Virus record (IMG/VR): IMGVR_UViG_3300015050_000882 | Span: 5,006-69,005 of that record | From: a virus | Lineage: Duplodnaviria; Caudoviricetes | DNA: 64,000 bases | Strand: one strand, 5' to 3' | Shown here: positions 1 through 64,000 of the stretch, piece by piece | Layout of the letters: every line of letters begins with the position of its first letter | How positions within the stretch are numbered: the stretch's first letter is position 1 | Position numbers and translations under genes: made by a program | The notes under the pieces: model-generated | The model's database searches: none | Seen by the model: only the letters and a program-made list of their open reading frames with translations | What the model was told of the DNA's origin: nothing

Positions 1-1613
1 GTCGTGCAGCCCTTGGCCCCGCCCTCCCAGGCGCGCATGTACAGCTGCTTGAAGTCCTCCCACTCCACGCTCCCGTCCAGGTTGCAGGTCTTGGAGCAGG
101 CGCTGTCCACCCACTCCTGAGCGGTCACCAGGACGTCAATGTGCTCCTGGGGGGTGACCTGGGCAGCGGTGCGCCCGTGCACCCCGAACATCCGCACCCC
201 GTAGTCCTCCACCTCCACCATCTCCACGCCAGCAGGCGTGTTGACCGGGCGCTCAGCGACGTAGCTGAACACCGGCTCAATCCCGGAGCTGCAGTTGTCA
301 GCGGTCAGGCTGATGGTCCCGGTCGGTGCGATGGAGGTCAGGTGGGAGTTGCGGATGCCGTGCTCAGCAATGAGGTCCCGGACATCCTGGGGGAGCTTCT
401 GGATGAACGCCCCGGCCAGGTACTTGTCCCGGTCATACATCGGGAAAGCGCCCTTTTCCTTGGCCAGGAGGGCGCTGGCCCGGTAGCACTCCACAGCGAT
501 GAGCTTCATCACGTCCTTGAGCCACTCCTTCATGCCGGCTGAGCCATACGGAAGGCCCATGGCCTCAGCCGCGTTGGCCGCCCCGGTGACGCCAATGCCC
601 ATGCGGCGCTTGCCGTGGGCTTCAGCCATCTGCTGGGGGAGAGGATAGCGGGCACGGTCCACCACGTTGTCCATGGCCCTGACGATGTGCGGGAGGTCGG
701 CAATCAGCTGCTCCCGGTCAAAGCGCCACGCCTTGGTCTTGATCATGGCAGTCACATGCCGGATGTACTTGGCAAGGTTCACAGAGCCCAGAAGGCAGGC
801 CCCAAACGGGGGGAGCGGCTGTTCACCGCAGGGGTTGGTCGCGGCGATGGTCTCACAGTAGTACAGGTTGTTGAGTCGGTTGACCGTGTCGATGAAGATG
901 ACCCCCGGCTCAGCCCAGTCCCAGGTGGAGCGCATGATGGCCTCCCACAGGTTGCGGGCATCAATCTCCCGGTACACCCGCCCGCCCCAGGTCAGCTCAA
1001 ACATGGTCCCGTCCTTGACCGCCTGCATGAACTTGTCGGTGACAGCAATGGAGAGGTTGAAGCCGGTCAGCTCGGTGGTGTTCTGCTTGGCGTGGATGAA
1101 CTCCTCAATGTCGGGGTGGTCAACCCGGAGGATGCCCATTTGTGCGCCCCGGCGGTGCCCAGAGGAGGCGACACACTTGCACACGGCGTCAAAAATCTTC
1201 ATGAAGCTGACCGGCCCGGAGGAGTGTGACTGGAGCTTCTTGATGCTGTCACCCCGGGGACGCAGGGTGCTGAAGTCATAGCCGATCCCGCCCCCCATGC
1301 GCATGGTCGCTGCGGCCTCGGTGGCCCGCTGCATGATGTTCCCTTCCCCCGTGACAAAGCTGTCCTCAATGGTCCCGGACACATAGCAGTTGTATGGGGT
1401 CGTCTCACGCGCCGCCCCCATGGAGCTTTGGATGCGGCCAGCGTACATGAACCGCTGGGTGCCCGTGATCTCCCTGATCTTGTGGTAGTGGTCGTCATCA
1501 TCCTTCAGGGCGGATGCCACCCGGTTGTTGGCTTCCCGGAAGTCCTCAAGCGGCTGCCGGTACTTCATTGCGTGGAAATAGTCCCCCACCTGGGTCTGCG
1601 GTCCAAAATCCAT
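1..1613 (-). CDS. nrdJ: Class II (adenosylcobalamin) ribonucleotide reductase; 3' end runs off the window
   Basis: Not in ORF track; hand translation from ATG 1613 gives MDFGPQTQ..., RRGAQMGIL, ATNPCGEQPL, TSIAPTGTIS, SKTCN. Confidence 0.93.
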   Translation of the reverse strand, partial: MDFGPQTQVGDYFHAMKYRQPLEDFREANNRVASALKDDDDHYHKIREITGTQRFMYAGRIQSSMGAARETTPYNCYVSGTIEDSFVTGEGNIMQRATEAAATMRMGGGIGYDFSTLRPRGDSIKKLQSHSSGPVSFMKIFDAVCKCVASSGHRRGAQMGILRVDHPDIEEFIHAKQNTTELTGFNLSIAVTDKFMQAVKDGTMFELTWGGRVYREIDARNLWEAIMRSTWDWAEPGVIFIDTVNRLNNLYYCETIAATNPCGEQPLPPFGACLLGSVNLAKYIRHVTAMIKTKAWRFDREQLIADLPHIVRAMDNVVDRARYPLPQQMAEAHGKRRMGIGVTGAANAAEAMGLPYGSAGMKEWLKDVMKLIAVECYRASALLAKEKGAFPMYDRDKYLAGAFIQKLPQDVRDLIAEHGIRNSHLTSIAPTGTISLTADNCSSGIEPVFSYVAERPVNTPAGVEMVEVEDYGVRMFGVHGRTAAQVTPQEHIDVLVTAQEWVDSACSKTCNLDGSVEWEDFKQLYMRAWEGGAKGCT

Positions 1614-1643
1614 TTGACGCCCCTAGATATAGCATGGAATGCC

Positions 1644-1673
1644 AGCCTAACCGCTAGGGCCAGTTGGGGTCAA
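1644..1673 (-). promoter_or_regulatory. sigma70-type promoter for RNR
   Basis: TTGACC-N18-TAGGCT. Confidence 0.6.
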
Positions 1674-1829
1674 CAGTGATCTGATGATATCCCCGGCCTC
1701 CTCAAGCCCTTTCAGGGTCTGCTCCAGCTCCGCCTTGGGGATGCGGTACTTGACCAGCATGTAAACCATGCGGCCGCAGGCCCGGGCGGCCAGCTTGTGC
1801 GCCCGGTCCAGGTCCTCCCCGGCGCTCAC
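1647..1829 (-). CDS. Small hypothetical protein
   Basis: GTG overlaps helicase stop (GTGA). Confidence 0.6.
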   Translation of the reverse strand: MSAGEDLDRAHKLAARACGRMVYMLVKYRIPKAELEQTLKGLEEAGDIIRSLLTPTGPSG

Positions 1830-3061
1830 CCGGCCCTCACCACCGTGATCTGCTCCGCCGCCCGGGTGATCGCGGTGTACAGCCACTGCCTGCGCGTCTC
1901 ACGCATGTCCCACTCGTCAATCAGCAGGACCTTCCCCCACTGGCTGCCCTGCGCCTTGTGGACGGTGAGGGCATACCCAAAGGTGAACTCCTGGGCGCTC
2001 CGCCGGTCCCAGTATCCGATCTGGTCAGGGTCCCCGTTGAAGTGCTCCGGGTGAGCCGGGACCAGGATGCTGTCCCCGCCCTCCTCTGGCTGGATGCGCA
2101 GGTTGATGAAGCCCCCGGCCTCCAATGAGTCCTCCACGGCCAGGTGGAGGGTCCCGTTGAGCAGGCCCATCTCCTTGTCGTTGCGCAGGCACACCAGCTT
2201 CTCCCCGGCCAGCGGCCAGGGGGAGGTCTTGGAGATGCCCTTCAGCTCCCTCATCCGCCGGTTGGTTGACAGGCGGGTCTTGTTCCGCCCGACCAGGACC
2301 TGGTTGGCCTCCAGGGCCAGCTCCGGGGTGGCGCGGCTGATCACCGATGAGGAACCATACTGGCCCTGCTCCAGGCGGTTGCCGGTGCGGACCTGGGTGG
2401 CCAGCCAGATGATCGGGTTGTCCCGGGCCTGGCGGTGGATTTCAGTCAGCATGAAGTCCGGGGTGGCATCGGTGAAGTATCCGGTCCCGGTGACCGGCGG
2501 GAGCTGGGCAGGGTCGCCCAGGACAAGGACCTTGCACCCGAATGACAGGATGTCCTGCGCCATCTCCTCATTGACCATTGAGCACTCATCGACCACCAGG
2601 AGGGCTGCGGTGGTCAGGGCGCTCTCCAGGTTCAGGGTCCAGTCCGGGCGCTCGTTGTTCTTCTCCTCAGCCTCCACCTCCCCGGACAGCCGGGTCATCC
2701 GGTCCACCCAGCCCTGGACCTTGTCCTGGGGGATGTCGCCTTCAGCCAGCGCCCGCCGCACGTCAGCCAGCTCCAGCTGGAGGTGCAGGAGGCGCTCCCT
2801 GGACTTCTCCTTGGGGAGGTAGATCAGGCTGTGGAGGGTCTGCGCGTTGAGGCAGCCGCTGGCCCTCAGGACGCTGGCGGCCTTCCCGGTGTAGGCTGCG
2901 AACAGCACGGTGCCGTTGACGTCCTCTGACAGGTGGCGGGCCAGCGTGGTCTTGCCGGTCCCGGCGTACCCAAACAGGCGGTACAGCTGAGGCCCAGAGC
3001 GGTCCCGCAGCCAGCGGTCCACGTCCTTCAGCGCGTCATTCTGTTGCGGTCCCCATTCCAT
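1826..3061 (-). CDS. Dda/RecD2-like SF1B DNA helicase
   Basis: GYAGTGKT, VDECSMV, GDPAQLPPV, YALTVHKAQGSQW, LYTAITRA. Confidence 0.9.
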   Translation of the reverse strand: MEWGPQQNDALKDVDRWLRDRSGPQLYRLFGYAGTGKTTLARHLSEDVNGTVLFAAYTGKAASVLRASGCLNAQTLHSLIYLPKEKSRERLLHLQLELADVRRALAEGDIPQDKVQGWVDRMTRLSGEVEAEEKNNERPDWTLNLESALTTAALLVVDECSMVNEEMAQDILSFGCKVLVLGDPAQLPPVTGTGYFTDATPDFMLTEIHRQARDNPIIWLATQVRTGNRLEQGQYGSSSVISRATPELALEANQVLVGRNKTRLSTNRRMRELKGISKTSPWPLAGEKLVCLRNDKEMGLLNGTLHLAVEDSLEAGGFINLRIQPEEGGDSILVPAHPEHFNGDPDQIGYWDRRSAQEFTFGYALTVHKAQGSQWGKVLLIDEWDMRETRRQWLYTAITRAAEQITVVRAG

Positions 3062-3086
3062 GTGTGCTCCATTTCTCAATAAGGTT

Positions 3087-3145
3087 GCCCCAGGCTTTCA
3101 CCTGGGGCTGTCAGCTGGGGCGGTCCCGTGACCTCCCGCCCCAGC
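3087..3145 (-). other. Twin intergenic hairpins without U-tract
   Basis: 8-bp stem 3087-3094/3101-3108; 10-bp stem 3114-3123/3136-3145. Confidence 0.5.
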
Positions 3146-3150
3146 CGATG

Positions 3151-3327
3151 TCATGCGCGACGGTTGAGCCAGCCCTTGGTCGCGTGGTAGGTCAGGACGC
3201 GGGTGCCCCGGACCACAGCGCCAAGCTGGCGGCGCTGGTACTCGCCCTTGCGCCCGATCAGGCCCGTGGGGTGGCCAGTCGGGTGGCCCTGCTTGCGCAG
3301 GCGCTCAGAACGGCGGGTCATCGTCAT
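3151..3327 (-). CDS. Small basic hypothetical protein
   Basis: Arg/Gly-rich ORF, GHPTGHPTG, overlaps end of upstream gene. Confidence 0.5.
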   Translation of the reverse strand: MTMTRRSERLRKQGHPTGHPTGLIGRKGEYQRRQLGAVVRGTRVLTYHATKGWLNRRA

Positions 3328-4170
3328 CCCCCGTGTTCCCGGAGCCGCCCCGGGCACCGCCCGTGTAGCCCTGGGAGGAGCCGGTGTCAGGCTGCTCGCC
3401 CTTGGACGGCTCTTCAGCCATCTTCAGGCTGCCATCGGCCTTCTGCTTGACCAGCAGCGCCCCCAGCTGAACCGCCGGGTGGTCTGCCGTCAGGCGTGCG
3501 CCCGCTGCGCCCTTGTCATCGCTGTCCCAGTCGGCCACAAAGGTGAACCAGGTGCGCTTCTTGTCGTCAGTTTCCTTCTTGGTCGTCAAGCGCCAGACGT
3601 GGCTGAACCACGGCGGGTTGAACTTCCCGACGCCAGACGCCCGGGGAGCATGATGGCATTGGACTTGGCCGCAATGGTCTTGTAGGTCGCAATGCGGGTG
3701 GAGGTGAAGGCGATGACCACCGGCTCCGGGTCGCCACCGTCATCGTCCAGCACGCAGCCGAACAGGTAGAAGGTTTCAACCAGGTCGTTGCCATTCTTCA
3801 GGCTCACCTTGCCACGCTGGGACTTGGCCCAAACGCTGATCGGCGCGGTGCTGGGGTAGGAGGCGATGAACCCGCCGCCCGCGTCCACAGGACGCCATTC
3901 CACATAGGCGTGTTCACGGCAGGCCGGAACAAACCGCAGGGACTTGTACAGGCGCTTGGTCGCGGTGTTGATGAACATCCCCGGCTCAGCGCCAATGCCC
4001 TCCTCCATCTCAGGGCTGCCCTTCTCAATGATCTTGATGAAGGGGACAGACTTGTCAGAGCTGTCAAGCTCGTTGGTGCCCTGGCCCTCAAACTCCTCCA
4101 GGCCCTGGTACTCAGCCGGGAGCTGGGCAGTGCCCGGCTTCACAGCCACGTCAGTCGTTGGTTTTGCCAT
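3305..4170 (-). pseudogene. ssDNA-binding/annealing-like protein split by a 1-nt frameshift near 3640-3646
   Basis: Two track ORFs join into one protein ending in acidic DDDDPPF if one G is added in CCCCGGG. Confidence 0.7.
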
Positions 4171-4273
4171 CTCTGGTCTCCAGTTTGAACCGGGTTGTTG
4201 CGCCCCAGCTCCCCGCGCTATCCCCCATGCAGGAGGGCCTCCACACCGTTGACCCAGGTGGCGGGACCTCAAT

Positions 4274-4825
4274 TCACTTTGGCAGGGTGATCTTTGCCTG
4301 CTTGATGTGGAACACCCCCAGGATGTCCAGCGGGACTTCCACGCCCTTCTCCATCAGCTCGTTGGCCAGCGCCCCCAGGGTCTGCCAGGCCACGGACTTC
4401 TTGGCCGCCGGTTTGGCCCCAGCCATCGTCATCGCCAGCATCACTGCCTTGACCTTCTCCGGGTCAGCCTTCCCCAGGTCGGCCTTGACCTCAGACTTGA
4501 TGATGCCCCCGTGGCCGTGCTCCTGGAGCCACTTGAGGGCTGCGGGCATGTTCTCCTCAGAGGGGGAGCCGCGTGTCAGCTTCTCAATCTTGACCGTGAT
4601 GCCGTCAACGGTCTTGACCAGGTCCTGGCCCGCCGCTGTCATCAGCTCCACCATGACCTCATCCTTGAGGGTGCGGAGGATCGCATTGGCGTCCTTCAGG
4701 GCCTGCTCCCGCTCCGCCACGTCCTTCTCAGCCTGGAGGATGTCCCGGGCGGTCTGTGCGATCTGGGCAAGGATGTTGTCCCCCAGCTCCACCTGTGCGT
4801 GTTCTTCAAAGGAAGTGTCTGACAT
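4274..4825 (-). CDS. Conserved phage replication-region hypothetical protein
   Basis: Coiled-coil N-terminus, strong RBS, lies between helicase and SSB-like gene. Confidence 0.75.
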   Translation of the reverse strand: MSDTSFEEHAQVELGDNILAQIAQTARDILQAEKDVAEREQALKDANAILRTLKDEVMVELMTAAGQDLVKTVDGITVKIEKLTRGSPSEENMPAALKWLQEHGHGGIIKSEVKADLGKADPEKVKAVMLAMTMAGAKPAAKKSVAWQTLGALANELMEKGVEVPLDILGVFHIKQAKITLPK

Positions 4826-4851
4826 CTGGTGCTCCATTTCTGCGCCCGCTC

Positions 4852-4880
4852 AGTCTAGCCTCTGGGTCATGCAGGGTCAA
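4852..4880 (-). promoter_or_regulatory. sigma70-type promoter
   Basis: TTGACC-N17-TAGACT. Confidence 0.65.
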
Positions 4881-5217
4881 CTTCAAACACTTGAGCCGAC
4901 ACCGGGATGTACCGCTGGTCACGCCCGGACCACTGGAGGACCGACACCCGGCCATCGTTGTAGTCGGCAGCAATCGCGGTGGCCCAGCCGATCAGGACCG
5001 GGTTGCCCACCAGCAGCAGGTGGTCGTCATCGTTGAAGTCCTGGAGGGCCTCCCGAAGCTCCGGGATGACTGTCTCAGGGTGGAAGGGAGCCGCAGTGGG
5101 TGACAGCAAGAAGCTGAGCTGGCCGTGCTCGGTGGCAGGCTCCAAATCGAACACCGGCACGTACTCCCCGGTGTCCTTGTTGTACTTGCGGTGTTGTTGG
5201 ACAACGTACACGGTCAT
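4867..5217 (-). CDS. Hypothetical protein, small alpha/beta fold
   Basis: TGATG coupling to helicase; DHLLLVGNPVLIGWA. Confidence 0.75.
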   Translation of the reverse strand: MTVYVVQQHRKYNKDTGEYVPVFDLEPATEHGQLSFLLSPTAAPFHPETVIPELREALQDFNDDDHLLLVGNPVLIGWATAIAADYNDGRVSVLQWSGRDQRYIPVSAQVFEVDPA

Positions 5218-6677
5218 CAGAGCCACTCCTTCACTTTGTCTCCCAGGATGACCTGTGCCACCCCGGCCTTGCGCACCAGCGCCTCAATCGCCCGCTCATC
5301 CCGCGTCCCCGGGCAGATCAGGTCGCAGTAGGTGACCGGCTTGAGCTGCCCGATGCGGTGGTTGCGGTCCTCAGACTGCTGGCGGTCCAGCAGCTTGTAG
5401 CTGTTGTTGTAGTACAGCGTGAAGTTGGAGCTGATCAGGGTCAGCCCCTCGCTCATCTGGCTGTTGGCCACGAAGTCTGTGGCATCCCCGGTCTGGAAGG
5501 CCAGCTTGGCCGCCGCCCGGTCGTCATCGCTCACGGTGCCGTCATAGCGAACCGGGTTGCGCCCGTCCTCCCTGAGGGCCTCCATGATCAGGTCAATGTC
5601 CCGGGTCCAGGTGGCCCAGATGATGTTCTTGCCGTTGGTGTCCTCCACCGCCTCACGCAGGAGCTTCAGGCGCGGGTTGACCTTGCGGTCAATGAGCTCA
5701 GTCGGCTCAAGGTCCCCGTCCACTGGAACGTATCCACACAGGACCTGCTGGAGCCGCAGCATGCGGGTGATGGCCAGGGGAGCGGTGATCAGGCCGTCCT
5801 CCCCGTCCAGGAAGGCGGCGAAGTCCTGCTCAAGGCTGGCATAGATGCGGCGCTGGGCCGGTGCCATCTCATAGTACCGCTTGGTGTAGAGCTTGGGCGG
5901 GAGGTCCAGGACATCATCCTTGGTCACGCGGGAGCTGATCCGGGTGATGGCCTCAGCCAGCTCATCCAGGTTCTGGTAGTCAACCAGGATGGGGTACTCA
6001 CGCCCCAGCTGCTGGTTCCACCCTTTGTCCCAGACCCCAAAGTGGGCCTTGAAGGCGGTGAAGGAGGCGATGTTGAGCTCACGCAGCCAGAAGTCCGGGT
6101 CAGTGAACATGACCTGGCTGTAGATGTCAAATGGTCCGTTGGTGATCGGGGTCCCGGACAGCACCCGCCGGTATGCGAAGTGCTTGCCACCCTGGAGAAT
6201 GGACTTTGTGCGGTTGGCGGTCGGTGTCTTCACCCGGTGGCTCTCATCCAGGACGCCCATGCACCGGCGCTTCTTCATGAACTTCCAGACCATCTTCTTG
6301 CCGGCATCAGTCATCCAGGCGTCATAGCTGATTGCCAGGATGGCCAGGCCCCGGTAGGCCAGGAGGTCCTTCAGCTGCCCGGTCTGGCGCACCGTCATGG
6401 GCGACTCAGCCTTGTAGGCATGGGCGCTGTAGTCGATGGCCGGGGACATGTGGGTGGGAAGCTCGTCAGTGATCCAGTTGCGGTGGACGCCATTGGGGGC
6501 CACGACAACCACCGCGTCAATCTTGCCTTCCACGAACAGGTGGTTGAAGGTGTCGATGGTCAGCTTGGTCTTGCCGGTCCCCTGCTCCCAGAACACACAG
6601 AACGCCTCCAGGTCCCGGGATGCCTCCCAAGTGACCTGCTGGTGCTCAAACGGCTTGGTGTGTGGTTGATAGCCCAA
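5217..6677 (-). CDS. SNF2-like (SF2) helicase
   Basis: EQGTGKT, LDESHRVK, LSGTPITN, QSEDRNHRIGQ. Confidence 0.92.
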   Translation of the reverse strand: MGYQPHTKPFEHQQVTWEASRDLEAFCVFWEQGTGKTKLTIDTFNHLFVEGKIDAVVVVAPNGVHRNWITDELPTHMSPAIDYSAHAYKAESPMTVRQTGQLKDLLAYRGLAILAISYDAWMTDAGKKMVWKFMKKRRCMGVLDESHRVKTPTANRTKSILQGGKHFAYRRVLSGTPITNGPFDIYSQVMFTDPDFWLRELNIASFTAFKAHFGVWDKGWNQQLGREYPILVDYQNLDELAEAITRISSRVTKDDVLDLPPKLYTKRYYEMAPAQRRIYASLEQDFAAFLDGEDGLITAPLAITRMLRLQQVLCGYVPVDGDLEPTELIDRKVNPRLKLLREAVEDTNGKNIIWATWTRDIDLIMEALREDGRNPVRYDGTVSDDDRAAAKLAFQTGDATDFVANSQMSEGLTLISSNFTLYYNNSYKLLDRQQSEDRNHRIGQLKPVTYCDLICPGTRDERAIEALVRKAGVAQVILGDKVKEWL

Positions 6678-6754
6678 GGGTGGTGCTCCATTTCTCTCGC
6701 CTGTGGGCCGAATATAGGCCCCCGGGATGGACAGCGCGACGGCCAGTCATTGGT

Positions 6755-7045
6755 GCCCAGGGGCACGCCTCGAACAGCGATAGGGCGGGGGATAACTGAG
6801 AGTTAGTCAAGCCGATGTAAGTGCATGGCGCAGTTGATAAAACTCCAATCCTTAGATAACTTAACTAAAAAAGGGGGGAGGGGTAGAGGGTAAGATTGTG
6901 CCTGTTTTCCCAAGCCTATCCCCGCCCTCTCCGGGCCTAGCGAATTAAACGGGGAGTGTCGTTTAGCTAAGCCGCAGAGTTTTCTCAATCTCTTCATGGA
7001 CTTATGCTCAGAAGCCAGTTTCCACTAAGTTAAGTTAGTCAAGCT
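6755..7045. repeat. Copy 1 of ~290-bp non-coding element
   Basis: Aligns by eye to 34895-35188, with an identical 50-bp core. Confidence 0.92.
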
Positions 7046-7116
7046 CTGCCACATTTCTCCAGGCTTGGTGAGTGGCGCAGCCCCAGTTTTGTGGGCTGCG
7101 TCCACTCGTTGTCAGG

Positions 7117-7332
7117 TCACTTGATCAGCTTGGTCGCGGTGATGCGCCCGTAGATCGCCAGCAGGCCCCCAACAGCGGACACGATGCCCGTGACCAGCTC
7201 CCCGATGGTCTTGAGGTCCTCCGGGCTGATCACATAGCCCGCGACGGCGGCCACACCGGCCACGACAGCACCCAGCCCGCCCCAGAAGGTCTTGGACCCA
7301 AAGATGCTCTTGGTGTCATACAGCAGGTTCAT
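7117..7332 (-). CDS. Putative holin (two TM segments)
   Basis: Hydrophobic 71 aa directly after endolysin. Confidence 0.6.
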   Translation of the reverse strand: MNLLYDTKSIFGSKTFWGGLGAVVAGVAAVAGYVISPEDLKTIGELVTGIVSAVGGLLAIYGRITATKLIK

Positions 7333-7345
7333 TTCAGTCTCCTTG

Positions 7346-8176
7346 TTACAGGCCAGGTGCCTGGACGTGCATCCAGTCAAAGTCACGGGCACGCCCAAGG
7401 GAGGTCCAGCCTTCAGCCTCCCAAATCTTGAACCACGGCAGCGCCCCGGGCTGGGCGAAGTTGGCCTGGGTGTGGTCCCACTTCAGCTGGTTGCGGGTGT
7501 CATCCCAGTCGATTGCGACGCCCCACGCGTGCATGGAGAGGGTGGAGCCGCCGCGCTTCTTGCGGGGAGCGTAGCACCCGGACCAGATGTTGAAGCCCCA
7601 CTCCTCAATCTCCTCAGGGCTGTAATTCTCAGCCACGCGCCCCAGCGCCCGGGTCGCGCTGTCCGCCACCTTCTCATGGCAGCGGAAGGTCGTCACGGTC
7701 TGGGACAGGTTCCACGCCACCTTCAGGGGGAAGGGGGAGGTGACCACACCGGCGGTGCACTGCGGCCCCATGGCCTCGCCATAGAGCTTGACCATGTCAC
7801 GCTGCGTGCCCCAGTCGTGCTTTTGGCCCGCCACCACCGGCTCCGGGTTGTCGTCAGGACGCCAGGTGGGTTCCGGCTTCCCGGTCGCGCGCTCCACCAG
7901 CCACATGCTGAAAGCGAACAGGGTGAGCATCCCGGCGTAACCGTCAATGGCCCCCACCTCAGGGTGGCCGCTGCCCTTCAGGAACAGCTGGACAGCCGCG
8001 ATGGCCTTGCGCTGGAGGGGCCAGCCCTCCCAGCCCTTGGGCAGCTCCCAGTACTGGCTGGAGAGGATGAACTGGATGGCTGACTGGCTCTTTTCACCGA
8101 TCTTGCCGTCAAGCAGTCCAGCGTACTGGCCAGCGGCCTTCAAGGCCATCTGGATTTCAATGTTGGATAGGCTCAT
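7346..8176 (-). CDS. Endolysin: peptidoglycan-binding domain plus M15-family peptidase
   Basis: YAGLLDGKIG and IDGYAG repeats; SMHAWGVAIDW and DWMHVQ Zn motifs. Confidence 0.85.
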   Translation of the reverse strand: MSLSNIEIQMALKAAGQYAGLLDGKIGEKSQSAIQFILSSQYWELPKGWEGWPLQRKAIAAVQLFLKGSGHPEVGAIDGYAGMLTLFAFSMWLVERATGKPEPTWRPDDNPEPVVAGQKHDWGTQRDMVKLYGEAMGPQCTAGVVTSPFPLKVAWNLSQTVTTFRCHEKVADSATRALGRVAENYSPEEIEEWGFNIWSGCYAPRKKRGGSTLSMHAWGVAIDWDDTRNQLKWDHTQANFAQPGALPWFKIWEAEGWTSLGRARDFDWMHVQAPGL

Positions 8177-11100
8177 GTTACAACCACCGTGCTTTCTCCG
8201 GGGAAGCCACGCCCGACTGTTGCGCTCATCTGGTACACCCTGATCTTGATGGATGTCTGCGCCCCGCCAAAGTCGGCTGTCTCATCGGCGGCTGCGTAAA
8301 GGACTGAATTGGTGGTGGAGGTCAGCGTGCGCAGGACGGTCGTGCCGTCCATGACGTCAACCTCATACGCCTCTGACTCCTCATTCAGGGGAGGTTCCCC
8401 AGTGGGCCAGGTGTCCCCGCTGTAGCGGGTGCGGCGGAGCCATGAGAACGTCACGCCTGAGCCGTCCCGGACAGCCTCCTGCTGCACAGGTGCATAGGGC
8501 CACAGGCCGATGCCCAGGCTGGTCACCGCCTGCTCCTGGTAGCGGGCATCAGCCATGGGGAGAGGGGCAGGCCCGGACCTGAAGGTGTTCTCAATGTCAA
8601 TCTGGTCGGTGGTCTGGTCCACAGGATAGAAGCTGGAGCCGCCCATGTACACCACAAGGGAGCCGACGCTGTGAGGGTCACGCATCTGGCCCTCAGACCC
8701 CAGCTGGCCCCGGATCAGGCGGGTGAGCTCATACTTGCGGGTGCCCACAAGGGTCGCGGTCGCAAACTGGATGAACTCCCACAGGCCATCTTCATTGCGG
8801 ATGGCGATGGTGTTGGCCCCGTTCAGCACGGCCAGATCGGTCGTGGACAGGAGCTGGGTGTCACTGAACATCTCCACCGTGATGGTCCCGGCGGTAAAGC
8901 AGAAGGGGTCAGCAGAGTACAGCGGCTCAACCAGCACGCCAAAGCTGGAGGGCACCGTGATCTGGGTGTCCAGGTCAAAGCCGCCCGCGTCATCATCCTC
9001 AAACACGTTGACCGTCCCCGGCCAGGGTGATTGATAGGCCAGCGCCCGGGGTGCCCAGGGGCGCACCTCATCCCCCACAGTCAGGGGCATGTCCATGAAC
9101 ACCACAAAGCTCTCGCCATAGACGGTGATGGCCCCGCTGGAGCCTCCCCCGGCGGCGAAGTCCAGGAAGTCGAACACCGACACGTCAAAGCTGGCAGCCT
9201 CCACCTTGCGGTACTCACCCCCCTCAATCCCCACCACCCTGAAGCTGAAGTCCCGGGCCTTGATGGTGATGTTCAGGAGGTCCCCCGGGTCCACCAGGAG
9301 GAGGGAGGGAGGCAGCGCAAGCTCCGCCTTGTCCCGGGAGGTCCAGGCCTCGTGCACCATCGTGTCGGCCAGCGCCTGGGCATAGGCGGTGTCGAACACC
9401 AGGGGCAGGTCAATGGAGGCGACGTTGAGGCTGTTGCCCACGCCCTTGCTCCCGTTCACCGACGCGGTGTCATAGTCCCGGCCCTCGTCATAGAAGCTCA
9501 GCTTGACCACCTTGGGGAGCTCAGTCACCTGGGACTTGGTGATGGAGTATCCACCCAGGTTGTTGTCCTCACTCACCAGCTGGTCGGTGGTGAGCGCAAC
9601 CGGCGTGGCGTTGGCCCGCAGGAAGAACTTGATGCGGCCCCCGGACTCAGAGCTGTCAAAGTTGAAAGCCGTCATCAGCGGCTCAATCATCTCCCGGGGT
9701 GCCATGATCTTGTCCAGGAGGTATCCCCGGACCACGGCTGAGGAGCCATACAGGCCGGTGGTGTCCAGGTCGGTCGTGCGGTCCAGGCCAGCCAGCTCGC
9801 ACATGTCCTCAACCAGCAGGGCCAGGGAGACAAGCCCAAGGCGTCCCGTGATCCAGTGGCCGGTCCTCCAGTTGGGGGCATCGGGCCAAACGGCGCTGAA
9901 GCTGGGGAAAGCCGGATATGGGCGCACATCCCAGCCAGCAACAACCATGCTGTCCGTGGAAAGCATGCCCACGGGGGAGTTGTCACGCCAGTACTGGATC
10001 ATGGCCTCCAGGCACCGGCGCTGGATCAGGTCGTCACGGCTCTGGTTGCTATAGTGGGGGAAGGCGCTTTCAGAGGAGTTGATGTCATAGGCCACGCTGG
10101 GCTGGTTGGTCCCCTTGTTGACCGCCGGACAGCCAAACGGCGTGAACCCCAGAGGCTTGGAAGAAGCCACCCAACTCGTGGGGGAGCCGCTCTGGGTCCC
10201 GGCAGCTGAGCGGGTGTAGTGGGCACGGGACCACCAGTTGCGGATGTCCTTGGGCCGGTACACCCAAGGCTTGCTGTAGGCAGTGTCAGTGATCGGGGTG
10301 CGGGTTTGGGCGTCCCGGGCGGCGTCATCCGCATAGGTCCAGTCATAGAACTCACCACCCTCAATGTTGCTCTTGAGGTAGTCAAGGTCATAGGGGTTGG
10401 TCACGGTCGCGCTGTAGTCCAGGTGGGTGGTCCCGTCCCGCCAGTCGGACATCGGCGCAAAGTATTCAATGCACACTATGTCAATGTTGGCGCTGGCCCA
10501 GAGGCTGTCCAGCGGCCAGCGGAGCTCAAGCGGAGAGCCAGGAGGGACATAGGCCCCATACTCGGTCCAGTCAGCACTGTAGCTCAGCTGCGCGCTGGGG
10601 AGGATCGCGGCGACATCAGCAGCCAGGGTCACCAGGGCGGCCACAGCCGGGAAGGTGTTGGCGGTGTCAGACCGGACCTGCGTCAAGCCCTTCAGCTGGG
10701 AGCCCAGAAGGAAGCTCCCGACGCCCCCGGCCAGGGCGCACAGCTTGGCATAGTGCAGGACCATCCGCCGGTATCCCCACTCAGAGGCGGAGCCGGTCCA
10801 GGTCGGCAACCCATCGCTCCCGGTCCCGATGTCAGAGGCAGCGGCACTTCCAAAGAAGGCGTTGACCTGCGTTGCAGCCGTTGCGGTGGTATCCGGCGTG
10901 CTAGGCTGGCCAGGGGCAGGGTTGCATGTAATACGCCCACGCCAGGGGAGTGCAGCCTGCTCTGCGCCACCGTAGGGGTCCGTCAGGCCGTTGCCCTCAA
11001 CCTGGTCGCAGAGGATTATGGGGCAGAATGACACCACAATTCCCCGGGCGGTGAGGTCCACAATCGCCTCATAGATCGCTCGGTCAGCAGGGGTCCCCCC

Positions 11101-12303
11101 GAACAGCGGGTTGCCGTCAACGTCAGCGGCCACCTCCAGCGCGTCATCACGCTCCAGCCCGCTCACCTTCCAGTCATAGGGCGTGATGCTCTCATTCTGG
11201 TACACGTCCAGCTGGAGCAGCGCCCCGCTGTCCACTGCGCCAGCAGAGACAGTGACGCCAAGCACCCGGTGGATGCCCGCTGACACGCAGCGGTACTGGC
11301 GGGAGGTGGCTGCCGCAAGGGTGAAGGTGCTCACCACCGCCCCGGTCGCGTCCCGGATGTCAACCACCTGGGAGGAGGCATCATTGTTGGTGACCTTCAG
11401 GAAGGTCCCGATGTCGGTTTCAACGCTCTGGTCAGCCAGGTCCGCAGAGGTGTAGAAGCTCCGCAGCCCGAACTGGACCTTGGGCTTGACGGTTGCGCTC
11501 CCGGCCCTCAGGTCAGAGGTGAACCAGGCTGCCGTCAGCATCACGGTCGCCACGTTGGGTGCCGACGCCTGCAGGGTGTCGATGCTGGACGTGAAGTCAG
11601 GGATGTTGTCGCTGTTGTGGGTGTTCTCGCTGGTGGCCAATCCGCGCCCGTTGTCCTTGACATAGGCAGTCGTGGCGGTCGCAAACTCCCCAGTGCCAGG
11701 ACCTACAGCCACGCACTCAATCAGCTCCTCCAGGTCATCCGCCGTGGCAGTCTCCAGAGGCTTGATCACCTCCACGGAGATGTTGGGGATGCGGTTGCCG
11801 AATTCAGCCAGGGGGAACTGCTCAAACATCATGTAGCACAGGCCCCGGTAGGCAGGGACCCTCCCGGCCCCCTCAATGGTCTCCATGAAGCTGTCAGGCG
11901 TCTGGGTCGTGCTGCCAGGGTAGAAGCGGATGGTGTACTTGGAGGTGTCCAGCAGCTTCCCGTCAGCCCAGACACGCCCCATCTGGGTGTTGGCCGCCCC
12001 CTCGCACAGGCCGATGGCGAATGACACGCTGTAGGTGTAGGAGGTCGTGTTGGTGGACGGCCCGCCGCCCTTCCCGGACTTGGTGGAGGTCGTGGTGACC
12101 GTCTCAAGGTACTTGGTGGCCCAGAACAGGTTGCCACCCATGCGCATCCGCCCGAACAGGCGGGCAATGGCCACGCCCTCAGTGGAGCTGGTGACCTGGG
12201 CCTCCTTGAGGCGGCTCCCCTCCACGTTGGTGTCGGGCATGAGCGCCCGCTGGAGCAGCGCCAGGCCGGTGTTGATGGCAATGCCAATGAGGACCTGAGC
12301 CAT
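8173..12303 (-). CDS. GTA g15-like tail tip/host-specificity protein
   Basis: FGRMRMGGNLFWA, VPAYRGLCY, LPWRGRIT, YSADWTEY, WRTGHWITGRLG. Confidence 0.9.
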   Translation of the reverse strand: MAQVLIGIAINTGLALLQRALMPDTNVEGSRLKEAQVTSSTEGVAIARLFGRMRMGGNLFWATKYLETVTTTSTKSGKGGGPSTNTTSYTYSVSFAIGLCEGAANTQMGRVWADGKLLDTSKYTIRFYPGSTTQTPDSFMETIEGAGRVPAYRGLCYMMFEQFPLAEFGNRIPNISVEVIKPLETATADDLEELIECVAVGPGTGEFATATTAYVKDNGRGLATSENTHNSDNIPDFTSSIDTLQASAPNVATVMLTAAWFTSDLRAGSATVKPKVQFGLRSFYTSADLADQSVETDIGTFLKVTNNDASSQVVDIRDATGAVVSTFTLAAATSRQYRCVSAGIHRVLGVTVSAGAVDSGALLQLDVYQNESITPYDWKVSGLERDDALEVAADVDGNPLFGGTPADRAIYEAIVDLTARGIVVSFCPIILCDQVEGNGLTDPYGGAEQAALPWRGRITCNPAPGQPSTPDTTATAATQVNAFFGSAAASDIGTGSDGLPTWTGSASEWGYRRMVLHYAKLCALAGGVGSFLLGSQLKGLTQVRSDTANTFPAVAALVTLAADVAAILPSAQLSYSADWTEYGAYVPPGSPLELRWPLDSLWASANIDIVCIEYFAPMSDWRDGTTHLDYSATVTNPYDLDYLKSNIEGGEFYDWTYADDAARDAQTRTPITDTAYSKPWVYRPKDIRNWWSRAHYTRSAAGTQSGSPTSWVASSKPLGFTPFGCPAVNKGTNQPSVAYDINSSESAFPHYSNQSRDDLIQRRCLEAMIQYWRDNSPVGMLSTDSMVVAGWDVRPYPAFPSFSAVWPDAPNWRTGHWITGRLGLVSLALLVEDMCELAGLDRTTDLDTTGLYGSSAVVRGYLLDKIMAPREMIEPLMTAFNFDSSESGGRIKFFLRANATPVALTTDQLVSEDNNLGGYSITKSQVTELPKVVKLSFYDEGRDYDTASVNGSKGVGNSLNVASIDLPLVFDTAYAQALADTMVHEAWTSRDKAELALPPSLLLVDPGDLLNITIKARDFSFRVVGIEGGEYRKVEAASFDVSVFDFLDFAAGGGSSGAITVYGESFVVFMDMPLTVGDEVRPWAPRALAYQSPWPGTVNVFEDDDAGGFDLDTQITVPSSFGVLVEPLYSADPFCFTAGTITVEMFSDTQLLSTTDLAVLNGANTIAIRNEDGLWEFIQFATATLVGTRKYELTRLIRGQLGSEGQMRDPHSVGSLVVYMGGSSFYPVDQTTDQIDIENTFRSGPAPLPMADARYQEQAVTSLGIGLWPYAPVQQEAVRDGSGVTFSWLRRTRYSGDTWPTGEPPLNEESEAYEVDVMDGTTVLRTLTSTTNSVLYAAADETADFGGAQTSIKIRVYQMSATVGRGFPGESTVVVT

Positions 12304-12722
12304 CAGGCCACCTCAGGGAAGCGGAAGCGCCCAGCCAGCCGCCTGGACCACCAAGGGGAGATGTACACCTCATGGACCCCATGGCCAAGGTGGGCATGGA
12401 TCATCTTGCCGTCCCCGGAGCTGATGGCGCAGTGCTTGGCCACCATCCCCGGGCGCATGCGGAACACCATGACCACCCCCGGCCCGTCCTCATCGGTCGG
12501 GATGAGGTGGGTGGAGCAGACGCGCAGCATGTCCTCCCGCCCCTGGGCTTCATCCCAGTCCGGGCTGTAGGGCGGCATGAGCTCAGGCTCCGGGCCGATG
12601 GTCTCACGCCAGACCCCACGCAGGAGCCCAAGGCAGTCGCATCCCACGCCCTTGAGGGAGGCTTGGTGGTGGTACGGGGTCCCGATCCATCCCCGGGCGG
12701 CAGCAACTTGTACCTGGCTCAT
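12303..12722 (-). CDS. GTA g14-like NlpC/P60 cell-wall peptidase
   Basis: WIGTPYHHQAS, GCDCLGLLRGVW, KHCAI. Confidence 0.92.
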   Translation of the reverse strand: MSQVQVAAARGWIGTPYHHQASLKGVGCDCLGLLRGVWRETIGPEPELMPPYSPDWDEAQGREDMLRVCSTHLIPTDEDGPGVVMVFRMRPGMVAKHCAISSGDGKMIHAHLGHGVHEVYISPWWSRRLAGRFRFPEVA

Positions 12723-13600
12723 GTGAAGAGGCTCCCACCATCCATCTCACCCTCACCCTGGGTGGGGTATGAGGTGATGATATCGGTCCCCGGGACAAAG
12801 GGGAAGCCCTGGAAGTTGATCAAGTTGTTGAACTTGACCCGGCACGTGTCGCAGTCCTGCTTGCAGCCCGCCGTGATGGTGAAGGTGTCGGTGGCCACAA
12901 TCCCGGACGGCGGCACATCCCACAGGACCAGGTTGGAGGCAGCATGGGACTTCACCTCAAGGGTCACGCCACTGGACGCCCCAGAGGTCATCGTGATCAG
13001 GCCCCGGGTGAACCAGTCGCTGTCAAAGCCCCCGATGCCGGTCACGGTCAGGCTCCGCCCATCCGCGCTTGACACGGTCCCGCTCCCGCTGAAGGCAGGG
13101 TCACCCAGGTCCACCTGGCAGCGGGCATCGCCCAGGGTCGCATCGCAGGTGCGCAGGTAGGCACGCCCGGTGCGCTGGGACAGCTTGCTGCTCAGGCTCC
13201 TGAACTCAGCGCTGAAGCCGGTCTCAGCACGCTTGACCTCCCCCATGTAGCCCCGGGAGAGGACGGTGTACAAGGTCGGGTCAGCCCAGTTGACCCAGGT
13301 CAGGGTCAGCTCCGCCCCGTCATACAGGCCGTTGGCCAGGTCATCCTCATTGATGGTGTCGCTGTTCAGCGCCCCCTCCACGGACAGGTTGTCCACGGCC
13401 AGCCCCAGGCTCTGGGCCACCATGGACGCGCTGAAGCCAGAGGAGGCGATGTGGAGGACACCGTCAACAGTCAGGTCGCGGTCGTGCTCGGTGAAGCCCT
13501 GCACCAAGCCGTCCTCCCGCACCACCTTCCAGCACAGGGCCATCGTGGTCGTGCCGCTGTCAAGGTGGGCCTGGAGGGCTGGGGCAAGGGACTTGGTCAT
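12719..13600 (-). CDS. GTA g13-like baseplate hub (DUF2163/BR0599)
   Basis: DGLVQGFTEHDRDL, CDATLGDARC, GCKQDCDTC, NFQGFPFVPG. Confidence 0.9.
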   Translation of the reverse strand: MTKSLAPALQAHLDSGTTTMALCWKVVREDGLVQGFTEHDRDLTVDGVLHIASSGFSASMVAQSLGLAVDNLSVEGALNSDTINEDDLANGLYDGAELTLTWVNWADPTLYTVLSRGYMGEVKRAETGFSAEFRSLSSKLSQRTGRAYLRTCDATLGDARCQVDLGDPAFSGSGTVSSADGRSLTVTGIGGFDSDWFTRGLITMTSGASSGVTLEVKSHAASNLVLWDVPPSGIVATDTFTITAGCKQDCDTCRVKFNNLINFQGFPFVPGTDIITSYPTQGEGEMDGGSLFT

Positions 13601-14730
13601 TCACGCACCTCAATCACGCTGATGCTGGGGACCGCACCGGCCTCAAAGGCGTCAATGCTCACAGACAGGTAGTCCATGTCAAACCGGGCGGGCACGTCAA
13701 ACTCAAACCCGGCGCTCACCGTGGTCAGGGCGGAAGGCGCGGCGTCAAAGGTGACGATGCCAGTCAGGTAGTTGATGGTGTAGTCAGCGTCAGAAACCAC
13801 CTCAGTGGTGGGCACCGTGCGGAGGCTGGCCCCCATGATGATGACCGGGTCCCCGGCGTTGAGGTTGCCTGGGCAGACACCGCACTTGGTCGCGGTCGCG
13901 TCAATGGTGACGTCAAAGGTCCACTGCCAGAAGCCCCCGCCCAGGTCGGTGGAGGTGACGTTGGTCACGGGTCCCGCGCTCTGGTCGGTGATCACCGGAG
14001 CCGCAAACGGTCCACTGATGATTGAGTCCTCATTGCCGCCGGTCAGGTTGCACCGCGCCCGGAGCTGGGCACCAATGTCCACATCCTCCTTGAAGATGGC
14101 CACCACCCGGTATGTCTCACCGCCGGTGATCGCAGACCAGTCACCCCCGTTCAGCCAGCGCCGCACCCCGGCCCCGCTGACCCCGATCTTGTAGGCGCTG
14201 GTGTACACGCCATAGGAGGAGCCGTCAGCCGCCCCGGTCGCGCCATCGTTGCTCCAGTTGGTAGTCTGCATGTCAGTGGCGTCAGCAATCAGCTCCGCCC
14301 CGGTCGCAATCGTGTAGGCCAGCAGCACCGTGCCCTCAACCGGCTTGGTGATGTCGCGGGTGTAGCTGTTGGCCCCGCTCGTGTAGGTCTTGGACAGCTG
14401 GAAGGCCACGGTGGCCCCGTCCCCCGTCCCGATGTCCTGGTCAAAGGCGGTGACAGCCTGGCGCGGGAGCCCAGAGCGGTAGTCACTCCAGTCCTTCCAC
14501 CTGAAGGCGTGCAGCCGCCCGTTGCGGGCTTCAAAGAACTGGATGACCTCATACAGGTCGTCAGTGTTGCGCAGGCCCATGCCGGCATCGTACACGTGGC
14601 GGGAGTTGGCCCAGATCGCGTTGCGCTCCTCAGCCCCGGAGCGGAGCGTCACAATGTCGGTGCGGCGCATGGGGCCACCGCTTGACCCCTTGCTGATGTC
14701 GGTCGGAAATTGGACGTCATGGAATGCCAT
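13597..14730 (-). CDS. GTA g12-like distal tail protein (DUF2460) with internal insertion
   Basis: FHDVQFP, FFEARNGRLHAFRWKDW, AGFEFDVPARFD; ~165 aa extra. Confidence 0.9.
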   Translation of the reverse strand: MAFHDVQFPTDISKGSSGGPMRRTDIVTLRSGAEERNAIWANSRHVYDAGMGLRNTDDLYEVIQFFEARNGRLHAFRWKDWSDYRSGLPRQAVTAFDQDIGTGDGATVAFQLSKTYTSGANSYTRDITKPVEGTVLLAYTIATGAELIADATDMQTTNWSNDGATGAADGSSYGVYTSAYKIGVSGAGVRRWLNGGDWSAITGGETYRVVAIFKEDVDIGAQLRARCNLTGGNEDSIISGPFAAPVITDQSAGPVTNVTSTDLGGGFWQWTFDVTIDATATKCGVCPGNLNAGDPVIIMGASLRTVPTTEVVSDADYTINYLTGIVTFDAAPSALTTVSAGFEFDVPARFDMDYLSVSIDAFEAGAVPSISVIEVRE

Positions 14731-17312
14731 TACAGGTTCCGCTTCCCGCGCTGCGCCATCCGCGCCAGCTGGGCCTGGACCTGGCCCTCACTGCGCTTGA
14801 AGCTCTGCGCGTCTTGAGTGTACACATTCATCGTGATGCTCATGTTCCCGCTGGTGGTCTCATTGCTGCCGTTCTTCTGCTCACCCGGGCGGGTGATGTC
14901 AACTTTCTCGCCCGGACTTGCCCTGAAGGCAACCATCTGGCTGTCCACGCCCCCAGCGCCCCCAACAGTAAAGCTCCCGCCGGTGGCAAAGCCCCCGAAC
15001 AGGCTGCCAATCCCGCCGCCCATGCCCCCGCCGCCCATGCCCCCGCCGCCCCCGAACAGGCTGGAGAGGAAGCCCCCGGCCCCGCCACCGCCGCCGGTGC
15101 CCATCCCGCTCAGCGCCCCCTTCAGGGCCTCCGCAATCGGCTTCATGATCAGCATCTCAGTGACCATCTGGGAAAGGTTCTTGATCACGCTGCTGGCGAA
15201 GTCCGCAAAGGCAAACTTGCCAGTCATGACAAAGTTGGTGATCAGGTCGGTGGCCCCGTTGAAGGTGCTCCCGATGAACCCGCTCACCTGCTGGGTCATG
15301 TTTCCGAAGTCCTCCTGGACCTTGAGCAGGCCCAGCTCAATCCCGGAGGCAAAGTCATTGCTGGTCTCCAGGAAGGTCATGCGGATTTCACGGAATTTGT
15401 CATTGTACTCAGCCGCCGTGATCGCCCCGGACTTCAGGAGCGTGTCCAGCGCGGCAAGGTCCTTGTTGTAGTCATCCAGCGGCCCCTTGATGTCCTTCAG
15501 GATGTCCTCAGCCCGCTGCAGCTCATCGTTGACCGCCTTCTGGGCAGCAGCTCCGCCGCCGGTCCCAGCGGGATTGGTCGGTGATACCGGCGCACCCCCA
15601 GCCGGGTCCAGCGCCCCGCCCGCAGCCAGCGCGTTGCGCTCAGTGGCGATGGCCCGTGCCCGGGCCATAACACCGTCCAGGGCAGCCCCCAGATAGTCGG
15701 TGCCCATGGCGTCACCGAAGGCTCCCGCCACGACACCACCCAGGTCGGATGCGGCCCCGGTCACGGTCCCCTTGAACTCAGCCAGGCTCCCGGCGATGGC
15801 ATCCGGGCTGATCATATTGGCAAACGGGTTTTCAGCGCCCACCAGGGTCGCAGCGGAGCCGATGAAGGTCAGCAGGCTCTGGATGGCGTTGAGCACCCCC
15901 TGGATGCCCGCCGCGATGATGTCAATCAGGCCGTTCATCGCCATGACAGCCAGGTCCCTCATGGCCCCGGGGAACAGGCCCCAGCCTGCGATGATGGCGT
16001 TGTAGGCCCCCACCCAGAAGCCGATGTAAGCGTTGATGATGGTGGCGGCAAAGGAGAGGACGCTGCTGAGCACGCTGATCACCGTGTCCAGGAAGTCCCC
16101 GAACCAGCCGCTGACATTGCTGATGCCCTCACTCCAGGCGCTCCTGAAGAACTCAACCACCGGCCCGATCAGCTCCATGATGAAGCTCATCACCGCCCGG
16201 AACACGTCGCCCAGAGAGACAACCCCGTCAGCGGTCACGCTGATCTCATCCCGGAACATGTACAGGTAGCTGATGATGGTGACGATGCCCACGATCAGCA
16301 GGCCAATCGGGTTGGCCGCAACTGCGGCAGTCAGACCACGGACAGCGCCCTGCGCCATCTTCAGGGCAGCACTGAAGATTGCGCTGGCTCTGCCCGTGGC
16401 CCCCAGGGCCATCTCAAGACGGATGACCTCTGAGACAATGGCCATCACATTGCTAGCAAGTGACAGCGCGAATGCGGTGGCCAGCGCAATCCCGACAACC
16501 CCGGCCAGCATGGCGATGGTGTCAAGGTTGGCGGCAAGGAAGCTGATGGCATTGGCCAGAGCAGCGGAGATGCCCAGGGCCTGGTCCATGTCCCCGATCC
16601 ACTTGAGGACGGCATCAGAGAGGGTCTGGAGGCTCTCGCCCACAGTCGCCTGCATGGTGTTGAACTCAGCCTGGATGGCCGGTCCCGCCTTCTGGATCGC
16701 GGCCACCACCTCGGCAGAGGTGAGCTTGCCCTCAGCGCCCAGCGCCCGGAGGGCACCCAGGGGCACGCCCATGCCATCCGCGATAGCCTGAGCCAGGCGC
16801 GGGCTGGCCTCCATGATCGCGTTCAGCTCCTCCCCCCGGAGGACGCCAGACCCCATCGCCTGCCCCAGCTGCAGCACAGCCGACGCAGCTTCAGCAGAGG
16901 ACGCCCCGCTGATGCGGAGGGACTGATTGACCGCGTCAGTGATCCCGATGAGGTCATTCTGGCTCAGCCCAAGCTGCCCCGCGCTCCGGGCCACCCGGGC
17001 ATACAGGTCCACCGTGGCCTCATAGCTGGAGCGGTTGCGCTGGGCCGATGCGAACAGGGCCTCATTGACGTCTGACAGGTTCTGGGAGCCGCTGGTGACC
17101 AGGCGGAGCTTGTTGTTGAGCATGGTGTAGGTGTCGGCCATGCGGATCAGCTCCCGCACCGCCAGGGCAGCGCCCAAGCCCAGGAGGGCCTTCTTCAGGA
17201 AGTCCACCCCGGCGGCTGCGGTCCTTGCTCCCGCCCCAATGCCCTCCAGGTCACGCTTGACAACCCGGCTCCCCTTCTCGCTGACAATGATGTCGATGCG
17301 TTCAGTGGTCAT
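14730..17312 (-). CDS. Tape measure protein
   Basis: tape_meas N-terminal motif QLGQAMGSGVLRGEELNAIME; Ala/Gly-rich helical. Confidence 0.93.
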   Translation of the reverse strand: MTTERIDIIVSEKGSRVVKRDLEGIGAGARTAAAGVDFLKKALLGLGAALAVRELIRMADTYTMLNNKLRLVTSGSQNLSDVNEALFASAQRNRSSYEATVDLYARVARSAGQLGLSQNDLIGITDAVNQSLRISGASSAEAASAVLQLGQAMGSGVLRGEELNAIMEASPRLAQAIADGMGVPLGALRALGAEGKLTSAEVVAAIQKAGPAIQAEFNTMQATVGESLQTLSDAVLKWIGDMDQALGISAALANAISFLAANLDTIAMLAGVVGIALATAFALSLASNVMAIVSEVIRLEMALGATGRASAIFSAALKMAQGAVRGLTAAVAANPIGLLIVGIVTIISYLYMFRDEISVTADGVVSLGDVFRAVMSFIMELIGPVVEFFRSAWSEGISNVSGWFGDFLDTVISVLSSVLSFAATIINAYIGFWVGAYNAIIAGWGLFPGAMRDLAVMAMNGLIDIIAAGIQGVLNAIQSLLTFIGSAATLVGAENPFANMISPDAIAGSLAEFKGTVTGAASDLGGVVAGAFGDAMGTDYLGAALDGVMARARAIATERNALAAGGALDPAGGAPVSPTNPAGTGGGAAAQKAVNDELQRAEDILKDIKGPLDDYNKDLAALDTLLKSGAITAAEYNDKFREIRMTFLETSNDFASGIELGLLKVQEDFGNMTQQVSGFIGSTFNGATDLITNFVMTGKFAFADFASSVIKNLSQMVTEMLIMKPIAEALKGALSGMGTGGGGGAGGFLSSLFGGGGGMGGGGMGGGIGSLFGGFATGGSFTVGGAGGVDSQMVAFRASPGEKVDITRPGEQKNGSNETTSGNMSITMNVYTQDAQSFKRSEGQVQAQLARMAQRGKRNL

Positions 17313-17746
17313 TTGATCAACCTCGCCCGTTTCACCGCACGCACCGCCTTCTGGACAGCCGCCTCAACAAACCCGGCGGGAGCCTGGCGGCTCCACCCCT
17401 TGTTCAGGCGGTCAATGTAGGGGAGGTTGTTGCTGATAGCAATAGACGAATTGCGCCACCCGCTGTAGCCTGAGATCACGGCTGCACCCTGGGCCAGGGC
17501 GGCACTGCCGTTGGCTCCGCCGGTGCTCCCCTTCTCCCCCGGGCTGTAAGGCTCAATGGTCGTGCGGGGAGGAGCGTCAAGGCCCACAATCCAGTTGGAG
17601 CGTGCCCGGCCCTTGTCCACTGGAGTGCGCAGGACAACCACCTGATCGGCGGCCAGCGCGACGGTGCGGACAAGGCGGTCAGCCTCCTCCACCACGCCCG
17701 TGCCGATCAGGCTGATCCTTCTTGCGAATTGCTCCAGGGTCGGCAT
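17309..17746 (-). CDS. Neck/tail completion protein (HK97 gp10-like)
   Basis: TPVDKGRARSNW, NNLPYIDRLN, QAPAGFV. Confidence 0.8.
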   Translation of the reverse strand: MPTLEQFARRISLIGTGVVEEADRLVRTVALAADQVVVLRTPVDKGRARSNWIVGLDAPPRTTIEPYSPGEKGSTGGANGSAALAQGAAVISGYSGWRNSSIAISNNLPYIDRLNKGWSRQAPAGFVEAAVQKAVRAVKRARLIK

Positions 17747-18086
17747 TCTTCACCTTTGTCCTTGTGTAGGTCAGGAACTCATCATCAAGTCCCCGGATCA
17801 TCCAGCGGAAGTAAAGGGCAGCCTCCTCATCCAGACCCAGGCCCTCAGCAAATTTGTCAATAGCAGTCCACGGTATGGGTCCTGCAATCCCGTCCATCCC
17901 GATGAAGGGACGGCACGTGCTGAGCTCCTGGAAGGCGTCAAGGTACAGCTCGTGCCCCGGGAAAGGCGCGGGCGCGGATTGGATGAAATCAGGGAGTGGT
18001 ACGTTGCGTGCATAAGCCGCCTCCATGATCCTCTTTTCACCGCGCCCGTGCTCAAGGTCATATCGCAGGACTGCTCTCAGTTTCCC
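17679..18086 (-). CDS. Tail assembly chaperone GT, -1 frame extension
   Basis: Open -1 frame from slippery site to 17679; IPWTAIDKFA motif. Confidence 0.8.
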   Translation of the reverse strand, partial: GKLRAVLRYDLEHGRGEKRIMEAAYARNVPLPDFIQSAPAPFPGHELYLDAFQELSTCRPFIGMDGIAGPIPWTAIDKFAEGLGLDEEAALYFRWMIRGLDDEFLTYTRTKVKNADPGAIRKKDQPDRHGRGGGG

Positions 18087-18532
18087 AGTGCGGCCTCAGC
18101 GTCATCCTCCCGGAACAGCCCCAACTGCATGGACTGGTCCCGAAGGTCAATGAACAGGTCCGGGAGAGCCTCAAACAGCATGACCACGTTGGGCACGCTG
18201 AACTTCAGAGCCTCCCCCTGGAACGGCATCAGGCCGTCCCCCAGCTTGCTGCCCCAAGCCATGACGATGACCTCAGCCCAGACCTGGCGGGTGATCTTGT
18301 CCGCCACATCGTTGCTCAGGGTGTCGTTCATCTGCGCCCGCCGGTGCGGCTTCATGCGCGCATCCAGGAGCTTCTTGAAGCGGTTGTTGGTGGCCCCAGC
18401 CCGGGTGATGCGGAACCAAAAGTCACCGTAGTCAATCACGATGCCTTCAGCCTCCAGCTTCTCACTGGCCTTGAACAGGGCCTCAGGGCCACGGATGGCC
18501 CCGATGTCGGTTTTGTCTTTTGCTGCCGTCAC
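18077..18532 (-). CDS. Tail assembly chaperone G
   Basis: Between tail tube and TMP; GAGGAG RBS then GTG. Confidence 0.8.
   Translation of the reverse strand: MTAAKDKTDIGAIRGPEALFKASEKLEAEGIVIDYGDFWFRITRAGATNNRFKKLLDARMKPHRRAQMNDTLSNDVADKITRQVWAEVIVMAWGSKLGDGLMPFQGEALKFSVPNVVMLFEALPDLFIDLRDQSMQLGLFREDDAEAALGN
18080..18086 (-). promoter_or_regulatory. -1 ribosomal frameshift site G GGA AAC
   Basis: X XXY YYZ heptamer immediately before chaperone stop. Confidence 0.85.
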
Positions 18533-18543
18533 GTCAATTCTCC

Positions 18544-20052
18544 TCAGTCTGCCAGGGTCGGAAGGTAGAAGAAGCACACCGCAAGCATGGTGTGGTTCAG
18601 GACAGGGTCCTGGGCAGCCGCAATCGTCAGCGGCAGCTTGATCTCGGTGTCCTTCTCAACCTGGGCGCGACCATCGCCCAGGCTAATCTGCGGGATGTCA
18701 AACACCCAGCCAGCGTTCTCCTTGACCATGGCGAAGTCCAGGGACACGTTGGCATTTGCGCGCACAGCAGCCGCAGCCGCCGCGCTCGTGAAGTAAGCGG
18801 TGACCGATCCCTCCACCACGAAGTCACCGGCGGTCGTGTCAAACGCCCCCAGCACTGCGATGGACTTGGACGGGACAATGCCGTTGTTGATGCTGATGCT
18901 CATCTCAGTCAGGTAGGTGAACACCGACAAGTCGGTGTCCGTGTTGAGCATCCGCAGGCGGCTGAAGTCAGAGCTGGTGTTGAAGGCAGGCTCATCCGGG
19001 ATGTCCGGGCGGGTCCCGGCCTTGGCCGACACCTCAAACTCTTCATCAATGCCCACAAAGCCAAAGTCCACCGTGACCTTGTCGGCGGTGGTGACCTTGA
19101 CCTCCATGGTGTTGGCGCTGCAGCCCAGCACGTACTGGTAGCCCACAGAGGCGTCCCCGGTGTACCGCTCCATCTGGTAGGTGCGGTGCTTGATCAGGTC
19201 CGGGTCATCCTCAGACCGGATGACAGAGCCAAAGAACATCTGGACGGTCTTGCCGGTCCCGGTCTCATCCACCGGGGTCCAGTTGAACTTGTCCAGCACG
19301 ATCTGAGCCGCCGTGACGGACAGGACGCGGGCAAAGCCCTGGTTGTTGGCAAAGCGGAGCGTGGCGCTGTCACCACCAAGGAAAATCCACTCACCCGGGA
19401 TGAGGCCCAGGGTGGTGAAGTCCACAGCGCCCGACGCCCGGTTGAGGTGCACCACCGGGTCCACGAAGTCCACGTTGAGCGTGGCCACCTCAAACTGGTA
19501 GCCCACCTCACGGATGGTGGCCGTGGTCGGGGGAGAGGCTTCAGTGGTCAGCTGCTCCGCCACGTTCACGTTGTCATCGCCACCCAGGACGGTGACCACC
19601 TTCAGGCCGTTGTTGGCGGTCTCAGTGAAGCCCTCGGCAAACAGCAGGCTGTGGACCAGGGGGAAGGAGGTGAAGCTGTCAGCCGCGATGTAGCCGTCAG
19701 TGGTCCCGCTCACGGAGAGGATGGGCCAGCCGGTGCCGTCAATCGGCGCGTTGCTGAACTTCTCCCGCCAGTCGGCAAAGAAGAAGCCCTGCATCAGGCT
19801 GTACAGGCTCTCCTGCAGGAAGTCGGACTGGAAGCCTGCGGTGGCGTCCAGGTCGGTGACCATCCCCTTCTTGCGCTGGCGCGTGCGGGTGATGGGCATG
19901 CGGGCGGTCTGGGACACCTGGCCCCCAAACTCCGCATAGCTGTTGGGCTCCAGGGGGAGCCAGACTTCAGTGCCAGCCAGCGTGCCAGGGGTGCCGTACA
20001 CCTCTTCAGCAAAACGCAGGCCGGTCAGGTTGCTGTCAATCTTGCCGGGCAT
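18544..20052 (-). CDS. Major tail tube protein (YuA-like)
   Basis: DSNLTGLRFAEE, LEPNSY, FNTSSDFSRL; position. Confidence 0.8.
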   Translation of the reverse strand: MPGKIDSNLTGLRFAEEVYGTPGTLAGTEVWLPLEPNSYAEFGGQVSQTARMPITRTRQRKKGMVTDLDATAGFQSDFLQESLYSLMQGFFFADWREKFSNAPIDGTGWPILSVSGTTDGYIAADSFTSFPLVHSLLFAEGFTETANNGLKVVTVLGGDDNVNVAEQLTTEASPPTTATIREVGYQFEVATLNVDFVDPVVHLNRASGAVDFTTLGLIPGEWIFLGGDSATLRFANNQGFARVLSVTAAQIVLDKFNWTPVDETGTGKTVQMFFGSVIRSEDDPDLIKHRTYQMERYTGDASVGYQYVLGCSANTMEVKVTTADKVTVDFGFVGIDEEFEVSAKAGTRPDIPDEPAFNTSSDFSRLRMLNTDTDLSVFTYLTEMSISINNGIVPSKSIAVLGAFDTTAGDFVVEGSVTAYFTSAAAAAAVRANANVSLDFAMVKENAGWVFDIPQISLGDGRAQVEKDTEIKLPLTIAAAQDPVLNHTMLAVCFFYLPTLAD

Positions 20053-20067
20053 TGTTGTGTTCCTTTA

Positions 20068-20520
20068 TCACTTGATGTCATCGTAGCTGAAGTCAGCCAG
20101 GACGTTAAGCTGCCACCACGGGTCGTCTGGGTCAGTCTCTTGTAGTCTTACATTCCTGAACCACACGTCACTTGACGTGGTGTTCCCCTCAAAGGCGTCC
20201 CGGGCGATGATGCCCAGGGCCTCAAGCACGCTGCCATCCGGGTCCTCCTTCTGGGAGGTGAACACCTGGACGGTGATGACGCCCACGCGGTCAAACCGGC
20301 GGTTGCCGGTCTGCCCCAGGGTCCTTTGACCGGCCTCGTTGTGCTGGACAGTCACCCTGGCCCAGGCCTCGTCAGACTGGGGCTTGTCAGCCTCAGCCAC
20401 TTCATTCCGCTGCCAGTAAATCCGGGGAGCCGTCCCGCCATTGAGGGCAGGGCTGTTGGCCTCCCAGGCCACCCGGAACAGGGCCAGCATCTCATCGCGT
20501 GCGGTCGGTGTTGAGGTCAT
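20068..20520 (-). CDS. Tail terminator-like protein
   Basis: WARVTVQH, GVITVQVFT; position. Confidence 0.7.
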   Translation of the reverse strand: MTSTPTARDEMLALFRVAWEANSPALNGGTAPRIYWQRNEVAEADKPQSDEAWARVTVQHNEAGQRTLGQTGNRRFDRVGVITVQVFTSQKEDPDGSVLEALGIIARDAFEGNTTSSDVWFRNVRLQETDPDDPWWQLNVLADFSYDDIK

Positions 20521-20900
20521 CGCCGCACCTGCATCGTGTAGAGGATCGGCACGCCATCCGGCGCAAGCACGTCCCGGGCCACCACTGCCCAGGGCTTCTC
20601 AGAGCCGAACACCAGGGTGTCCCGAAGCTCCGGGCCAGCGGTCAGTCCCGACGCGGGGATGAAAGCCAGCTGGTCACCCACCTGCACCTCGGTGCCGGGC
20701 AGGTACTTGTCACCCATGGTCCCCCAGGGGAGGAGGACGCACACGGCGGGGATGTCGGTTGGGGCAGCCTTGGTCGCCCTCCAGGGCTTGTCCGCATCGG
20801 CCACGGTCGGGTCAGCGGCCTGGCGGATTGAGCAGGCGCGGCCCTTCTTTGTGATCAGGCGGAGAGCAAGGGCAAGGGCTTTGTCATATTCAGCCATCAA
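20517..20900 (-). CDS. Head-tail joining protein
   Basis: Size, position, APDGVPILYTMQVR. Confidence 0.65.
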   Translation of the reverse strand: MMAEYDKALALALRLITKKGRACSIRQAADPTVADADKPWRATKAAPTDIPAVCVLLPWGTMGDKYLPGTEVQVGDQLAFIPASGLTAGPELRDTLVFGSEKPWAVVARDVLAPDGVPILYTMQVRR

Positions 20901-21412
20901 GCCCTCACTGCGGTGAGGCCGGTGCGGATCAGGCCAGCTGATGCCAGCATCCGGTCCACAGCAGGATATTCAGGGAGCATGTAGGCAGCCCCGGCGGCGT
21001 AGGTCACTGACTCCTGCAGCGGCCCCACACCCTCAGATTTGCTCATTATGACACGCCCTGTATCATCGGCCACAGGGTCGGGCCAGAGGTCTGCGGAGCG
21101 GGCACGCTGCGCCAGCTCCGCACAGGCCTGTTTGAGCGCGGTGGGCACCCCGGTGATCAGGTACTCATCGCGGTCATAGGCGTCACGGCGCGGCCACTGG
21201 GTGGTCTGCGTGTTGTTCCGCCGGATGCTCGCATACGTGTAGCGGGTGTCCAGGTAGGAGGTGGCCACCACGATGAAGGGTTGAAGGGTCGCGTCCAACA
21301 CCGCAGAGAGGTCCACGCCCCGGTCCAGGAAGTAGGCTTTCATGTAGGCAGCAGTGATGTAGGCAGTCGCGCCTGCAATGCTCCCATCATCATCCTGGAC
21401 CAAGAACGCCAT
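20897..21412 (-). CDS. Head-tail adaptor (DnaT-like family)
   Basis: QWPR, VPTALKQACAELA, GVGPLQESVTY. Confidence 0.75.
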   Translation of the reverse strand: MAFLVQDDDGSIAGATAYITAAYMKAYFLDRGVDLSAVLDATLQPFIVVATSYLDTRYTYASIRRNNTQTTQWPRRDAYDRDEYLITGVPTALKQACAELAQRARSADLWPDPVADDTGRVIMSKSEGVGPLQESVTYAAGAAYMLPEYPAVDRMLASAGLIRTGLTAVRA

Positions 21413-21458
21413 GTCAGGTCACCGTAGCCTTGCTGTGAGATATCATGATCACCTCCCC

Positions 21459-22004
21459 TCAGGCAGCTGCAGGTCGTACAAAGTTGTCAGTGGCCGCGTT
21501 CACCATGGCGCGGGTCACATCCGTGCGGCCCAGGGCAGCCTCCAGCGCGGCCATCTTGGGCTTGCCATCGGCGGTCCAGAGGTCGTCATTGGCCGGGTCC
21601 AGGGCCTTCACCGCTTCTGCGATTGCCCTTGATCCGTCCCCCGTGGCATTTCCAAGCCCCTCTGCCCCGGTCGCGGCTTGACCAGCTCCTGAGAGGTCAG
21701 CTGCTTGCTGGGTGGATGGTTCGCCCCCAGCTCCGCTCTGTACGTGGGCTTCCCCCCGGCTGACATCCCCGTCTTGATGAACTTCACGGGCACCGTCAAT
21801 CTCCTTCTGCAGGGCCTCAGCCGCCGGTCCCTCAGGGAGGGCCTGGAAGTTGCGGGCCATGTACTGGGTCATGCCGTTGACAAAGTCATCCGGCCCAGCC
21901 AGGGTGATCTTGCCGCCGGTGAACTTGTAGTCAGTCCCACCAGCCTTCAGGGTGACATCCTTGCCGGCCAGTGAGCCGACAAGGACCAGGGTGCGCTCTG
22001 CCAT
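21459..22004 (-). CDS. Putative virion protein
   Basis: In head module; WTADGKPKM C-terminal motif. Confidence 0.7.
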   Translation of the reverse strand: MAERTLVLVGSLAGKDVTLKAGGTDYKFTGGKITLAGPDDFVNGMTQYMARNFQALPEGPAAEALQKEIDGAREVHQDGDVSRGEAHVQSGAGGEPSTQQAADLSGAGQAATGAEGLGNATGDGSRAIAEAVKALDPANDDLWTADGKPKMAALEAALGRTDVTRAMVNAATDNFVRPAAA

Positions 22005-22016
22005 GATCGCTTTCCC

Positions 22017-22283
22017 TTATGCCACAACATCCAGGACCTTGGGCCCTGCAAAGCAGACGTGATCGCCCGCCGCGTCCAGCACACTGGCCAGACGGTTGGT
22101 GTTGAAGTAGCCCACGGGAAGGTCCATGCCCTGGGCAACCAGGACGGTGCGCGCCCGGGCCTGGATGAGGGCATCCGTGGTGTCCACGGCGTTGTCGATG
22201 GCAAGGATCACGCCATTGACACCGTTCCGCAGGTTGTTGTCTCCCGTGATGACACGTTCAACGATATGAACAACGACAGCCAT
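22017..22283 (-). CDS. Small head-module protein (possible decoration)
   Basis: AGGAG RBS; follows capsid gene. Confidence 0.65.
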   Translation of the reverse strand: MAVVVHIVERVITGDNNLRNGVNGVILAIDNAVDTTDALIQARARTVLVAQGMDLPVGYFNTNRLASVLDAAGDHVCFAGPKVLDVVA

Positions 22284-22334
22284 TTGTATCTCCTGAATGA
22301 GGGAGGTCCCGCCGGTGTGGCGGGACCTGGTTGA

Positions 22335-23255
22335 TCAGTTGGTGATGCCGTCTGCGACAGCCAGGCCCTTTTCAGAGAACAGCGCCAGGCCAGCGTACCA
22401 CTTGACGCGGGTGATGCTCTCATCCTTGGTTTCGCTCTCGCCCACGGGGACCACGTTGATGCCCGCCATCGCGCTGGCCGTCAGGCCGGCAATGCCGTGC
22501 ATCTGGGAGCCGTCATCCAGCGTGCCGCAGAAGATGGTGGTCTGGGCGGAGCCGCTGCCCTTGACCTGGGTGATGGGCACCCAGTCGTTGCGGAAGATGG
22601 GCACACCCCGGTATCCGGGGACGGTGCGCCCGGAGTCAAGGGTGATGACCTCGTTGATGGTCGCGCCGCCCAGGGCACGCAGCAGGACGTGGTAGCTGCG
22701 GATGGTGCGGGCGTGCATCATGAAGTAGTCCACCTGGCCGTCCTTGTCGGTCACCAGGTCCATCATCTCATCCATGATGACAAAGGACAGGGCGGTGCCG
22801 TTGTCGCCGGTCGTGGCCTTCTGGGTCGATGCGTACAGCATCAGCATGCCCGGGAACTGCTCAGACACGCCCGTGCCGTTGATCAGCATGTCCTGGTACT
22901 TGCGGCCCACGGTCTTGGCCTTGGAGGCAATCTGGATGGCCTCCTGGTTGTTGCCGTCACCGGAGCGGGTGGCCTTGATCAGGCCGTTGACCTCGGCATC
23001 ACCGATGATGGTGGTCAGGTTGCTGTTCACCTTGGTGAAGGTCGCGGCAGCCTTGGCAGTGATGGTGCCACCGACGCCCAGGACCTGGGCATCACCCAGG
23101 GTGTTCTCCCGGTTGTAGGCCAGGCTGTTGCCGTCGATGCCATCGAAGGGCAGGACGTCAAAGAAGGGGTTGACGGTGATGATGTTCTCAATCACGCCAG
23201 CAACCAGCTCATCCTGAGCCAGTTTGGCGGATTCAAGGAGGGTAACGGAAGCCAT
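22335..23255 (-). CDS. Major capsid protein (HK97 fold, YuA-like)
   Basis: MASVTLLESAKL, LPFDGIDGNSLAYNRE, RVKWYAGLALFS. Confidence 0.88.
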   Translation of the reverse strand: MASVTLLESAKLAQDELVAGVIENIITVNPFFDVLPFDGIDGNSLAYNRENTLGDAQVLGVGGTITAKAAATFTKVNSNLTTIIGDAEVNGLIKATRSGDGNNQEAIQIASKAKTVGRKYQDMLINGTGVSEQFPGMLMLYASTQKATTGDNGTALSFVIMDEMMDLVTDKDGQVDYFMMHARTIRSYHVLLRALGGATINEVITLDSGRTVPGYRGVPIFRNDWVPITQVKGSGSAQTTIFCGTLDDGSQMHGIAGLTASAMAGINVVPVGESETKDESITRVKWYAGLALFSEKGLAVADGITN

Positions 23256-23354
23256 TTGGGCATTCTCCATGTGTATTGCGTTGGAAGGAAACCAGCTTGC
23301 GGATCGCCCGCTGATGCCCTCCCGGATCGCCCATGGAGGTGTGGCCTGGCCAGG

Positions 23355-23384
23355 AACATAGGCTGAATGATGGGGGCCAGTCAA
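23355..23384 (-). promoter_or_regulatory. Promoter for capsid gene
   Basis: TTGACT-N18-TATGTT just after a terminator. Confidence 0.65.
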
Positions 23385-23389
23385 GTCCC

Positions 23390-23415
23390 AAAAAAGAGGC
23401 CACCCGGAGGTGGCC
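23390..23415 (-). terminator. Rho-independent terminator after scaffold gene
   Basis: GGCCACC-TCCG-GGTGGCC then TCTTTTTT. Confidence 0.8.
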
Positions 23416-23468
23416 AGTTTCAACAGGGAGGATGCCGGGAGTGACCCCCCGGCCCCTTCAGCCTAGCG

Positions 23469-24248
23469 TCAGCGGTTGCGGGCGGCAAGCCCCGCCTTGA
23501 TGCGGTCGATGGGGGTGGCGTCACCCCGGGCCTGTGCGGGCATCTTGTTCCCCGGGTTGGGCTTGGCCCCGCCGCCGCCCTTGGCCTCAGACTTGAACAG
23601 CGGCTTGTAGGTGTCGTTGCCCTTCATCTCCTTGACCAGCTCCCGGATGGTCATGGGCTGGCCGGTCCCGCCGCTGATGCGCGGGTCCCCGTCCTTGTCC
23701 ACCACCACCGCCTTGAACTCGCCATCCTGCTCCAGGACCTTGACGTGGCGCTCCACCAGCGGCATCGCCAGCTCAACAAACGCCTCCTCAGCGGCCAGGG
23801 CCTCGCTGGCCGTGGACTGGACCAGGTACTTGTGGACGGTCCCGCGCAGGGCATCGGACACCTTGCGCTCGTTGGCCACAGCCGTCTCCATGGCGGCCTT
23901 CATCTCGGTGCGGACCTTGTCCACGTTGAGCTTGCCCTCCTTGCCCTGGGCAGCCGCAGTCTCCAGCTCCTCCAGGCGGGCCTTGATCTTCTCCTTGATG
24001 GTGGGGAAGTCCTCCCCGAAGTCCTCCAGGCCGGACAAGTCAATGGTGCCCTTCTTCAGCAGCCCCTTGTTCTCATCCCTGATCTTGGTGTTGGCTGCGA
24101 ACAGGCCGGTGAAGGCATCCGCCACGCCACGCAGGTTCTCCGGGATGCTGTAACCGCCGCCGCCCTGCTTGGGCTGGTACATGGTCCGCAGGTTCTCCGG
24201 GATGGTGTTGAACCCATCGTCATCAACTTCATGCTTCAGAACAGTCAT
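23469..24248 (-). CDS. Capsid scaffold protein
   Basis: Charged coiled coil upstream of MCP; LFKSEAKGGGGA. Confidence 0.75.
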   Translation of the reverse strand: MTVLKHEVDDDGFNTIPENLRTMYQPKQGGGGYSIPENLRGVADAFTGLFAANTKIRDENKGLLKKGTIDLSGLEDFGEDFPTIKEKIKARLEELETAAAQGKEGKLNVDKVRTEMKAAMETAVANERKVSDALRGTVHKYLVQSTASEALAAEEAFVELAMPLVERHVKVLEQDGEFKAVVVDKDGDPRISGGTGQPMTIRELVKEMKGNDTYKPLFKSEAKGGGGAKPNPGNKMPAQARGDATPIDRIKAGLAARNR

Positions 24249-24302
24249 GGTAGTCTCCTGTGAATCGCTCACCCCCGGGTCGCCCGGGTGGAGGCTGGAA
24301 AA

Positions 24303-24551
24303 TCAGGCCCCCAGAGGGGCGCTGACAGGTTGACCAGAGGCTGAATACCAGCCCCCAGCAGGAAGCTCGCCCAACAGGGCAAGCAGGTTGCCTGAGGTGT
24401 CGTCACCCCGGGCACGGGTGCCATCCGGGAAGCGGACAAACGTGGTCACGCTCCGGTCTGGCATCACGTAGTACAGGACCTCAGGCCCCGGTTCATCAAG
24501 GTCCAGGATGCCAATGAGAAAGGCCTGCATCTTGTCTTCAATCGACATCAC
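24303..24551 (-). CDS. Small acidic protein coupled to MuF-ART (candidate immunity)
   Basis: GTGA overlap with MuF stop. Confidence 0.6.
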   Translation of the reverse strand: MMSIEDKMQAFLIGILDLDEPGPEVLYYVMPDRSVTTFVRFPDGTRARGDDTSGNLLALLGELPAGGWYSASGQPVSAPLGA

Positions 24552-27500
24552 ACCTCCTCCATCTCAATGATCCTCTGGACGTTGCCATAGTTGTCACGCT
24601 GCTCATTCACGCTCAGCACCCTGAAGCGTGCCCCGGGCGCAAAGAGTATCTCCTTTTCACCCTGGTTCAAACTGAAATAGTCCACGTCACGTGCGGACTT
24701 GTGCTTGGTGATCCTGAACTGGGTGTTGGACCCCCGGCCAAACCCACCGTTGGTGGAGGTGGAGGTGAAGCGTGTCTCCTCAACAATCTCGCCCACGGCG
24801 TACCGGGTGTTGAAGGCGGCCATCTTGCCCGACTGGACCTGGATGTTGCGGATCAGGAGCTTGTTGCCAGGGTAAGCAGGGAGCTTGCGCATGGCCTCCT
24901 GGGCCAGCTCGGACAGCGCCTGGACCTGGTAGTTGCTCGCATAGTCCCCCTGGGCCAGCTTGCCGTTGATCTGGTCATACCAGCCGCCGGTGTACTTCTG
25001 GACCACCGTGAACTCCAAGTCATTCAGCTGCTTGACGTTGGACCGGACCACGGTGCCAAACTCCCTCAGCACGGCGCTCCGCTTCTGCTCATCGGTGAAG
25101 CGGGGAGGAGGCGGGTGGCCATCCGCCGGGGTGAGGGCAGGGCGCTTGGGCGTCATCCCCACGTTGAGGGCCTTGGCCTTCTCCGCCGCCTGGGCAGCCT
25201 GGAGGGCAGCCTGCTTGGCGGCCTTCTCCGCCGCCTCAGCTGCGGCCTTGGCCCACGGCGGCTGCTTCAGGCCTGCCAGCTTCTCAATGAGGTCCAGCAG
25301 AGGCTTGCCCTTGACCGGGTCAAAGTCCCCGAACACCTGCTTGAGGACAACCTCAATGTCCTTCATGGAGCCGGTGGCCTTGACGTGGGCCACCCCGGCC
25401 TCAGCCGCCTTCTTGGACGTGGGCCCAAGGGCCTGCCAGCCCTTCTCCGCCGCGCTGATCTCCTGAGGCGTCAGCCGCACCGCCCCGGGCGCAGGCGTCT
25501 TGACCAGCACCACCTTGGGCTGCAGCTTGGCCTCCACCTTGGCCCAGTTGCCATAGACCTTGTGGAGGGTCAGCGCGGCCTTGGAGGAGGCTGAGGCATC
25601 CTCCATGAGCTCAAAGCCGTCCTGCAGCTGGTTCATCTTGTTGAGCACGGCGGTCGGGTTGAGCTTGGCCTCAGCCAGCGCCGCGTCCACCTCAACCTTG
25701 GGCGGCATGTCCGCCAGCTTCTTGGCCCCAGCCAGCTGCGCCTTGTAGGCAGCAATGGACTTGTCCGTGACGGTCGCATCCGGGAAATTGTACTTGACCG
25801 CCTCAAGGACGTCATCAAGGTTGTGACCGGCGCTGATCATCGCCTTGGCATAGCTGCTGACAGTGGCGTGGCCGGTGACCGGGAAGGAGAGGTGGCTGGC
25901 CTGGGGGACCTTGCCCTTGGGCCCAAGGGACTTCTCCAGCAGGGTCTGGATGGCCTTGATGTCGTCTGCGAAGGTCAGGAGGATGTTGGCTGAGGACGTG
26001 CCCCAGGACGTCACCGGCCCTGGGTTGAGGGCCAGCCCGAACAGCTCGTCAATCAGGACTTCCCCACTGATTCCCAAGGGGCCAAGGTCCACGCCCTGCG
26101 CGTGCTGGTAGATGGATGTCACCAAGTCTGACTTCAGCGGGTCCAGGGACTGGTCCCGGAGCAGGTGGCCCAGCCCGTTGGCATAGGTGGCCTTGAGCCG
26201 GTCCTCAGCCATCTTGCCGACAACCGGGCCGACAAACTTGACCCCCTTCTCATCCATGATGGTGTGGATGCCCTTGGGGAAGCCGTCCACCGCCGCGATG
26301 ATGTCAGCCCAGCCCGGGGGAGCTGCGGCCTGGACGTGGGCGGGGAGGGAGGCTTGGAAGTCCTGCAGCATCTCCGCCGCCTTGGTGGTCCCAACGCCCA
26401 CTTCACCGCCGCCGGGGAGCACCCCACTGTTCTGCATGGCCTTGCGGAGCAGACCCACCTGCTGTGTGGACACACCGGCGCTGGGGAAGGCTGCCTGGGC
26501 CTTGGCCAGCACTTCAAACTGGTCGGTGCCCTTGAGCAGCTCGTTGCGGATGTAGTTGCGCACGTTGGGAGCCGCCTTGGCCACCGTCAGGTCCATGACC
26601 TTCTTGGTGGCTCCGGTGGAGGTCACAAAGTCGCCAATGGGCGTGCCCTTGCGGAACAGCCCGCCCCGGGTCGCGCCAAGGACCTTGTCCTGAAATGCGG
26701 CCGGTTGGGTGCGGAGCCACTGCTCATAGGTCGTGGCCGCCGGTGCGGAGCCGACATTGGCGTCAGCCCACTCCTTGCGGACCTGCTGGATGGACTTCCC
26801 CTCAGCCTTGGCAATCTTGCGGAAGTCCACTTCACGCTTCTCACGGGTCCGGGTGTCGGTCACGGTCGGGCGGTCCCCGATCATGCCCAAGCCGTCCAGC
26901 ACCGCCACCAGGAGGGAGCGGCAGTTGGGGTGGGCAGGCGGCTGCGCGTCTGGCGGGGAGAGGAGCTGTTCACCGGGTGCCAGGGGTTTGTCGCCCATGG
27001 GGGCAACGTGGCCGTCCCGGCTGGCGCAGATGACCGATGTGCGCCCGTCAAGGGTCGCGGTCCACCGCTTCCCCCGGATGATGTCGCTGTTGGCCTCCCA
27101 GACCTGGTTGCGGGCCTGGTTGGACACGTGGTTGGTGGCCGTCCTCACGATGGTCTCAGCGTGCCGCCGGGACACCGCCAGCAGGCCATCAGCGTACTTG
27201 GCCTTGGCCGTCCCCCGGATGGTCCTGATCATCTCATCAGTGGTCTGGCCCTCGGTGACCCCCAGCGTGATCGCCCGGGTGATGGCGGCAGTGTCCTTGG
27301 CGGCCAGGTCGCTGAACCACTGGGACATTGTCGCCCCCTGGAACGGCTTGGCAACAGCAACCGCTGCTATCTTGTCCAGGTCCAGGGAGGCGGTCGTGTA
27401 CTCAATCGGGATGACCTTCTCAAGGGCCTGTCCCTCCCACTGGGCCTCAATCTTGGCCAGGGTCGTCAGGTCCAGCTTGGTGGTGTCCTGAAGCTCCTTC

Positions 27501-27715
27501 CAGATCGCGGTGCGCAGGTCAATGACCTCCTTGAGGAGGCTGTTCAGGCGGGACTTCTGGAAGTCGGTGAGGGAGCCGGTCAGCTTCTTCACCAGGTCCT
27601 GGTCCACCATTGTGAGGTGGTGGAGGATGTCGCCCAGCACGTCCTGGCTGTACTGGCGCACAGCAATCTGGCGCTGGAGCGTCAGGTCAAAGAGGTCCTG
27701 GTTGGCAGTGCTCAC
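24548..27715 (-). CDS. MuF (SPP1 gp7-like) head protein with C-terminal ADP-ribosyltransferase domain
   Basis: WTATLDGRT, PPAHPNCRS; C-terminal LIRN, FTSTS, GEKEILF (R-S-E triad). Confidence 0.85.
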   Translation of the reverse strand: MSTANQDLFDLTLQRQIAVRQYSQDVLGDILHHLTMVDQDLVKKLTGSLTDFQKSRLNSLLKEVIDLRTAIWKELQDTTKLDLTTLAKIEAQWEGQALEKVIPIEYTTASLDLDKIAAVAVAKPFQGATMSQWFSDLAAKDTAAITRAITLGVTEGQTTDEMIRTIRGTAKAKYADGLLAVSRRHAETIVRTATNHVSNQARNQVWEANSDIIRGKRWTATLDGRTSVICASRDGHVAPMGDKPLAPGEQLLSPPDAQPPAHPNCRSLLVAVLDGLGMIGDRPTVTDTRTREKREVDFRKIAKAEGKSIQQVRKEWADANVGSAPAATTYEQWLRTQPAAFQDKVLGATRGGLFRKGTPIGDFVTSTGATKKVMDLTVAKAAPNVRNYIRNELLKGTDQFEVLAKAQAAFPSAGVSTQQVGLLRKAMQNSGVLPGGGEVGVGTTKAAEMLQDFQASLPAHVQAAAPPGWADIIAAVDGFPKGIHTIMDEKGVKFVGPVVGKMAEDRLKATYANGLGHLLRDQSLDPLKSDLVTSIYQHAQGVDLGPLGISGEVLIDELFGLALNPGPVTSWGTSSANILLTFADDIKAIQTLLEKSLGPKGKVPQASHLSFPVTGHATVSSYAKAMISAGHNLDDVLEAVKYNFPDATVTDKSIAAYKAQLAGAKKLADMPPKVEVDAALAEAKLNPTAVLNKMNQLQDGFELMEDASASSKAALTLHKVYGNWAKVEAKLQPKVVLVKTPAPGAVRLTPQEISAAEKGWQALGPTSKKAAEAGVAHVKATGSMKDIEVVLKQVFGDFDPVKGKPLLDLIEKLAGLKQPPWAKAAAEAAEKAAKQAALQAAQAAEKAKALNVGMTPKRPALTPADGHPPPPRFTDEQKRSAVLREFGTVVRSNVKQLNDLEFTVVQKYTGGWYDQINGKLAQGDYASNYQVQALSELAQEAMRKLPAYPGNKLLIRNIQVQSGKMAAFNTRYAVGEIVEETRFTSTSTNGGFGRGSNTQFRITKHKSARDVDYFSLNQGEKEILFAPGARFRVLSVNEQRDNYGNVQRIIEMEEV

Positions 27716-29283
27716 TTGGCGGCCTTCTTAACAGGCTTGGGCGCAGGCTTCTTGCCAGGCGCAGGCTGGGGCGCTCCCCCGGGCGGCGCATTCGGGTCCA
27801 CCGGCGGCTGCGTCGCCTCGTGCAGCTCAATCGCGCTCTGGGTCTGCAGGGCAAGCTCCTGCTCCTGGCCCTGGATCATCTCCTGGGCCTCCAGCTCCAG
27901 CAGGTTGAGGTCCTCATCGGGGTCATAGTCATCAGACAGCCAACCCCGGCGCTGCATCTCAGCAATGTAGGCGTCCCGGGAGATGTCCCGGCGCTGCCGT
28001 GCGGCCTCAATCGCGTTCCAGCCAACCTCATCCGGGTCGGACAGCCCAAAGTCCACGGCCATCTCCACCGTGGTCTCAATGTCGCCCTTGCCGGCCCAGT
28101 CGGCCATGAACTTCAGGGCCTGCTCCAGCGCGTCCTTGAACCCCAGGGTGATTGCCTGGAGCTGGCTCAGGGCCTCAGCGCTGTTCAGCGCCCGGGTCGT
28201 GGCCTTCATGTCCCCGGGCTGCTCCTTGAGGAACTGCGCCCCATAGGAGGCCATGCCCTCCTCCACGTCCTTGAGCTTGTCCATGCCAACCTGGATCGCG
28301 GCCCCGGTGTGCTCCACATAGTAGAACTTGCCATCAGGCGCACGGGTTGCCAGTATCTGGTTGGGCCCAAGGCGCATCATCCCGCCCTCCCCGCCCGCGT
28401 CATTGGCGTCCACGCCTGACATGGCCAGCATCGGGAAGCAGGCGATGGAGATGATGTTGGTGAGGTCGGCATCAAGCTGCCAGTGGCGCACGTTCATGTA
28501 GGCCAGGTCCAGCAGCGGTGGCTTGGACACCCCCATCCCGTCCCGGCCCGTGTAGAAGGTGACCATGGGGATGTAGTCCAGGTCAGTCTCCCAGGTGTCC
28601 ACCATCTTCCACTTGTCCTTGCGGCCCTTGACCTCCTCCTTCTCCCAAATCTGGACCAGGCCAGGCTCAAGGACGCGGATGCGCTGGACAATGACCTCGC
28701 CCCAGCCCTTGCGGACCACATCAAACTCAGAGATGCGCACGTGCTCCAGGCACTCCTTGCCGTGCTCCATCCGGCCCGACATGAAGATGACCGACTCAGC
28801 GGTGTGGTGGACAAAGTAGGGGCGCACCTTGTCCTTGGCGTCATCGGCCCGGGTCCGGGGAGCTTCCCCCTCAGCGGGAGCCTCCTTGCGCGGCATGTCC
28901 ACAATGACGTGGCTCAGGCCCTTGGCCATCCCGTCCCTGAACCACCGGCGGGCAAACACGTCCAGGTTGTTCCCCTGGAGGTCAATGTCCTCACACCACT
29001 CAACGATGTCCTTGTCAGCCTCCTCATCAATCTGCACCGGGTCGCTGAAGGGCTTCCCGGCCAGCATGTCAAGGGTCAGCTCAGTCATGTTGAGGAGGGT
29101 GGCCTGCTGGATGCGGCGCTTCCAGCTGTTGTTGCTCTCCTCCTGGTGCTTGGGCAGCAGGACTTCCCCGGCCTGGCGCATGGTCTCAGTCCCGCCAAGG
29201 AGGGAGTTGATCAGCGCCCAGCGGGGAGCCATCAGCTGGTAGGCTGCCGACTGGTTGTCTGGTCCAAGCTCTTTTTCAGCCAT
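27712..29283 (-). CDS. Portal protein (DUF4055-like)
   Basis: LLGGTETMR, PPLLDLAYMNVRHWQ; follows TerL. Confidence 0.85.
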   Translation of the reverse strand: MAEKELGPDNQSAAYQLMAPRWALINSLLGGTETMRQAGEVLLPKHQEESNNSWKRRIQQATLLNMTELTLDMLAGKPFSDPVQIDEEADKDIVEWCEDIDLQGNNLDVFARRWFRDGMAKGLSHVIVDMPRKEAPAEGEAPRTRADDAKDKVRPYFVHHTAESVIFMSGRMEHGKECLEHVRISEFDVVRKGWGEVIVQRIRVLEPGLVQIWEKEEVKGRKDKWKMVDTWETDLDYIPMVTFYTGRDGMGVSKPPLLDLAYMNVRHWQLDADLTNIISIACFPMLAMSGVDANDAGGEGGMMRLGPNQILATRAPDGKFYYVEHTGAAIQVGMDKLKDVEEGMASYGAQFLKEQPGDMKATTRALNSAEALSQLQAITLGFKDALEQALKFMADWAGKGDIETTVEMAVDFGLSDPDEVGWNAIEAARQRRDISRDAYIAEMQRRGWLSDDYDPDEDLNLLELEAQEMIQGQEQELALQTQSAIELHEATQPPVDPNAPPGGAPQPAPGKKPAPKPVKKAAK

Positions 29284-29340
29284 GGGGGTGTCTCCTGTTG
29301 CAGCCCTTGGTATCCCGGATGCCCAGGGCAGTCAAGCGGC

Positions 29341-30780
29341 TCATTGTACAATCCTCTTCACAGACAGGTCCTTGCGCATCACCCTGTACCGCGTCTCATC
29401 GCCTGCGTGGTCCTCAGCCTCGGTGTCCACGTCATCAATCTTCTTGTCATCCCGGCTCAGCACTGGGACAGTCTCCTGCCACTGGACACACCGCTTGCAC
29501 ACGAACAGGCCAGCGTGCTCCCTGGGCTCACCCTCCCGCTTGGGCGCGGCGTTGCTCAGGCGCTCCCGCATGACCTGCCAGCCGTTGATCCGGCTCCCGG
29601 GGGACTTGTCAGCCTTCTCCCAGATGACCCCGGCCTTGCGCATGTCCGCCTCAATGGACATGCCATTCTCCTCAGTCCAGATGGCGCTGTCAGCCGGTCC
29701 CGGGTGGGTGCGGCCCTGGATGCCCATCTCCTCCTCCCGGTCCTTGATGCCCTCTGCGATGTCGCGGGCCAGCATCTTGACCCCCTCATTCCGCCGCCCG
29801 GTCCAGCCGTACCACTCTGCCCAGCGGATCAGGTCGCCACGCACCGGCCCGATCAGGCGGCCATCAGCCATCTTGATCGGCTCCCCGTTGCTCTCAGCCC
29901 ACCATCCAACGCTGAAGGGTTTGGATGACCCCCAGTCAAAGCTCCGGTCAATGCGCCATCCCCGGGGGATGAGGCTGGCGGGGAAGTCCGGGAGGAGGTT
30001 CCACTTGGGCCTCCAGACGTCATCGAACATGCCGCCCGCGACAATGTCCCATGAGCCGTCAATCCAGGCTGCCAGCTCTGCGTCATTGCGTGCGGCAGAC
30101 CGGATGCGGCTGATGTACTCAGGGTCAGCGTCCAACAAGATGCGGTTCTCACGGATGTGGCCGTGCAGGGCCATGCGGGGAGGCTCAACACCGCCGTCCC
30201 GGGCGATGGATCCAATGATGGGCCGGTTGCGCATCCCGGGGAGCTGGTACCGGGCCTTGACCCAGTTGTGGCCGATGCCGTAGGGGTTGGTGGTGGAGCG
30301 CACACGCGCCCGGGAGGCCACCTTGGGGTTGGAGGAGCGGCAGCAGGACTGCATGATGGTGAAGCAGTCGGGCGTGGCCCAGGTCGTCAGCTCCTCAAAC
30401 CCAATCCAGGGGTACTCGTGGCCGTGATATGCGTTGTAGTCCTCTGGGCGGCTCATGTGGCGGAACAGCAGCTGCTCTCCCCCGGGCCAGGTCCAGGTGT
30501 AGTTGCTCTCATTGTACTTGGGCGCGTTGCGCATCCGGGCAAACCACTTCTTGGACTTGGCAATCACGTCACCAAGCTCCGGGAAGCTCTTGCGGAACAG
30601 CACGCCACGCCAGTCTGCGCCCAAGCCCTGTCCGGTCTCAGATGCGAAGTCCATGAGCAGGGCATCGGTCTTGCCCGGCCCCCGGGTCCCCTCATACAAC
30701 ACCTCAAAGAGTGGGTTCATCAAGAACTCAGTCTGGGAGCCTGCCTGGGGAGCCCAGGTGATGGGTGCGTGTGCGTTCAA
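29341..30780 (-). CDS. terL: Terminase large subunit
   Basis: GTRGPGKTD, GFEELT, RSFDWG, EDHAGDETRY. Confidence 0.93.
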   Translation of the reverse strand: MNAHAPITWAPQAGSQTEFLMNPLFEVLYEGTRGPGKTDALLMDFASETGQGLGADWRGVLFRKSFPELGDVIAKSKKWFARMRNAPKYNESNYTWTWPGGEQLLFRHMSRPEDYNAYHGHEYPWIGFEELTTWATPDCFTIMQSCCRSSNPKVASRARVRSTTNPYGIGHNWVKARYQLPGMRNRPIIGSIARDGGVEPPRMALHGHIRENRILLDADPEYISRIRSAARNDAELAAWIDGSWDIVAGGMFDDVWRPKWNLLPDFPASLIPRGWRIDRSFDWGSSKPFSVGWWAESNGEPIKMADGRLIGPVRGDLIRWAEWYGWTGRRNEGVKMLARDIAEGIKDREEEMGIQGRTHPGPADSAIWTEENGMSIEADMRKAGVIWEKADKSPGSRINGWQVMRERLSNAAPKREGEPREHAGLFVCKRCVQWQETVPVLSRDDKKIDDVDTEAEDHAGDETRYRVMRKDLSVKRIVQ

Positions 30781-31058
30781 TTCAGCCTCTGGTTGGCCTC
30801 AACGATCAGCTCCCGGAATGTCTCCCGGGCCTGATAGGCGATGTCATCAAAGTCCACCTGCTCCCCGTAATTCTTGCCCAGGTACTCCGCCAGCGCCCCG
30901 CCCGCCGCCTGCACGCTCTGGGCAGTGCGGCCCTCGGTGCCAGCATAGGGGACATCCACCTGGACCTTCAGGCCCTTCCTCATGTCCGAAGTCAGCGACA
31001 CCCGCAGGAAGCGGGACTTGTCGGTGTTCTGCATCAGTTTGATCTCAAGCTCGCACAT
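30777..31058 (-). CDS. Hypothetical protein
   Basis: GGAGG RBS; coupled to terL. Confidence 0.7.
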   Translation of the reverse strand: MCELEIKLMQNTDKSRFLRVSLTSDMRKGLKVQVDVPYAGTEGRTAQSVQAAGGALAEYLGKNYGEQVDFDDIAYQARETFRELIVEANQRLN

Positions 31059-31059
31059 G

Positions 31060-31491
31060 TCAGCCTCCAAGCAGGGTAAGGACCAGCGCCCCCAGCGCGC
31101 CAACGGCCAGGGTCCACTTCAGTTGAAAGGTCGGGTCCTGGACCGATCCCTTGGTGAACACCTTGTAGGCATTCAGGTGGCACCAGGCGGCGATGATGAT
31201 GGGGAGCTGCCGTGAAAAGATGTTGAACAGCGTCCCGTTGCGCATGAACCAGGCGGCAGAGGGGCTGCCGATGTGGGTCAGGGCCAGGTAGGAGGACCAC
31301 CAGATCATGGTGGCCGCCGCCCCGATGAAGGAGGCGGTGACGCCCAGGACAAGCCAGTCAGCGGCGTCCCGGCGCTCCCAGACAGCCCGCCTTGCCTCAG
31401 GGAACCAGTGTTTCAGCACCATGAGGCTGAGGATGATGGCAGGGAAGGAGGTGGCGATGGCCACGCCCTCAATGATTTGACGGTTCAACAC
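31060..31491 (-). CDS. Multi-pass membrane protein
   Basis: About four hydrophobic segments. Confidence 0.7.
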   Translation of the reverse strand: MLNRQIIEGVAIATSFPAIILSLMVLKHWFPEARRAVWERRDAADWLVLGVTASFIGAAATMIWWSSYLALTHIGSPSAAWFMRNGTLFNIFSRQLPIIIAAWCHLNAYKVFTKGSVQDPTFQLKWTLAVGALGALVLTLLGG

Positions 31492-31660
31492 GCTTGATCC
31501 TTTCAAGGGCAGCCAGTGAAAGGCTGACGGTGTGTCCACGCTCCTGTTGGGCATGGATGGTTGACAGGAGAGCCTCCCTGGCCTGGACGTTCTCCGCCCG
31601 GGCCTCCTTCAGGTCGGTGCGCTCCCCCACACCCAACATCTTGCGCAACATCGCCATCAC
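31469..31660 (-). CDS. Small hypothetical protein
   Basis: Overlapping start/stop chain. Confidence 0.55.
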   Translation of the reverse strand: MMAMLRKMLGVGERTDLKEARAENVQAREALLSTIHAQQERGHTVSLSLAALERIKRVEPSNH

Positions 31661-31845
31661 GTCTTGCCCTCCACCTTGACTTGGCTTGCCACTTCCCGCC
31701 AGAAGTCGGCTTGCTGCTTGTGAGCGTCCCTCAGCTCCTTTTGAAGCTCAGTGTTCTGGCTCCAGAGCTTGTAAACCACGAATGACAGGGCGGCGTTAAC
31801 GCCCCCGGCCTGGATGATGTCTCCCCAGGGCAGCTGCTCCATCAT
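31657..31845 (-). CDS. Small membrane/coiled-coil protein
   Basis: Hydrophobic segment then coiled coil. Confidence 0.6.
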   Translation of the reverse strand: MMEQLPWGDIIQAGGVNAALSFVVYKLWSQNTELQKELRDAHKQQADFWREVASQVKVEGKT

Positions 31846-32495
31846 GCCGCTCCCGTGATTTCAACGGTGATGGATGCCCAACCCGACGCCACGCCACCCC
31901 ATGCGGCGTTTGCACTGGCCCATGCCGCCACCCCGGTCGTGGTGTAGGCTCCGCCGATGGTGCAGGCGGAGCCGTTGCCCGTCCCACCCACGCCAAGGGA
32001 CATCCCGGCGGGGACCTGAGTTGAGTCCTGCGTGGTGTTGCGGTGTCCGGCAAAGAACAGGACCACGCTGTGGCCATCAGTGTTTGAAAGGGTCAGGCCG
32101 GTCGCGGTGGGAGCGTTGGTGTTGCCCGTCACCTGTTCAGAGTCAACCCCGATGCCCAGGGGACCGGCTCCCGCCGCCTTGACCACGGCGCAGATCAGGC
32201 CCGTGGCGTTGGTCCAGCCAGTGCAGGTCTCAGAGGGGGAGGCGGCCACCTTGTAGGCGGCGACGCAGCAGTTGGTGTTGACCCCGATGAGGCCCGTGGC
32301 AGTGAAGGCGGTCCAGCCCGCCGGGACAGCCGGGGTGTTGTTGTTCCCGTCCCGATAGGCGAAGGCAACCAGCATGTCGCCTGACGCATGGGTGGGCGGC
32401 GTGACAGAGGTCGTGCTGCTGGCCGCCATCTGGACGTCAGCGTTGATCGGCGCGGCCCCGGCTCCAAACGCATATGGGTCAACCATGAAGCTCAT
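31842..32495 (-). CDS. Gly/Ala/Thr-rich beta protein, likely fibre or receptor-binding partner
   Basis: Composition; coupled to fibre gene. Confidence 0.65.
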   Translation of the reverse strand: MSFMVDPYAFGAGAAPINADVQMAASSTTSVTPPTHASGDMLVAFAYRDGNNNTPAVPAGWTAFTATGLIGVNTNCCVAAYKVAASPSETCTGWTNATGLICAVVKAAGAGPLGIGVDSEQVTGNTNAPTATGLTLSNTDGHSVVLFFAGHRNTTQDSTQVPAGMSLGVGGTGNGSACTIGGAYTTTGVAAWASANAAWGGVASGWASITVEITGAA

Positions 32496-34279
32496 GCCCA
32501 GATCAACGCCCCCTTGAGGCCCAACCCGGCCACGGTGGAGCCTACCTGGTCCACGTGCCAGGTGATCTCATCGTCATCAGCAAAGGAGGTCACGCTGAGG
32601 ACAGAGGGGACAGCCGCCGTGACGCTGGTCTTTTCACTGGCGTCAATGGTCGCCTTGGTCGTGAAGATGGTCGTGCCGTTCTTCTTCACGTCCACGATGA
32701 TGGTGGAGCCGGTCGGTGCCGTCCCGACGCTGATGCGCACGGCGGTCAGGGTCCGGGCACCCACGACACGGTGGGAGAGCTTCTGGCCCGTGGTGAGGGC
32801 GGTGGTCTCATCGCTGAGGGCCACGGTGTCGGGTGCATAGTCGGTGAGGGGCACCGCGTTCTTGGACACCCCGGCCTCCCGCGCCCTGAACCGGCCCGTG
32901 GTGGAGTTGTACCACATGTCACCGTTGGAGGGCCCAGCAAGGTCCCCAGCATTCGGGGTGAGGTTGAGGCCCAGGCTGAAGATGGACACGGCGCTGAAGG
33001 TCTGGGCCAGGGTCCAGGTCTGGGCGATGCCCAGCAGGGCCAGGGTCCCAGAGGCATCGGGGAGGGTGAAGGTGCGGGTGGTCGCGGTCGTGATCCCGGA
33101 TGCCTGGAAGGTAGCCTGCTTGGTCGGGTCGCTGTTGTCCTGGAGCGTGAAGGCGTTGTCCAGCACCGTGATGGCGCTCCCGGAGATGGCGGAGCCGGTG
33201 CGCAGGACCTCAAACCAATTCATGGCGGTCGTGCCAAGGGTGTTGCCCTGCTTGAACGTGGTCACCCAGAGGCTGGAGCCATAGGTGGTGCCCTGATAGA
33301 CGGGGACAACCGCCGCCCGCATCTTGGCAACGGTGTTGGCATCGGTCGCCCGGGTCCACGCCCCTGCGTTGGCGATGTAGATGCCGTTGTCCTCTGGATC
33401 GGTCTGGCCCGTCAGCAGCACCCGGTAGTTGGCGGCAGTCGCCTTCCCGTCCACGGTGATGAAGCCGCCCGTGGCGATGTCCACGTTGCTGACCGACACC
33501 AGGCGGCACGGCTCCTTGAAGCCTGACGTGGGCATCTTGGTCAGGTTGCTCGTGCCCGTCCCGGCGCTCTGGAGCACGTACACAGCACCGTCATCATCCC
33601 ACAGGTACGCAAAGTCAGTGTCCAGGGCGATGTACAGCACACCCTCATCCCCGGTCCCGGGGAAGGAGGCCAGGTCAGCGTACTCCTCCACGTTGTCGTC
33701 AAGCTGGGAGGCGGGGACCTTCCCCAGGGAGTTGAGGCTGGCATATCCGTTGGCCACGCCCTTCCCGGACAGGAGCTGGTAGGCTGACAGGTCAGAGGTC
33801 AGGGCCAGCGTCCCGGATGCGTTGGGCAGCGTGTAGGTCCGGGTGGTGGCGGTCGTGATGCCTGAAGCCTGGAAGGCGGCAATCTTGGTCGGGTCAGCGT
33901 TGTCATAGATGCGGAACAGGTTGTCAGCGTACTCAGACGGGGGAGTGGGCTGGGCCCAGGCGCTCCCGTTGTAAATCCACATGTTGTCGGTGGCTGCCAC
34001 GTACACCAGCCAGCCGGTCTTGGGGGTGTAGAACACCCACCCACCGCCGCTGTAGTCTGCAATCTTCTCCTCCTGCCCAGCCCAGGCTCCGGTCGCGGTC
34101 GCGGCCACGATGTACCTGTCACCCTCAGCCGGGGAGCCGGGGGGAGCTGTAAGGGTCTGGGACGTGACCGCCGCCATGACCAGGGCATCCAGGATGACCA
34201 GAGCGTCATTGTGCGTGACGTGCTTCTGGGACTGGTTGGAGGCGATGTTGGGCAGCCCCAACAGGGTCGTGTTGCTCAT
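32492..34279 (-). CDS. DUF2793-containing tail fibre protein
   Basis: QSQKHVTHNDAL, PPGSPAEGDRYIV, ATGAWAGQE. Confidence 0.82.
   Translation of the reverse strand: MSNTTLLGLPNIASNQSQKHVTHNDALVILDALVMAAVTSQTLTAPPGSPAEGDRYIVAATATGAWAGQEEKIADYSGGGWVFYTPKTGWLVYVAATDNMWIYNGSAWAQPTPPSEYADNLFRIYDNADPTKIAAFQASGITTATTRTYTLPNASGTLALTSDLSAYQLLSGKGVANGYASLNSLGKVPASQLDDNVEEYADLASFPGTGDEGVLYIALDTDFAYLWDDDGAVYVLQSAGTGTSNLTKMPTSGFKEPCRLVSVSNVDIATGGFITVDGKATAANYRVLLTGQTDPEDNGIYIANAGAWTRATDANTVAKMRAAVVPVYQGTTYGSSLWVTTFKQGNTLGTTAMNWFEVLRTGSAISGSAITVLDNAFTLQDNSDPTKQATFQASGITTATTRTFTLPDASGTLALLGIAQTWTLAQTFSAVSIFSLGLNLTPNAGDLAGPSNGDMWYNSTTGRFRAREAGVSKNAVPLTDYAPDTVALSDETTALTTGQKLSHRVVGARTLTAVRISVGTAPTGSTIIVDVKKNGTTIFTTKATIDASEKTSVTAAVPSVLSVTSFADDDEITWHVDQVGSTVAGLGLKGALIWA
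33035..33160 (-). repeat. 42-aa fibre repeat, copy 2
   Basis: DNAFTLQDNSDPTKQATFQASGITTATTRTFTLPDASGTLAL. Confidence 0.9.
33800..33925 (-). repeat. 42-aa fibre repeat, copy 1
   Basis: DNLFRIYDNADPTKIAAFQASGITTATTRTYTLPNASGTLAL. Confidence 0.9.
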
Positions 34280-34806
34280 TCGGCTTCTCCCTTGCCCTCT
34301 GCCTTGTCGCGCTCAGCGATTGAGGCAAGGTACTGCTCCACTGACATCTTGCCGGGGACCACCAGCACACCGCCGGTGATCTCAGCCTGAAGGTTGATGT
34401 TGTCCCTGAACTTCTCCGGGCGGTTGCCCTTGAGCGACACCTCAAGCAGCCGGTCGCTGTACTCCTTGACCGTGGCCACCTTCTTGCCCTTGAAGAACAC
34501 CGGCTTGTCAATCCCCTGGACAGCCCGCCGGTGCATCTCCTCCTCCAGGCCGTCCCTGAACCGCTCCATGGACCGCTCCCAGAGGTTGCGCCAGCGGTCA
34601 TCCCCGTCCTTCTCCCGGTCGGCCATCAGCACCTGGACAGCGTCATAGTCAAAGCCGTGCCGGTCGCAGGCCTTGTACTTGACCCCGATCTCAGAGAGGG
34701 TCTGACAGATCGCGCTGAACTTGTCCCAGTCCAGCTCTGACTTGCGGCCCTTGCCGCTGATTTGCTGTCTGGTGAGGGGCTTTCCGGTCGTGGACTTGGC
34801 TGGCAT
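34276..34806 (-). CDS. terS: Terminase small subunit
   Basis: LEEEMHRRAVQG, VKEYSDRLL, RPEKFRD. Confidence 0.8.
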   Translation of the reverse strand: MPAKSTTGKPLTRQQISGKGRKSELDWDKFSAICQTLSEIGVKYKACDRHGFDYDAVQVLMADREKDGDDRWRNLWERSMERFRDGLEEEMHRRAVQGIDKPVFFKGKKVATVKEYSDRLLEVSLKGNRPEKFRDNINLQAEITGGVLVVPGKMSVEQYLASIAERDKAEGKGEAE

Positions 34807-34831
34807 GGGGCAACAACTCCTATCGCCCGCG

Positions 34832-34860
34832 AAACTACCGACAATGAGGCAAAATGTCTA
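34832..34860 (-). promoter_or_regulatory. Candidate late-operon promoter
   Basis: TAGACA-N17-TAGTTT upstream of terS. Confidence 0.5.
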
Positions 34861-34894
34861 GCCCATCCTTGCCCAGCACACACGCACCCCGGGA

Positions 34895-35188
34895 GCCCAG
34901 GGGCACACGCCTCGAACAGCGAGAGGTCGGGGGATAACTGAAAGTTAGTCAAGACGACATAAGTGTATGACACTGTTGTCAAAACTCCAATCCTTAGATA
35001 ACTTAACTAAAAAAGGGGGGAGGGGTAGAGAGTAGAGATATGCCTGTTTCCCCAAGCTAAACCGCCCGCCCCTGCCGGGCCTAGCGAATTAAACGTCAGT
35101 AGAGTTTAGCCAAGTAATGGAGTTTGTTCCATGCCTTCATGGGCTTAGACACAGAAACCAGTTTCCACTAAGTTAAGATAGCTAAGCT
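34895..35188. repeat. Copy 2 of ~290-bp non-coding element
   Basis: Same orientation as 6755-7045. Confidence 0.92.
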
Positions 35189-35256
35189 GACCCCACTTTT
35201 GAGTGGACTTGGTGGGCACCTCGCCTCCATAATCGTGGAGCGGTGCCCACTCGTGC

Positions 35257-35577
35257 TCAGACGCCTCGGTGGGCGGCCAGAACCTCTGCCCATGAACCAT
35301 AGGCTTCATTGCGTGGATCCAGGGCAAGCGGGTCCAGGTGCCCAAACAAGACACCGGCCTTCATGATGGCGTTGGGGTGGTCCTCCCGGCGGAGAACAGC
35401 CATCAGGCCTGCGCATTGCTGAGGCTTGGCCCCTGGCTTGACAATCTCAATCGTCTTGTGACACTGGAAGGCAGTCGCCTCCCGGATGTCCTCCAGCCGC
35501 CGGGGGGACAGCCCGAACAGCTGGCCCTGGCCCCGGCGGAAGGGGCAGTTGTCGCAGGGGGACTTCAGCGCAAACAT
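35257..35577 (-). CDS. Cys/His-rich protein (DUF6283-like)
   Basis: PCDNCPFR, FQCHKT, CAG. Confidence 0.7.
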   Translation of the reverse strand: MFALKSPCDNCPFRRGQGQLFGLSPRRLEDIREATAFQCHKTIEIVKPGAKPQQCAGLMAVLRREDHPNAIMKAGVLFGHLDPLALDPRNEAYGSWAEVLAAHRGV

Positions 35578-35831
35578 GCGTCAACGTCCCTGAACCGCCG
35601 TGACAGGATCACGTCCTGGACGCGCAGCAGCGCCTCCTTGGTGTCGGTGTCAAGGCGGTACCAGTCGATTGGCTCCACCGTCAGGTCAGCCCGGAACTGG
35701 AGGAGCGTGCCGCAGAGGCACACTGTCGGGTCCCCCGGCTCCGGGAGTGCACCTGAGCCGTCAGCCGCTGTCGCCCGGTCCAGGAGCGTGCCGCAGGCAG
35801 GGCACAGGCAGGGGGAGGTCGCCTCACTCAT
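35565..35831 (-). CDS. Small Zn-ribbon protein
   Basis: CPACG and CLCG. Confidence 0.65.
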   Translation of the reverse strand: MSEATSPCLCPACGTLLDRATAADGSGALPEPGDPTVCLCGTLLQFRADLTVEPIDWYRLDTDTKEALLRVQDVILSRRFRDVDACLR

Positions 35832-36015
35832 CGGCCTGCTCCACAATGAAGGATGGCGGCATGCCGTCCACCTGCAGCAGGCGTATCTCCCCCTGCTCAC
35901 GCCCCTTGTCGGCCAGGCCCTCCAGCCACCCCATCGTGTACTGGTCAAACCGCACCCGGACCTTCAGGGTGACATCCACCACCGGCCCGTCCTCTCCATC
36001 CAACCTCACGCCCAT
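35824..36015 (-). CDS. Hypothetical protein
   Basis: Overlapping chain, RBS. Confidence 0.6.
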   Translation of the reverse strand: MGVRLDGEDGPVVDVTLKVRVRFDQYTMGWLEGLADKGREQGEIRLLQVDGMPPSFIVEQADE

Positions 36016-36383
36016 CGCACTCTCCCCTTCAACAGACCCAGGCAGCACAGCGCCCCCAGCATCATCAGTCCACCAGACGGCAGCGGGACCGGCGCAACCA
36101 CCGGCGGCACCTCGTGGCCGTTGAATACTGCGCGCAGCAGCTCCTCATCGGTCATCCCCATCTGCTTGTACAGGGGCAGAGGCTCTGCCCCGCCGCACCG
36201 GGCCTCCCAGAGCACCAGGTGCATCTGCCAGGCCTCATCCGCGTCCATCCCGAACACGCTGGCCTTGTAGGCTGTCTCACTGGGAGGGTCGGCACAGGGG
36301 TCGGTCCAGGGCGGCACCTCCCCCAGGCCCCCGGCCCACCCCGGGGCAGCGGACAGACACAGCGCCACGCACATCGCCTTCAT
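36006..36383 (-). CDS. Secreted protein with VPLPA-CTERM-like sorting signal
   Basis: Signal peptide MKAMCVALCLSAAPGWA; C-terminal PVPLPSGGLMMLGALCCLGLLKGRVR. Confidence 0.75.
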   Translation of the reverse strand: MKAMCVALCLSAAPGWAGGLGEVPPWTDPCADPPSETAYKASVFGMDADEAWQMHLVLWEARCGGAEPLPLYKQMGMTDEELLRAVFNGHEVPPVVAPVPLPSGGLMMLGALCCLGLLKGRVRWA

Positions 36384-36385
36384 TA

Positions 36386-36541
36386 TCACTCCATCCCCGC
36401 CAATTCAACCTTCACGTCATCCGGCATCGGCTTCCCGTGCCTGAACTCCCAGCCCAGGCGGGCAACCGCAAACGCCAGCCGGAAGGAGTTGCTGCGCACG
36501 CGCCTCAGCTCCCCGTCCACCCTCAGCAGCCAGGTCACCAT
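36386..36541 (-). CDS. Small hypothetical protein (51 aa)
   Basis: Hand translation MVTWLLRVDG...AGME fills the gap. Confidence 0.5.
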   Translation of the reverse strand: MVTWLLRVDGELRRVRSNSFRLAFAVARLGWEFRHGKPMPDDVKVELAGME

Positions 36542-36804
36542 TGCATCACCGCCCGGATGAAGCCATAGGTGAACGCCCCCAGCACCGCCCCGATGCTCAG
36601 CATGCCCGCCCCGCTCCAGGTCCAGTAGTGCAGCATGGACTTCCCGTGGCGCACGCCCTGGCGGTAGGCCAGCTGCCAGCCCCGTCGCATCCCGGCCTCA
36701 TACACCGCCTTGATGCCCTCCTGCACGCCCTCCTCCTTGGCCAGCCTGATCGCCAGCTCCCGGGCCTCCAGGTCCACCGCCTCCATGTCGTCAGCCTTGG
36801 TCAT
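36535..36804 (-). CDS. Membrane-anchored hypothetical protein
   Basis: C-terminal TM helix. Confidence 0.65.
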   Translation of the reverse strand: MTKADDMEAVDLEARELAIRLAKEEGVQEGIKAVYEAGMRRGWQLAYRQGVRHGKSMLHYWTWSGAGMLSIGAVLGAFTYGFIRAVMQW

Positions 36805-36937
36805 TGGTCAGCACTCCCGTTGTCAGCCCGCGCCACTGGCGCTCCAGGCGCTCCGCCAGGCGGATGTTCTCCAGGGTCCCCGTGGCACGCAGCGCAGCTG
36901 CGGCCGCAGCAACCGTCTCACTCATCAACGTCCTCAT
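36791..36937 (-). CDS. Small hypothetical protein
   Basis: Overlapping chain; start uncertain. Confidence 0.45.
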   Translation of the reverse strand: MRTLMSETVAAAAAALRATGTLENIRLAERLERQWRGLTTGVLTNDQG

Positions 36938-37157
36938 CCTCCACCTCCCGGTCCCGGCGCAGCTGGTCCAGCTCCCGGAAGCGGTCGGCAATCCGGTCCA
37001 GCCAGTCGGTCATCAGCCCGTACTTCTCCACCCGGCACAGCTCGTGCGCCAGCTTGCTCAGCGCGTCCCCGTACCTGCGCTCAGCGTGCGACAACGCCAG
37101 CTCCCGGTCCAGGTGGACCACCCCGTCACACGTGATCCACGCCCTAGCCTTCTTCAC
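36918..37157 (-). CDS. Hypothetical protein
   Basis: Overlapping chain; start uncertain. Confidence 0.55.
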   Translation of the reverse strand: MKKARAWITCDGVVHLDRELALSHAERRYGDALSKLAHELCRVEKYGLMTDWLDRIADRFRELDQLRRDREVEDEDVDE

Positions 37158-37332
37158 GCTTGGCCCCCATCTCCTTGAAGCGGGTGTCCCCACTCGCTGC
37201 CAGCTTCACGAACACGCCCAGGTCCAGGGCCACCACCTTGTTCGTGTGGTCACCAACGGCCAGCCAGAGCTGGAAGCCATCGTCAGACAGGTACACCCCG
37301 TCACCCAGGTACTCATCAGGCCTCGCTGACAT
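37144..37332 (-). CDS. Small hypothetical protein
   Basis: EYLGDGVYLS motif. Confidence 0.7.
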   Translation of the reverse strand: MSARPDEYLGDGVYLSDDGFQLWLAVGDHTNKVVALDLGVFVKLAASGDTRFKEMGAKREEG

Positions 37333-37564
37333 GGGTCACCTCCACAGGCTCATCGCCCTCCTTGAGCTTCAGCTGGACCCACTTGGGGAGGACCTTCAGG
37401 TCAACCAGCACCCCGATCACCTCCAGGGTGACCTTGACGTGCTCGTGCGGCTCCATCGGGTCAATGATGATCCGGGACACGTCCATGACCTTCAGGAGGT
37501 CGGTTTCACCGGCCATCAGCCGGATGTCGCCCGTGGTTGGGCCACCCTCAATGCGCAGGGTCAC
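37316..37564 (-). CDS. Hypothetical protein
   Basis: Overlapping chain. Confidence 0.65.
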   Translation of the reverse strand: MTLRIEGGPTTGDIRLMAGETDLLKVMDVSRIIIDPMEPHEHVKVTLEVIGVLVDLKVLPKWVQLKLKEGDEPVEVTHVSEA

Positions 37565-37923
37565 CGCAGCACCTTGGGCATCTCGGCAACCGCCTGGCGC
37601 TCCCCGGGGACATAGGGCTTGGGCGGCACCGGCTGGTGGTGGGCGTACCGCAGCTTGCGGGCCGTGGAAGCCTTGAACTCAGCCCAGCTAACGTCAGGCA
37701 CGTCCTTGGCATCGCTCATCATCGTGGCGACGGCGGTGAAGTCGGTCATCTCCCGGCTGAGCATGTCGCGGTTGGTCCCGGCGTCAGGGTTGTCCGGGTT
37801 GTAGCTCTCAAAGCCGTGGCGCTGAATCTTGCTGACCGCCTTGATGACCTCAGCGGCCTTCTCAGCCAGCATGGCCAGGCGCTCCGCCTCGGCAGGGGTG
37901 AGCTTGTTGAAGTGTCCAGTCAT
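37561..37923 (-). CDS. MazG-like helical protein
   Basis: LAEKAAEVIKAVSKIQRHG, REMTDF. Confidence 0.6.
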   Translation of the reverse strand: MTGHFNKLTPAEAERLAMLAEKAAEVIKAVSKIQRHGFESYNPDNPDAGTNRDMLSREMTDFTAVATMMSDAKDVPDVSWAEFKASTARKLRYAHHQPVPPKPYVPGERQAVAEMPKVLR

Positions 37924-38102
37924 GATGACTTCCCTATGAGCATGATGATGCCCAGGGCGGCAGCCGCCCCAAGCAGGTTTGCGCCCCAGCGGGCCAGGTC
38001 CGGGAACAGCTCGTGGAGAGGCTCCCCGATGCCGCACCCGGCGAAGTAGATCAGGCCCAGGCAGCCCACCACCACGGGTGAGGTGACACCGCGCTTCTTC
38101 AA
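37920..38102 (-). CDS. Small two-TM membrane protein
   Basis: Two hydrophobic segments. Confidence 0.6.
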   Translation of the reverse strand: MKKRGVTSPVVVGCLGLIYFAGCGIGEPLHELFPDLARWGANLLGAAAALGIIMLIGKSS

Positions 38103-38620
38103 AGCGGCACCCGCATGAACTGCGCGCCCCGGAACATCTCGCCCAGGGCAGCCATCTCGGCAGGCGATGGCTTGATGTGGGGAGGCGGGAGGAGCTGGAG
38201 CAGCCGCCCCCCGGCCACGTCATTCCACTGCACCGGCCCCACGGCGGCCACGGAGCCGTCCCGGACAATCGGCATCATGGCCCCCAGCACACCATCAGGC
38301 CCCACCCCGTTGACCACGATGACCTCCTGGTGGTCTGGCTCCTCAGACACCGGCCCACGGTGCTCCTTGAACTGCTCAGCGGAGCGGGTCACCATCCACG
38401 CCTCGGACAGGATGATGTAGCGGTCCACGCCCTTCCAGAGGAAGAACAGGGTGATCATCCGCAGCGCATAGGACTTCTCCTGCTCGTTGCTCCAGGGGCA
38501 GGCGATGACGTGGCACTGGTTGCTCTCACGCTCCCAGGCGGTGACGTGCGCCAGCACCTCCTCCCCGGCCTCAACCTGCTTGGCAGCGGTCGCCAGGACA
38601 GCCTCCACTAATTCACGCAT
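38099..38620 (-). CDS. Hypothetical protein
   Basis: YIILSEAWMV motif; coupled. Confidence 0.75.
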   Translation of the reverse strand: MRELVEAVLATAAKQVEAGEEVLAHVTAWERESNQCHVIACPWSNEQEKSYALRMITLFFLWKGVDRYIILSEAWMVTRSAEQFKEHRGPVSEEPDHQEVIVVNGVGPDGVLGAMMPIVRDGSVAAVGPVQWNDVAGGRLLQLLPPPHIKPSPAEMAALGEMFRGAQFMRVPL

Positions 38621-38814
38621 TTCAGCTCTCCCTCATCCATGAGTGCGCCAAGGACCCAGCGCACCTCGTTGTCCGCCCCGAACATCGCGCCCAGGACCAC
38701 CGCCTTGGGCCACACCACAGGCTTCCCGGTCTTGCCGTCCATCAGTGGGGAGCCGTCCAGGTCCAGCCCACGCATCGGCCCGTTGCCGACAATCGCAATT
38801 GACCGGACCATCAC
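38608..38814 (-). CDS. Hypothetical protein
   Basis: Coupled chain. Confidence 0.6.
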   Translation of the reverse strand: MMVRSIAIVGNGPMRGLDLDGSPLMDGKTGKPVVWPKAVVLGAMFGADNEVRWVLGALMDEGELKCVN

Positions 38815-38999
38815 TGCGCCCTCGTGTCATAGCGCACGGCCAGGACGGGCCAGCCCACAAGGTCGTGCTGCGCCTTCAGGGCCTCAGCCGCTGCATCCGA
38901 CAACCCGCCCAGGGTCACCGACGCATCCACCATGATGCGCTTCATGTCCGTCCCACCCTGGGGGTGCTTGAGGACAAGGTCAAGGATGATCTGCTTCAT
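38811..38999 (-). CDS. Hypothetical protein, first gene of operon
   Basis: AGAAATGGAGCA leader. Confidence 0.7.
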   Translation of the reverse strand: MKQIILDLVLKHPQGGTDMKRIMVDASVTLGGLSDAAAEALKAQHDLVGWPVLAVRYDTRAQ

Positions 39000-39027
39000 T
39001 GTTGTGCTCCATTTCTAGGGTAGTCAC

Positions 39028-39064
39028 CCGGGGATAAGTTAGCGCCCGGGCACGCTGTAGTCAA
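39028..39064 (-). promoter_or_regulatory. Promoter with overlapping TTATCCCCGG box
   Basis: TTGACT-N17-TAACTT; box 39028-39037. Confidence 0.75.
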
Positions 39065-39078
39065 CTCAGGTCGGTTGC

Positions 39079-40287
39079 TCACACCCCCGGCTTCTTGGCG
39101 CGGGTCAGCTGCGTCTCCAGCACACCCTGGTACTCCACGTGGTCCTTCACGGTCGCGTCCAGGATGTAGGTGTTGCCCACGTCCATGATCCCCTCCCCGC
39201 TCTTGAACCAGGAGAACATGTTGCCCTCAGCGTCCCGCATCTTGTACAGGATGCACTCCCCGTACTGACTGGGGATGCCCCGGTTGGACAGCACGGTCAG
39301 CTCCAGCCCACGCAGGCGCTCCCCGATGGTCCCAACGTGCTTGCTGAGCACGGCCACCTCCCGCTCCCGGCGCTTCAGCTCCAGGACGCCCAGGTGGCGC
39401 TGGTGTGCGGCCACGGCGCTGCAGGCGTATCCCCGGCGCTTGGGCTCCACGACACCGGTGGAGAGGACCATCCACAGGTTCCACATGTACTCGCTGCAGC
39501 CCTCCTTGCGGGCCTCCTCCTCCACCCAGGCCATCGTGGCAGCGGCCTCCTCATAGTCGGCATCCAGCAGGGCAGCCCGCAGTGCAGCACGGTCCTCCTG
39601 TGCAGGCTTGTCGCTGGGGTGGCAGTAGAACCAGGCTGACACCTTGTAGGCAGTCGCCTGCCCCGCTGACTCAGGGGCACTCTTTGGCACCCAGCCCCAG
39701 AGGCGGATGGCCGTGGCCGTTACCGCCAGCAGCTCCAGGGCGGAGTCAGGCACTGAGGCACCCCCGGCCAGCGCCCAGTCATCGGTCCACTCCTTGGCCT
39801 CCCGGAGGAAGCGGAAGCGGGCAGCCACAGACGCGGGAGTGTCCGTGCCCATGTAGTCCCGCAGGCAGGTCCTGCCCACCTGGACATAGGCTCCAGCCGG
39901 GTCCCGGACCACAAAGAGGTCCTTGCGGCTCCGGGCCTTCTTGCAGTGCTCGCACTCGCCTGTGGAGTGGCGGAAGTGCTCAGGCAGCTCCTCCCCCGGG
40001 ATGGCGTCAATGATGGTCCCGGCCTCTGTCCGCTCCAGGCGTGCGATGAACTTGTAGTCACCCACCTTGGGTGCCTCCAGCGTGGTGAATTTCAGGTCGC
40101 AGACCATGACGGTGATCTTGCGCATGTTCTCGTCAAGGCGCACCTCAGGGCGGGGAGCCGACACGGTCCACATGATGCGTGGGGTCCCGTACCGCTCCGC
40201 CTTGGCGGCCAGCTTCTTGAGCTCGTGGACGGCATCCGCGATGCGGCCTGCCAGGACGGTGACTGTGTTGGGGTCTTGGGCTTCCAT
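39079..40287 (-). CDS. Zn-finger plus C-terminal OB-fold-like protein
   Basis: CEHC...VGRTC; HVGTIGER...ATVKDH. Confidence 0.75.
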   Translation of the reverse strand: MEAQDPNTVTVLAGRIADAVHELKKLAAKAERYGTPRIMWTVSAPRPEVRLDENMRKITVMVCDLKFTTLEAPKVGDYKFIARLERTEAGTIIDAIPGEELPEHFRHSTGECEHCKKARSRKDLFVVRDPAGAYVQVGRTCLRDYMGTDTPASVAARFRFLREAKEWTDDWALAGGASVPDSALELLAVTATAIRLWGWVPKSAPESAGQATAYKVSAWFYCHPSDKPAQEDRAALRAALLDADYEEAAATMAWVEEEARKEGCSEYMWNLWMVLSTGVVEPKRRGYACSAVAAHQRHLGVLELKRREREVAVLSKHVGTIGERLRGLELTVLSNRGIPSQYGECILYKMRDAEGNMFSWFKSGEGIMDVGNTYILDATVKDHVEYQGVLETQLTRAKKPGV

Positions 40288-40298
40288 GGCGGTGCTCC

Positions 40299-40568
40299 TC
40301 AGCAGAAGGGTGCGTTGAGATACATGTTCAGGTCGGGATAGCGGGCCTCAGTCAGCGCCTCCCAGGTGCGGGAGGTCGTGACCTGGCCGCCCGCGTATGC
40401 CCGCTGGAAGGCGGTGGACTTGGAGGCGATGAGGGCCACCTGGTCCATGCCCTCCTGGGAGGGCGGGTGGGCTCCAACCCACTCCTCTGCCAGGGGGATG
40501 TAGTGGAGGGCGGGTGCGCCCCGGCCCGTGGCCTCATAGGCGATGGCGATGAGCTCAACGATGGTCAT
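40299..40568 (-). CDS. Hypothetical protein
   Basis: Fills gap; start uncertain. Confidence 0.55.
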   Translation of the reverse strand: MTIVELIAIAYEATGRGAPALHYIPLAEEWVGAHPPSQEGMDQVALIASKSTAFQRAYAGGQVTTSRTWEALTEARYPDLNMYLNAPFC

Positions 40569-40570
40569 GA

Positions 40571-40783
40571 TCAGCGCCCGATCCCGTTGATGTAAGCCTG
40601 GCCGGGTTTGACCCAGTCGGCCACGGCCAGCTGGATGCCGATGCCGCCCACGTCCCGCCAGGCGTTCATGTAGTTGTAGGGGAGCTTCCCCCGGCTGACC
40701 GCCCGGGCGATGAGGCGGTGAAGGTTGCTCCCGGCGGGGAGGATGATGAACTTGTGCGGGTGGGTTCCCATGTCGCTCTTCAT
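40571..40783 (-). CDS. Hypothetical protein
   Basis: ORF track, RBS. Confidence 0.6.
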   Translation of the reverse strand: MKSDMGTHPHKFIILPAGSNLHRLIARAVSRGKLPYNYMNAWRDVGGIGIQLAVADWVKPGQAYINGIGR

Positions 40784-40785
40784 GA

Positions 40786-41157
40786 TCAGGCTCTCCGGTT
40801 GTAGGTGGTGGTGATGCCGATGGCGGCGTTGAGGGCGATGCGGACGCGCTCCATGTCGGTGAGCTTCCCGGCCAGGAGTGCGTTGACCTCTGACTCCTCC
40901 TGGATGGCCCGGACCTTGGCCCGGTTCTCCCGTGCGGCCCTGACCCGGGCCTGCTGCTCCTCAAGGCGCTGGGCCTTGCTCTCCGGGCTGTTGTACAGCG
41001 CCTCTGCGGCCTTCTGGGCCTTGATGAAGCCGTGCTCCCAGAAGTCCCGGGCCTTGCCCTTGGGCTGGAGGAGGCGCTGGGTGAAGCTCTTGCCCTCTGC
41101 GTGGGCGGCTTCCCCGGCCTTGAATGCGGCGGTGAGGGTGGCGTTGTCCATGGTCAC
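40786..41157 (-). CDS. Hypothetical helical protein
   Basis: Coupled ORF. Confidence 0.65.
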   Translation of the reverse strand: MTMDNATLTAAFKAGEAAHAEGKSFTQRLLQPKGKARDFWEHGFIKAQKAAEALYNSPESKAQRLEEQQARVRAARENRAKVRAIQEESEVNALLAGKLTDMERVRIALNAAIGITTTYNRRA

Positions 41158-41339
41158 ACCTCCAGCCAGTCGGTGTCGTTCTGGACGAACAGGGTGCCGT
41201 CTGCGTCGCGGAAGGCGGCGATGTTGTTGCCCCGGTCGATGAAGTATTCAAAGCCGTCCTGGCGGTGGACGGCCAGCCCGGTCGTGCGGGCGGCGATGAC
41301 GGCGGTGGTGGCGGCTGCGGTGGTGAGGGTCGGGTTCAT
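41154..41339 (-). CDS. Small hypothetical protein, first gene of operon
   Basis: AGAAATGGAGCA leader. Confidence 0.65.
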   Translation of the reverse strand: MNPTLTTAAATTAVIAARTTGLAVHRQDGFEYFIDRGNNIAAFRDADGTLFVQNDTDWLEV

Positions 41340-41386
41340 CGGGGTGCTCCATTTCTAGGGCAGGGCCAGCGTGGCCCCACCCCTCC

Positions 41387-41415
41387 TAAATAGCACCCAA
41401 CCGGGGATAAGTCAA
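41387..41415 (-). promoter_or_regulatory. Promoter with TTATCCCCGG box in spacer
   Basis: TTGACT-N17-TATTTA; box 41401-41410. Confidence 0.7.
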
Positions 41416-41446
41416 GCCCCCAGCGACAACTTTCTTGCTGAGTTGG

Positions 41447-42634
41447 CTAAAAATCGGTGCTTGAGTGCCCCGCAATCGGCTTGGACAGGTCAGCGCCCAA
41501 GGCATAGGCGGCCAGCCGGTCCCGGTGGTGGGAAGCCTGTGCCCAGGAGGACAGACCGCCCTTGGCCAGGAATTGCTCATACAGGTGGCCGACCAGCGTC
41601 ACAAGGTCCCCGCCCAGGGCCTCCGCATTCACGAACACGATGCGCTGCCCCGCGTGCCACTGGGCCACCTTCCCCGGCCCCAGGTCGGTGACCACCTGGA
41701 CGTGCGGCCTGATCGGGTCCAGCCCCAGGCGCTTCAGGCTCTCCATCGCCAGCACCAGGCGCTCCTCCTGGCCCGCAGTCAGGCTGGCCTCCCGGAAGTC
41801 CCCCCGGGTCTGGGTGTCGCGGTCCACCATCTTGCGCACCGGGCTGTCCTTGGGGTGGCTGCTGTACCTGGCCTTGGCCGCTGCCAGGAAGCTCCCGGAG
41901 CGGTTGCCGCTGTTGCTGAAGTCCAGCTTGCGGTCCCAGGTGTCCCGCCCGCTCAGCAGCTGGTCGTGAAACTCCGGGCTGTCCAGGGAGGGGATGAGGG
42001 TGGACAGCTTCCACTCCATGTCAAACTGGCTCTCAAAGGTCCGGTCCTCAGTCAGGGTCATCTCGGTGAGGATGTTGTAGCTGAAGGCCAGCTCCTCAGG
42101 GAGCACCCCGGCCCTCACGCCCCGGTAGTACACAAACTGGCTGGGGCCAGCGTACACCTCCAGGCTCTCATTGCGGGCAATCGGCTCCCCCTGGATGAAG
42201 ATGGCAGACCGGGCGTGGAAGATGGCCTCAAAGTCCTCCCCATCAACCTCAATGACGGTGTCAGCGTCTGCGTCCTCCCGGTGGTGGGTGATCTCCCCGC
42301 CCTCATCCAGGCAGTTGCTGTGCAGCTCCCGGTATGCCTGCCACAGCTCCCAGTTGCGGCCCAGAGAGGTCGCAAATGACAGGCGCTCCTCCCCCATGTA
42401 CACAACGTCCACCTCCTGCCCACGGATAAGCTCCGCCCGGGCGGTGAACTCCAGCGGCTCAAAGCCCACCCGGCGGAGCGTGACGCGGCAGCCCTCCCGC
42501 AGGAGGACGGCCAGGCCAAACTTGATGCCGGTCCCGAAGTATCCGATGGGGTTGGGGCGCTCCTTGACCGACACCCCGGAGATGCGGATCAGGTCCAGGT
42601 CCAGGATGCCGGGGTTGCCGAAGTACACAGTCAC
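41447..42634 (-). CDS. GHKL/Hsp90-like ATPase-domain protein
   Basis: IGYFGTGIKFGLAVLLREG. Confidence 0.7.
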   Translation of the reverse strand: MTVYFGNPGILDLDLIRISGVSVKERPNPIGYFGTGIKFGLAVLLREGCRVTLRRVGFEPLEFTARAELIRGQEVDVVYMGEERLSFATSLGRNWELWQAYRELHSNCLDEGGEITHHREDADADTVIEVDGEDFEAIFHARSAIFIQGEPIARNESLEVYAGPSQFVYYRGVRAGVLPEELAFSYNILTEMTLTEDRTFESQFDMEWKLSTLIPSLDSPEFHDQLLSGRDTWDRKLDFSNSGNRSGSFLAAAKARYSSHPKDSPVRKMVDRDTQTRGDFREASLTAGQEERLVLAMESLKRLGLDPIRPHVQVVTDLGPGKVAQWHAGQRIVFVNAEALGGDLVTLVGHLYEQFLAKGGLSSWAQASHHRDRLAAYALGADLSKPIAGHSSTDF

Positions 42635-43146
42635 TTGAGCCACTCCTTGTTGTCGCGCAGGTCCATCAGCATCATGCCCAGGGCATTCTGGCCGGTCCAC
42701 TTCCCGCTGGGCCGGTCCTCCACGACACCCCACACCCGGTCATTCCACGTGTTGCCCTCATAGATGCGGCGCTTGCCGGTCTTGTCCAGCAGCTCCACAA
42801 GGTGCGGGTGCTGGCGAAACTTGGCCACCAGCACCTCCCACATCACGTGGTACTTCTCAGTGTCCCAGTCAGGCCACATCTTGACCTTCTGGCCCCGGAC
42901 CTTGCATGGTCCCGGTCCCTGGGCGTCCCGGACCCAGTGGTGCTCCAGCCGGTTGTCCGCCTTGGCGGCCTGGTAGGCATGCTCACTGGTCTGGTACAGC
43001 ATCGGCCCCCAGCCCACGTCCACCTCCACCGGGGTCAGGGCGAAGTTATCCAGACCGGACCACTTGCCGCTGAAGATGTACATGATGTCCCCCCGCTTGG
43101 GGCGGAAGGTCTGGCTGGGGTAGTCTGCGGCAGTCTTGCGGATCAT
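42631..43146 (-). CDS. NADAR (YbiA-like) family protein
   Basis: TSEHAYQAAK, KFRQHP, EGNTWNDRVWG, GQNALGMMLMDLR. Confidence 0.9.
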   Translation of the reverse strand: MIRKTAADYPSQTFRPKRGDIMYIFSGKWSGLDNFALTPVEVDVGWGPMLYQTSEHAYQAAKADNRLEHHWVRDAQGPGPCKVRGQKVKMWPDWDTEKYHVMWEVLVAKFRQHPHLVELLDKTGKRRIYEGNTWNDRVWGVVEDRPSGKWTGQNALGMMLMDLRDNKEWLK

Positions 43147-43361
43147 GTCTTTCTCCTTGTCATGTCGGCAGGGTGCTTCTGGCCCTGGAAGTTGATGTGG
43201 ATCACGTTCACCTCGTGGCGCTTGCCCCAGACCTGGATGCCCTCCCGGGTGAAGCCCACCTCCAGCTGACCCCAGTCCCGGGGGGACACCCCGTCAGGGC
43301 GCTCCTCCAGGCACAGGCCACAGTGGCAGTAGGCACTGATGTTGAGGTCGTTGCTGCTCAC
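43143..43361 (-). CDS. Small Cys-rich protein
   Basis: YCHCGLC; GTGA coupling. Confidence 0.65.
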   Translation of the reverse strand: MSSNDLNISAYCHCGLCLEERPDGVSPRDWGQLEVGFTREGIQVWGKRHEVNVIHINFQGQKHPADMTRRKT

Positions 43362-44038
43362 AGCGCACCCCCCGGGGTCACGGTCCCGGCCTGGAGGTCC
43401 ACTGACCACCAGAAGCCCATCCCGAACACCTGGCACACCATCCCCGCGTCCCGCCAGTCGATGACGATGAGCTCATCATCCCTCATGCAGGTCACAGCGT
43501 TGGGGGAAGCTCCCTCAATGGCCAGGCGCACCGCCCTCATGCAGGTCACAGCGTTGGGGGAAGCTCCCTCAATGGCCAGGCGCACCGCCCTGAGCGGCTT
43601 GTAGAAGTGCCCACCGGCCAGCAGCTGGTAGATCGCCTCAGGCGTGGCCACCGGCTGGGGGTCAACCTCCATGGCTGCGTCCTCCCCTGGGCGGTCGTCA
43701 GCCAGCCACATCTCGCACAGCTCCCCCAGGCTGAGGGCATCGGGGATGACGATGACATGCTCACCGTGCTGCACCTCCCCGTCCCGGCAGGCGGTCCCCC
43801 GGCGGGTGACCATCCCGGTGAAGCCCTGGTTGTGGAGCAGGCTGTCCCACAGGTGGGCGTCCTGCACCGCCTCCTCCACGTCCTCCCGGACGCGCTGCCA
43901 TACCACCTGCGGCACGCCCTCCTGGCTGTAGGCCCAGACGGTGGCCTTCACCCGGCCATCCAGCTCCCGGTCCACGCTGAGGGTCTGCCCCAGGACCGGC
44001 TCCGCCACCGCGATGGCGATGTTGAGGATGCCCTTCAT
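43358..44038 (-). CDS. Hypothetical protein with 18-aa tandem duplication
   Basis: RAVRLAIEGASPNAVTCM twice. Confidence 0.65.
   Translation of the reverse strand: MKGILNIAIAVAEPVLGQTLSVDRELDGRVKATVWAYSQEGVPQVVWQRVREDVEEAVQDAHLWDSLLHNQGFTGMVTRRGTACRDGEVQHGEHVIVIPDALSLGELCEMWLADDRPGEDAAMEVDPQPVATPEAIYQLLAGGHFYKPLRAVRLAIEGASPNAVTCMRAVRLAIEGASPNAVTCMRDDELIVIDWRDAGMVCQVFGMGFWWSVDLQAGTVTPGGAL
43480..43591. repeat. Perfect 54-bp tandem duplication
   Basis: Units start at 43480 and 43534; CCCT microhomology. Confidence 0.95.
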
Positions 44039-44301
44039 GCTGTGGCCTCCTCTGCCTTGGCCTCAATCTCCTGCAGGGCCTCAATGGCCGTGTCCAGGCT
44101 GTCCATGATCTCGCCCAAGGCGTCAATCGCGGCCTGGGCCTTCTCCCCCTTGTCCCCGGCCTGGATGCCCTCAGGCATGTTGTCGTAAAAGTCCTGCTCC
44201 TCTGACTGGGCGTTCTCAATGTCGGACTTGATCTGCTCCAGGGTCCCGATGTCCAGGAGCTTGAGGGCCTCCTGGATGACCTTGCGGCGTGCGTTGTTCA
44301 T
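44035..44301 (-). CDS. Acidic helical hypothetical protein
   Basis: MNNARRK, DNMPEG. Confidence 0.75.
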   Translation of the reverse strand: MNNARRKVIQEALKLLDIGTLEQIKSDIENAQSEEQDFYDNMPEGIQAGDKGEKAQAAIDALGEIMDSLDTAIEALQEIEAKAEEATA

Positions 44302-44319
44302 GGTGTGTGCTCCTTTGGT

Positions 44320-44616
44320 TCAGTTGAGGTCTGCGAAGGGCTTGATGTAGTCCAGCGCGGCTTGGGGGAGAGGGCGGGAGGTCCGGGTGACGATGCGCTT
44401 GCGCGCCCCCACCTTCTGGATGTGGAGCCACCCGAAGTGGGCCACCGCCTCAATCTTGAGGACGGCGTTGGGGTTGCCCCGCCCGCTGGTCCCCCAGATC
44501 GCCTCGGTGGCGTCTGTCATGGTGATGGCTGTCCGCTTGTTGCGGGTCATGTAGTCCTGAACGTGGGCCGCAAGTTGCGCGGCTTTCTCGTTGGCGGTTT
44601 GGGCCAGGTCAGACAT
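44320..44616 (-). CDS. Possible winged-helix protein
   Basis: Size and helix-wing pattern. Confidence 0.55.
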   Translation of the reverse strand: MSDLAQTANEKAAQLAAHVQDYMTRNKRTAITMTDATEAIWGTSGRGNPNAVLKIEAVAHFGWLHIQKVGARKRIVTRTSRPLPQAALDYIKPFADLN

Positions 44617-44761
44617 GGCGGCGTGCTCCCTTGGTGTGAGCTTTGGCCTTGACCGGCTTGCGGTAGTGCGGGTTGGTGGTGCCCCAGTGGGCTGCCCAGA
44701 GGACGCCCCCGCCCAGGGCGATGAGCTCCCACTGTCCGGCGAGTGCGATGAGGATGTCCAT
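44609..44761 (-). CDS. Small membrane protein (50 aa)
   Basis: Hand translation MDILIALAGQWELIALGGGVLWAAHW; AAGGAG RBS. Confidence 0.55.
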   Translation of the reverse strand: MDILIALAGQWELIALGGGVLWAAHWGTTNPHYRKPVKAKAHTKGARRHV

Positions 44762-44815
44762 GATGTGCTCCTTGTGTGCGGGGTGGAGGGGAGCCTGCGC
44801 GGCTCCCCCGGGTGA

Positions 44816-45226
44816 TCAGAAGGACGGATTTTGCTTGTACACGTGGCCGTGGGTCAGGCTCCAGGTCCCGCCCTCCATCTTCCAGCCGCCGGTGAGCTTG
44901 CGGCGGTAGAACCGCTTGCCCTCGGTGGTGGTGATGATGAGGGTCTTGCTGACCTTGGCGACGTGGCCACAGGGGTAGCTGTCCCCGTTGAAGGCGTAGC
45001 TGACCGGGTCCCCAACCTGCGGGACCGCAGCGATGTCAAAGCGGGGATAGTGGTGGGTGCCGTTGTCCACCGCGACGTGGGGCTTGCCGGTGAAGGTCGT
45101 GGCCTCCTGGGCGACGGCTTCCACGGTGGCGAAGTCCTTCCAGTCGTTGCGGTTTTCACCGCCGTGGCGGTACTCGGTGGTCAGCTCGGTGATCTTGCCG
45201 TCTGCGTCGCGGATGATGGTGATCAT
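44816..45226 (-). CDS. Hypothetical protein, first gene of operon
   Basis: AGAAATGGAGCA leader. Confidence 0.75.
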   Translation of the reverse strand: MITIIRDADGKITELTTEYRHGGENRNDWKDFATVEAVAQEATTFTGKPHVAVDNGTHHYPRFDIAAVPQVGDPVSYAFNGDSYPCGHVAKVSKTLIITTTEGKRFYRRKLTGGWKMEGGTWSLTHGHVYKQNPSF

Positions 45227-45269
45227 TTTGGTGCTCCATTTCTGTCGGGCCAGGTGTGGCCTCTCCCCT

Positions 45270-45298
45270 AACTTAGGTGCTGACCGGGGATAAGTCAA
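45270..45298 (-). promoter_or_regulatory. Promoter with TTATCCCCGG box in spacer
   Basis: TTGACT-N17-TAAGTT; box 45284-45293. Confidence 0.75.
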
Positions 45299-45330
45299 GC
45301 CCCCACGGGCAACTTTCTTGCTGAGGTCGG

Positions 45331-45367
45331 AAGAAAAGCACCCCGGGAGCTGGCGGTGCTCCCGGGG
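45331..45367 (-). terminator. Rho-independent terminator after AAA gene
   Basis: CCCCGGGAGC-N7-GCTCCCGGGG then TGCTTTTCTT. Confidence 0.75.
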
Positions 45368-45432
45368 CAGGGCTGGGGCGACAATGGAGCACAAAACCGC
45401 CACAGCCTTTGGTGTAGGTCGGCAGTGCCGAC

Positions 45433-47043
45433 TCAGCTGACGGTGGCCTCGTGGATTTCACCGATCTGCTCATTCATCGCGCCCAGGGCCTCCTTGACCC
45501 CGTTGGCCGCCCCCTCAGCCGCCATGGCCGACTTGCGTGCGGCGATGACGTTGACAGTGGTGGTTTCGATCAGCGTCTGGCCCAGCTGCTTCATCCGGTC
45601 CTCCAGCTGGCCGGTCGGGAGCATGGACTGGCCCACGACACGCCCAAAGGCAGCCCCCAGCTCGTGCTCAGCGGACAGGGCAGGCGGCGCGTCCTTCAGC
45701 AGGTTCAGGTGGCGCTCCATCCCCTTGGCCGCAACCAGGAGGTCCTTGGCGGTGACCTGCTCGTGGCCGTTGCTGATCATGGCCAGCTTGGACCGCTCCA
45801 CCACCTCACGGATGGTGGCCGGGATGTTGCCGGCAAGGGCCTCGCCAACCTGCGTCAGGTCCTCCCCCTCCTGGACCAGGCCACGGCCATACAGCCGCAC
45901 CAGGCGCTGGACAGCGCCGACACCCGGCGGGTTGATGGTCACAACAGCGTCCAGGCGTCCCGGGCGGAGCATCGCCCGGTCCAGCTTCTCCACGTGGTTG
46001 GTCGTCAGCACCGTGATCACCTGGCTGTTCTTGGTCAGCACGCCGTCGATGGTGTTCAGGATGTCGTTGCCGCGCTGGTCCCGCTTGGACACCGCCCGGT
46101 CCACGTCCTCCGCAAACACCACGGCGGGAGCGTACCGCTGGGCGAACAGCAGCGCATCCTTCAGCGCCCGGACATCGTCCAGCAGGATGTAGGTCCAGCC
46201 GTTGTCCACCGCCACCTTGGAGGTCACGTTGGCCGTCATCGTCTTGCCGGTGCCATAGGTGCCCTCCAGCAGGACGCCCCGGTTGAGCGGGATGCCGTGC
46301 TTGATGCAGGCTGCGGTGTTCTGGATCGGTGCCCAGAGAGCCGCCTTGACCTGGTCCAGCTCGTCATCGTTCAGGATCAGCTCCGCCGGGTTGATGTAGC
46401 TCGTGCGCAGGAAGGTGGGCGGTGCGCTGAAGTCCAGGTCACCGTCGCTGTCCACCTTCAGGCGGATGGCCTTGCCCTTGTAGATGCTGCCACCGGCCAG
46501 GATGCCCCGGGCAATCTCCGCCAGCTCCTTGACCACCGCCGCCTCACGCTTGCGCACGGTCCCGGTGATGACCAGCACCATCATCCCACGGTTGTCGCGG
46601 TGGCGGTGCAGCTCAATCGGGTTCTCCACGCCCGGGAGGGTGAACTGGCCAAACGCCACCTGGACGCTGTCGCCAATCTCCGGGCCGGTCTGGACGGTGA
46701 TCAGGTCGGGCGACACCGGGCCAAACCAGGTCATCTTGGGGGTCGCGCTGGCCCAGCCGTACTTCTGGCGCATCGCGGCGTTGATGGCCACAATCGCGTC
46801 CTCCGGGAAGGCGTCCAGAACCTCGTGGACATCCAGCGTGGTTTCCTCATCCGCCGCCTTGCGCTCCAGCGCGGCGATGGCATCACGCAGGCCCATCGGT
46901 GCCGGGGAGGCAGGCAGCGTGATCTTGGTCCCGGCGTGGTCGATGCCCACGTCAATGTTGTCCCAGGACTGCTTGCCCGACGCCATGTTGGCAAGGGCCT
47001 CAGCGATACCGGCCTTGATGGCCGCAGACATGTCGTTTTTCAT
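45433..47043 (-). CDS. AAA+ ATPase (FtsH/CDC48-like domain, no protease)
   Basis: GTYGTGKT, FAEDVD, TTNHVEKLDRAMLRPGRLD. Confidence 0.9.
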   Translation of the reverse strand: MKNDMSAAIKAGIAEALANMASGKQSWDNIDVGIDHAGTKITLPASPAPMGLRDAIAALERKAADEETTLDVHEVLDAFPEDAIVAINAAMRQKYGWASATPKMTWFGPVSPDLITVQTGPEIGDSVQVAFGQFTLPGVENPIELHRHRDNRGMMVLVITGTVRKREAAVVKELAEIARGILAGGSIYKGKAIRLKVDSDGDLDFSAPPTFLRTSYINPAELILNDDELDQVKAALWAPIQNTAACIKHGIPLNRGVLLEGTYGTGKTMTANVTSKVAVDNGWTYILLDDVRALKDALLFAQRYAPAVVFAEDVDRAVSKRDQRGNDILNTIDGVLTKNSQVITVLTTNHVEKLDRAMLRPGRLDAVVTINPPGVGAVQRLVRLYGRGLVQEGEDLTQVGEALAGNIPATIREVVERSKLAMISNGHEQVTAKDLLVAAKGMERHLNLLKDAPPALSAEHELGAAFGRVVGQSMLPTGQLEDRMKQLGQTLIETTTVNVIAARKSAMAAEGAANGVKEALGAMNEQIGEIHEATVS

Positions 47044-47085
47044 CTTGTAGTGCTCCATTTCTCTTGTTTGGTCCCCAGCTCTGTA

Positions 47086-47128
47086 CCGGGGATAAGTCAG
47101 ACTAGCTTCACTCCACAGGGCGGGTCAA
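47086..47128 (-). promoter_or_regulatory. Promoter with TTATCCCCGG box at the start site
   Basis: TTGACC-N18-TAGTCT; box 47086-47095. Confidence 0.7.
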
Positions 47129-47202
47129 CCGCAGTCTATTGCCCTGCAACTCTCGCTCCGGTAGATTGGCCAGGCCCCGCCAGGCAAGAGGGAGTGGGGA
47201 CC

Positions 47203-47220
47203 AAAAAGCGGCCCCCCGCT
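47203..47220 (-). terminator. Weak terminator
   Basis: AGCGG-GGGG-CCGCT-TTTT. Confidence 0.45.
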
Positions 47221-47232
47221 CCCCCTGCTCCC

Positions 47233-47832
47233 TCAACTGGCGATGACATCCCCCATCCCGCCCGGAGCCGGTCCCGTGGACACCATCCCGCCCCGGGCCT
47301 CCCGCCACATGTTCTGGACCCAGTGGACCTGGGACTCAGCGTCATCCAGCGCCCGGTGGGCGATGATCGGCTTGGGCTTGATCGCGTTCAGCCCAAGCAT
47401 CGCCAGGGTCCGGGTGTCCCTGGGGTCCTGGTATCCCCAAGGCTCCGGGAGGCGCAGCTTGCGGTATGCGTGGCTCATGATGGGGATGTCGAAGGTGGCC
47501 CCGTTGCTCCACACGTACAAGCGCCCGTTGTCGGTCTGGGCCTTCAGCCCCTGGATGTAGGCTGTGGTGGCCAGCAGCGCCTCCCGGATGCTCAGGCCGG
47601 TCCCTGGCTTGGGCATCGCGTCCCGCGCCTCCTGGGTCTGGGTCAGCCAGAAGTGGATCGCCCCCCAGTCCACCCGGAAGCCCTCGTCAATGCAGCTCTG
47701 GGGGTCCACGTCCAGCTGGAGCCCAGGGCCGCACGGTCCCACCTGGTCAATCCAGAAGGGTGACAGCCCGATCTGGACTATGGCTGCGTCACCGGCGGTG
47801 GACAGCGTCTCAAGGTCAAGCATCAAGTGCAT
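47233..47832 (-). CDS. DEDDh 3'-5' exonuclease (DUF5051-like)
   Basis: MLDLETL, WSNGATFD, RDTRT, HRALDDA. Confidence 0.88.
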   Translation of the reverse strand: MHLMLDLETLSTAGDAAIVQIGLSPFWIDQVGPCGPGLQLDVDPQSCIDEGFRVDWGAIHFWLTQTQEARDAMPKPGTGLSIREALLATTAYIQGLKAQTDNGRLYVWSNGATFDIPIMSHAYRKLRLPEPWGYQDPRDTRTLAMLGLNAIKPKPIIAHRALDDAESQVHWVQNMWREARGGMVSTGPAPGGMGDVIAS

Positions 47833-48103
47833 CGGCTTCTCCACAAATGATCCGCAGGATGGCAGCGGCCTCAGCCGCCTTCTGCGCAGTCGCAAAGCCC
47901 AGGAGGCGCAGGGCCTCCCGGACATCGTCAATGTGGACCATGTCCACACCGTTCAGCTCATCAAGGAGCCTCTGGGCAGCCGCCGGGGTGCGGCAGTCGG
48001 CAACCTTGGTCCAGCCGCCCTTGTCCCCGAACTTGCGCCGCATGAGCAGCGCCCGCCCGCCGCCCACGTCCAGGATGTCGTACAGGTCCTTGGCTGGCAT
48101 CAC
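47816..48103 (-). CDS. Hypothetical protein
   Basis: Coupled ORF. Confidence 0.6.
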   Translation of the reverse strand: MMPAKDLYDILDVGGGRALLMRRKFGDKGGWTKVADCRTPAAAQRLLDELNGVDMVHIDDVREALRLLGFATAQKAAEAAAILRIICGEADALDA

Positions 48104-49038
48104 AGGCCCTCCTTGCGCTTGCGCAGGATGTCAGCGGCCTTGTGGCGCTTCCACCACCGCTTGATGTCCTTGCGCTCCAGGCCCTCAGCATCGGTCGCGG
48201 CGCGGTGAAGGAGCATCCCCACGTGCTCCTCCCCGTGTTCCTTCTCCAGCCGGGTGATCAGGGCGCACAGCATGCGCTCCCGCACGTCCAGGGCCTCAGT
48301 CAGGCCAAGGATGCGGTCCCCCTCCAGGCTTCCCGTGTAGGTGCACGGCATCACACAGCCCTCCTGAAGCGCCAGACGGTCATGCAGCAGGACGTTGGTG
48401 GTGTCCTCCTGCGCGTCCAGGATGCCCTGGTTGTACATGCGCAGCAGGACGTTGGCCGGGATGCCGCAACCGGCGGAGCTGAGCCAGGCTTCCCCCTCAG
48501 GGAAGTCCGGGAACGCCTCAGGCAGCAGCGCCTCCACAATGGGGGCCAGGTCCGGGGGAGCGTAGTTGGGCCCCTTGACGACACGCCCAGCATCACTGAT
48601 GATCGGCTTCCCGTCCTCCCCCAGCTTGGACATGTTCGCCCGGTGGACCTCAACCATGCCCTCCAGCTTGGCCTCCTGAAGCCCAAGGGTCAGGTAGGTG
48701 CCATCAACCACGTAGCTGAGGTCATTCAGCGCGTCCAGGCACGCAACAATGTCGCGCTTGATGAACGCCTCTGCCAGCTCAGCCAGCTCCTCCTGGATCA
48801 GCTGGAGCCGGATCAGCAGGAGGCTCCCGCCCGGTCCCGCGTCCTTGCTTGAGTCCTTCAGGGCCTCCCCCAGCCGCGCTGCGGCCTTGTGGTATGCCTC
48901 CAGGTCCTCCTTGATGGCCTCATACAGCTCAGGCTCCGGGAGCTGGGGGTGGGGGGAGATGTGCGCCCCGAATGCCAGGTGGAAGCCGTGGACCATGGTC
49001 AGGCCAGGGTCAGAGGTGCGAATGTCGATGCTGTCCAT
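48100..49038 (-). CDS. MazG-like NTP pyrophosphohydrolase (DR2231/PRA-PH type) with extra C-terminal domain
   Basis: LIQEELAEL, LDALNDLSYV, EVHRANMSK, VKGPNYAPPDL. Confidence 0.85.
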   Translation of the reverse strand: MDSIDIRTSDPGLTMVHGFHLAFGAHISPHPQLPEPELYEAIKEDLEAYHKAAARLGEALKDSSKDAGPGGSLLLIRLQLIQEELAELAEAFIKRDIVACLDALNDLSYVVDGTYLTLGLQEAKLEGMVEVHRANMSKLGEDGKPIISDAGRVVKGPNYAPPDLAPIVEALLPEAFPDFPEGEAWLSSAGCGIPANVLLRMYNQGILDAQEDTTNVLLHDRLALQEGCVMPCTYTGSLEGDRILGLTEALDVRERMLCALITRLEKEHGEEHVGMLLHRAATDAEGLERKDIKRWWKRHKAADILRKRKEGL

Positions 49039-49394
49039 CAGTGCACTCCCCCGCCGCTGGGCTTCTTGGCAGCGCCGCCGCCCATCAGCTGCTGGAGGAT
49101 GTTGCCCAGGCCCTCAGGCAGGCCAGAGTTGCGCCCGGAGCCACACTCAGTGCGCACGAACGCAATGTTGTGCTCCTTGAGGTACTCAGTCTGGATGTGG
49201 CAGCACTCGCCCCGGTCGATCATGAGCAGGGCCTTCATCTTCAGCTCCAGCTCATGCAGCTTGCGCTCACCGGCCTCTCTGAGGTCGGCAGCCTCCTTCT
49301 CCTTGGCGGTGATGTCGCGGTTGACCGCTTCCCTCACGCCCTCCATCACGTGGGCCAGCTCCAGTGCCGGTCCCTCCAGTTTGATTGTGCGCAT
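49038..49394 (-). CDS. Hypothetical protein, first gene of operon
   Basis: AGAAATGGAGCA leader. Confidence 0.7.
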   Translation of the reverse strand: MRTIKLEGPALELAHVMEGVREAVNRDITAKEKEAADLREAGERKLHELELKMKALLMIDRGECCHIQTEYLKEHNIAFVRTECGSGRNSGLPEGLGNILQQLMGGGAAKKPSGGGVH

Positions 49395-49677
49395 TGTGTT
49401 GCTCCATTTCTCCCGGACCACCCGGGCTGTCTGACTTTATCCCCGGTCCACCGTCCCGGTCAAGTGCCCCGCATTGTCGCAGCATCCGCCTGAGGCCAGC
49501 GCGGGTGTTCTTGTCCGATCTGCCCCGGCCCTGGTTGGAGGTGCAGATGTATCCGTACTCAACGCCCAGCCAGACCCAGCACACCTTCCAGTGGTGGTCT
49601 GTCCGCTGCGTCCAGAAGGCGATGCCCAGGGCACGCATCTCCCGGACTGCAGTGTCAAGGGGCGTGTCCCGGGCCAT
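49267..49677 (-). CDS. Small basic protein, HicA-like pattern
   Basis: HHWKV, SDKNTRAGLRR; 3' part overlaps next gene. Confidence 0.5.
   Translation of the reverse strand: MARDTPLDTAVREMRALGIAFWTQRTDHHWKVCWVWLGVEYGYICTSNQGRGRSDKNTRAGLRRMLRQCGALDRDGGPGIKSDSPGGPGEMEQHNAHNQTGGTGTGAGPRDGGREGSGQPRHHRQGEGGCRPQRGR
49434..49463 (-). promoter_or_regulatory. Promoter with inverted TTATCCCCGG box
   Basis: TTGACC-N18-TAAAGT; box 49437-49446. Confidence 0.7.
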
Positions 49678-49679
49678 CG

Positions 49680-52037
49680 TCAGAACGGCTCCTTGTAGTC
49701 CTCAGCCTCATCCACAGGCCAGGGATAGGGGCCACCAAACTTGTTGTCCCACCAGGCCCGACACGCCTTGAGGTCAGCCGTCTCATAGAACCACACCCGC
49801 GCCCGGTTGACCTCCTCATGGCCAAAGCGGTCCTGGGTGCTGACATCAGCATAACGCTGGAATGACCTGGGCTTCCCCGGCGGCATAACCTTCCTGAGGA
49901 AGCGGCCCAAGTGGGTCGGGTTGGCCCTGTACATGATCTTTTGCTGGTCGCACCAGCGTGTGTAGTCAGCCTGGAGGTCCCCCTTGCTGAGGATTTCAGG
50001 CCAGCCGTGGTATCCGTGGCACAGCTTCCCGTCCTGCAGCTTGTCATACCACCAAGCCTCCTCAGTGTCCAGGCTCAGCAGCTTCTGCTCCTGCAGCGCG
50101 ACGGTCTTGGGGAACTGGCGCACATCAAAGCCGGTCAGGTCCCGGGTCATCAGGAAGTGCAGCAGCGCCTCCCGGCCCCCGTTGTCCAGCTCCTGGTGTA
50201 TGGCCTTGAAATATGCCTTGTCCTGCATGTTCCCGTCGCCCACGTCCAGCATGAAGTACCGGCGCTCATCGGCCCCGGCGGGCACCACCCAGTCCCCGTT
50301 GGAGGCCATCATCAGGTGGACAAAGTTGGGAGCCGCCTCAGCGTCCACGCCCTTGCCCTCAATCATGATAGTCTCCTCAGTGACCATGGTCTTGAGGATG
50401 GCCTCGTGCTTCTTGTCGCCCGCATAGAACGCCTCATCAGCGAACAGCACGACACAGTCCCTGAGGTGGGCGTTGAAGCTCCCCACCAGGTGCTTGGAGT
50501 CACTGACCTGGAGGAAGTGGCGGCCCCAGAGGGAGCCAAACGCCTTGACCAGCACGCCCTTCCCGGTGCCCATCCGGCCCCTCAGGACCACAGCCACCTC
50601 TCCCGGCGTGTCCGGCTTCTGGACGCATCGCGCCATCCAGTTGATCAGGTACTCGCTGTGGACCGGGTTGCCTGAACAGATGTTGTCCCGCAGGTGGGCC
50701 AGATACTTGTCAATGACCCCGGGCCTGGCCTCACAGGCAAAGCCCTTCCACAGGTTGTAGCTGTCCTTGACCTCCCGCCCGGGCGCAAACACAATGGTCT
50801 TGTACTGACGGCGGTGGGTGTGCTGGAGCCACCACTTGCCCAGGGGAGCCGTGATGTCGTGGCCGTCCTTCTTGCCGATCAGGACCTGTGTATTCATGTA
50901 GCGGTTGCGGAAGTCCTCAAAGCTCTGGCGGCTGATCCGCGTGCGCTGCAGCGCATGGTCCATGATCTCACTGATCACCCGGCACTTGCCCCCGATGTCC
51001 TCAATGACAGCGTGGTCCTCATTGAGCCGCCGCAGGTGGGGGTCAATCGCCTCCTCCCGCGCCCGCTGTATCTGGCGGGCAGCGTACTGCTGAGGCCTGG
51101 GCTGGTCCAGGACGTGGCCGCTGATCTTGTAGTCCGGGTCCAGGATGACCGCCGCAATCTGGTCGTCAGTGCACCCGGCCCGGACCATCTCGCACAGGAC
51201 CCACCAGGCGGCTTCAGACCTGGAGGCATAGCGCCCGGGGTCGTCAGCATCAAAGCCCTGGACAATGAACGCCTTGAGCCGGTCGGACACCTTGGGCCCA
51301 AGCTCATCTAGGCTCTCCAGCCGCGCCAGGTTGCCGCTGATCTTGACCGCTGGCCCAGAGGAGCCAGCCGACTGCACCCGGGGAGCCGGGGTGAACTCCT
51401 TGAGCTGATAGATGCGGGACCAGTCCACCTCCACCACTTTTGAGAGGCAGACCACCCGGCCCTTTGACCGTTTCTTCTTGTTGGGCAGGTTCACGGTCCC
51501 GGGCAGGCGCATGATCCGGTCAATGTTGTGACAGGCATCGGCCTGAAGCAGTATCTCCACCTGGAGGTTGTATGCCTCCAGCTCCTCAGCCTTGTCCTCA
51601 CTCCCGTTGGTGATCTGCTCCTCAGCCAGGAGCCAGAAGCCCTGCATGCCGCCGCCGCTGTCGATGATGACCGTGGGTCGCGGCTTGAAGTCCTGGAGGA
51701 GCTTCAGCGCCCGCTCCCGCTCCTTGTCAATGTCCTCCCCCACCCTGGGGTCCACGTCCACGTGGATCGCCCGCATGCCCCGCATGTCAGTCTTGAGCGG
51801 CTTGGAGGTCGCTGGCCGGATGACTGTGTTGACGGTGAAGTAGATGTTTTGCTTGCCCTGCCGGTCCTCAATCCACCGGGCCATCTCCATCACCTGCTTG
51901 TTGGTGAAGGTGGCCGTGTTGGTCCGGTCGTCAGGCCCCATGTCCGGGAGGATGGAGGTCAGGACCCAAGGCCCCTCCTCACACCAGCCCTGGAGGAAGC
52001 CCACTGCCTCTGATGTTGACCCCTTGATGTCCGTCAT
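49680..52037 (-). CDS. Primase-helicase (RepB-like primase plus SF3/NrS-1-like helicase)
   Basis: VDVDP, IDSGGGMQGFW, DRIMRLPGT; GRMGTGKG, FADE, MASN, DERRY. Confidence 0.88.
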   Translation of the reverse strand: MTDIKGSTSEAVGFLQGWCEEGPWVLTSILPDMGPDDRTNTATFTNKQVMEMARWIEDRQGKQNIYFTVNTVIRPATSKPLKTDMRGMRAIHVDVDPRVGEDIDKERERALKLLQDFKPRPTVIIDSGGGMQGFWLLAEEQITNGSEDKAEELEAYNLQVEILLQADACHNIDRIMRLPGTVNLPNKKKRSKGRVVCLSKVVEVDWSRIYQLKEFTPAPRVQSAGSSGPAVKISGNLARLESLDELGPKVSDRLKAFIVQGFDADDPGRYASRSEAAWWVLCEMVRAGCTDDQIAAVILDPDYKISGHVLDQPRPQQYAARQIQRAREEAIDPHLRRLNEDHAVIEDIGGKCRVISEIMDHALQRTRISRQSFEDFRNRYMNTQVLIGKKDGHDITAPLGKWWLQHTHRRQYKTIVFAPGREVKDSYNLWKGFACEARPGVIDKYLAHLRDNICSGNPVHSEYLINWMARCVQKPDTPGEVAVVLRGRMGTGKGVLVKAFGSLWGRHFLQVSDSKHLVGSFNAHLRDCVVLFADEAFYAGDKKHEAILKTMVTEETIMIEGKGVDAEAAPNFVHLMMASNGDWVVPAGADERRYFMLDVGDGNMQDKAYFKAIHQELDNGGREALLHFLMTRDLTGFDVRQFPKTVALQEQKLLSLDTEEAWWYDKLQDGKLCHGYHGWPEILSKGDLQADYTRWCDQQKIMYRANPTHLGRFLRKVMPPGKPRSFQRYADVSTQDRFGHEEVNRARVWFYETADLKACRAWWDNKFGGPYPWPVDEAEDYKEPF

Positions 52038-52459
52038 TCCCGTCCCCCAGTCCGCAGAAAGGGCAGCAGGTCCGCTTTCCGCCGTGTCACGATCATTGCC
52101 TGTGCCCGCAGGACAGCCTCCCCTGGCGGCTCTCCACGCGCTACACTCCAGAGGTGGAACGCTCTGTCACCGGAGAACAGAAACCACTCCTGCCCCACCC
52201 GGAGGCACAGGAGGGCGATGCCGCCTGCCATCCACCGGCGGAGGAGCCACGCCCGCTGCTCAGGTGTCGGTGGGTGCTTCAGGCGGAGCGGTCCCCCCTT
52301 GGGCGGCCACTTGTCGGCCTGCTTCAGCTCCATCCAGCCGTGGAGGTAGTTGACATCAGGGGTCCCGGGCATCGCTGGGTTCTCAACCCGCACCGGGTCC
52401 AGCCGCGCCTCCTCCAGGGTCGGGCGCAGCGCCTCCCACATTGAGGCTTCACTCGGCAT
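52034..52459 (-). CDS. PD-(D/E)XK nuclease, Holliday junction resolvase-like
   Basis: PGTPD, WMELK, EQRAWL. Confidence 0.75.
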   Translation of the reverse strand: MPSEASMWEALRPTLEEARLDPVRVENPAMPGTPDVNYLHGWMELKQADKWPPKGGPLRLKHPPTPEQRAWLLRRWMAGGIALLCLRVGQEWFLFSGDRAFHLWSVARGEPPGEAVLRAQAMIVTRRKADLLPFLRTGGRE

Positions 52460-52745
52460 GGGCGCTCCTGTAGCTCTTCATCAGCTCACGCATGACCCAG
52501 CTGACCATGTTCTCATCCTTGACCCACTCTGGGACCCAATAGCCAGTCTCCTCATCCCCCGGCCCAAGCAACAAGCCGTGCCAGCGGTAGCGGAATGCCT
52601 TGATGGTCAGCTCAATCGGCTGGCCCGCGTCCCCCAGCTGGATGGTGAGCTGGGGAGGCTTGACCACCTGGTAAAACTCTGTCTCACAGGTCACATCCCG
52701 GCCAGCCGCCGGTCCTCCCACCACCAGGCCTGAGTATGACATCAC
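52449..52745 (-). CDS. Hypothetical protein
   Basis: VVGGPAAG; coupled. Confidence 0.65.
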   Translation of the reverse strand: MMSYSGLVVGGPAAGRDVTCETEFYQVVKPPQLTIQLGDAGQPIELTIKAFRYRWHGLLLGPGDEETGYWVPEWVKDENMVSWVMRELMKSYRSAHAE

Positions 52746-53113
52746 GACACTCCCGGGAGGGGAGAGGAGGCTGGCTTGGTGGCCTGCTTGGCCCTGATCT
52801 TTGCGATGATCTCAGGGTGTTCCACACGGCCAAGCTCCACCCAGGCGCTGCGCTCCAGGTCAATCCCGGCGGCTGAACATAGGGCTGCCAAGGTGACGGA
52901 CACGCCCCCCACTTCCTGGGTCGGCTCTCCCACAGGACGCCCAAAGACATAGGCCACCAGCATGGTCGCCTCCTCCTGTGTCCCCTTCATTGCCTGGAAC
53001 AGCTCCAGGGCCTCCTCAAGGAAGCGGTGTGACCGCTCCGCCTGGTCGTTGGCCACCTTGTCGCCAAAGCATTCACGCACCCACTTGCGCACCCGGGTCT
53101 GAAACTCAAGCAT
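52742..53113 (-). CDS. MazG-like helical protein
   Basis: RFLEEALEL, QEVGGV. Confidence 0.65.
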   Translation of the reverse strand: MLEFQTRVRKWVRECFGDKVANDQAERSHRFLEEALELFQAMKGTQEEATMLVAYVFGRPVGEPTQEVGGVSVTLAALCSAAGIDLERSAWVELGRVEHPEIIAKIRAKQATKPASSPLPGVS

Positions 53114-53513
53114 GGCGCACCTCCATCCCGATCAGCTCCATCATCTCAGCCGCCTGGTCGCAAAGCTCCTTGATGGCCGGGTCATCGCGCCAGGGTCCCC
53201 GGGGACACACCACGGCTTCCACGCCCGCCGCTGCCATCAGCTTGACGCAATCCGGGCATGGATGGTGTGTGACGTACACGGTGGCCCCCTGAGCCATCCG
53301 GCCTGCGTTCACCACCACCCGGGCCTCAGCGTGGACCACCGCCCGGTACTTGAGTGGGCGGTCCCCCCACCAGGAGGAGGGGATGCCCGGGGGGAAGTCA
53401 TTGAAGCCATCGGCCACCACCACCCCGTCCCGGACCAAGACAGCCCCAACCTTGGTGCTGGGGTCTGGGCTGCGTGCGGCTGCAACCTGGGCCATTTGAA
53501 AGAAGGTCGTCAC
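53106..53513 (-). CDS. dCMP deaminase
   Basis: SPDPSTKVGAV, HAE, PCPDC. Confidence 0.92.
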   Translation of the reverse strand: MTTFFQMAQVAAARSPDPSTKVGAVLVRDGVVVADGFNDFPPGIPSSWWGDRPLKYRAVVHAEARVVVNAGRMAQGATVYVTHHPCPDCVKLMAAAGVEAVVCPRGPWRDDPAIKELCDQAAEMMELIGMEVRHA

Positions 53514-53591
53514 AGTGATTCTCCATTTCTGCTCCCGGCAGGAGCTGTCAGACTATCTCCCCCGGCCAGCCCGGGAAAGTGCATTCCAATG

Positions 53592-55637
53592 TCACGCAGC
53601 TTCTCCCCAGGAGGGTCCCACCTCAACGTCCACCCGCATGGGGACGCGCATGGGGATGATGTTGATCATGATCTGCGCAGCCTCCTCAGCGTACTCCCGG
53701 GAGGGAGTGCTGAAGTCAACCTCATCGTGGACCTGGAGCTGCAGGGCGATGCCCTGGCGGTCCATCTCAACAATCGCGGCTTTGGTCTGGTCGGCTGAGC
53801 TGCCCTGGATCAGGCGGTTGAACGCCTTGTGGCACCAGTCATAGCTCCCATCCTCCTTCAGGGGGAAGCGGCAGCGCCTCCCGCCGATGGTGAGGATGAA
53901 GCCTTTTTGGGCAGCCTTCTGCTCACAGGCCTTGGCCATCTTGGCGATGAACGGCACCTCACGGTCAAACTTGTCCATCAGGGCCTGGCCCTCAGAGCCA
54001 GCGGCCTCCCAGACACGTATCTTGAACCCGGCCTGGCGGCCTGCCTCAGCCTTGACCTCCACCTCCTCCCGGGTCGCATAGTCGGCTGTGCGGCGGTCCC
54101 GGCCCTCTCCCCAGGACAGTCTCCAGCAGGTCGGCATGCCCAGGTCGCGGCAGAGCTTGGCCCCGCCCATCCCATAGCTCAGGCCCAGGTAGATGTTCTT
54201 GCAGTACTTGCGGAGCTGCTTGAAGGCGTCCTTGCCCAGGCGCTCCAGGACGTCATCCCCGTGGACCATCCGCGTCATCATGTCGTGGAAGTCGGTGGTG
54301 GGGTCCTCATTGTACCGGCGGGCAGCGTCCAAGGCAGCCCGGTATGCCGCCTCACCGATCAATCGCGGCCCAGCCTCACAGGCGAAGTGGACAGCGTGGC
54401 GCGGCTCCTGCTGGCTGTAGTCCAGGCTGGCCCAGAGCATCCCATCATCGGGCATGTAGATGGATCGCCACATGGGGCCAATCTCTGGGTCCCGGGCTGG
54501 CTGGTTCTGGAGGTTGGGGTCAGCTGAGCTCAACCGGCCATAGGCGGCTCCCTCAGTCTCCCCGCTCCCGTCATCCTTCTGGCGGCGCAGCTGGTTGAAG
54601 GTGCAGTGGATGCGGCCCCGGATCAGGTGGTGCCGGGTCCCGTCAACAAAGGTGGACCGCAGCGTTGCCATCTTCTTGGCGCGGCGCAGGTGCTCCCCCA
54701 CTGGGTGGTCGATGCTGTCCATCACCGCCGCCGTGACGCTGTCCTTGCCCTTGGCGGTCTTGGGCAGGGTCACCCCCAGGTCGGTCAGCACCTCAGCCAG
54801 CAGGGCGGTCTTGGTGATGTCGGTCACCTCCAGCCGCCGGGTGATCAGCGCGTTGACCTTGTCGATGGCCAGCTGCTGTTCCGCCCGCGCCCATGCGTCC
54901 ACCTGGGCCAGCCGGTCCTCTGAGACGGCCACGCCCCGGCGGCGCATCCGCACCAGCACGGGCAGCACCTTGCTCTCCAGGTTGTACACGTCCCACAGGC
55001 CCTGCTCATCAATGGTCCGCTCCTGGCGGCGCAGCAGGGTAAGGGGCAGGCGGGCATCGTGCTCTGCATAGGCCCCCACGTGTCGTGCCGGGAGTGCCCA
55101 GATGCCGCCCTTGCGGTTGTTCCCGTGGTATCCGTAGCTGGCCAGGGCCTCGGTGAGCAGGCGCTCATCCTTCCCCGGGATGCCCGCCCGCTGGGCAATC
55201 GCCTCCAGGCTGTAGCTCATGTGCAGCTCGTTGATCAGCGGGTCGGCCACCTGCACGTCCCTGAACCACTGGGCCTCCTTGAACTCAATCCCCTCCTCAG
55301 CAAGGAAGTCCAGGTCATAGCCCAGGTTGGCTCCGCACACCTGGCCGGTGAAGCCCTTGGCCATGTCGGCCAAGTACCGCTGGACCTGGACAGGGTCCAT
55401 GTTCCCCCCGCCGCCGTGGCGCATGGGGAGGTAGAATGATGGGCCGTCCTCAATGGCAAAGGACACCCCGGCGATGTAGGCACCACGGCGCACGCCCGGT
55501 CCCATCGTGGTCAGCAGCTCATCCCGCGTCTCAGTGTCAATGCCGACGCGCCCGGTGCCCCAGGAGGTCGGGAGGTCTGACATTGAGGGAGGGGTCCAGC
55601 TGCTGTCCGGCTCAAACAGTGGGAGCTGGGCGGCCAA
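53592..55637 (-). CDS. polA: Family A DNA polymerase with 3'-5' exonuclease
   Basis: IDTET, DYSQQEPR, KNIYLGLSYGMG, QVHDE; TTG start after GGAG. Confidence 0.95.
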   Translation of the reverse strand: MAAQLPLFEPDSSWTPPSMSDLPTSWGTGRVGIDTETRDELLTTMGPGVRRGAYIAGVSFAIEDGPSFYLPMRHGGGGNMDPVQVQRYLADMAKGFTGQVCGANLGYDLDFLAEEGIEFKEAQWFRDVQVADPLINELHMSYSLEAIAQRAGIPGKDERLLTEALASYGYHGNNRKGGIWALPARHVGAYAEHDARLPLTLLRRQERTIDEQGLWDVYNLESKVLPVLVRMRRRGVAVSEDRLAQVDAWARAEQQLAIDKVNALITRRLEVTDITKTALLAEVLTDLGVTLPKTAKGKDSVTAAVMDSIDHPVGEHLRRAKKMATLRSTFVDGTRHHLIRGRIHCTFNQLRRQKDDGSGETEGAAYGRLSSADPNLQNQPARDPEIGPMWRSIYMPDDGMLWASLDYSQQEPRHAVHFACEAGPRLIGEAAYRAALDAARRYNEDPTTDFHDMMTRMVHGDDVLERLGKDAFKQLRKYCKNIYLGLSYGMGGAKLCRDLGMPTCWRLSWGEGRDRRTADYATREEVEVKAEAGRQAGFKIRVWEAAGSEGQALMDKFDREVPFIAKMAKACEQKAAQKGFILTIGGRRCRFPLKEDGSYDWCHKAFNRLIQGSSADQTKAAIVEMDRQGIALQLQVHDEVDFSTPSREYAEEAAQIMINIIPMRVPMRVDVEVGPSWGEAA

Positions 55638-55914
55638 CCTTCTTCTCCAATTCAATGACGGTGTTGGTGCGGGCAGCGCCCACCTTCTCAACCGCGTGCC
55701 TCACAGTGGTCCGGTCGCGCCCAAAGACACGCCCAAGCTCAGCCCAGGACACCCAGGGATACAGGAAGTGGGTGAGGTAGATCGCCAGCATGCGGGCATC
55801 GGCCTCTGGCTTCAGCCCGCGCTGCTCAGACAGGATGGCCGACTCAGGCACCCCGGTCGCGTCCCAGACCACCTTGAGGATGTTGGTGATGTTGATGACA
55901 CGCACCCTGGTCAT
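55612..55914 (-). CDS. Standalone DnaA domain IV-like HTH protein
   Basis: ARMLAIYL...SWAELGRVFGRDRTTVRHA versus DnaA IG..FGGRDHTTV.HA. Confidence 0.8.
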   Translation of the reverse strand: MTRVRVINITNILKVVWDATGVPESAILSEQRGLKPEADARMLAIYLTHFLYPWVSWAELGRVFGRDRTTVRHAVEKVGAARTNTVIELEKKVGRPAPTV

Positions 55915-56321
55915 GGTGCCAGCTCCCCCTTCAGGCGGCGCTCCTCCCGCACGATCATCTCCAGCAGCAGGTCACGGGCATCCAGGAGGTCCTGGTCAAA
56001 CTCCCAGCAGTCCAGTCGGCTGGTCAGCTCAACCTCGTTGGTGTCCATCTTGGATGATTCAATGTAGCGGCCCAGCAGGGCATCGCTGCGGAGAGGTCGG
56101 GTGCGGGCGCAAGGGGTGCGCTCAGGCTTCTCCTTCAGCTGGAGGTGGAGCTTGTCGATGTAGCTCAGGGCCTTCTTGAGGTCCTGGATGCCGCCCTTCA
56201 CCCGCCAGCGCGGGAGGTACTTGGTGGCCGTGGCCTCCAGGTATCCCAGCCCCGTGTCCGGCACCCAGTCCCAGTGCTGGTACTCCGCCTTGTAGTGGTC
56301 CCCACCAACTTGTTCAACCAT
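55911..56321 (-). CDS. DUF3310-like protein
   Basis: QVGGDHY, KYLPRW, GGIQDLKKA. Confidence 0.8.
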   Translation of the reverse strand: MVEQVGGDHYKAEYQHWDWVPDTGLGYLEATATKYLPRWRVKGGIQDLKKALSYIDKLHLQLKEKPERTPCARTRPLRSDALLGRYIESSKMDTNEVELTSRLDCWEFDQDLLDARDLLLEMIVREERRLKGELAP

Positions 56322-56535
56322 TGTTCCGATCCTCCTGCTGGGCCTTGAGCTGAGACAGCTCCATCAAGGCCCGGTTGTACTCCGCTGTGGCTCCCTGGAT
56401 TTGCACGGTCAGCCGCCCCACCCGCTCCTCCAGGGCCAGGATGCGGGCTGCGTCCAGGTCATTCTGCTTGACCGCCGCCGTGAGCTTCTCAGCGTTGGTC
56501 GGCTGGCTCCTCTTGTCCGTCATGCCGTCACTCAT
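56314..56535 (-). CDS. Coiled-coil hypothetical protein
   Basis: Coupled ORF. Confidence 0.65.
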   Translation of the reverse strand: MSDGMTDKRSQPTNAEKLTAAVKQNDLDAARILALEERVGRLTVQIQGATAEYNRALMELSQLKAQQEDRNNG

Positions 56536-57044
56536 TTTGCACCGTCCTTGTTGTTTGGATCCATGAACAGGTCCACCACCTCCAACAGGGTGGGCTTCCC
56601 CGGCCTTTCATAGAGGTTGTTGGCCACCCGTATCCAATAGCGCAAATCTTCACAATTGGTAGGGTGCTCCACCGTCTGCTTTCTCAAGGCAGGCTTGTCC
56701 TTGGTGAGGTACATGTGGAGCAGTCGCCCGTAGAGCTTCTGCTGAAGTTTGGACACCTTGAGGTCTGGAAACCTTGCCCGGAGTGCCTCCACAAAGCCTG
56801 GGACCTTGCGCACGCACTCCTCCCAGAGGCGCTGAGCCGTGATGTTGTTCTGGCCCAGGGTCAGGGAGGAGAGGCGGATTTCATCCGACACTTTCCGGGC
56901 ATACAACCAGATGACCAGTTTTGCGTACCTCAGGCGCGGGTCCAGCTCCCAGCCTGTCCGGTTCCCGGACCAGCCAGGCTTTGGAATGTCCCGCCCAGGA
57001 GGCGGATTGTATGGAACGTCACCATGTTGGCTCATGTCAACCAC
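56532..57044 (-). CDS. Lower-GC basic hypothetical protein
   Basis: About 53-63% GC in four sampled lines, atypical codons. Confidence 0.6.
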   Translation of the reverse strand: MVDMSQHGDVPYNPPPGRDIPKPGWSGNRTGWELDPRLRYAKLVIWLYARKVSDEIRLSSLTLGQNNITAQRLWEECVRKVPGFVEALRARFPDLKVSKLQQKLYGRLLHMYLTKDKPALRKQTVEHPTNCEDLRYWIRVANNLYERPGKPTLLEVVDLFMDPNNKDGAK

Positions 57045-57568
57045 CCCTCAAACCGCGCCCAGCCGTCCAGGCGCACCTCCTTGATAAGCTCCCGGACCAC
57101 CGCCGGCAACTCCCCCATCTCTGCGCGGGCATCCCAGCTCTTGTCCATCTCCCGGCGCATGCCTGAGACAGACTTGTTGCCCATCTCCTCCTGCTCCAGG
57201 CACCACAGCCACAGCTCCAGGCTGTCGGCGCAGCGGAGCTTCACCCAGTCCGCATCGGACAGGGAGTGCTCATCAGGTATCTGGAGGGCCAGGAACACGT
57301 CCCGCTCCTCCTTCTCCAGTCCATCGGCCAGCCCCGGGAGGCGCTTGATGGTCGGTGAGGGAATGTCCCCGGTGTGGCGCTCCGGCACGTCATGGAACAT
57401 GGCGAAGTCCACCAGGTGCCGGTCCTCAGGCCAGAGGAGCCGGATCAGGACGCACACGCCCCAGGAGTGGCCCCCGTTGGTGTAGCTCTGCCCCACCTTG
57501 GGCCACATGTGGCACCGCTCCACCATCCCGGATTCACGGATGTACTTGATGCGATCAGACAGTTTCAC
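57032..57568 (-). CDS. HD-domain nucleotidase (YfbR-like)
   Basis: VERCH, HSW, FHDVPERHTGDIP, ADSLE. Confidence 0.85.
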   Translation of the reverse strand: MKLSDRIKYIRESGMVERCHMWPKVGQSYTNGGHSWGVCVLIRLLWPEDRHLVDFAMFHDVPERHTGDIPSPTIKRLPGLADGLEKEERDVFLALQIPDEHSLSDADWVKLRCADSLELWLWCLEQEEMGNKSVSGMRREMDKSWDARAEMGELPAVVRELIKEVRLDGWARFEGWLT

Positions 57569-58607
57569 CGGCAGCCTCCTTGGCCTTTGCGGCCGCAGCA
57601 TCGCGGTTGGCCAGCCAGAGCAGCGCCCCGGCCCTCCAGTCGCTGTCCTTGGGCATCTGGTCCAGGACTTCCCGGGCGGCAGCGGAGCCGTTGGCCTTGA
57701 AGGCGCGGTGTGCCATGACCATCGGGCAGGCCACCCTGCGGAGGAAGCTGTTGCGGATGCCGATGCGGGCGGGGTCCTCCATGAACATCGCCAGGTCCTG
57801 GTCAAACTCCTGGGTGTTGAAGCCGTCATGGAACATCGGGGTGGGCTTGACGGTCCCGGCCTGGTAGGGGTCAGGCGCAAACTGCTCCTGGGTCTCATCC
57901 ACGCCCCAGGGCCACTCCTCCCCGGCCTTGCCCATCGTGGCCAGGTATCCGTGGAAGTTGTTGCTGATCTGGAAGTACTGCCCAACAGGCACCCCGATTG
58001 CGGCGGCCAGGTACTCCTGCAGCACGCTGAAGTGGACCGCGTTGGCCCCATAGGCCCCCCAGACCATGTCGTTGGACCGGCAGAACACCGTGATGTCCAG
58101 CGCCCCCTCGGGGTTGACCGCCGGGAGGACCATCAGGTTGCAGGGGATGTCCCGGCCCCCGTTGTCCGCCGCGTCCTGGTCGGTGTTGGCGTCATACATC
58201 TGGATGGTCACCCGCCGGTCCAGCTTGTCAGCCTTCAGGCGCTTGATGGCCCAGGCCAGCTGGTCACGCCCGAAGTGCTGCCGCCAGCGGTGGCCATAGG
58301 CCCCGGGCTGGGTCTTGCCGCCGTCATCGCTGTAGTTGGCCATGCGCGGGACAAAGGGGAGGAGCGGTGCCAGGTCGTTGCGGCCCGCCAGCATCCAGAG
58401 GCTCTCAAACAGGTGGAAGAAGGGGTTGGCATCCCGCCCCGGGTGGAGCAGCACCCGCTCGCTGGGTGCCTCATACACCGTGGTGACAGGGTATGCCGCC
58501 CGGAGCACAGGCCCGTTGCGGCTGTCCTGCTCAACGCCCTCGTGCCGGAGCAGCTGAGCCCCGGCCCAGAGGGCGTGGTTGACGTTGCGTGCGCCGATGG
58601 TGATCAT
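57555..58607 (-). CDS. dUMP hydroxymethylase (thymidylate synthase fold)
   Basis: IPCN, CRSNDMVWGAYGANAVHF (Asn, dUMP-specific), SNNFHGY; cluster context. Confidence 0.85.
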   Translation of the reverse strand: MITIGARNVNHALWAGAQLLRHEGVEQDSRNGPVLRAAYPVTTVYEAPSERVLLHPGRDANPFFHLFESLWMLAGRNDLAPLLPFVPRMANYSDDGGKTQPGAYGHRWRQHFGRDQLAWAIKRLKADKLDRRVTIQMYDANTDQDAADNGGRDIPCNLMVLPAVNPEGALDITVFCRSNDMVWGAYGANAVHFSVLQEYLAAAIGVPVGQYFQISNNFHGYLATMGKAGEEWPWGVDETQEQFAPDPYQAGTVKPTPMFHDGFNTQEFDQDLAMFMEDPARIGIRNSFLRRVACPMVMAHRAFKANGSAAAREVLDQMPKDSDWRAGALLWLANRDAAAAKAKEAAGETV

Positions 58608-58768
58608 GCGAAGGCTCCCTGAAAGACACTGCCCAGGAGGTAGGCGCGCTGGCCCCGCCGCCACTGGATGGATGTACAGGCGTCCCGCGCCCGGGCGGCT
58701 TCCCCAGCCTCTTGAAGGAGGCGCATGCGCTCCATCTGAAGCTCAGGGGTGGCTGGTTGTTCACTCAT
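58604..58768 (-). CDS. Small hypothetical protein
   Basis: AGGAG RBS; coupled. Confidence 0.5.
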   Translation of the reverse strand: MSEQPATPELQMERMRLLQEAGEAARARDACTSIQWRRGQRAYLLGSVFQGAFA

Positions 58769-58778
58769 GTCAGTCTCC

Positions 58779-59789
58779 TCAGAAGGTCTGGCGGCCAGGG
58801 ACATACAGGGAGCGTGGCCTGCCCTCCCCCGTCCTGGCCCGAAGCCACTTGTCAGTCTCACACAGGCAATTCTGGATGTCAGAGAGGTCAATGGGCGGGA
58901 CCCAGGGTGCCCGCTTCTCCCCCTGCTCATCGAACAGCGCCCGCATCTCCTCCAGCCCCTGCGCCTGGGACAGGCTGAAGTCCACGTCCCGGCCATGGAG
59001 CCGGTTCAGCCCCCGGCGGGACCCAGGCCCCAGGGCAGCCCACGTGTTGATGTCGGTGGCGTTGCGCAGGAGCCGCGTGTGGCGCATGTCCACCACCACC
59101 TGGTACGCCATGAAGGGTCCCCAGCCGATGTACCGCTTGTCCTGGAACCAGCCCCAGACCTGCTCCAGGGTGTGGCCCGTGTTGTCATTCATCGCCCTCC
59201 AGCCGCCCCGGTCCTCCCAGAGCCGCCCCAGGACAATCCGGGCGATGTACTGCTGCTTGGTCCAGCTGTACCACTCCGCCTTGGGGTTGCTCTCCGCCCG
59301 GATCATGTAGGAGCCAGTGTACACCTTCTTGCCCAGGGCAGACCAGACATCCAGCGCGTCCCCCATCCACGCAGGCTCAAAGCCGACGCGGGAGGGCCAG
59401 CTGGGCAGGTCGTTGTTCTTCTGCCCCGGGAACACCTTGGTGTTGATCAGCCAGGCCAGGGTCTCAGGCCAGTTGATGTACCGGGCGGTGGCCAGCATGA
59501 ACCAGAGGTCAGGGTGGTCCTTGAACGGCTCCCGGATGTGCCGGTCAATCCACATCGTCACCCGGTCCAGCTCCCGGAACACGTTGCAGAAGCTGAACTG
59601 CGCCAGAACGGGGTCGCTGGTCAGCGGGCCTGTCTCCCGCATGGCGTAGTGGTCAGGGTCAGCCTCCTCCAGGTCAGCGCCCAGGGGAGCGTGCACGTCA
59701 CCCGCGTCCACGCCCCGGCGCAGCTCCTTGCGGATGTAGATGGCGTGGCGCTCGTTGACCCACTGCCAGAAGGGAGCTGAGTCAATCAC
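58779..59789 (-). CDS. aGPT-Pplase1 / 5-hmdU DNA kinase helical-domain family
   Basis: VNERHAIY, FCNVFRELDRVT, GWGPFMAYQVVVD, GPGSRRGLNRL, QNCLCETDKW. Confidence 0.85.
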   Translation of the reverse strand: MIDSAPFWQWVNERHAIYIRKELRRGVDAGDVHAPLGADLEEADPDHYAMRETGPLTSDPVLAQFSFCNVFRELDRVTMWIDRHIREPFKDHPDLWFMLATARYINWPETLAWLINTKVFPGQKNNDLPSWPSRVGFEPAWMGDALDVWSALGKKVYTGSYMIRAESNPKAEWYSWTKQQYIARIVLGRLWEDRGGWRAMNDNTGHTLEQVWGWFQDKRYIGWGPFMAYQVVVDMRHTRLLRNATDINTWAALGPGSRRGLNRLHGRDVDFSLSQAQGLEEMRALFDEQGEKRAPWVPPIDLSDIQNCLCETDKWLRARTGEGRPRSLYVPGRQTF

Positions 59790-60093
59790 AGAAAGCCTCC
59801 CCCACCAAGGAGCGTTCAAACACCTGGAGCAGCACCCGCCGGTCGGCAGGCTCCCCAGGGTATCCCGACACCGCCGCCGCCACACCCATCAGGGCAATCT
59901 CAGCCGCCACCAGCTGGGGGTCAGCCTGGATGGACCGGGCCAGCTCCTGGAGCTCACGGCTGTCGTGGAGCTTGCGGCAGGCCATGATGTACTCATTGCC
60001 GAACCTGACAATCATCTCCTTGGGGATGGCAGCATCCAGCCTCACAGCCCTGAAGCCGTCTGGTGGCTCCGGTGCGTGCGGATCATCAGACAT
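59782..60093 (-). CDS. Hypothetical protein
   Basis: Coupled ORF. Confidence 0.6.
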   Translation of the reverse strand: MSDDPHAPEPPDGFRAVRLDAAIPKEMIVRFGNEYIMACRKLHDSRELQELARSIQADPQLVAAEIALMGVAAAVSGYPGEPADRRVLLQVFERSLVGEAFCD

Positions 60094-60685
60094 GTCCCAT
60101 CTCCTCCAGGGTGTTCATCAGGTCCTGCTGGGCCCGGTCGTGGCGCAGCAGGACTGTTGCGATGCCCGCCGCCTCAAACTTGGCCCTGGTCGCCAGGATG
60201 GCCTTGATCTTGTCCTTGACCAGGTCCACCTTGATGTCCCGGACCTTCCCGGCCTTCTCCTGGCGGCCCTTGATCCGCTCCAGGCACAGCTCCAGCGGCG
60301 TGTCCAGGTAGGCCACCAGAACTTCCCCCCGGTTGAACCCGCTGAAGAAGTTGAGCCAGCTCCCCGCGACGGTGGAGGCCAGCACGCCCTCGCACACGAC
60401 ATGCTTGGGTGGGCTGGGCAGATCGGTCGCGGCCCGCAGGACAGCCTTCTGCTGGAGCTCAAAGCTGGGGATGGTGTCCATGCCCCCGCATCCCTGGCGA
60501 TAGCTCCCCACGGCCAGGAAGTGTCCAGGGAAGCCCCAGCCCTCAACAGAGGAGCGGCGCTTGGGGTCCTTCTTGGTCGGGTCGTCATACCAGACCAGGT
60601 CAACCGGCGCAGCATTCGGGTGGAGGAGCGTGCGGGCCAGCGTGGTCTTGCCGCTGCCGTTGGTTCCCCTGATGTTGATGATCAC
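60086..60685 (-). CDS. P-loop nucleotide kinase of hypermodification clusters
   Basis: IRGTNGSGKT, GGMDTI, VVCEG, LDTPLELCLERI. Confidence 0.85.
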   Translation of the reverse strand: MIINIRGTNGSGKTTLARTLLHPNAAPVDLVWYDDPTKKDPKRRSSVEGWGFPGHFLAVGSYRQGCGGMDTIPSFELQQKAVLRAATDLPSPPKHVVCEGVLASTVAGSWLNFFSGFNRGEVLVAYLDTPLELCLERIKGRQEKAGKVRDIKVDLVKDKIKAILATRAKFEAAGIATVLLRHDRAQQDLMNTLEEMGHV

Positions 60686-60719
60686 TTGTCATTCTCCATT
60701 TCTGACAGTCAGCCCCCGG

Positions 60720-60749
60720 AGCCTATCCCCGGGGTGCAGGGTCGGTCAA
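60720..60749 (-). promoter_or_regulatory. Promoter with inverted CTATCCCCGG variant box
   Basis: TTGACC-N18-TAGGCT; box 60723-60732. Confidence 0.6.
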
Positions 60750-61607
60750 GCCGGGCACCTTTGGGTACACAGCCAGGAAGTCATGCGCACCCCAGGCCTC
60801 CAGCTCCGCCCGGTGGCTCTGGGTGTCACACCCGATCCAGTAGTGGCCCCGGCGGGCAGACTTCCACTTGCACAGGACAGTCTCCACCTCCTGGACGTTG
60901 ACGTGGCGGCCCCCCACCGGCGGTGCCAGGATGGCCTGGTATGCCTCCAGCATCACGTCAGTGACCTCCTGGGGGGAGCTGAGGCCCATCAGGGGTGCCG
61001 CCATCTCCGCCCCCTCCTTGGGGTCCTTGTACATGGTCGTCAGGAGAGGGGGGAAGGCCACCGGCACGTCCAGCACCCGCTCCAGCATGTCCGCCGCCTT
61101 GAACGCAATCCAGGGGCCAAACTGGGGCCACTGGGTCACCGCCGCCTCAACGTCCTTGAGGGTGCACAGGTGCTCCAGGCTGTTGATGGCCACCTCTGGT
61201 CGGCTGAAGCGGTGGGCCAGCCAGTGGACACTCTGCACGCACTTGTCCCCGCGCCAGTGGCGGCGCTCGTGCGCCCTGGGCCAGCGCTGGTCCGGTCTGG
61301 GGGAGGTCGGTTGGATCATCCCAGACACACCGGCCCCCAGAGGTGGTGGCACCGTGACGTTTGCCGCCGCCTCCCGTAGTCTGACCCAAAACTCCACGCC
61401 CTGGTGCTGGGAGAGCCACCAGGAGGCACCGACGCTGTAGCAGCACCAGTATGCCAGGAGGAAGCGGCGCACCCGGTCGGTGTCCATGGTCCCGGTGTAG
61501 CGGGCATTGACCAGCCCACTGTACAGCGGGTCATGGTCATGCGTCATGATGAGCTGGCGGCCCCAGGCAACCGGGTCGCCAAGGAGGTCCTCACCCGGGC
61601 GGCTCAT
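60723..61607 (-). CDS. Amino acid:DNA transferase (aGPT-Pplase2 family)
   Basis: DHDPLY, LAYWCCY, ERRHWRG, FGPWIAFKAADMLER, VETVLCKWK, HYWIG. Confidence 0.85.
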   Translation of the reverse strand: MSRPGEDLLGDPVAWGRQLIMTHDHDPLYSGLVNARYTGTMDTDRVRRFLLAYWCCYSVGASWWLSQHQGVEFWVRLREAAANVTVPPPLGAGVSGMIQPTSPRPDQRWPRAHERRHWRGDKCVQSVHWLAHRFSRPEVAINSLEHLCTLKDVEAAVTQWPQFGPWIAFKAADMLERVLDVPVAFPPLLTTMYKDPKEGAEMAAPLMGLSSPQEVTDVMLEAYQAILAPPVGGRHVNVQEVETVLCKWKSARRGHYWIGCDTQSHRAELEAWGAHDFLAVYPKVPGLTDPAPRG

Positions 61608-61792
61608 TCCTCATCCCCCTGGCAGTTGGGGCAGGTGTGGACCCACTCCCCACCCTCCTTGCTGATCTTCCAACCCTCCCGCTTCAGCTGGACGGGGACC
61701 TGGGCAAAGTCTCCCCGGGCCTCCACGGTCGTGTAGTTGGAGCAGCTGTTGCAGTTGACCTGGAAGTCACTGCCATCTTTCTCAACGGTCAT
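61604..61792 (-). CDS. Zn-ribbon protein
   Basis: CNSC and CPNC. Confidence 0.75.
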   Translation of the reverse strand: MTVEKDGSDFQVNCNSCSNYTTVEARGDFAQVPVQLKREGWKISKEGGEWVHTCPNCQGDEE

Positions 61793-61795
61793 CTT

Positions 61796-62155
61796 TCAGT
61801 CCTCTTGTGATGCGGCCCAGGCCAGGAAGTCCCTGAGCTGGGGGTTGTCGCCCAGGAGCGTCATGGTCCAGGAGGCCACGTGCGACACGATGTGCTCCTC
61901 AGTGTAGGCATCCCGCCTCCCCCCGGCGGTCTGGTGGATCGCCCCCACCTCAAACGTGGCGTGGAGGCACTCGTGAAAGAGGGTCTCAGCGGCCTGCCTT
62001 GGGCCGTGTGAGGTGTCCACCCGGATCGCTGCGGCCTGATAGTCGCACTGGCCATAGTGCTTCTCAGCCATGGCCACCGCCGGGTCCCAGTCGATGACCC
62101 TGAACATCTTCCAACCAACCTTCACGCGGGTCGGGAACGGTGGGCGCTCACTCAT
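61796..62155 (-). CDS. Small HExxH metallopeptidase-like protein
   Basis: ETLFHECLHA, later E. Confidence 0.7.
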   Translation of the reverse strand: MSERPPFPTRVKVGWKMFRVIDWDPAVAMAEKHYGQCDYQAAAIRVDTSHGPRQAAETLFHECLHATFEVGAIHQTAGGRRDAYTEEHIVSHVASWTMTLLGDNPQLRDFLAWAASQED

Positions 62156-63548
62156 AGACGCTCACCTTGAAGTCAGAGAGGCGGTTGGCCTTGGCAGCCC
62201 CGAACACCAGGGAGCCGCAGGCCCCCTTCCCCTCAGGGTTGTCATCGCCGCAGTGCAGGCAGCCAGAGGGCGGGCACTCCGCCACCTCGGTGAAGGGCAC
62301 GGCGGTGTCCAGCCGGGTGAACATCGGGACCTTGTGGCCGTGGCACTGGTCAGCGGTCAGGAAGTCCCGCCCGATGGACCGGGTGCGCTTGTCAATCCGC
62401 TCCCCCTTGGCGTTGCGCTCGTTGTTGATGTACTGGTACTCATAGCAGGTGCTGTAGGTCATCCCCACCTTGGTCGCGTGCGCCTGCAGCCGCCGGTGGG
62501 CGTCCAGCCTCCAGGCCTCATCAATGCACTTCTGGCCGCCCATGTTGTCCGTGAACAGGGATTCAAAGAAGCCTCCCCGGTTGTCCCCGAACCTGAACTT
62601 GATGCGCTCCACCATGGCCGGTGCCCAGGAGTATCCGGCCTCAACAAACTTGACGATCACGTGGTTGTTGCCGACGCGGGCCAGCATGTTGAACAGCTCC
62701 ATGATCTCCTCCACGCTGGTCACCCCGGGCACAATCGGGTTGACCTGGATGGAGGTGTAGATGCCCTGCTTGCGCAGCTCCCCCACCTGTTCGATGTGCT
62801 CCAGCAGGCCCATCGCGCCCGGGCTGAGCTTCTTCCAGTCCTCCGGGTCACAGGTGTTGAGGGACTTCTGGGCATAGCTGTAGGGGTTGCGCTTGAGCAG
62901 GTCAATGGCCCAGTCAGGATAGCTCAGCCGGGACAAGAAGAACACCGGCAGGCCCCGGTCGGCAAAGGCGTTGGCCCCGTTCTGGGTGTTGTGGTACACG
63001 TCCTCCAGCGGCAGGAAGGGGTCGGTGAAGCTGCTGAAGTAACCGGCGCTGGCTGTCTTCATCCGGTCCAGCTGCTTGGCGACGTGCTGGCCATAGGTGG
63101 CAGGCACCGTGATCAGCCCGCTCCCCCGGTATCCCTTCATGCCGCTGTTGATGTAGCAGAAGGCGCAGCCCACGGTGCAGAAGCCCCCATAAGGCTCGGT
63201 GAGGATGGCATCGGTCATGCAGGGGCGCTCCCGGGAGGAAGCCTGGGCCAGGCCCTTGCCCTGGTACCAGCCCTGGAGGTCCTTGGCGCTGTCCAGCCGG
63301 ATGTGGGGCGCATAGGACTTCCCGTCAAAGCCGATGTACACCTTGCGGTCCATGTCAGGCTCCATCCCCTGCATCTTGGCCACCTTGGCCCAGCGGAAGC
63401 GTGCCACCCGGCCCGTCAGCGGGTCATCCTCAGTCTCAATGGGCCCAAGGAAGTCCCGCATGTCCGGGTCCGGGCGCATGAAGAACTTGTAGGCATCCTG
63501 GGCAGGCTCATCGCTCTGTCCTGCCAACCAGTCGGTTTCAGCTTGCAT
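62148..63548 (-). CDS. Radical SAM enzyme (M6 gp53-like isomerase candidate)
   Basis: CTVGCAFC; Cys-rich C-terminus; cluster context. Confidence 0.85.
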   Translation of the reverse strand: MQAETDWLAGQSDEPAQDAYKFFMRPDPDMRDFLGPIETEDDPLTGRVARFRWAKVAKMQGMEPDMDRKVYIGFDGKSYAPHIRLDSAKDLQGWYQGKGLAQASSRERPCMTDAILTEPYGGFCTVGCAFCYINSGMKGYRGSGLITVPATYGQHVAKQLDRMKTASAGYFSSFTDPFLPLEDVYHNTQNGANAFADRGLPVFFLSRLSYPDWAIDLLKRNPYSYAQKSLNTCDPEDWKKLSPGAMGLLEHIEQVGELRKQGIYTSIQVNPIVPGVTSVEEIMELFNMLARVGNNHVIVKFVEAGYSWAPAMVERIKFRFGDNRGGFFESLFTDNMGGQKCIDEAWRLDAHRRLQAHATKVGMTYSTCYEYQYINNERNAKGERIDKRTRSIGRDFLTADQCHGHKVPMFTRLDTAVPFTEVAECPPSGCLHCGDDNPEGKGACGSLVFGAAKANRLSDFKVSVYE

Positions 63549-63861
63549 TCTTTCTCTCCATCTTCAGTTGTTGGTTTTCAGACGCCGTCATCACCTTGAT
63601 GTGGTCCGGGCAGACGCACATGCTGAAGCAGCAGTCGTGGTCCCGGTGGTGCCCCGGCGGGCACTCGTGCTTGTTGAGGACTTCAGAGCTGAAGCGGTGG
63701 GCGCGCACAGATCGCTTCCCCAGCCTGAAGCTCCCGTACCATTTGCGGTTGCCCTTCCCCCGGCTCCTGGCCCCGGTCCAGTACCAGCAGCCGTTGGGGA
63801 GCTTCTCCACGTACCGCATGAACCTGGCGATGTCAGCCTCAGTGGCGTGGAGCAGGCTCAT
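63538..63861 (-). CDS. HNH endonuclease
   Basis: CWYWTG, YGSF, RAHR, DH.C...CVCPDH. Confidence 0.85.
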   Translation of the reverse strand: MSLLHATEADIARFMRYVEKLPNGCWYWTGARSRGKGNRKWYGSFRLGKRSVRAHRFSSEVLNKHECPPGHHRDHDCCFSMCVCPDHIKVMTASENQQLKMERKNAS

Positions 63862-63863
63862 GG

Positions 63864-64000
63864 TCACATCCAATCCAATTCAATGCCGGACCAGTCGTGG
63901 GTCACGCCCCGGCGCAGCAGCTCATCGTTGTACTTCTGGAACTGTCCCCCACCCACGTATGGGCTGCCCCGCATGTGGGCCCACCGGGAAGCCTCCCGGA
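63864..64000 (-). CDS. C-terminus of a gene entering from the right edge
   Basis: REASRWAHMRGSPYVGGGQFQKYNDELLRRGVTHDWSGIELDWM*. Confidence 0.55.
   Translation of the reverse strand, partial: REASRWAHMRGSPYVGGGQFQKYNDELLRRGVTHDWSGIELDWM

Follow-up and report, generated by a model that had tools for sequence, protein, structure and literature searches.

A conserved two-copy intergenic DNA element, tentatively a pair of replication origin modules, in phages related to Pam3 and YuA

The Bacillus phage SPP1 has two separated origin regions, oriL and oriR, in which short boxes lie beside an AT-rich tract and are read by the G38P protein, oriL being situated inside the G38P gene. In the satellite phage P4, the iteron clusters ori and crr lie several kb apart, crr being free in its orientation, and are bound by the alpha primase/SF3-helicase via its C-terminal winged-helix domain (PDB 1ka8 is this origin-binding domain). 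The origins of SaPI/PICI elements and of iteron plasmids (RK2, P1, pSC101) contain iterons in both directions around an AT-rich region, with a phasing of approximately 22 bp and with DnaA-box-like sites; their word specificity co-varies with the initiator, and they are single and adjoin the rep gene. Phage T4 has several origins, such as oriF and oriG, each consisting of a promoter and a downstream unwinding element, which are not repeats of one another and do not contain iteron arrays.

We identified a pair of intergenic repeats in an IMG/VR phage genome that partly resemble these systems, and for which paired origin-type iteron modules are the best explanation that we can offer, with a confidence that falls somewhat short of even. 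As in SPP1, there are two separated copies (here predicted origins) with shared short boxes beside an AT-rich tract; in contrast to SPP1, no dedicated origin binder is known here, and the copies head two arcs of the genome, evolve in concert and flip orientation. They also differ from the P4 clusters in being 28 kb apart, equal in size and built of words unrelated to the P4 octamer, and from the SaPI/PICI and iteron plasmid origins in being duplicated and in their distance from the candidate initiator gene. The arrangement of T4 oriF and oriG, a promoter with a readily melting tract behind it, would unite promoter data from the Pseudomonas phage YuA with the meltable core described below, although the copies here, unlike the T4 origins, are homologous repeats from a family with iteron arrays. 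In lambda, the OL and OR regions, both of which include an early promoter (compare the trapped promoters of YuA), are similarly bound by one phage protein at common sites that co-evolve. However, our repeats have approximately 300 bp of homology instead of 17-bp operators, are 28 kb apart and invertible, have no repressor that we could find, and contain no clear promoter in this phage.

The DNA analysed (64,000 nt, hereafter the window, whose numbering is used throughout) comprises bases 5006-69005 of a complete IMG/VR virus genome of 69,005 bp with a 123-nt end overlap. Copy 1 of the element (6745-7050, minus strand) lies before the SNF2 helicase operon, and copy 2 (34885-35193, minus strand) before terS; no others were found in the complete genome. 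A preliminary description of the stretch had reported direct repeats here, and a repeat search recovered them as one block of 152 nt with 88% identity (6764-6915 and 34906-35057) and a second of 85 nt with 78% identity (6961-7045 and 35104-35188), amounting to ~80-83% identity across ~305 nt in a MAFFT alignment. The identical 50-nt core that it reported was recovered without mismatch at 6839-6888 and 34981-35030, one in each copy, and has no third site in the genome. As an exact 50-nt match is impossible by chance in 69 kb, this is not a chance repeat. The copies, which had been described as AT-rich, have the lowest GC content anywhere in the genome (0.465-0.53, against 0.645 overall), and the 5-bp stem with differing loops is visible in their alignment.

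Each core consists of an AT-rich tract abutting a G/C-rich clamp, and provides the least stable 30-, 50- and 100-nt duplex windows of the 69-kb genome, ~4.7 SD from the genome mean for the 30- and 50-nt windows. The adjacent, easily unwound AT-rich region of an iteron origin is thus present. A 10-nt word, TTGACTAACT, stands on the minus strand at both ends of copy 1 (distal at 6801-6810, proximal at 7033-7042), as the preliminary description stated, and once in copy 2 (34943-34952, minus strand), where a second site near 35175-35184 is degenerate. The whole genome contains the full word at these three sites only (6801, 7033 and 34943), plus partial ones. The word of this phage can be written CTTGACTAACT, with TAACTTAAC-type variants. 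The reported 10-nt inverted pair was recovered at 6857 and 7028, and the reported TTATCCCC box is present at 6787-6795 and 34929-34937, on the minus strand in both copies, where it reads as a DnaA-box-like TTATCCCCC box. Two open reading frames in this region were rejected as genes: a 64-aa frame in copy 1 (6803-6997), which is cut short by a stop after 14 codons in the other copy and has no counterpart in relatives, and a tiny plus-strand frame behind a G-rich tract, which is not conserved among relatives.

All the genes of this phage are on the minus strand, which changes how the position of the repeats is read. The copies had been described as bracketing the morphogenesis module, and the 28 kb between them do hold the packaging, head, tail and lysis genes (terS, terL, portal, MuF-like head protein, major head protein, tape measure, tail proteins, endolysin and holin). 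Since transcription runs on the minus strand, however, each copy precedes a module in gene sense (the helicase operon and the terS operon, respectively), and the copies are not mere brackets of one module. The order at both sites is the stop of the upstream gene, a strong terminator-like hairpin, the element, ~60-90 nt of non-homologous DNA with a promoter, and then the helicase gene or terS. Upstream of copy 1, the holin gene (7117-7398, minus strand) is followed by a hairpin without a U-tract at 7070-7107 on the minus strand (-31.1 kcal/mol, z -4.18). Upstream of copy 2, a 106-aa open reading frame (35257-35577, minus strand) is followed by a hairpin at 35212-35250 on the minus strand (z -2.38), in whose place relatives have canonical intrinsic terminators. 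The first genes after the copies encode an SNF2-type DNA helicase (5217-6677, minus strand; phrog_62, E 7e-111; 65% identity to the Pam3 helicase) and terS (34276-34806, minus strand; phrog_4044, E 2.4e-30).

Both of these genes have, as read from the sequence, promoters of their own outside the repeat. For the helicase gene, a putative -10 box, TATATT (6711-6716, minus strand), lies just before a conserved leader and ribosome-binding site, and a TAnnnT box occurs at the same position in 12/12 relatives. For terS, a putative sigma70-like promoter (TAGACA, 17-nt spacer, TAGTTT; 34832-34860, minus strand) corresponds in place to a TTGCCN -35 box, a 17-18-nt spacer and a TAnnnT -10 box in relatives. 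We rejected a sigma54 (-24/-12) reading of the terS-proximal promoter, as Pam3 and TM26 carry plain sigma70 hexamers there; to our knowledge, cyanobacteria also lack sigma54. The leader, AGAAATGGAG(C/A)A, is fixed before the first genes of transcription units on the minus strand (3065, 4830, 6684, 39005, 41345, 45232, 47051, 49400, 53519 and 60692). The same motif precedes the helicase gene in Pam3, RHph_TM26, YuA and PaMx11, indicating that it is kept across host phyla and is more than a Shine-Dalgarno sequence.

We found no match to the exact core in IMG/VR, nor by blastn against INPHARED. Relatives were instead obtained through flanking proteins (the helicase) from IMG/VR, metagenomes and INPHARED, and in all those fetched the helicase gene was preceded by a homologous element, AT-rich and dense in words, with a second copy upstream of terS in every relative genome long enough to show it. 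The two copies within a genome are 100% identical in the uncultured relative G001 (split over contig ends), 92% in the cyanophage Pam3, 79% in the Rhizobium phage RHph_TM26, 76% in PaMx11 and 86% in Ab18, and both copies are also present in YuA and in two other IMG/VR genomes. Among Pseudomonas records, 18/18 matched, and 17/18 did so at two or more places per genome. In the genomes examined the number of copies is exactly two, and their places, at the helicase gene and at terS, are syntenic throughout. Such fixed sites and copy number are not those of a MITE-like mobile element or a site-specific recombination site; the relative orientation differs among lineages.

The phages of this group infect cyanobacteria, rhizobia and pseudomonads, and encode thymidine hypermodification, PolA and a P4-family primase-helicase. 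In this phage, genes for a 5-hmdU DNA kinase and an amino-acid:DNA transferase are present at 58779-61607, so thymidine hypermodification is very likely, as in M6 and YuA-like phages; the T-rich words of the element would consequently bear modified bases in virion DNA. A literature search, which did not extend to the original YuA paper, found no paper describing the element, and the family is apparently undescribed. Its wide conservation, the minus-strand orientation of the genes and the trapped promoters inside the YuA copies (see below) were all missed in the preliminary description. Contigs of several relatives (L017, L018, L019, L025, L030 and G001) end within the element. As the element is a repeat, metagenomic assemblies break inside it, which accounts for a practical nuisance in assembling these phages, and the group's IMG/VR genomes recorded as 'linear' are probably circular and complete, having been opened at the repeat.

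The relatives reveal a richer architecture than this phage alone. Most carry one 11-13-nt word of the CGTCTTAAC type, to which the distal word of copy 1 corresponds in position in the alignment, in five to six copies (three forward and two to three reverse). The first two forward words are 21-22 bp apart in 13/20 aligned copies, and 20 bp apart in one more. The word array is followed by a tandem TTAAG-type array with 9-11-bp spacing; there is likewise a G/C clamp, and a second inverted pair is made of a 14-nt block. Direct and inverted words in helical phase, as expected of an iteron origin, are therefore found in relatives; this phage is poorer, with two to three full words per copy against five to six, which counts against the origin reading. 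The words themselves, of 10-13 bp, are specific to lineages: G001 and the contig L008 use CGTCTTAAGG plus GGGGAATAAC, and the words of YuA and PaMx11 are unrelated. In YuA, different microsatellites follow the shared TAAGT-type array in the two copies, (AAG)6 at positions 652-670 and (TATC)6 at 33190-33214 of its record (L125). We also considered whether TTAA/TTAAG is purged from the genome outside the elements and rejected this, as the Markov-corrected O/E is ~1 and there is no depletion in G001.

When 20 element copies were placed in a maximum-likelihood tree, copies paired by genome in this phage, Pam3, TM26 and the T9 type, with support of 100/100, and element identity between genomes is only 40-57%. 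In contrast, the very close genomes V38696 and V08255 group by site (87% between helicase-side copies and 84% between terS-side copies, against 72-73% within a genome). Pairing by genome, yet by site in close genomes, indicates episodic gene conversion between the copies and not a recent one-off duplication. We additionally identified a change of orientation: in PaMx11 and Ab18 (Abidjanvirus), the copy beside terS is reversed with respect to all genes, and the best match in ZC01 is also on the strand opposite the helicase gene. The element thus functions independently of its orientation, and the conserved role can be neither that of a leader RNA nor that of a dedicated promoter with a fixed direction.

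The preliminary description offered, as one of three readings, that the copies are recombination anchors, through which homologous or site-specific exchange would excise or swap the virion module. The copies do flank the morphogenesis module and evidently undergo gene conversion, and the same early arc is joined to different virions in Pam3, a myovirus, and YuA, a siphovirus. Nevertheless, the stable inverted arrangement in Abidjanvirus (and in the best ZC01 match) would give inversion and not excision on exchange, the blocks common to distant phages (<=15 nt) are not long enough for homologous exchange to be efficient, defective genomes would result from crossing-over between direct repeats, and no recombinase is associated with the element. 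An anchor function is accordingly unsupported, and we consider it highly improbable.

A second reading in the preliminary description was a structured non-coding RNA. With it we weighed a leader acting in cis, for instance in antitermination; either would be encoded by both copies. Some features might suggest this: copy 1 plus its flank folds better than shuffled sequences (z -4.3), long inverted repeats occur in some relatives (a sub-segment of the contig L023 has z -3.4), and a YuA promoter lies upstream of part of the element. However, the folding signal of copy 1 plus flank comes from the upstream terminator hairpin, and the element proper shows z of -1.6 and +0.25. Rfam yielded no match to the element, tRNA and tmRNA scans returned nothing, and RNAalifold gave no consensus pair in 20 homologues. 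A candidate short hairpin or intrinsic terminator ending in a C-rich/T-run was rejected as unstable (z +0.4 and +1.1). Several apparent stems reuse one word that also stands unpaired elsewhere in the element, which, together with the lack of consensus pairs, Rfam matches and folding signal, fits a protein-binding array at the DNA level better than an RNA, and the inverted copy in Abidjanvirus rules out a leader role. The RNA reading is thus already largely refuted computationally, and we give it hardly any credence; a cis-acting DNA platform, and not a gene, best explains the element.

The YuA promoters provide the only experimental data, and they fit another reading of such a platform as well as they fit an origin. 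In the GenBank record of YuA, both sigma70 promoters recovered by promoter trap (489-568 and 33014-33160) fall within the element, one per copy, and precede the helicase gene and terS by 300-420 nt. ONT-cappable-seq of YuA found one sigma70-like transcription start site and promoter, consistent with the promoter trap (PMC10914365). These data support a duplicated early-promoter/operator region, in which a host-RNAP promoter lies within an array of phage-regulator sites, like lambda OL/OR serving PL/PR; the regulator would switch both genome arcs together, and the copies would co-evolve because it must bind both. They are also compatible with a transcription-activated origin. That the trapped promoters, the only two in YuA with clear -35 and -10 boxes, occupy the copies speaks for the operator reading, as do the start of the two arcs at the copies, after terminators, and the concerted evolution, which suits shared-regulator sites. 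Each copy in this phage also contains a TTGACT hexamer, and nearly the same box as overlaps, at variable positions, six dispersed sigma70-like promoters (TTATCCCCGG) occurs once in each copy. These promoters (TTGACY, 17-nt spacer, TAnnnT) lie at 39028, 41401, 45284, 47086, 49437 and ~60720; others are found beyond the window, at positions 1135 and 4254 of the genome.

Several observations weigh against such an operator region. The orientation of the element is not fixed toward the regulated gene, and an internal promoter would fire away from terS in PaMx11, Ab18 and apparently ZC01; moreover, the genes downstream are each served by a conserved putative promoter that is not part of the repeat. 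A sigma70 consensus scan found none convincing inside this phage's copies, where the candidate hexamers read from the alignment have spacers of 14-15 nt, and the family does not keep the YuA hexamers in a fixed position. PHROGs and Pfam searches detected no repressor-like or Rep-like protein, so that no regulator was found, and the element's own words are missing from the dispersed promoters. We regard a promoter/operator function, the main rival to paired origins, as possible but on the whole unlikely. We also rejected co-variation between the element box and the dispersed promoter box, since the promoters of G001, which contains ten TTATCCCCGG boxes, often two per promoter, keep this box, and its element uses a different word.

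The copy next to terS raises the further possibility of pac-like packaging recognition sites, bound by the small terminase and present twice. One copy is always directly upstream of terS, the regions bound by terS typically consist of short repeats in arrays (SPP1, P1 pac), and headful packaging tolerates free orientation. The element does not, however, co-vary with its cognate terS: Pam3 and RHph_TM26 share their element and word with the V38696/T9 type, and their terS has no detectable homology to that of this phage and V38696, making terS an unlikely reader of the word. The second copy, moreover, is 28 kb off, beside the helicase gene, and YuA-like reads assemble as circles without read peaks (PMC4482731). 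We consequently judge packaging sites to be quite improbable.

The reading of paired origin modules raises the question of which protein would bind them. Twin origins for the primase-helicase had been the remaining proposal of the preliminary description; it is the best supported of its three readings, on the basis of the phased words, the meltable core, the free orientation, a P4-type primase-helicase with a variable winged-helix-like tail, and a word that does not track terS, and it stands as an unproven proposal. The P4-family primase-helicase (49680-52037, minus strand; DUF5906 SF3 helicase by Pfam) is our best candidate reader. Its core is 55-81% conserved, and its last 120 residues are markedly more variable and the least conserved part (residues 665-785 in the conservation profile, encoded at 49683-50045 on the minus strand). 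Between V38696 and Pam3, which share a word, the tail is 72% identical and the core 80%, against 57% and 81%, respectively, between this phage, whose word is an outlier, and G001. Tail identity thus appears to track word type more than overall relatedness, in a comparison of six genomes only and in protein termini, which vary anyway.

An AF2 model of the tail (pLDDT 85) predicts a helix-strand-helix-helix-hairpin-helix unit. The structural neighbours of this model are all winged-helix DNA binders with middling Z scores of 4.7-6.4: RFX (6.4), ORC/Cdc6/Cdt1 (approximately 5), the C-terminus of the NrS-1 primase-helicase (4.9) and the P4 origin-binding domain (4.7). The protein thus resembles P4 alpha in domain order and in its predicted winged-helix-like tail, but the tail compares with 1ka8 at Z 4.7 only, and sequence similarity to the P4 protein is limited to the helicase core. 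A Foldseek search of the tail model gave nothing below E 1e-3, and the tail sequence had no match in the PDB. Against the origin reading, the primase-helicase gene is ~15 kb from either copy, and many origins adjoin their initiator gene. Cumulative GC skew shows only a change of slope near copy 2 and no signature of an origin or terminus, and is uninformative on this point because all the genes are on one strand.

We additionally identified a stand-alone protein with a DnaA C-terminal (DnaA-box-binding) domain (55612-55914, minus strand; PF08299, 48.5 bits, E 9e-13), a candidate reader of the TTATCCCC boxes. This DnaA-domain-IV protein probably reads the TTATCCCCGG box of the six dispersed promoters.

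The lineage-specific words thus lie on either side of a G/C-rich clamp and of the 40-50 bp that melt more easily than any other part of the genome. Under the reading of paired origin modules, a sequence-specific phage protein would bind the words, open the AT-rich core and start DNA replication. The primase-helicase may act as this binder through its winged-helix-like C-terminal tail, possibly assisted by the DnaA-domain-IV protein at the TTATCCCC box. The two copies would serve as twin origins, or as an origin and a cis enhancer, as in SPP1 oriL/oriR or P4 ori/crr. The genome has only two long gaps in transcription, and the copies occupy them, each between an upstream terminator and the promoter of the next gene; in YuA, the host sigma70 promoter in each copy could activate or prime the origin. 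Occasional gene conversion would hold both copies to the specificity of one protein as the word drifts among lineages. As a bolder extension, which we consider less likely than not, the whole supergroup of thymidine-hypermodifying phages (Pam3, RHph phages and Mesyanzhinovviridae) may use paired origins with the primase-helicase tail as reader and copies matched by conversion; the word would then define a replicon specificity group, and the YuA promoter would fire the origin rather than express genes.

Laboratory models belong to this phage group, namely YuA and M6-like phages of Pseudomonas and the cyanophage Pam3, whose structure has been solved. A conserved, concertedly evolving and flippable two-copy element provides a precise and small target for experiments in cultured phages. 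If the pairing of word and protein is true, the word would be a marker of replicon specificity and a handle for phage engineering.

Finally, we noted some minor features of the genome between and beyond the copies. The gap from terS to a terL-like open reading frame (29341-30780) is ~3.5 kb, within 29341-34279, and this frame matches terL profiles only in part. A 595-aa structural-type frame with an internal 126-nt repeat (33035 and 33800) lies between the two; it was considered as terL and rejected, as it proved to be a structural protein. Judging from these sequences, the terL of this phage may be split or unusual. Outside the region between the copies, an open reading frame at 43358-44038 contains a perfect 54-nt (18-codon) tandem duplication at 43480-43587.

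Follow-up and report, generated by a model that had tools for sequence, protein, structure and literature searches.

The window analyzed here, a 64,000-nucleotide stretch of a 69-kb phage genome (G000), raises the question of which protein reads a short sequence that recurs in its promoters, and with what effect on transcription. Five exact copies of this box (TTATCCCCGG or its inverse CCGGGGATAA, at positions 39028, 41401, 45284, 47086, and 49437) are present in the window against 0.01 expected, and none of 100 shuffles reached five. With one mismatch permitted, there are 14 matches against 2.6 expected, and a variant box, CTATCCCCGG, is located at 60723. The 5 kb that precede the window in the genome contain two more exact copies (genome positions 1134 and 4253), giving seven in the whole genome, and all seven sit within TTGACY-N17/18-TAnnnT core promoters. 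The box promoters lie 5' of a conserved AGAAATGGAG leader, and those of the window are all on the minus (coding) strand (Table 1).

The box adopts three registers within the core promoter, i.e., after the -35 hexamer, over the -10 hexamer, and over the start site. The forward box directly follows the -35 TTGAC in two promoters (boxes at 45284 and 41401) and overlaps or comes after the -10 in two others (39028 and 47086), and the inverse box provides the first bases of the -10 at 49437 and 60723. Every exact copy overlaps the -35/spacer, the -10, or the start region, in several transcription units. The first-pass annotation had described a repeated box that overlaps promoters at varying positions and in both orientations; the copy number and the verified coordinates bear this out, and the box is enriched at promoters. 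Promoters with identical hexamers at ~1673 and ~4880 carry no box, indicating that the box is an add-on and not the promoter proper. It is a strongly over-represented promoter-associated element, positioned as operators are. The "early promoters" label of the first-pass annotation is not supported; among the operons under box promoters is one for nucleotide modification and replication, which holds the gene for a stand-alone DnaA domain IV (DnaA-IV): the promoter at 60720 to 60749 drives the gene string HMUDK...ThyA-like...DnaA-IV...PolA, and its orthologs lie 3' of the ADDT gene and have either the same box or a palindromic double version in Pam3, L003, G001, G002, G004, G005, G007, and RHph_I65. 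The promoter at 47086 to 47128 precedes an AAA+ gene (45433-47058), and a terminator (45369-45339) stands before that at 45270 to 45319.

Table 1. Positions in the window of the DnaA-IV gene, the box promoters, and the long repeats
Feature	Position	Strand	Details	Evidence
Stand-alone DnaA domain IV protein P0001	55612..55914	-	100 aa; candidate box reader	Pfam, fold
Promoter TTGACC-N18-TAGGCT	60720..60749	-	Inverse variant box CCGGGGATAG at 60732-60723	
Promoter TTGACC-N18-TAAAGT	49434..49463	-	Inverse box 49446-49437 giving TAA of the -10	
Promoter TTGACC-N18-TAGTCT	47086..47128	-	Followed by gac and forward box 47095-47086 over the start-site region	
Promoter, -35 TTGACT, -10 TAAGTT	45270..45319	-	Upstream AAGAAAGTTG element; -35 fused to forward box 45293-45284	
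Promoter, -35 TTGACT, -10 TATTTA	41387..41436	-	Upstream AAGAAAGTTG element; -35 fused to forward box 41410-41401	
Promoter TTGACT-N17-TAACTT	39028..39064	-	Forward box 39037-39028 overlapping the -10	
Noncoding ~290-bp repeat, copy 1	6764..7045	-	Near-box TTATCCCCCG at 6786-6795	
Noncoding ~290-bp repeat, copy 2	34906..35188	-	Near-box at 34928-34937	

A catalogue of 70 sites from eight carrier genomes gave the consensus TTATCCCCG(G/C), an asymmetric core of 9 to 10 bp with G at position 9 in 69 of the 70 sites; right beyond 10 bp the information drops to background and the flanks diverge. The sites occur in both orientations and as singles, direct pairs 27 to 28 bp apart, convergent pairs, and abutting palindromes. 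Information limited to 9 to 10 bp, together with the mixed orientations and spacings, is what would be expected of a monomeric reader. The previously noted likeness to the DnaA box TTATCCACA also holds, since seven of nine positions are identical (chance estimated at ~0.005), with TTATCC wholly retained and positions 7 and 9 changed. The canonical TTATCCACA itself was found only once, in G004, among the eight carrier genomes counted (RHph_I65 left out). The element is DnaA-box-like and is not a DnaA box, the 9-mer TTATNCACA bound by domain IV. It is unchanged across genomes of 49 to 69% G+C whose DnaA-IV proteins are 33 to 51% identical, and a literature search with its sequence returned only unrelated primer matches.

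The candidate reader had been described as a stand-alone domain IV with RDRTTV (H to R), and both a full-length Pfam match and the fold confirm it. P0001 matches Bac_DnaA_C (PF08299) over profile positions 1 to 69 of 69 (E value of 9e-13; 48.5 bits, cut-off 31.5) and aligns to 1J1V and 3PVP. Its AF2 model (pLDDT 90.3) was searched against the PDB with Foldseek, and the top 10 matches were all DnaA with a probability of 1.00 (TM scores of 0.72/0.76 for 1J1V and 0.69/0.72 for 3PVP). The gene encodes a true stand-alone DnaA domain IV; the AAA+ domain III and domains I-II are absent from its 100 residues, which rules out a full-length DnaA initiator. PHROGs contained no family for P0001, and an Rfam scan of the window gave no match.

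In DnaA, R399 reads the 5' TTA and the helix spanning residues 434 to 451 reads the 3' part of the box (PMC5742627); two further reports name R399, P423, D433, H434, T435, and H439 as base-contacting residues (PMC2533591, PMC7561715). P0001 has the signature GRDRTTVRHAV, with R32 as the counterpart of Escherichia coli R399, and four of the six base-contacting residues are kept (R399, D433, T435, and H439). H434 is replaced by R in 18 of 20 aligned homologues (one H and one K in the others), and the P423 counterpart is replaced by A, S, or other residues. As far as these contacts go, H434R and a varied P423 fit a box that retains TTATCC and has an altered 3' end, and these substitutions would be compatible with an altered DNA specificity.

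Further viral contigs were obtained by pattern searches for the box plus the leader. A near-identity search of a phage collection and tblastn with the 100-aa protein each retrieved Pam3 only, the Rhizobium phages were reached through PolA, and a search of viral contigs for loci related to the 100-aa protein found none. Contigs for P0004, P0006, P0010, P0013, and P0020 were left out as too short; G006, G008, G009, and G010 were chance pattern matches that have no genes in common with the window and were not counted as absences. Because GC3-based intergenic calling fails in lower-GC genomes, intergenic fractions were trusted only for G000, Pam3, G001, and G002.

The gene and the box occur together in nine complete or near-complete genomes (G000, Pseudanabaena phage Pam3, G001 to G005, G007, and Rhizobium phage RHph_I65) and in several metagenome fragments. 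The Bac_DnaA_C family was found in all eight carriers besides G000, and the box was present in all relatives with the gene. A scan of relatives for the box without the gene, a refuting condition set in the first-pass annotation, was survived by the proposal and showed that both are absent from five outgroup relatives, namely, Pseudomonas phage YuA and the metagenomic genomes G011, G013, G014, and G015. In G011, the place between a DUF3310-like gene and PolA that the gene would occupy cleanly lacks it. Only three ORFs match the presence/absence profile of the box: DnaA-IV, a MazG-like enzyme, and a 94-aa ORF (3305-3589), which was rejected as the box reader for its SSB-type acidic C-terminal tail. 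In the PolA tree, all carriers form one clade (support of 100/100), so the correlation between gene and box represents one event, a gain or a loss, and shared ancestry could have produced it by coincidence. Carriers in culture have a cyanobacterium and Rhizobium as their hosts, and this spread over two phyla implies that the box reader should be phage-encoded.

On balance, we think it probable that in this clade of thymidine-hypermodifying phages, boxes within sigma70-type promoters are read by the 100-aa DnaA-IV protein, which would repress the operons; the reading of promoter boxes by a stand-alone DnaA-IV to control phage transcription would be a new use of the domain. The motif, its placement and conservation, the family and fold of P0001, and the gene-box co-occurrence are observed, and the binding of P0001 to the box and its repressive action are inferred. 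P0001 would bind as a monomer, like DnaA domain IV on the DnaA box, with the conserved R399 equivalent reading the unchanged 5' TTA through the minor groove and the recognition helix, which starts with R instead of H434, reading the altered 3' part (CCCCGG versus CCACA). Given the placement of the boxes, singly or in pairs, in the three core-promoter registers described above, occupancy would most likely block RNA polymerase and turn the operons down, and with its own operon among the targets, negative feedback would result. In the earlier proposal of a re-specified DnaA module repressing promoters, the operator-like box and the domain IV with H434R have stood, and repression is the likelier sign.

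Without phage factors, the homologous promoter class of YuA shows no activity (PMC10914365), leaving room for an activator or cofactor role. DnaA-IV might read the box but recruit or redirect the host RNA polymerase as a phage-specific promoter cofactor, a version that we consider unlikely. The YuA class is repeated, with an upstream AAAAAGTTG element and then CTTTACTTCTTCGGA...CACTATACTTCTT; it represents real start sites in infection, is inactive in a promoter trap, and is suggested by the genome annotation and by the same report to depend on a phage-encoded factor (PMC10914365). GafA and GafY, which are DnaA-like HTH proteins, have been proven to activate transcription and contact RNA polymerase (PMC9638019, PMC11150451), the boxes keep to rather fixed registers with respect to the hexamers, and the -10 hexamers of box promoters are minimal TAnnnT, all consistent with a positive factor. 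However, the boxes fall within the polymerase footprint, in either orientation and in three different registers; where inverted, they take in the -12 to -10 bases needed by sigma, and second boxes extend over the start site. Box promoters have a near-consensus -35, and box-less promoters with identical hexamers exist. In YuA, which has neither the DnaA-IV gene nor the box, the cofactor would be another factor.

It is similarly doubtful that the box is read by the DUF3489 winged-helix protein, a small phage protein from one of the conserved ORFs of unknown function, or a host protein, with DnaA-IV serving replication beside PolA, e.g., as an origin mark or through interference with host DnaA. 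Such a division of labor would suit the location of the DnaA-IV gene, which lies in a replication/nucleotide module directly 5' of PolA and is syntenic in every carrier, and also the single evolutionary event behind the gene-box correlation. The DUF3489 gene lies directly 3' of a box promoter, often with a double box, in eight of nine carriers (~380 bp in G000), an arrangement that resembles autoregulation; its HTH is extremely conserved, the protein is at least as well conserved as DnaA-IV, and its wing region differs in box-less G011, so that a specificity change could also explain the pattern. Against this, DUF3489 persists with its HTH helices largely kept in box-less YuA and G011, a host reader is unlikely because the carriers infect two phyla, and another reader would leave the 7/9 match to the DnaA box unexplained. 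Nor is an alternative target of DnaA-IV visible: the canonical TTATCCACA is nearly absent, and binding to AGTTAAG, the only other repeated motif, was rejected because the motif is retained in YuA (and in G011), where the DnaA-IV gene is missing. A box without a dedicated reader, either intrinsic to the promoter or leader or left over from duplicated promoter cassettes, is very improbable, for although several box promoters are clear paralogous cassettes (e.g., 45345-45215 versus 41462-41330) and inverse boxes always share TAA with the -10, the diverged flanks with information at background right outside 10 bp, the invariance across genomes of differing G+C content and diverged DnaA-IV proteins, the three registers in both orientations, and the complete absence from a sister clade with the same promoter layout argue against it.

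The further suggestion that boxes may mark the phage origins did not hold and was rejected. The near-box of both ~290-bp repeats breaks position 9 and is specific to G000, as it was not found in the equivalent repeats of seven relatives; those repeats hold AGTTAAG/CTTAACT clusters without the box. Both repeats were judged to lie outside the box system.

Of the systems described so far, DnaA in its role as a transcription factor working through DnaA boxes (e.g., in dnaA promoter autoregulation) shares with P0001 the DNA-binding fold, an asymmetric 9-bp site with TTATCC-C in common, monomeric recognition either way round, sites in or beside promoters, and likely negative feedback on its own operon. 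Unlike DnaA, P0001 is phage-encoded and consists of domain IV alone, with no AAA+ or oligomerization domains; H434R and a variable P423 accompany the box end CCCCGG instead of CCACA, and the targets would be a set of phage promoters and not an origin. The gp71 repressor of mycobacteriophage L5, a temperate phage, acts on asymmetric operators and "stoperators." It is likewise a monomer-type reader of many short asymmetric sites over the phage genome, at or near promoters, but it belongs to an unrelated protein family, and stoperators act one way round in transcription units, whereas the boxes are confined to core promoters in both orientations. GafA and GafY use a DnaA-domain-IV-like HTH for transcription control in a phage-derived element (PMC9638019, PMC11150451); small stand-alone forms exist, and the RDRTT-type signature is common among stand-alone relatives. 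However, they are activators bound upstream of the promoter and contacting sigma or omega, whereas the boxes lie inside the core promoter. A sigma-like partner (GafZ or the C terminus of GafA) also takes part in their action, but none was found by Pfam among the nonstructural genes of the window, and the reported GafY element (containing ACTATG) is unlike the box.

In the canonical DnaA box, the part read from the major groove includes thymine-methyl contacts. Positions 5 to 10 of the phage box (CCCCGG) have no thymine on either strand; T4 falls within the canonical major-groove portion (5'-TnCACA-3'), and the conserved arginine would read the TTA thymines (positions 1 to 3) through the minor groove. 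With positions 5 to 10 free of thymine, a regulator with H434R and without P423 could read sites with or without bulky C5 groups. It is conceivable, if improbable, that the specificity change is an adaptation to the phage's own hypermodified DNA; the transcription regulator would then be tailored to such DNA and portable between hosts of different phyla.

If P0001 does read the box, a replication-initiator domain would have been freed, given a new specificity through one or two changed contact residues, and put to use as a phage transcription regulator with its own regulon, forming a natural minimal regulator-operator pair (100 aa, 9 to 10 bp, monomeric). Such a pair seems functional in cyanobacteria and rhizobia alike and would therefore be attractive for synthetic biology. 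It would also explain the role of a gene for which Pam3 and the Rhizobium phages have no annotation beyond "DnaA" or "DnaA-like," and it would give direct access to the encoding of specificity in DnaA domain IV. YuA, from the sister clade, has the same gene order, the same upstream AAAAAGTTG element, the GAAATGGAG leader, and, at equivalent positions, a promoter class that is likewise repeated and conserved (NC_010116 annotation, PMC10914365), but neither TTATCCCCGG nor the DnaA-IV gene, the conserved sequence there being CTTTACTTCTTCGGA...CACTATACTTCTT. From this comparison, the factors that act at corresponding promoter positions would seem to differ between sister clades, which helps with the question of the "phage-encoded cofactor" of Yuavirus promoters.

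Exact copies of the DnaA-box-like promoter site TTATCCCCGG (the box) occur five times in the 64-kb window, at all of the positions claimed in the first-pass annotation, versus 0.01 expected from dinucleotide-preserving shuffles. With up to one mismatch, the window holds 14 sites versus 2.6 expected, and 2 additional exact boxes lie in the 5 kb to its left. The box agrees with the canonical DnaA box TTATCCACA at positions 1 to 6 and 8, which bears out the 7/9 match proposed earlier. On the coding strand, which is the minus strand for all genes of this 69,005-bp phage genome (G000; 64% G+C), every copy is contained in a TTGACY-N17/18-TAnnnT promoter, again as proposed, and a conserved leader, AGAAATGGAG(CAC), follows each of the box promoters after 11 to 45 nt. 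Some promoters lack the box, as claimed; those at ~4880 and ~1673 have identical hexamers and no box inside the promoter, but a one-mismatch copy, CCGGGGATAT, lies 13 nt upstream of the –35 element of the latter.

Coordinates of the module genes, box promoters, and associated elements (window positions unless marked as genome positions)
Feature	Position	Strand	Remark
Amino-acid:DNA transferase (ADDT)	60723-61607	-	
Two 5-hmdU DNA kinase proteins	60086-60685 and 58779-59885	-	
Thymidylate-synthase-like enzyme	57555-58664	-	ThyA-like hydroxymethylase
DnaA-IV gene	55612-55914	-	stand-alone DnaA domain IV
Family A DNA polymerase (PolA)	53592-55691	-	
DUF5906/RepB-type primase-helicase	49680-52037	-	
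dCMP deaminase, MazG-like protein, Rv2179c-like exonuclease			further module members
DUF3489 protein	genome 3128-3880 (left of window)	-	250 aa, C-terminal winged helix
Box forward, fused to –35	45293, 41410, genome 4253		TTGAC-TTATCCCCGG
Box forward, over or just past –10	39037, 47095		
Box inverse, its TAA the start of –10	49446, 60732 (variant), genome 1134		CCGGGGA-TAAnnT
Leader 10-nt elements	60694, 53521, 49402, 47053, 45234, 41347, 39007, 6686, 4832, 3067	-	
Upstream element AAGAAAGTTG	45310-45319, 41427-41436		~12-20 nt before –35 of box promoters; AAAAAGTTG in relatives
Two low-GC noncoding repeats	6764-7045 and 34906-35188		about 290-350 bp

The box and a gene for a stand-alone DnaA domain IV protein (DnaA-IV) are found together in related phages. 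In Pseudanabaena phage Pam3, the position immediately upstream of PolA is likewise occupied by a DnaA-IV homologue (97 aa, GRDRTTIRHAV), and exact boxes lie at promoters; upstream of gene 38 the box is double. Both gene and boxes are also present in Rhizobium phage RHph_I65, and synteny and boxes are maintained in metagenome contigs whose homologues are 44 to 51% identical. Screening of viral contigs for the pattern of a box, 8 to 38 nt, and a leader recovered many contigs, from which six complete or near-complete genomes (G001 to G005 and G007; 49 to 64% G+C) were taken in full; all six encode a Bac_DnaA_C protein and contain 3 to 11 exact boxes. In a catalogue of 70 sites from eight genomes (at most one mismatch, upstream of leaders), information content is limited to T-T-A-T-C-C-C-C-G-(G/C), with background on either side. 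Single sites and convergent pairs recur, and direct pairs 27 to 28 bp apart bracket the –10 element (cTTGAC-box-N8-TAnnnT-aggac-box) in G001, G003, Pam3, G007, and RHph_I65. The fourth recurrent arrangement is an abutting palindrome, TTATCCCCGGCGGGGATAA; it is located at the promoter that lies downstream of the transferase gene and heads the string of genes to which DnaA-IV belongs. Use of a short asymmetric box in any orientation and spacing is what would be expected if its reader were a monomer, as with DnaA domain IV.

The 100-aa product of the DnaA-IV gene covers the full Pfam Bac_DnaA_C profile (E 9e-13) and can be aligned to 1J1V and 3PVP, two structures of domain IV bound to DNA; its predicted fold (pLDDT 90) is nearest to DnaA, which accounts for all ten best PDB matches, and its earlier identification as a standalone domain IV is thus upheld. 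Base-specific contacts in Escherichia coli DnaA are made by R399, P423, D433, H434, T435, and H439 (PMC2533591, PMC7561715); minor-groove reading of the 5' TTA falls to R399, and major-groove reading of the 3' TnCACA to helix 434-451 (PMC5742627). Throughout the phage DnaA-IV family, the R399 equivalent is invariant and D433, T435, and H439 are retained, while R replaces H434 in almost every case and L438 as a rule, and P423 is substituted. This combination of kept and changed contacts suggests a match with the box, in which the retained contacts correspond to the conserved half and the altered contacts to the half that differs.

The shared module holds two conserved DNA-binding candidates, DnaA-IV and a DUF3489 protein labeled "penicillinase repressor" in Pam3, and the latter is a serious rival as the box reader. 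Its winged helix is very highly conserved, and its gene is the first sizeable one after a box promoter in all carriers (genomes with both the DnaA-IV gene and the box), lying directly downstream in 8 of 9 and ~380 bp downstream, after small ORFs, in G000. However, the DUF3489 protein is retained in two box-less relatives. Through PolA (44 to 53% identity) we reached an outgroup of Pseudomonas phage YuA and the metagenomic genomes G011, G013, G014, and G015, which retain the gene order, the leader, and the upstream AAAAAGTTG promoter element and yet have zero Bac_DnaA_C proteins and zero copies of TTATCCCCGG; the box is therefore absent from all five relatives without the DnaA-IV gene. In G011, a DUF3310-like gene abuts PolA with nothing between. 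Because the DUF3489 protein persists in G011 and YuA (gp08), and another repeated motif, AGTTAAG, persists in YuA, DnaA-IV alone of these three features follows the distribution of the box. In G011, the wing of the DUF3489 protein is different, which may reflect a change of specificity. On this comparative evidence, the outgroup decides between the candidates in favor of DnaA-IV as the predicted reader.

A profile screen of all G000 ORFs in eight box genomes and five box-less genomes left only three with an 8/8 and 0/5 distribution: DnaA-IV, the MazG-like enzyme, and a 94-aa ORF. The last (3305-3589) ends in GDDDDPPF, an SSB-type acidic tail, and directly follows a Pam3-gp34-like gene (3586-4272); it may encode a small protein of its own or belong to an SSB-like gene whose 3' end has shifted. 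The carriers form one clade in the PolA tree (100/100 support), and thus the gene-box correlation represents a single evolutionary event rather than repeated independent evidence. A host-encoded reader is unlikely because the cultured carriers infect a cyanobacterium and Rhizobium and the box is invariant.

Since the boxes lie inside the polymerase footprint, repression by occlusion is the favored mode of regulation. The strongest cases are the inverse boxes that overlap the –10 element at bases –12 to –10 and the second boxes that cover the start site; the near-consensus –35 elements and the existence of promoters with these hexamers and no box also favor repression. The operon of DnaA-IV itself would then be under feedback repression. 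Alternatively, DnaA-IV might activate these promoters, as do the DnaA-like HTH proteins GafA and GafY; the homologous promoter class of YuA contains true start sites in infection that are silent in a promoter trap, and the YuA authors propose a phage-encoded factor for the conserved promoters (YuA annotation; PMC10914365). If DnaA-IV binds, we consider repression probable and activation less likely.

The first-pass annotation also suggested that the DnaA module may mark the phage origins, which the near-boxes in the two noncoding repeats do not support: they are excluded from the box system because TTATCCCCCG breaks G9 (G in 69 of 70 sites) and the corresponding repeats in seven relatives have clusters of AGTTAAG and no box. 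One repeat lies upstream of the helicase module and the other upstream of the structural module. Each relative has two such noncoding regions, of ~300 bp, with dense CGTCTTAACTT/AAGTTAAGACG sites in both orientations and an AT-rich stretch; YuA retains AGTTAAG in its two, where its annotation locates promoter-trap-active sigma70 promoters. These regions may act as origins of the iteron type or in early control, with DUF3489 as a candidate AGTTAAG reader.

The leader, with 14 copies in the genome, includes a ribosome-binding GGAG and is placed 6 to 10 nt before start codons. It is common to the whole carrier clade, YuA, and G011, with hosts of different phyla, and is conserved beyond the needs of a plain Shine-Dalgarno sequence. 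The upstream element also occurs in the box-less promoter class of YuA and G011 and may be a UP-like element or the site of a second factor.

Stand-alone Bac_DnaA_C proteins are common (450 matches, most with RDRTT), and the DnaA-IV gene is labeled "DnaA" or "DnaA-like" in Pam3 and the Rhizobium phages. The initial impression that the circuit is undescribed stands with a qualification: neither this box nor a phage regulon based on a domain IV of altered specificity turned up in our literature search, but there are precedents in the GafA/GafY regulators and in DnaA where it acts on transcription. The predicted regulon of the box and DnaA-IV is well supported by comparative genomics.

The thymidine-hypermodification and replication module, in the non-structural half of the window, is common to G000, Pam3, and Rhizobium phages RHph_I65, I72, and TM26; the structural genes of Pam3 and G000 differ. 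Its thymidine-hypermodification genes (57555-61607) are those for ADDT, the two 5-hmdU DNA kinase proteins, and the ThyA-like hydroxymethylase. An Nmad5 gene, present in relatives, was not seen in G000, and 57045-57554 contains no clear ORF. The primase-helicase is labeled "integrase" in Pam3 and RHph_I65, which looks like a misannotation; no integrase domain was found in the window's protein. An ORF at 43358-44038 contains a perfect 54-bp tandem duplication (43480-43587; two copies, 100% identical), and a strong intrinsic terminator (45339-45369, minus strand), with a 12-bp stem and then CTTTTCTTCC, separates the AAA+ gene from the next box promoter.

Follow-up and report, generated by a model that had tools for sequence, protein, structure and literature searches.

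A predicted M6/YuA-type thymidine hypermodification cluster in an uncultured YuA-like siphophage

Modification genes in the window

The window analyzed here is the whole stretch of 64,000 nucleotides that corresponds to bases 5006-69005 of a viral record of 69,005 bp. All the genes of the cluster lie on the minus strand. They are listed below in window coordinates, with the exception of the PLP gene that lies outside the window.

53106-53513, minus strand: dCMP deaminase (PF00383, E 1e-18; 57% identity to the Pam3 homologue)
53592-55691, minus strand: family A DNA polymerase, PolA (PF00476, E 8.7e-44; 71% identity to Pam3, 53-55% to M6/YuA)
57032-57568, minus strand: YfbR-like HD-domain 5'-deoxynucleotidase, 178 aa (PF12917, E 1.1e-6; phrog_6047, E 1.6e-32)
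57555-58607 (or to 58664), minus strand: thymidylate-synthase (TS)-like dUMP hydroxymethylase, 350 aa (PF00303, E 1e-12; phrog_5131, E 1.6e-113)
58779-59789, minus strand: aGPT-Pplase clade 1 / HMUDK helical-domain (HMUDK_hel) protein, 336 aa (PF18723, E 2.1e-40; 53% identity to M6)
59782-60093, minus strand: orf103, a small gene with weak similarity (E 9e-5) to a 98-aa gene at the same position in Rhizobium phage RHph_I72
60086-60685, minus strand: P-loop 5-hmdU DNA kinase, 5-HMUDK (PF18748, E 1.3e-8, passing the cut-off)
60723-61607, minus strand: amino acid:DNA transferase (ADDT, aGPT-Pplase2), predicted glycine:DNA transferase (PF18724, E 5.5e-18)
61604-61792, minus strand: accessory Zn-ribbon protein, 62 aa, with four Cys as CxxC...CxxC (phrog_12041, E 4.6e-6)
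61796-62155, minus strand: accessory HExxH gluzincin-like protein, 119 aa (HECLH and an invariant E87)
62148-63548, minus strand: radical SAM (rSAM) enzyme, orthologue of the M6 gp53 glycinyl-thymine isomerase (phrog_9252, E 2.8e-208)
63538-63873, minus strand: HNH endonuclease, between the PLP and rSAM genes (phrog_3593, E 2.8e-19)
63864-64000, minus strand: 3' part of orf96 (96 aa), which runs from genome position 68869 to 277 through the terminal repeat in the circular reconstruction
Genome 259-1107, outside the window, same strand as the cluster: PLP decarboxylase gene (PF00291, E 3e-12; phrog_7093, E 5.9e-72)

An earlier note on this sequence had listed the modification genes and the nearby dCMP deaminase, and the Pfam and PHROG matches confirm that they are real and lie on the minus strand at these positions. 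The TS-like protein is 47% identical to that of M6, and keeps the catalytic Cys of PCN and the Asn of the RSND...GAN motif. This Asn separates TS-type enzymes, which act on uracil, from the dCMP hydroxymethylases, which act on cytosine. Its presence suggests that the specificity of the enzyme is for uracil. The 339-aa reading frame at 57032-58051 that contains the HD domain is too long; the domain is confined to the last ~178 residues, and the 5' extension lies in the TS gene, read in another frame. The nucleotidase has a GTG start (~57568) with AAGGAGG upstream. It keeps H...HD...D and can be aligned with gp18 of M6/YuA, with 38% identity to M6. The kinase keeps the Walker A sequence GTNGSGKTT, and is 33% identical to M6 gp54 and 57-59% to the RHph_I72 and Pam3 proteins. 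Pfam and PHROG searches with orf103 gave no match.

Identity of the ADDT to M6 gp51 is as low as 37%, and amino-acid specificity is not readable from sequence with certainty. Its structure-database matches include PDB 25qc (E 2.8e-46) and 8z2m, the PaMx11 glycinyltransferase (E 7e-42). The sequence ETVLC corresponds to E243, T244 and C247 of PaMx11 gp46, and the W and K of GPWIAFK to W146 and K150, which contact glycine in that enzyme. Identity is 37% to the M6 and 35% to the PaMx11 transferase (E ~1e-40), compared with 24.5% (E 5e-13) to the putrescine transferase of PhiW-14. The ADDT is much nearer to the two glycine transferases, and is predicted to use glycine.

The match of the rSAM protein to the Pfam Radical_SAM profile is below threshold (E 0.008), and its assignment therefore rests on the PHROG match, 62% identity to M6 gp53 over 458 aa (79% to RHph_I72) and the Cys motif. 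CTVGCAFC (CxxxCxxC) is identical to the motif given for M6 gp53 (PMC8989533), and a second Cys cluster is also kept.

The right edge of the window and the PLP gene

The record carries an exact 123-bp terminal repeat, and its IMG/VR class is direct terminal repeats. Given the repeat, the map of the viral record is circular. The gene truncated by the right edge of the window is orf96, and its reading frame continues through the repeat. The PLP gene follows, ending 136 nt beyond the edge on the circular genome, and orf96 and the HNH endonuclease are all that lies between it and the rSAM gene. The PLP protein scores 46.9 bits against PF00291 (cut-off 35). It is 50% identical to the M6 gp52 decarboxylase, and its Schiff-base Lys is kept, aligned to K36 of gp52.

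The earlier note had found no PLP, flavin or acetyltransferase gene in the window, and this is right. A search with the PALP profile found no PLP gene in the 64,000 nt, and the one match that it gave in the entire genome is at genome positions 535-1068. Run on the entire genome alongside controls that matched, the profiles for FAD oxidoreductases (DAO, PF01266) and GNAT acetyltransferases (PF00583) gave nothing, so that the lyase and acetyltransferase of a PaMx11-type 5-AcNmdU cluster are missing. The suggestion that the finishing enzyme was the gene cut at the right edge was close: the enzyme does lie beyond the edge, but the cut gene is orf96, with the PLP gene next in line upstream of it. 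The novelty that had been made to depend on the lack of an upstream PLP gene falls as far as gene content is concerned, since annotation of the sequence past position 64000 found that gene. The 'missing' last enzyme is encoded on a circular genome, immediately beyond the window edge, which makes the finding an ordinary one. The practical lesson is to consult the circular genome whenever a pathway seems to have a gap at the edge of a window.

The HExxH and Zn-ribbon genes

The HExxH protein and the Zn ribbon lie between the rSAM and transferase genes, as had been noticed before. The start of the HExxH gene overlaps the rSAM stop, and the stop of the Zn-ribbon gene overlaps the ADDT start, indicating translational coupling. 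The same slot holds an HExxH gene in the contigs L013-18 and L057 (59-68% identity) and in L050/L019 (40%). Zn-ribbon homologues of 31-42% identity are found directly upstream of ADDT in L013-18, L021, L042, L048, L057 and L058. Both genes are missing from the relatives whose rSAM is most similar (L011, 81% identity; L012, 79%), where only 24-36 nt separate rSAM from ADDT, and tblastn at E <= 1e-3 found neither gene in Pam3 or RHph_I72. The two proteins are probably dispensable passengers in a variable rSAM-ADDT slot, additional to the PLP step and not finishing enzymes. The HExxH gene recurs in this slot in at least two lineages, and may have a supporting role.

Across 41 diverse homologues of the HExxH protein, H61, E62 and E87 never vary and H65 is almost invariant. 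The AF2 model has a pLDDT of 89, and matches zincin folds with Z = 4.0-5.2, under the tool's noise guide of ~8. The top matches are SPRTN (Z 5.2), PprI bound to ssDNA (Z 5.2), ArdC (Z 4.7) and Wss1 (Z 4.3). Foldseek gave no match for the model at E <= 0.001, nor did Pfam for the protein at E <= 10. The likeness to the small zincins (SprT/SPRTN, Wss1, ArdC, IrrE/PprI and the minigluzincins) lies in a helical HExxH, a conserved Glu downstream, and a small beta-sheet with helices. The protein differs from them in its length of only 119 aa, its weak fold scores (Z <= 5.2) and the lack of a Pfam profile match. The family is a large one in phages, with 1774 clusters at 50% identity. Sampled contexts include the DNA polymerase/exonuclease interval of T7-like Ralstonia phages, a position beside a head-tail adaptor, and the vicinity of glycosyltransferases; most sampled members lie outside modification clusters.

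These structural matches, together with the HExxH and downstream Glu kept across the homologues, might suggest a protein that supports the pathway and leaves its product unchanged, as a DNA-linked protease or an anti-defence factor, either clearing transferase-DNA intermediates in the manner of SprT/Wss1 or acting as an ArdC-like anti-restriction protease. The mechanism proposed for ADDT has a covalent Cys-C6 enzyme-DNA intermediate (PMC11472151) that could be such a substrate, and the tree gives a hint of two in-cluster HExxH lineages that are not sisters. Yet every Z score is under the noise guide, the Foldseek search is empty, the tree is weakly supported and compatible with a single origin, and most sampled members are found away from modification clusters. 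We regard this role as unlikely. Similarly doubtful is the broader proposal that the HExxH protein, with or without the Zn ribbon, was recruited more than once to the slot between rSAM and ADDT in M6-type clusters to serve the modification machinery, e.g. by proteolysis of trapped covalent transferase-DNA intermediates or by countering host defence against modified DNA.

The coupling of both genes inside the cluster, the recurrence of HExxH in the same slot and the low identity of the ADDT to M6 gp51 could alternatively point to a base other than 5-NedU, made through a step added or changed by the HExxH metallohydrolase-like protein and/or the Zn ribbon, or through another amino acid used by ADDT. 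This is improbable. The M6 chemistry is fixed by the PLP and rSAM enzymes, and orthologues of both are found here, well conserved; the nearest relatives lack both accessory genes, sampled members of the HExxH family lie in unrelated contexts, and ADDT retains the W and K that contact glycine in PaMx11 gp46. The idea in the earlier note of a different or non-decarboxylated product, with these two proteins as atypical finishers, is unsupported. It is very improbable that the cluster is incomplete or inactive, with the repeat marking real genome ends, PLP (left) split from the rest (right) and the pathway stalling at C-alpha-glycinyl-T or earlier; the IMG/VR class would fit, as would a linear record with PLP at one end and rSAM at the other, but the 96-aa frame runs through the repeat, the two genes are contiguous in every relative with a long contig, and even with physical ends an intact PLP gene with its catalytic Lys would still be in the genome.

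Predicted pathway and comparison with known clusters

In M6, gp51 is the glycine:DNA transferase, gp52 the PLP decarboxylase, gp53 the rSAM isomerase and gp54 the 5-hmdU DNA kinase (PMC8989533, PMC5889632). Each of these four reconstituted enzymes has an orthologue here that keeps its catalytic motifs, which leads to the prediction of the M6 base, 5-NedU. The analysis shows the presence of the genes, their orthology and synteny, and the conservation of catalytic residues; on these grounds it is very probable that this uncultured YuA-like siphophage has a complete M6/YuA-type thymidine hypermodification cluster in which the HExxH and Zn-ribbon proteins are passengers. The M6-type route proposed earlier, from 5hmdU through phosphate and glycine to rSAM isomerization, is supported by the gp51-gp54 orthology and the catalytic motifs.

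The chemical steps and the final product are inferred by analogy with the M6 reconstitution (PMC8989533). dUMP from dCMP deaminase would be converted by the TS-like hydroxymethylase into 5-hmdUMP, and this into the triphosphate, so that the phage PolA would place 5-hmdU in DNA instead of T; a probable role of the HD nucleotidase is to bias the pool of nucleotides. The P-loop kinase would then phosphorylate 5-hmdU in DNA, and ADDT exchange the phosphate for glycine to give N-alpha-glycinylthymidine. Radical SAM isomerization would convert this into C-alpha-glycinylthymidine, and decarboxylation by the PLP enzyme encoded beyond the window edge would yield 5-(2-aminoethyl)-2'-deoxyuridine (5-NedU).

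The portal protein is closest to those of Pseudomonas yuaviruses; its 50% identity to M6/YuA makes the phage as a whole YuA-like. By the cluster, the closest cultured relatives are phages of Rhizobium and Pseudanabaena. This is one more uncultured phage in an already wide set with the M6-type 5-NedU pathway. It extends the pathway to a lineage that connects the yuaviruses of Pseudomonas with the phages of Rhizobium and Pseudanabaena.

The kinase and glycine:DNA transferase steps are common to this cluster and the 5-acetylaminomethyl-dU pathway of PaMx11 (gp46 PUGT, gp47 FAD lyase, gp48 acetyltransferase, gp49 kinase), and the ADDT active-site residues are kept. The two differ in that PaMx11 has an FAD oxidoreductase and an acetyltransferase, where the present phage has rSAM and PLP enzymes. 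M6/YuA gp51-gp54, the dUMP hydroxymethylase, aGPT-Pplase1 and the HD nucleotidase all have orthologues here, at 33-62% identity. In M6, however, ADDT is upstream of the PLP gene, whereas here it lies between rSAM and kinase. HNH endonuclease, orf96, HExxH, Zn-ribbon and orf103 genes are inserted here, and Nmad5, present in M6, YuA, Pam3 and L057, is absent from the phage genome searched. Nmad5 is not one of the four M6 enzymes used for reconstitution (PMC8989533).

The order PLP-(HNH)-rSAM-ADDT-kinase-Pplase1-TS-HD is contiguous in Pam3, RHph_I72 and long IMG/VR or NCBI contigs. The HNH gene is carried by Pam3, RHph_I72 and L013-18, and is missing from L012 and L057. The clusters of Pam3 and the RHph phages are annotated, and we found no report on their base. 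Pseudanabaena phage Pam3 and Rhizobium phages RHph_I65, RHph_I72 and RHph_TM26 share the arrangement PLP-(small ORF)-HNH-rSAM-ADDT-kinase-Pplase1-TS-HD-...-PolA-dCMP deaminase, and give the highest identities (rSAM 66-79%, ADDT 53-58%, PLP 59-66%, PolA 69-71%). They differ between rSAM and ADDT, where Pam3, which retains Nmad5, has an unannotated gap of 228 nt, and RHph_I72 carries a 75-aa reading frame and a gene whose annotation is polynucleotide kinase/phosphatase.

Genes of the modification cluster

Pfam and PHROG scans confirmed every gene that the earlier note had named. The region has a G+C content of 64%, so long spurious ORFs are common, and the genuine genes form a single tightly packed series on the minus strand.

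Genes of the cluster and its surroundings (window coordinates unless stated; percentages are identities to M6 from tblastn against the M6 genome)
53106-53513, minus: dCMP deaminase (PF00383)
57032-57568, minus: HD/YfbR-like nucleotidase (PF12917, phrog_6047); 38%
57555-58607, minus: thymidylate-synthase-like (TS) enzyme (PF00303; phrog_5131, E 1.6e-113); 47%
58779-59789, minus: aGPT-Pplase1/HMUDK_hel (PF18723, E 2e-40); 53%
60086-60685, minus: P-loop 5-hmdU DNA kinase (PF18748); 33%
60723-61607, minus: amino acid:DNA transferase (ADDT; PF18724, E 5.5e-18); 37%
61604-61792, minus: four-Cys Zn ribbon, 62 aa
61796-62155, minus: HExxH protein (HECLH), 119 aa
62148-63548, minus: radical SAM enzyme (rSAM; phrog_9252, E 2.8e-208); 62%
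63538-63873, minus: HNH endonuclease (phrog_3593, E 2.8e-19)
genome 259-1107, minus: PLP-dependent enzyme (PF00291, 46.9 bits with a cut-off of 35; phrog_7093, E 5.9e-72); 50%
genome 1175-2065 (L002), minus, outside the window: 296-aa protein (phrog_6247 'DNA topoisomerase', labeled topo VI in Pam3)

A 339-aa 'HD' ORF reads on in an alternative frame across the 3' half of the TS gene (window 57555-58051). Alignment with M6, YuA and RHph_I72, and a GTG preceded by AAGGAGG, place the true start at 57568, and the real HD gene is the last 178 codons of the ORF. The overextended frame gives 44% tblastn 'identity' to Pam3, but this stems from conserved high-GC DNA and does not mark a second gene.

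Two small ORFs, orf170 and orf73 (window 56314-57044, minus), lie directly downstream of the HD gene. They recur at the same position in L056, an NCBI metagenome contig (56% and 47% identity), and neither has a family match. We rejected orf170 as an SGNH/GDSL hydrolase. Its Pfam match (E 0.003) is below the cut-off, and is spurious given the AF2 model, which consists of helices throughout and has low confidence (pLDDT 62.5); an Atlas search found nothing. A further ORF, orf103, has a weak homologue at the same position in RHph_I72.

The predicted finishing enzyme on the circular map

The earlier note had reported no PLP, flavin or acetyltransferase gene in the window, and this holds. The PLP gene is the sole PALP match of the whole genome and lies outside the window, and the DAO/FAD and GNAT profiles match nothing in the genome while both match in all control genomes. 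The note offered two explanations, that the finishing enzyme was the gene cut at the right edge or that the base was a different product. The IMG/VR record of 69,005 bp is classed as having direct terminal repeats, and the window corresponds to bases 5006-69005. The first 123 bases of the record are identical to the last 123, and therefore the map closes on itself. The minus-strand order at and past the right edge is then HNH endonuclease, a 96-aa ORF and the PLP-dependent enzyme. Annotation past position 64000, which the note had proposed as a check, thus places a PLP-dependent enzyme at genome 259-1107, with its stop codon 136 nt past the window edge. The first explanation was right in that a PLP enzyme lies beyond the edge, but the gene truncated there is the 96-aa ORF, which spans the terminal repeat. 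Read on the circular map, the genome does carry the predicted finishing decarboxylase, complete and at its customary position, so the argument for a different product from gene content fails.

The rSAM protein retrieved 38 IMG/VR loci. In these, a PLP orthologue accompanies rSAM wherever the contig extends far enough upstream, usually adjacent or just before it. The same is true of the relative loci L050 and L057. The HNH gene at the PLP/rSAM junction is also found in Pam3, RHph_I72, L013-18 and L050 with 50-75% identity, and is absent between PLP and rSAM in L012 and L057, where the two genes abut. It resembles a mobile insertion of the homing type within the modification operon.

The 296-aa protein is encoded directly upstream of the PLP gene and is 69-72% conserved in Pam3 and L050. 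The M6 ADDT occupies that position, so we examined this gene as a second ADDT paralogue. That was rejected, as BLASTP gave no similarity to ADDT or YuA gp10.

The rSAM-ADDT interval and the HExxH family

The intergenic position between rSAM and ADDT is a hot spot of variation in small-gene content.

Content of the rSAM-ADDT interval in related loci
L011, L012, L037: 24-68 nt, geneless
L042, L048: Zn ribbon only
L013-18, L057: small ORF, HExxH and Zn ribbon
L050, L019: HExxH only
L020: P-loop kinase-like gene and small ORF
RHph_I72: gene annotated as polynucleotide kinase/phosphatase, and small ORF
L022-24: two small ORFs, mostly hydrophobic (possibly membrane proteins)

L011 and L012 are the nearest relatives by rSAM identity. 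The HExxH and Zn ribbon content varies across the relatives; both genes therefore occur beside a PLP gene that is intact, and the core set can do without them. Where present, the Zn ribbon is always directly upstream of ADDT and overlaps its start. It has no tblastn match in cultured phages at E ≤ 0.01.

An initial IMG/VR scan gave no match to the HExxH protein, yet the gene is not unique to this genome, as tblastn on the rSAM-fetched loci detects it in L013-19. There is no Pfam match at E ≤ 10, and its family (phrog_1233) comprises 1774 clusters at 50% identity in an exhaustive profile search, nearly all members being stand-alone proteins of about 105-120 aa. In a 41-sequence alignment H61, E62 and E87 are invariant and H65 nearly so, a pattern that appears gluzincin-like. 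The model is confident (pLDDT 89). Foldseek gave no match at E ≤ 0.001, and the structural matches are all weak and all small zincins: SPRTN and PprI (Z 5.2), ArdC (4.7), Wss1 (4.3) and minigluzincins (about 4). Nine genomic contexts were sampled. The gene occurs between DNA polymerase and exonuclease in T7-like Ralstonia phages, adjoining a head-tail adaptor, on a phage contig that also encodes a PDDEXK nuclease and muramidase, near glycosyltransferases, and within M6-type clusters. In the tree the L050-type in-cluster copy is separate from the clade of this genome, and both in-cluster lineages have their closest neighbors outside clusters; support is modest, and the two lineages may still share one origin. 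Of the protein rows labeled as in-cluster, P0010 among them, only some were confirmed: P0006 and P0014 from their loci, and P0005 and P0007-9 through their resemblance to L013-18.

Relationship to M6 and other YuA-like phages

The portal protein (window 27712-29283, minus) shares 50% identity with its counterparts in Pseudomonas yuaviruses, and the replication/modification module has its nearest relatives in Rhizobium phages and Pam3 (Pseudanabaena). This is therefore a distant YuA-like siphophage overall, its genome a mosaic, or deep branch, of the group. The PolA is a 699-aa YuA-type enzyme unlike the SP15-like large polymerases that make up the UDG-fused family (PMC13697223), and was rejected as a member. 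The genome has no tRNA genes. Contig matches to Flavobacteriales and Anaerolinea are MAG bins so labeled, and are not credible evidence of the host.

M6/YuA, Pam3 and L057 carry Nmad5 (PF18757) between aGPT-Pplase1 and TS. It is missing from RHph_I72 and from the whole of this genome, where the spacing is only 115 nt. L057 has a dCTP deaminase/dUTPase-like gene (17742-18245, PF22769 DCD) in place of the dCMP deaminase; the two are alternative routes supplying dUMP to the hydroxymethylase.

The synthesis of 5-NedU in M6 has been reconstituted by Lee et al. with four enzymes, the 5-hmdU DNA kinase gp54, glycine:DNA transferase gp51, rSAM isomerase gp53 and PLP decarboxylase gp52 (PMC8989533). 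In alignments the key residues are retained. The rSAM has a CTVGCAFC iron-sulfur motif identical to that of gp53 and keeps the second Cys cluster, and the PLP protein has the Lys matching gp52 K36, within SKTRG. The kinase has the Walker A sequence GTNGSGKTT, TS its catalytic Cys, and the HD protein its H...HD...D residues. ADDT matches two solved structures, 25qc (E 2.8e-46) and 8z2m, the PaMx11 glycinyltransferase (E 7e-42). It retains ETVLC, corresponding to the metal ligands E243/T244 and nucleophile C247 of PaMx11 gp46, together with the W and K of GPWIAFK, the counterparts of W146 and K150, which hold glycine in that structure. Among cultured phages ADDT is 37% identical to the glycine transferase of M6 and 35% to that of PaMx11 (E about 1e-40 to 1e-44), but 24.5% to the PhiW-14 putrescine transferase (E 5e-13). 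As judged by sequence it is far closer to both glycine transferases.

From this orthology the product is most likely 5-NedU, made by the M6 route. The gene order PLP-(small ORF)-HNH-rSAM-ADDT-kinase-Pplase1-TS-HD-...-PolA-deaminase is common to this phage, Pam3 and RHph_I72, whereas in M6 and YuA, which carry the same genes, ADDT lies upstream of the PLP gene. The pathway type is already known, and the cluster adds an M6-type member to it.
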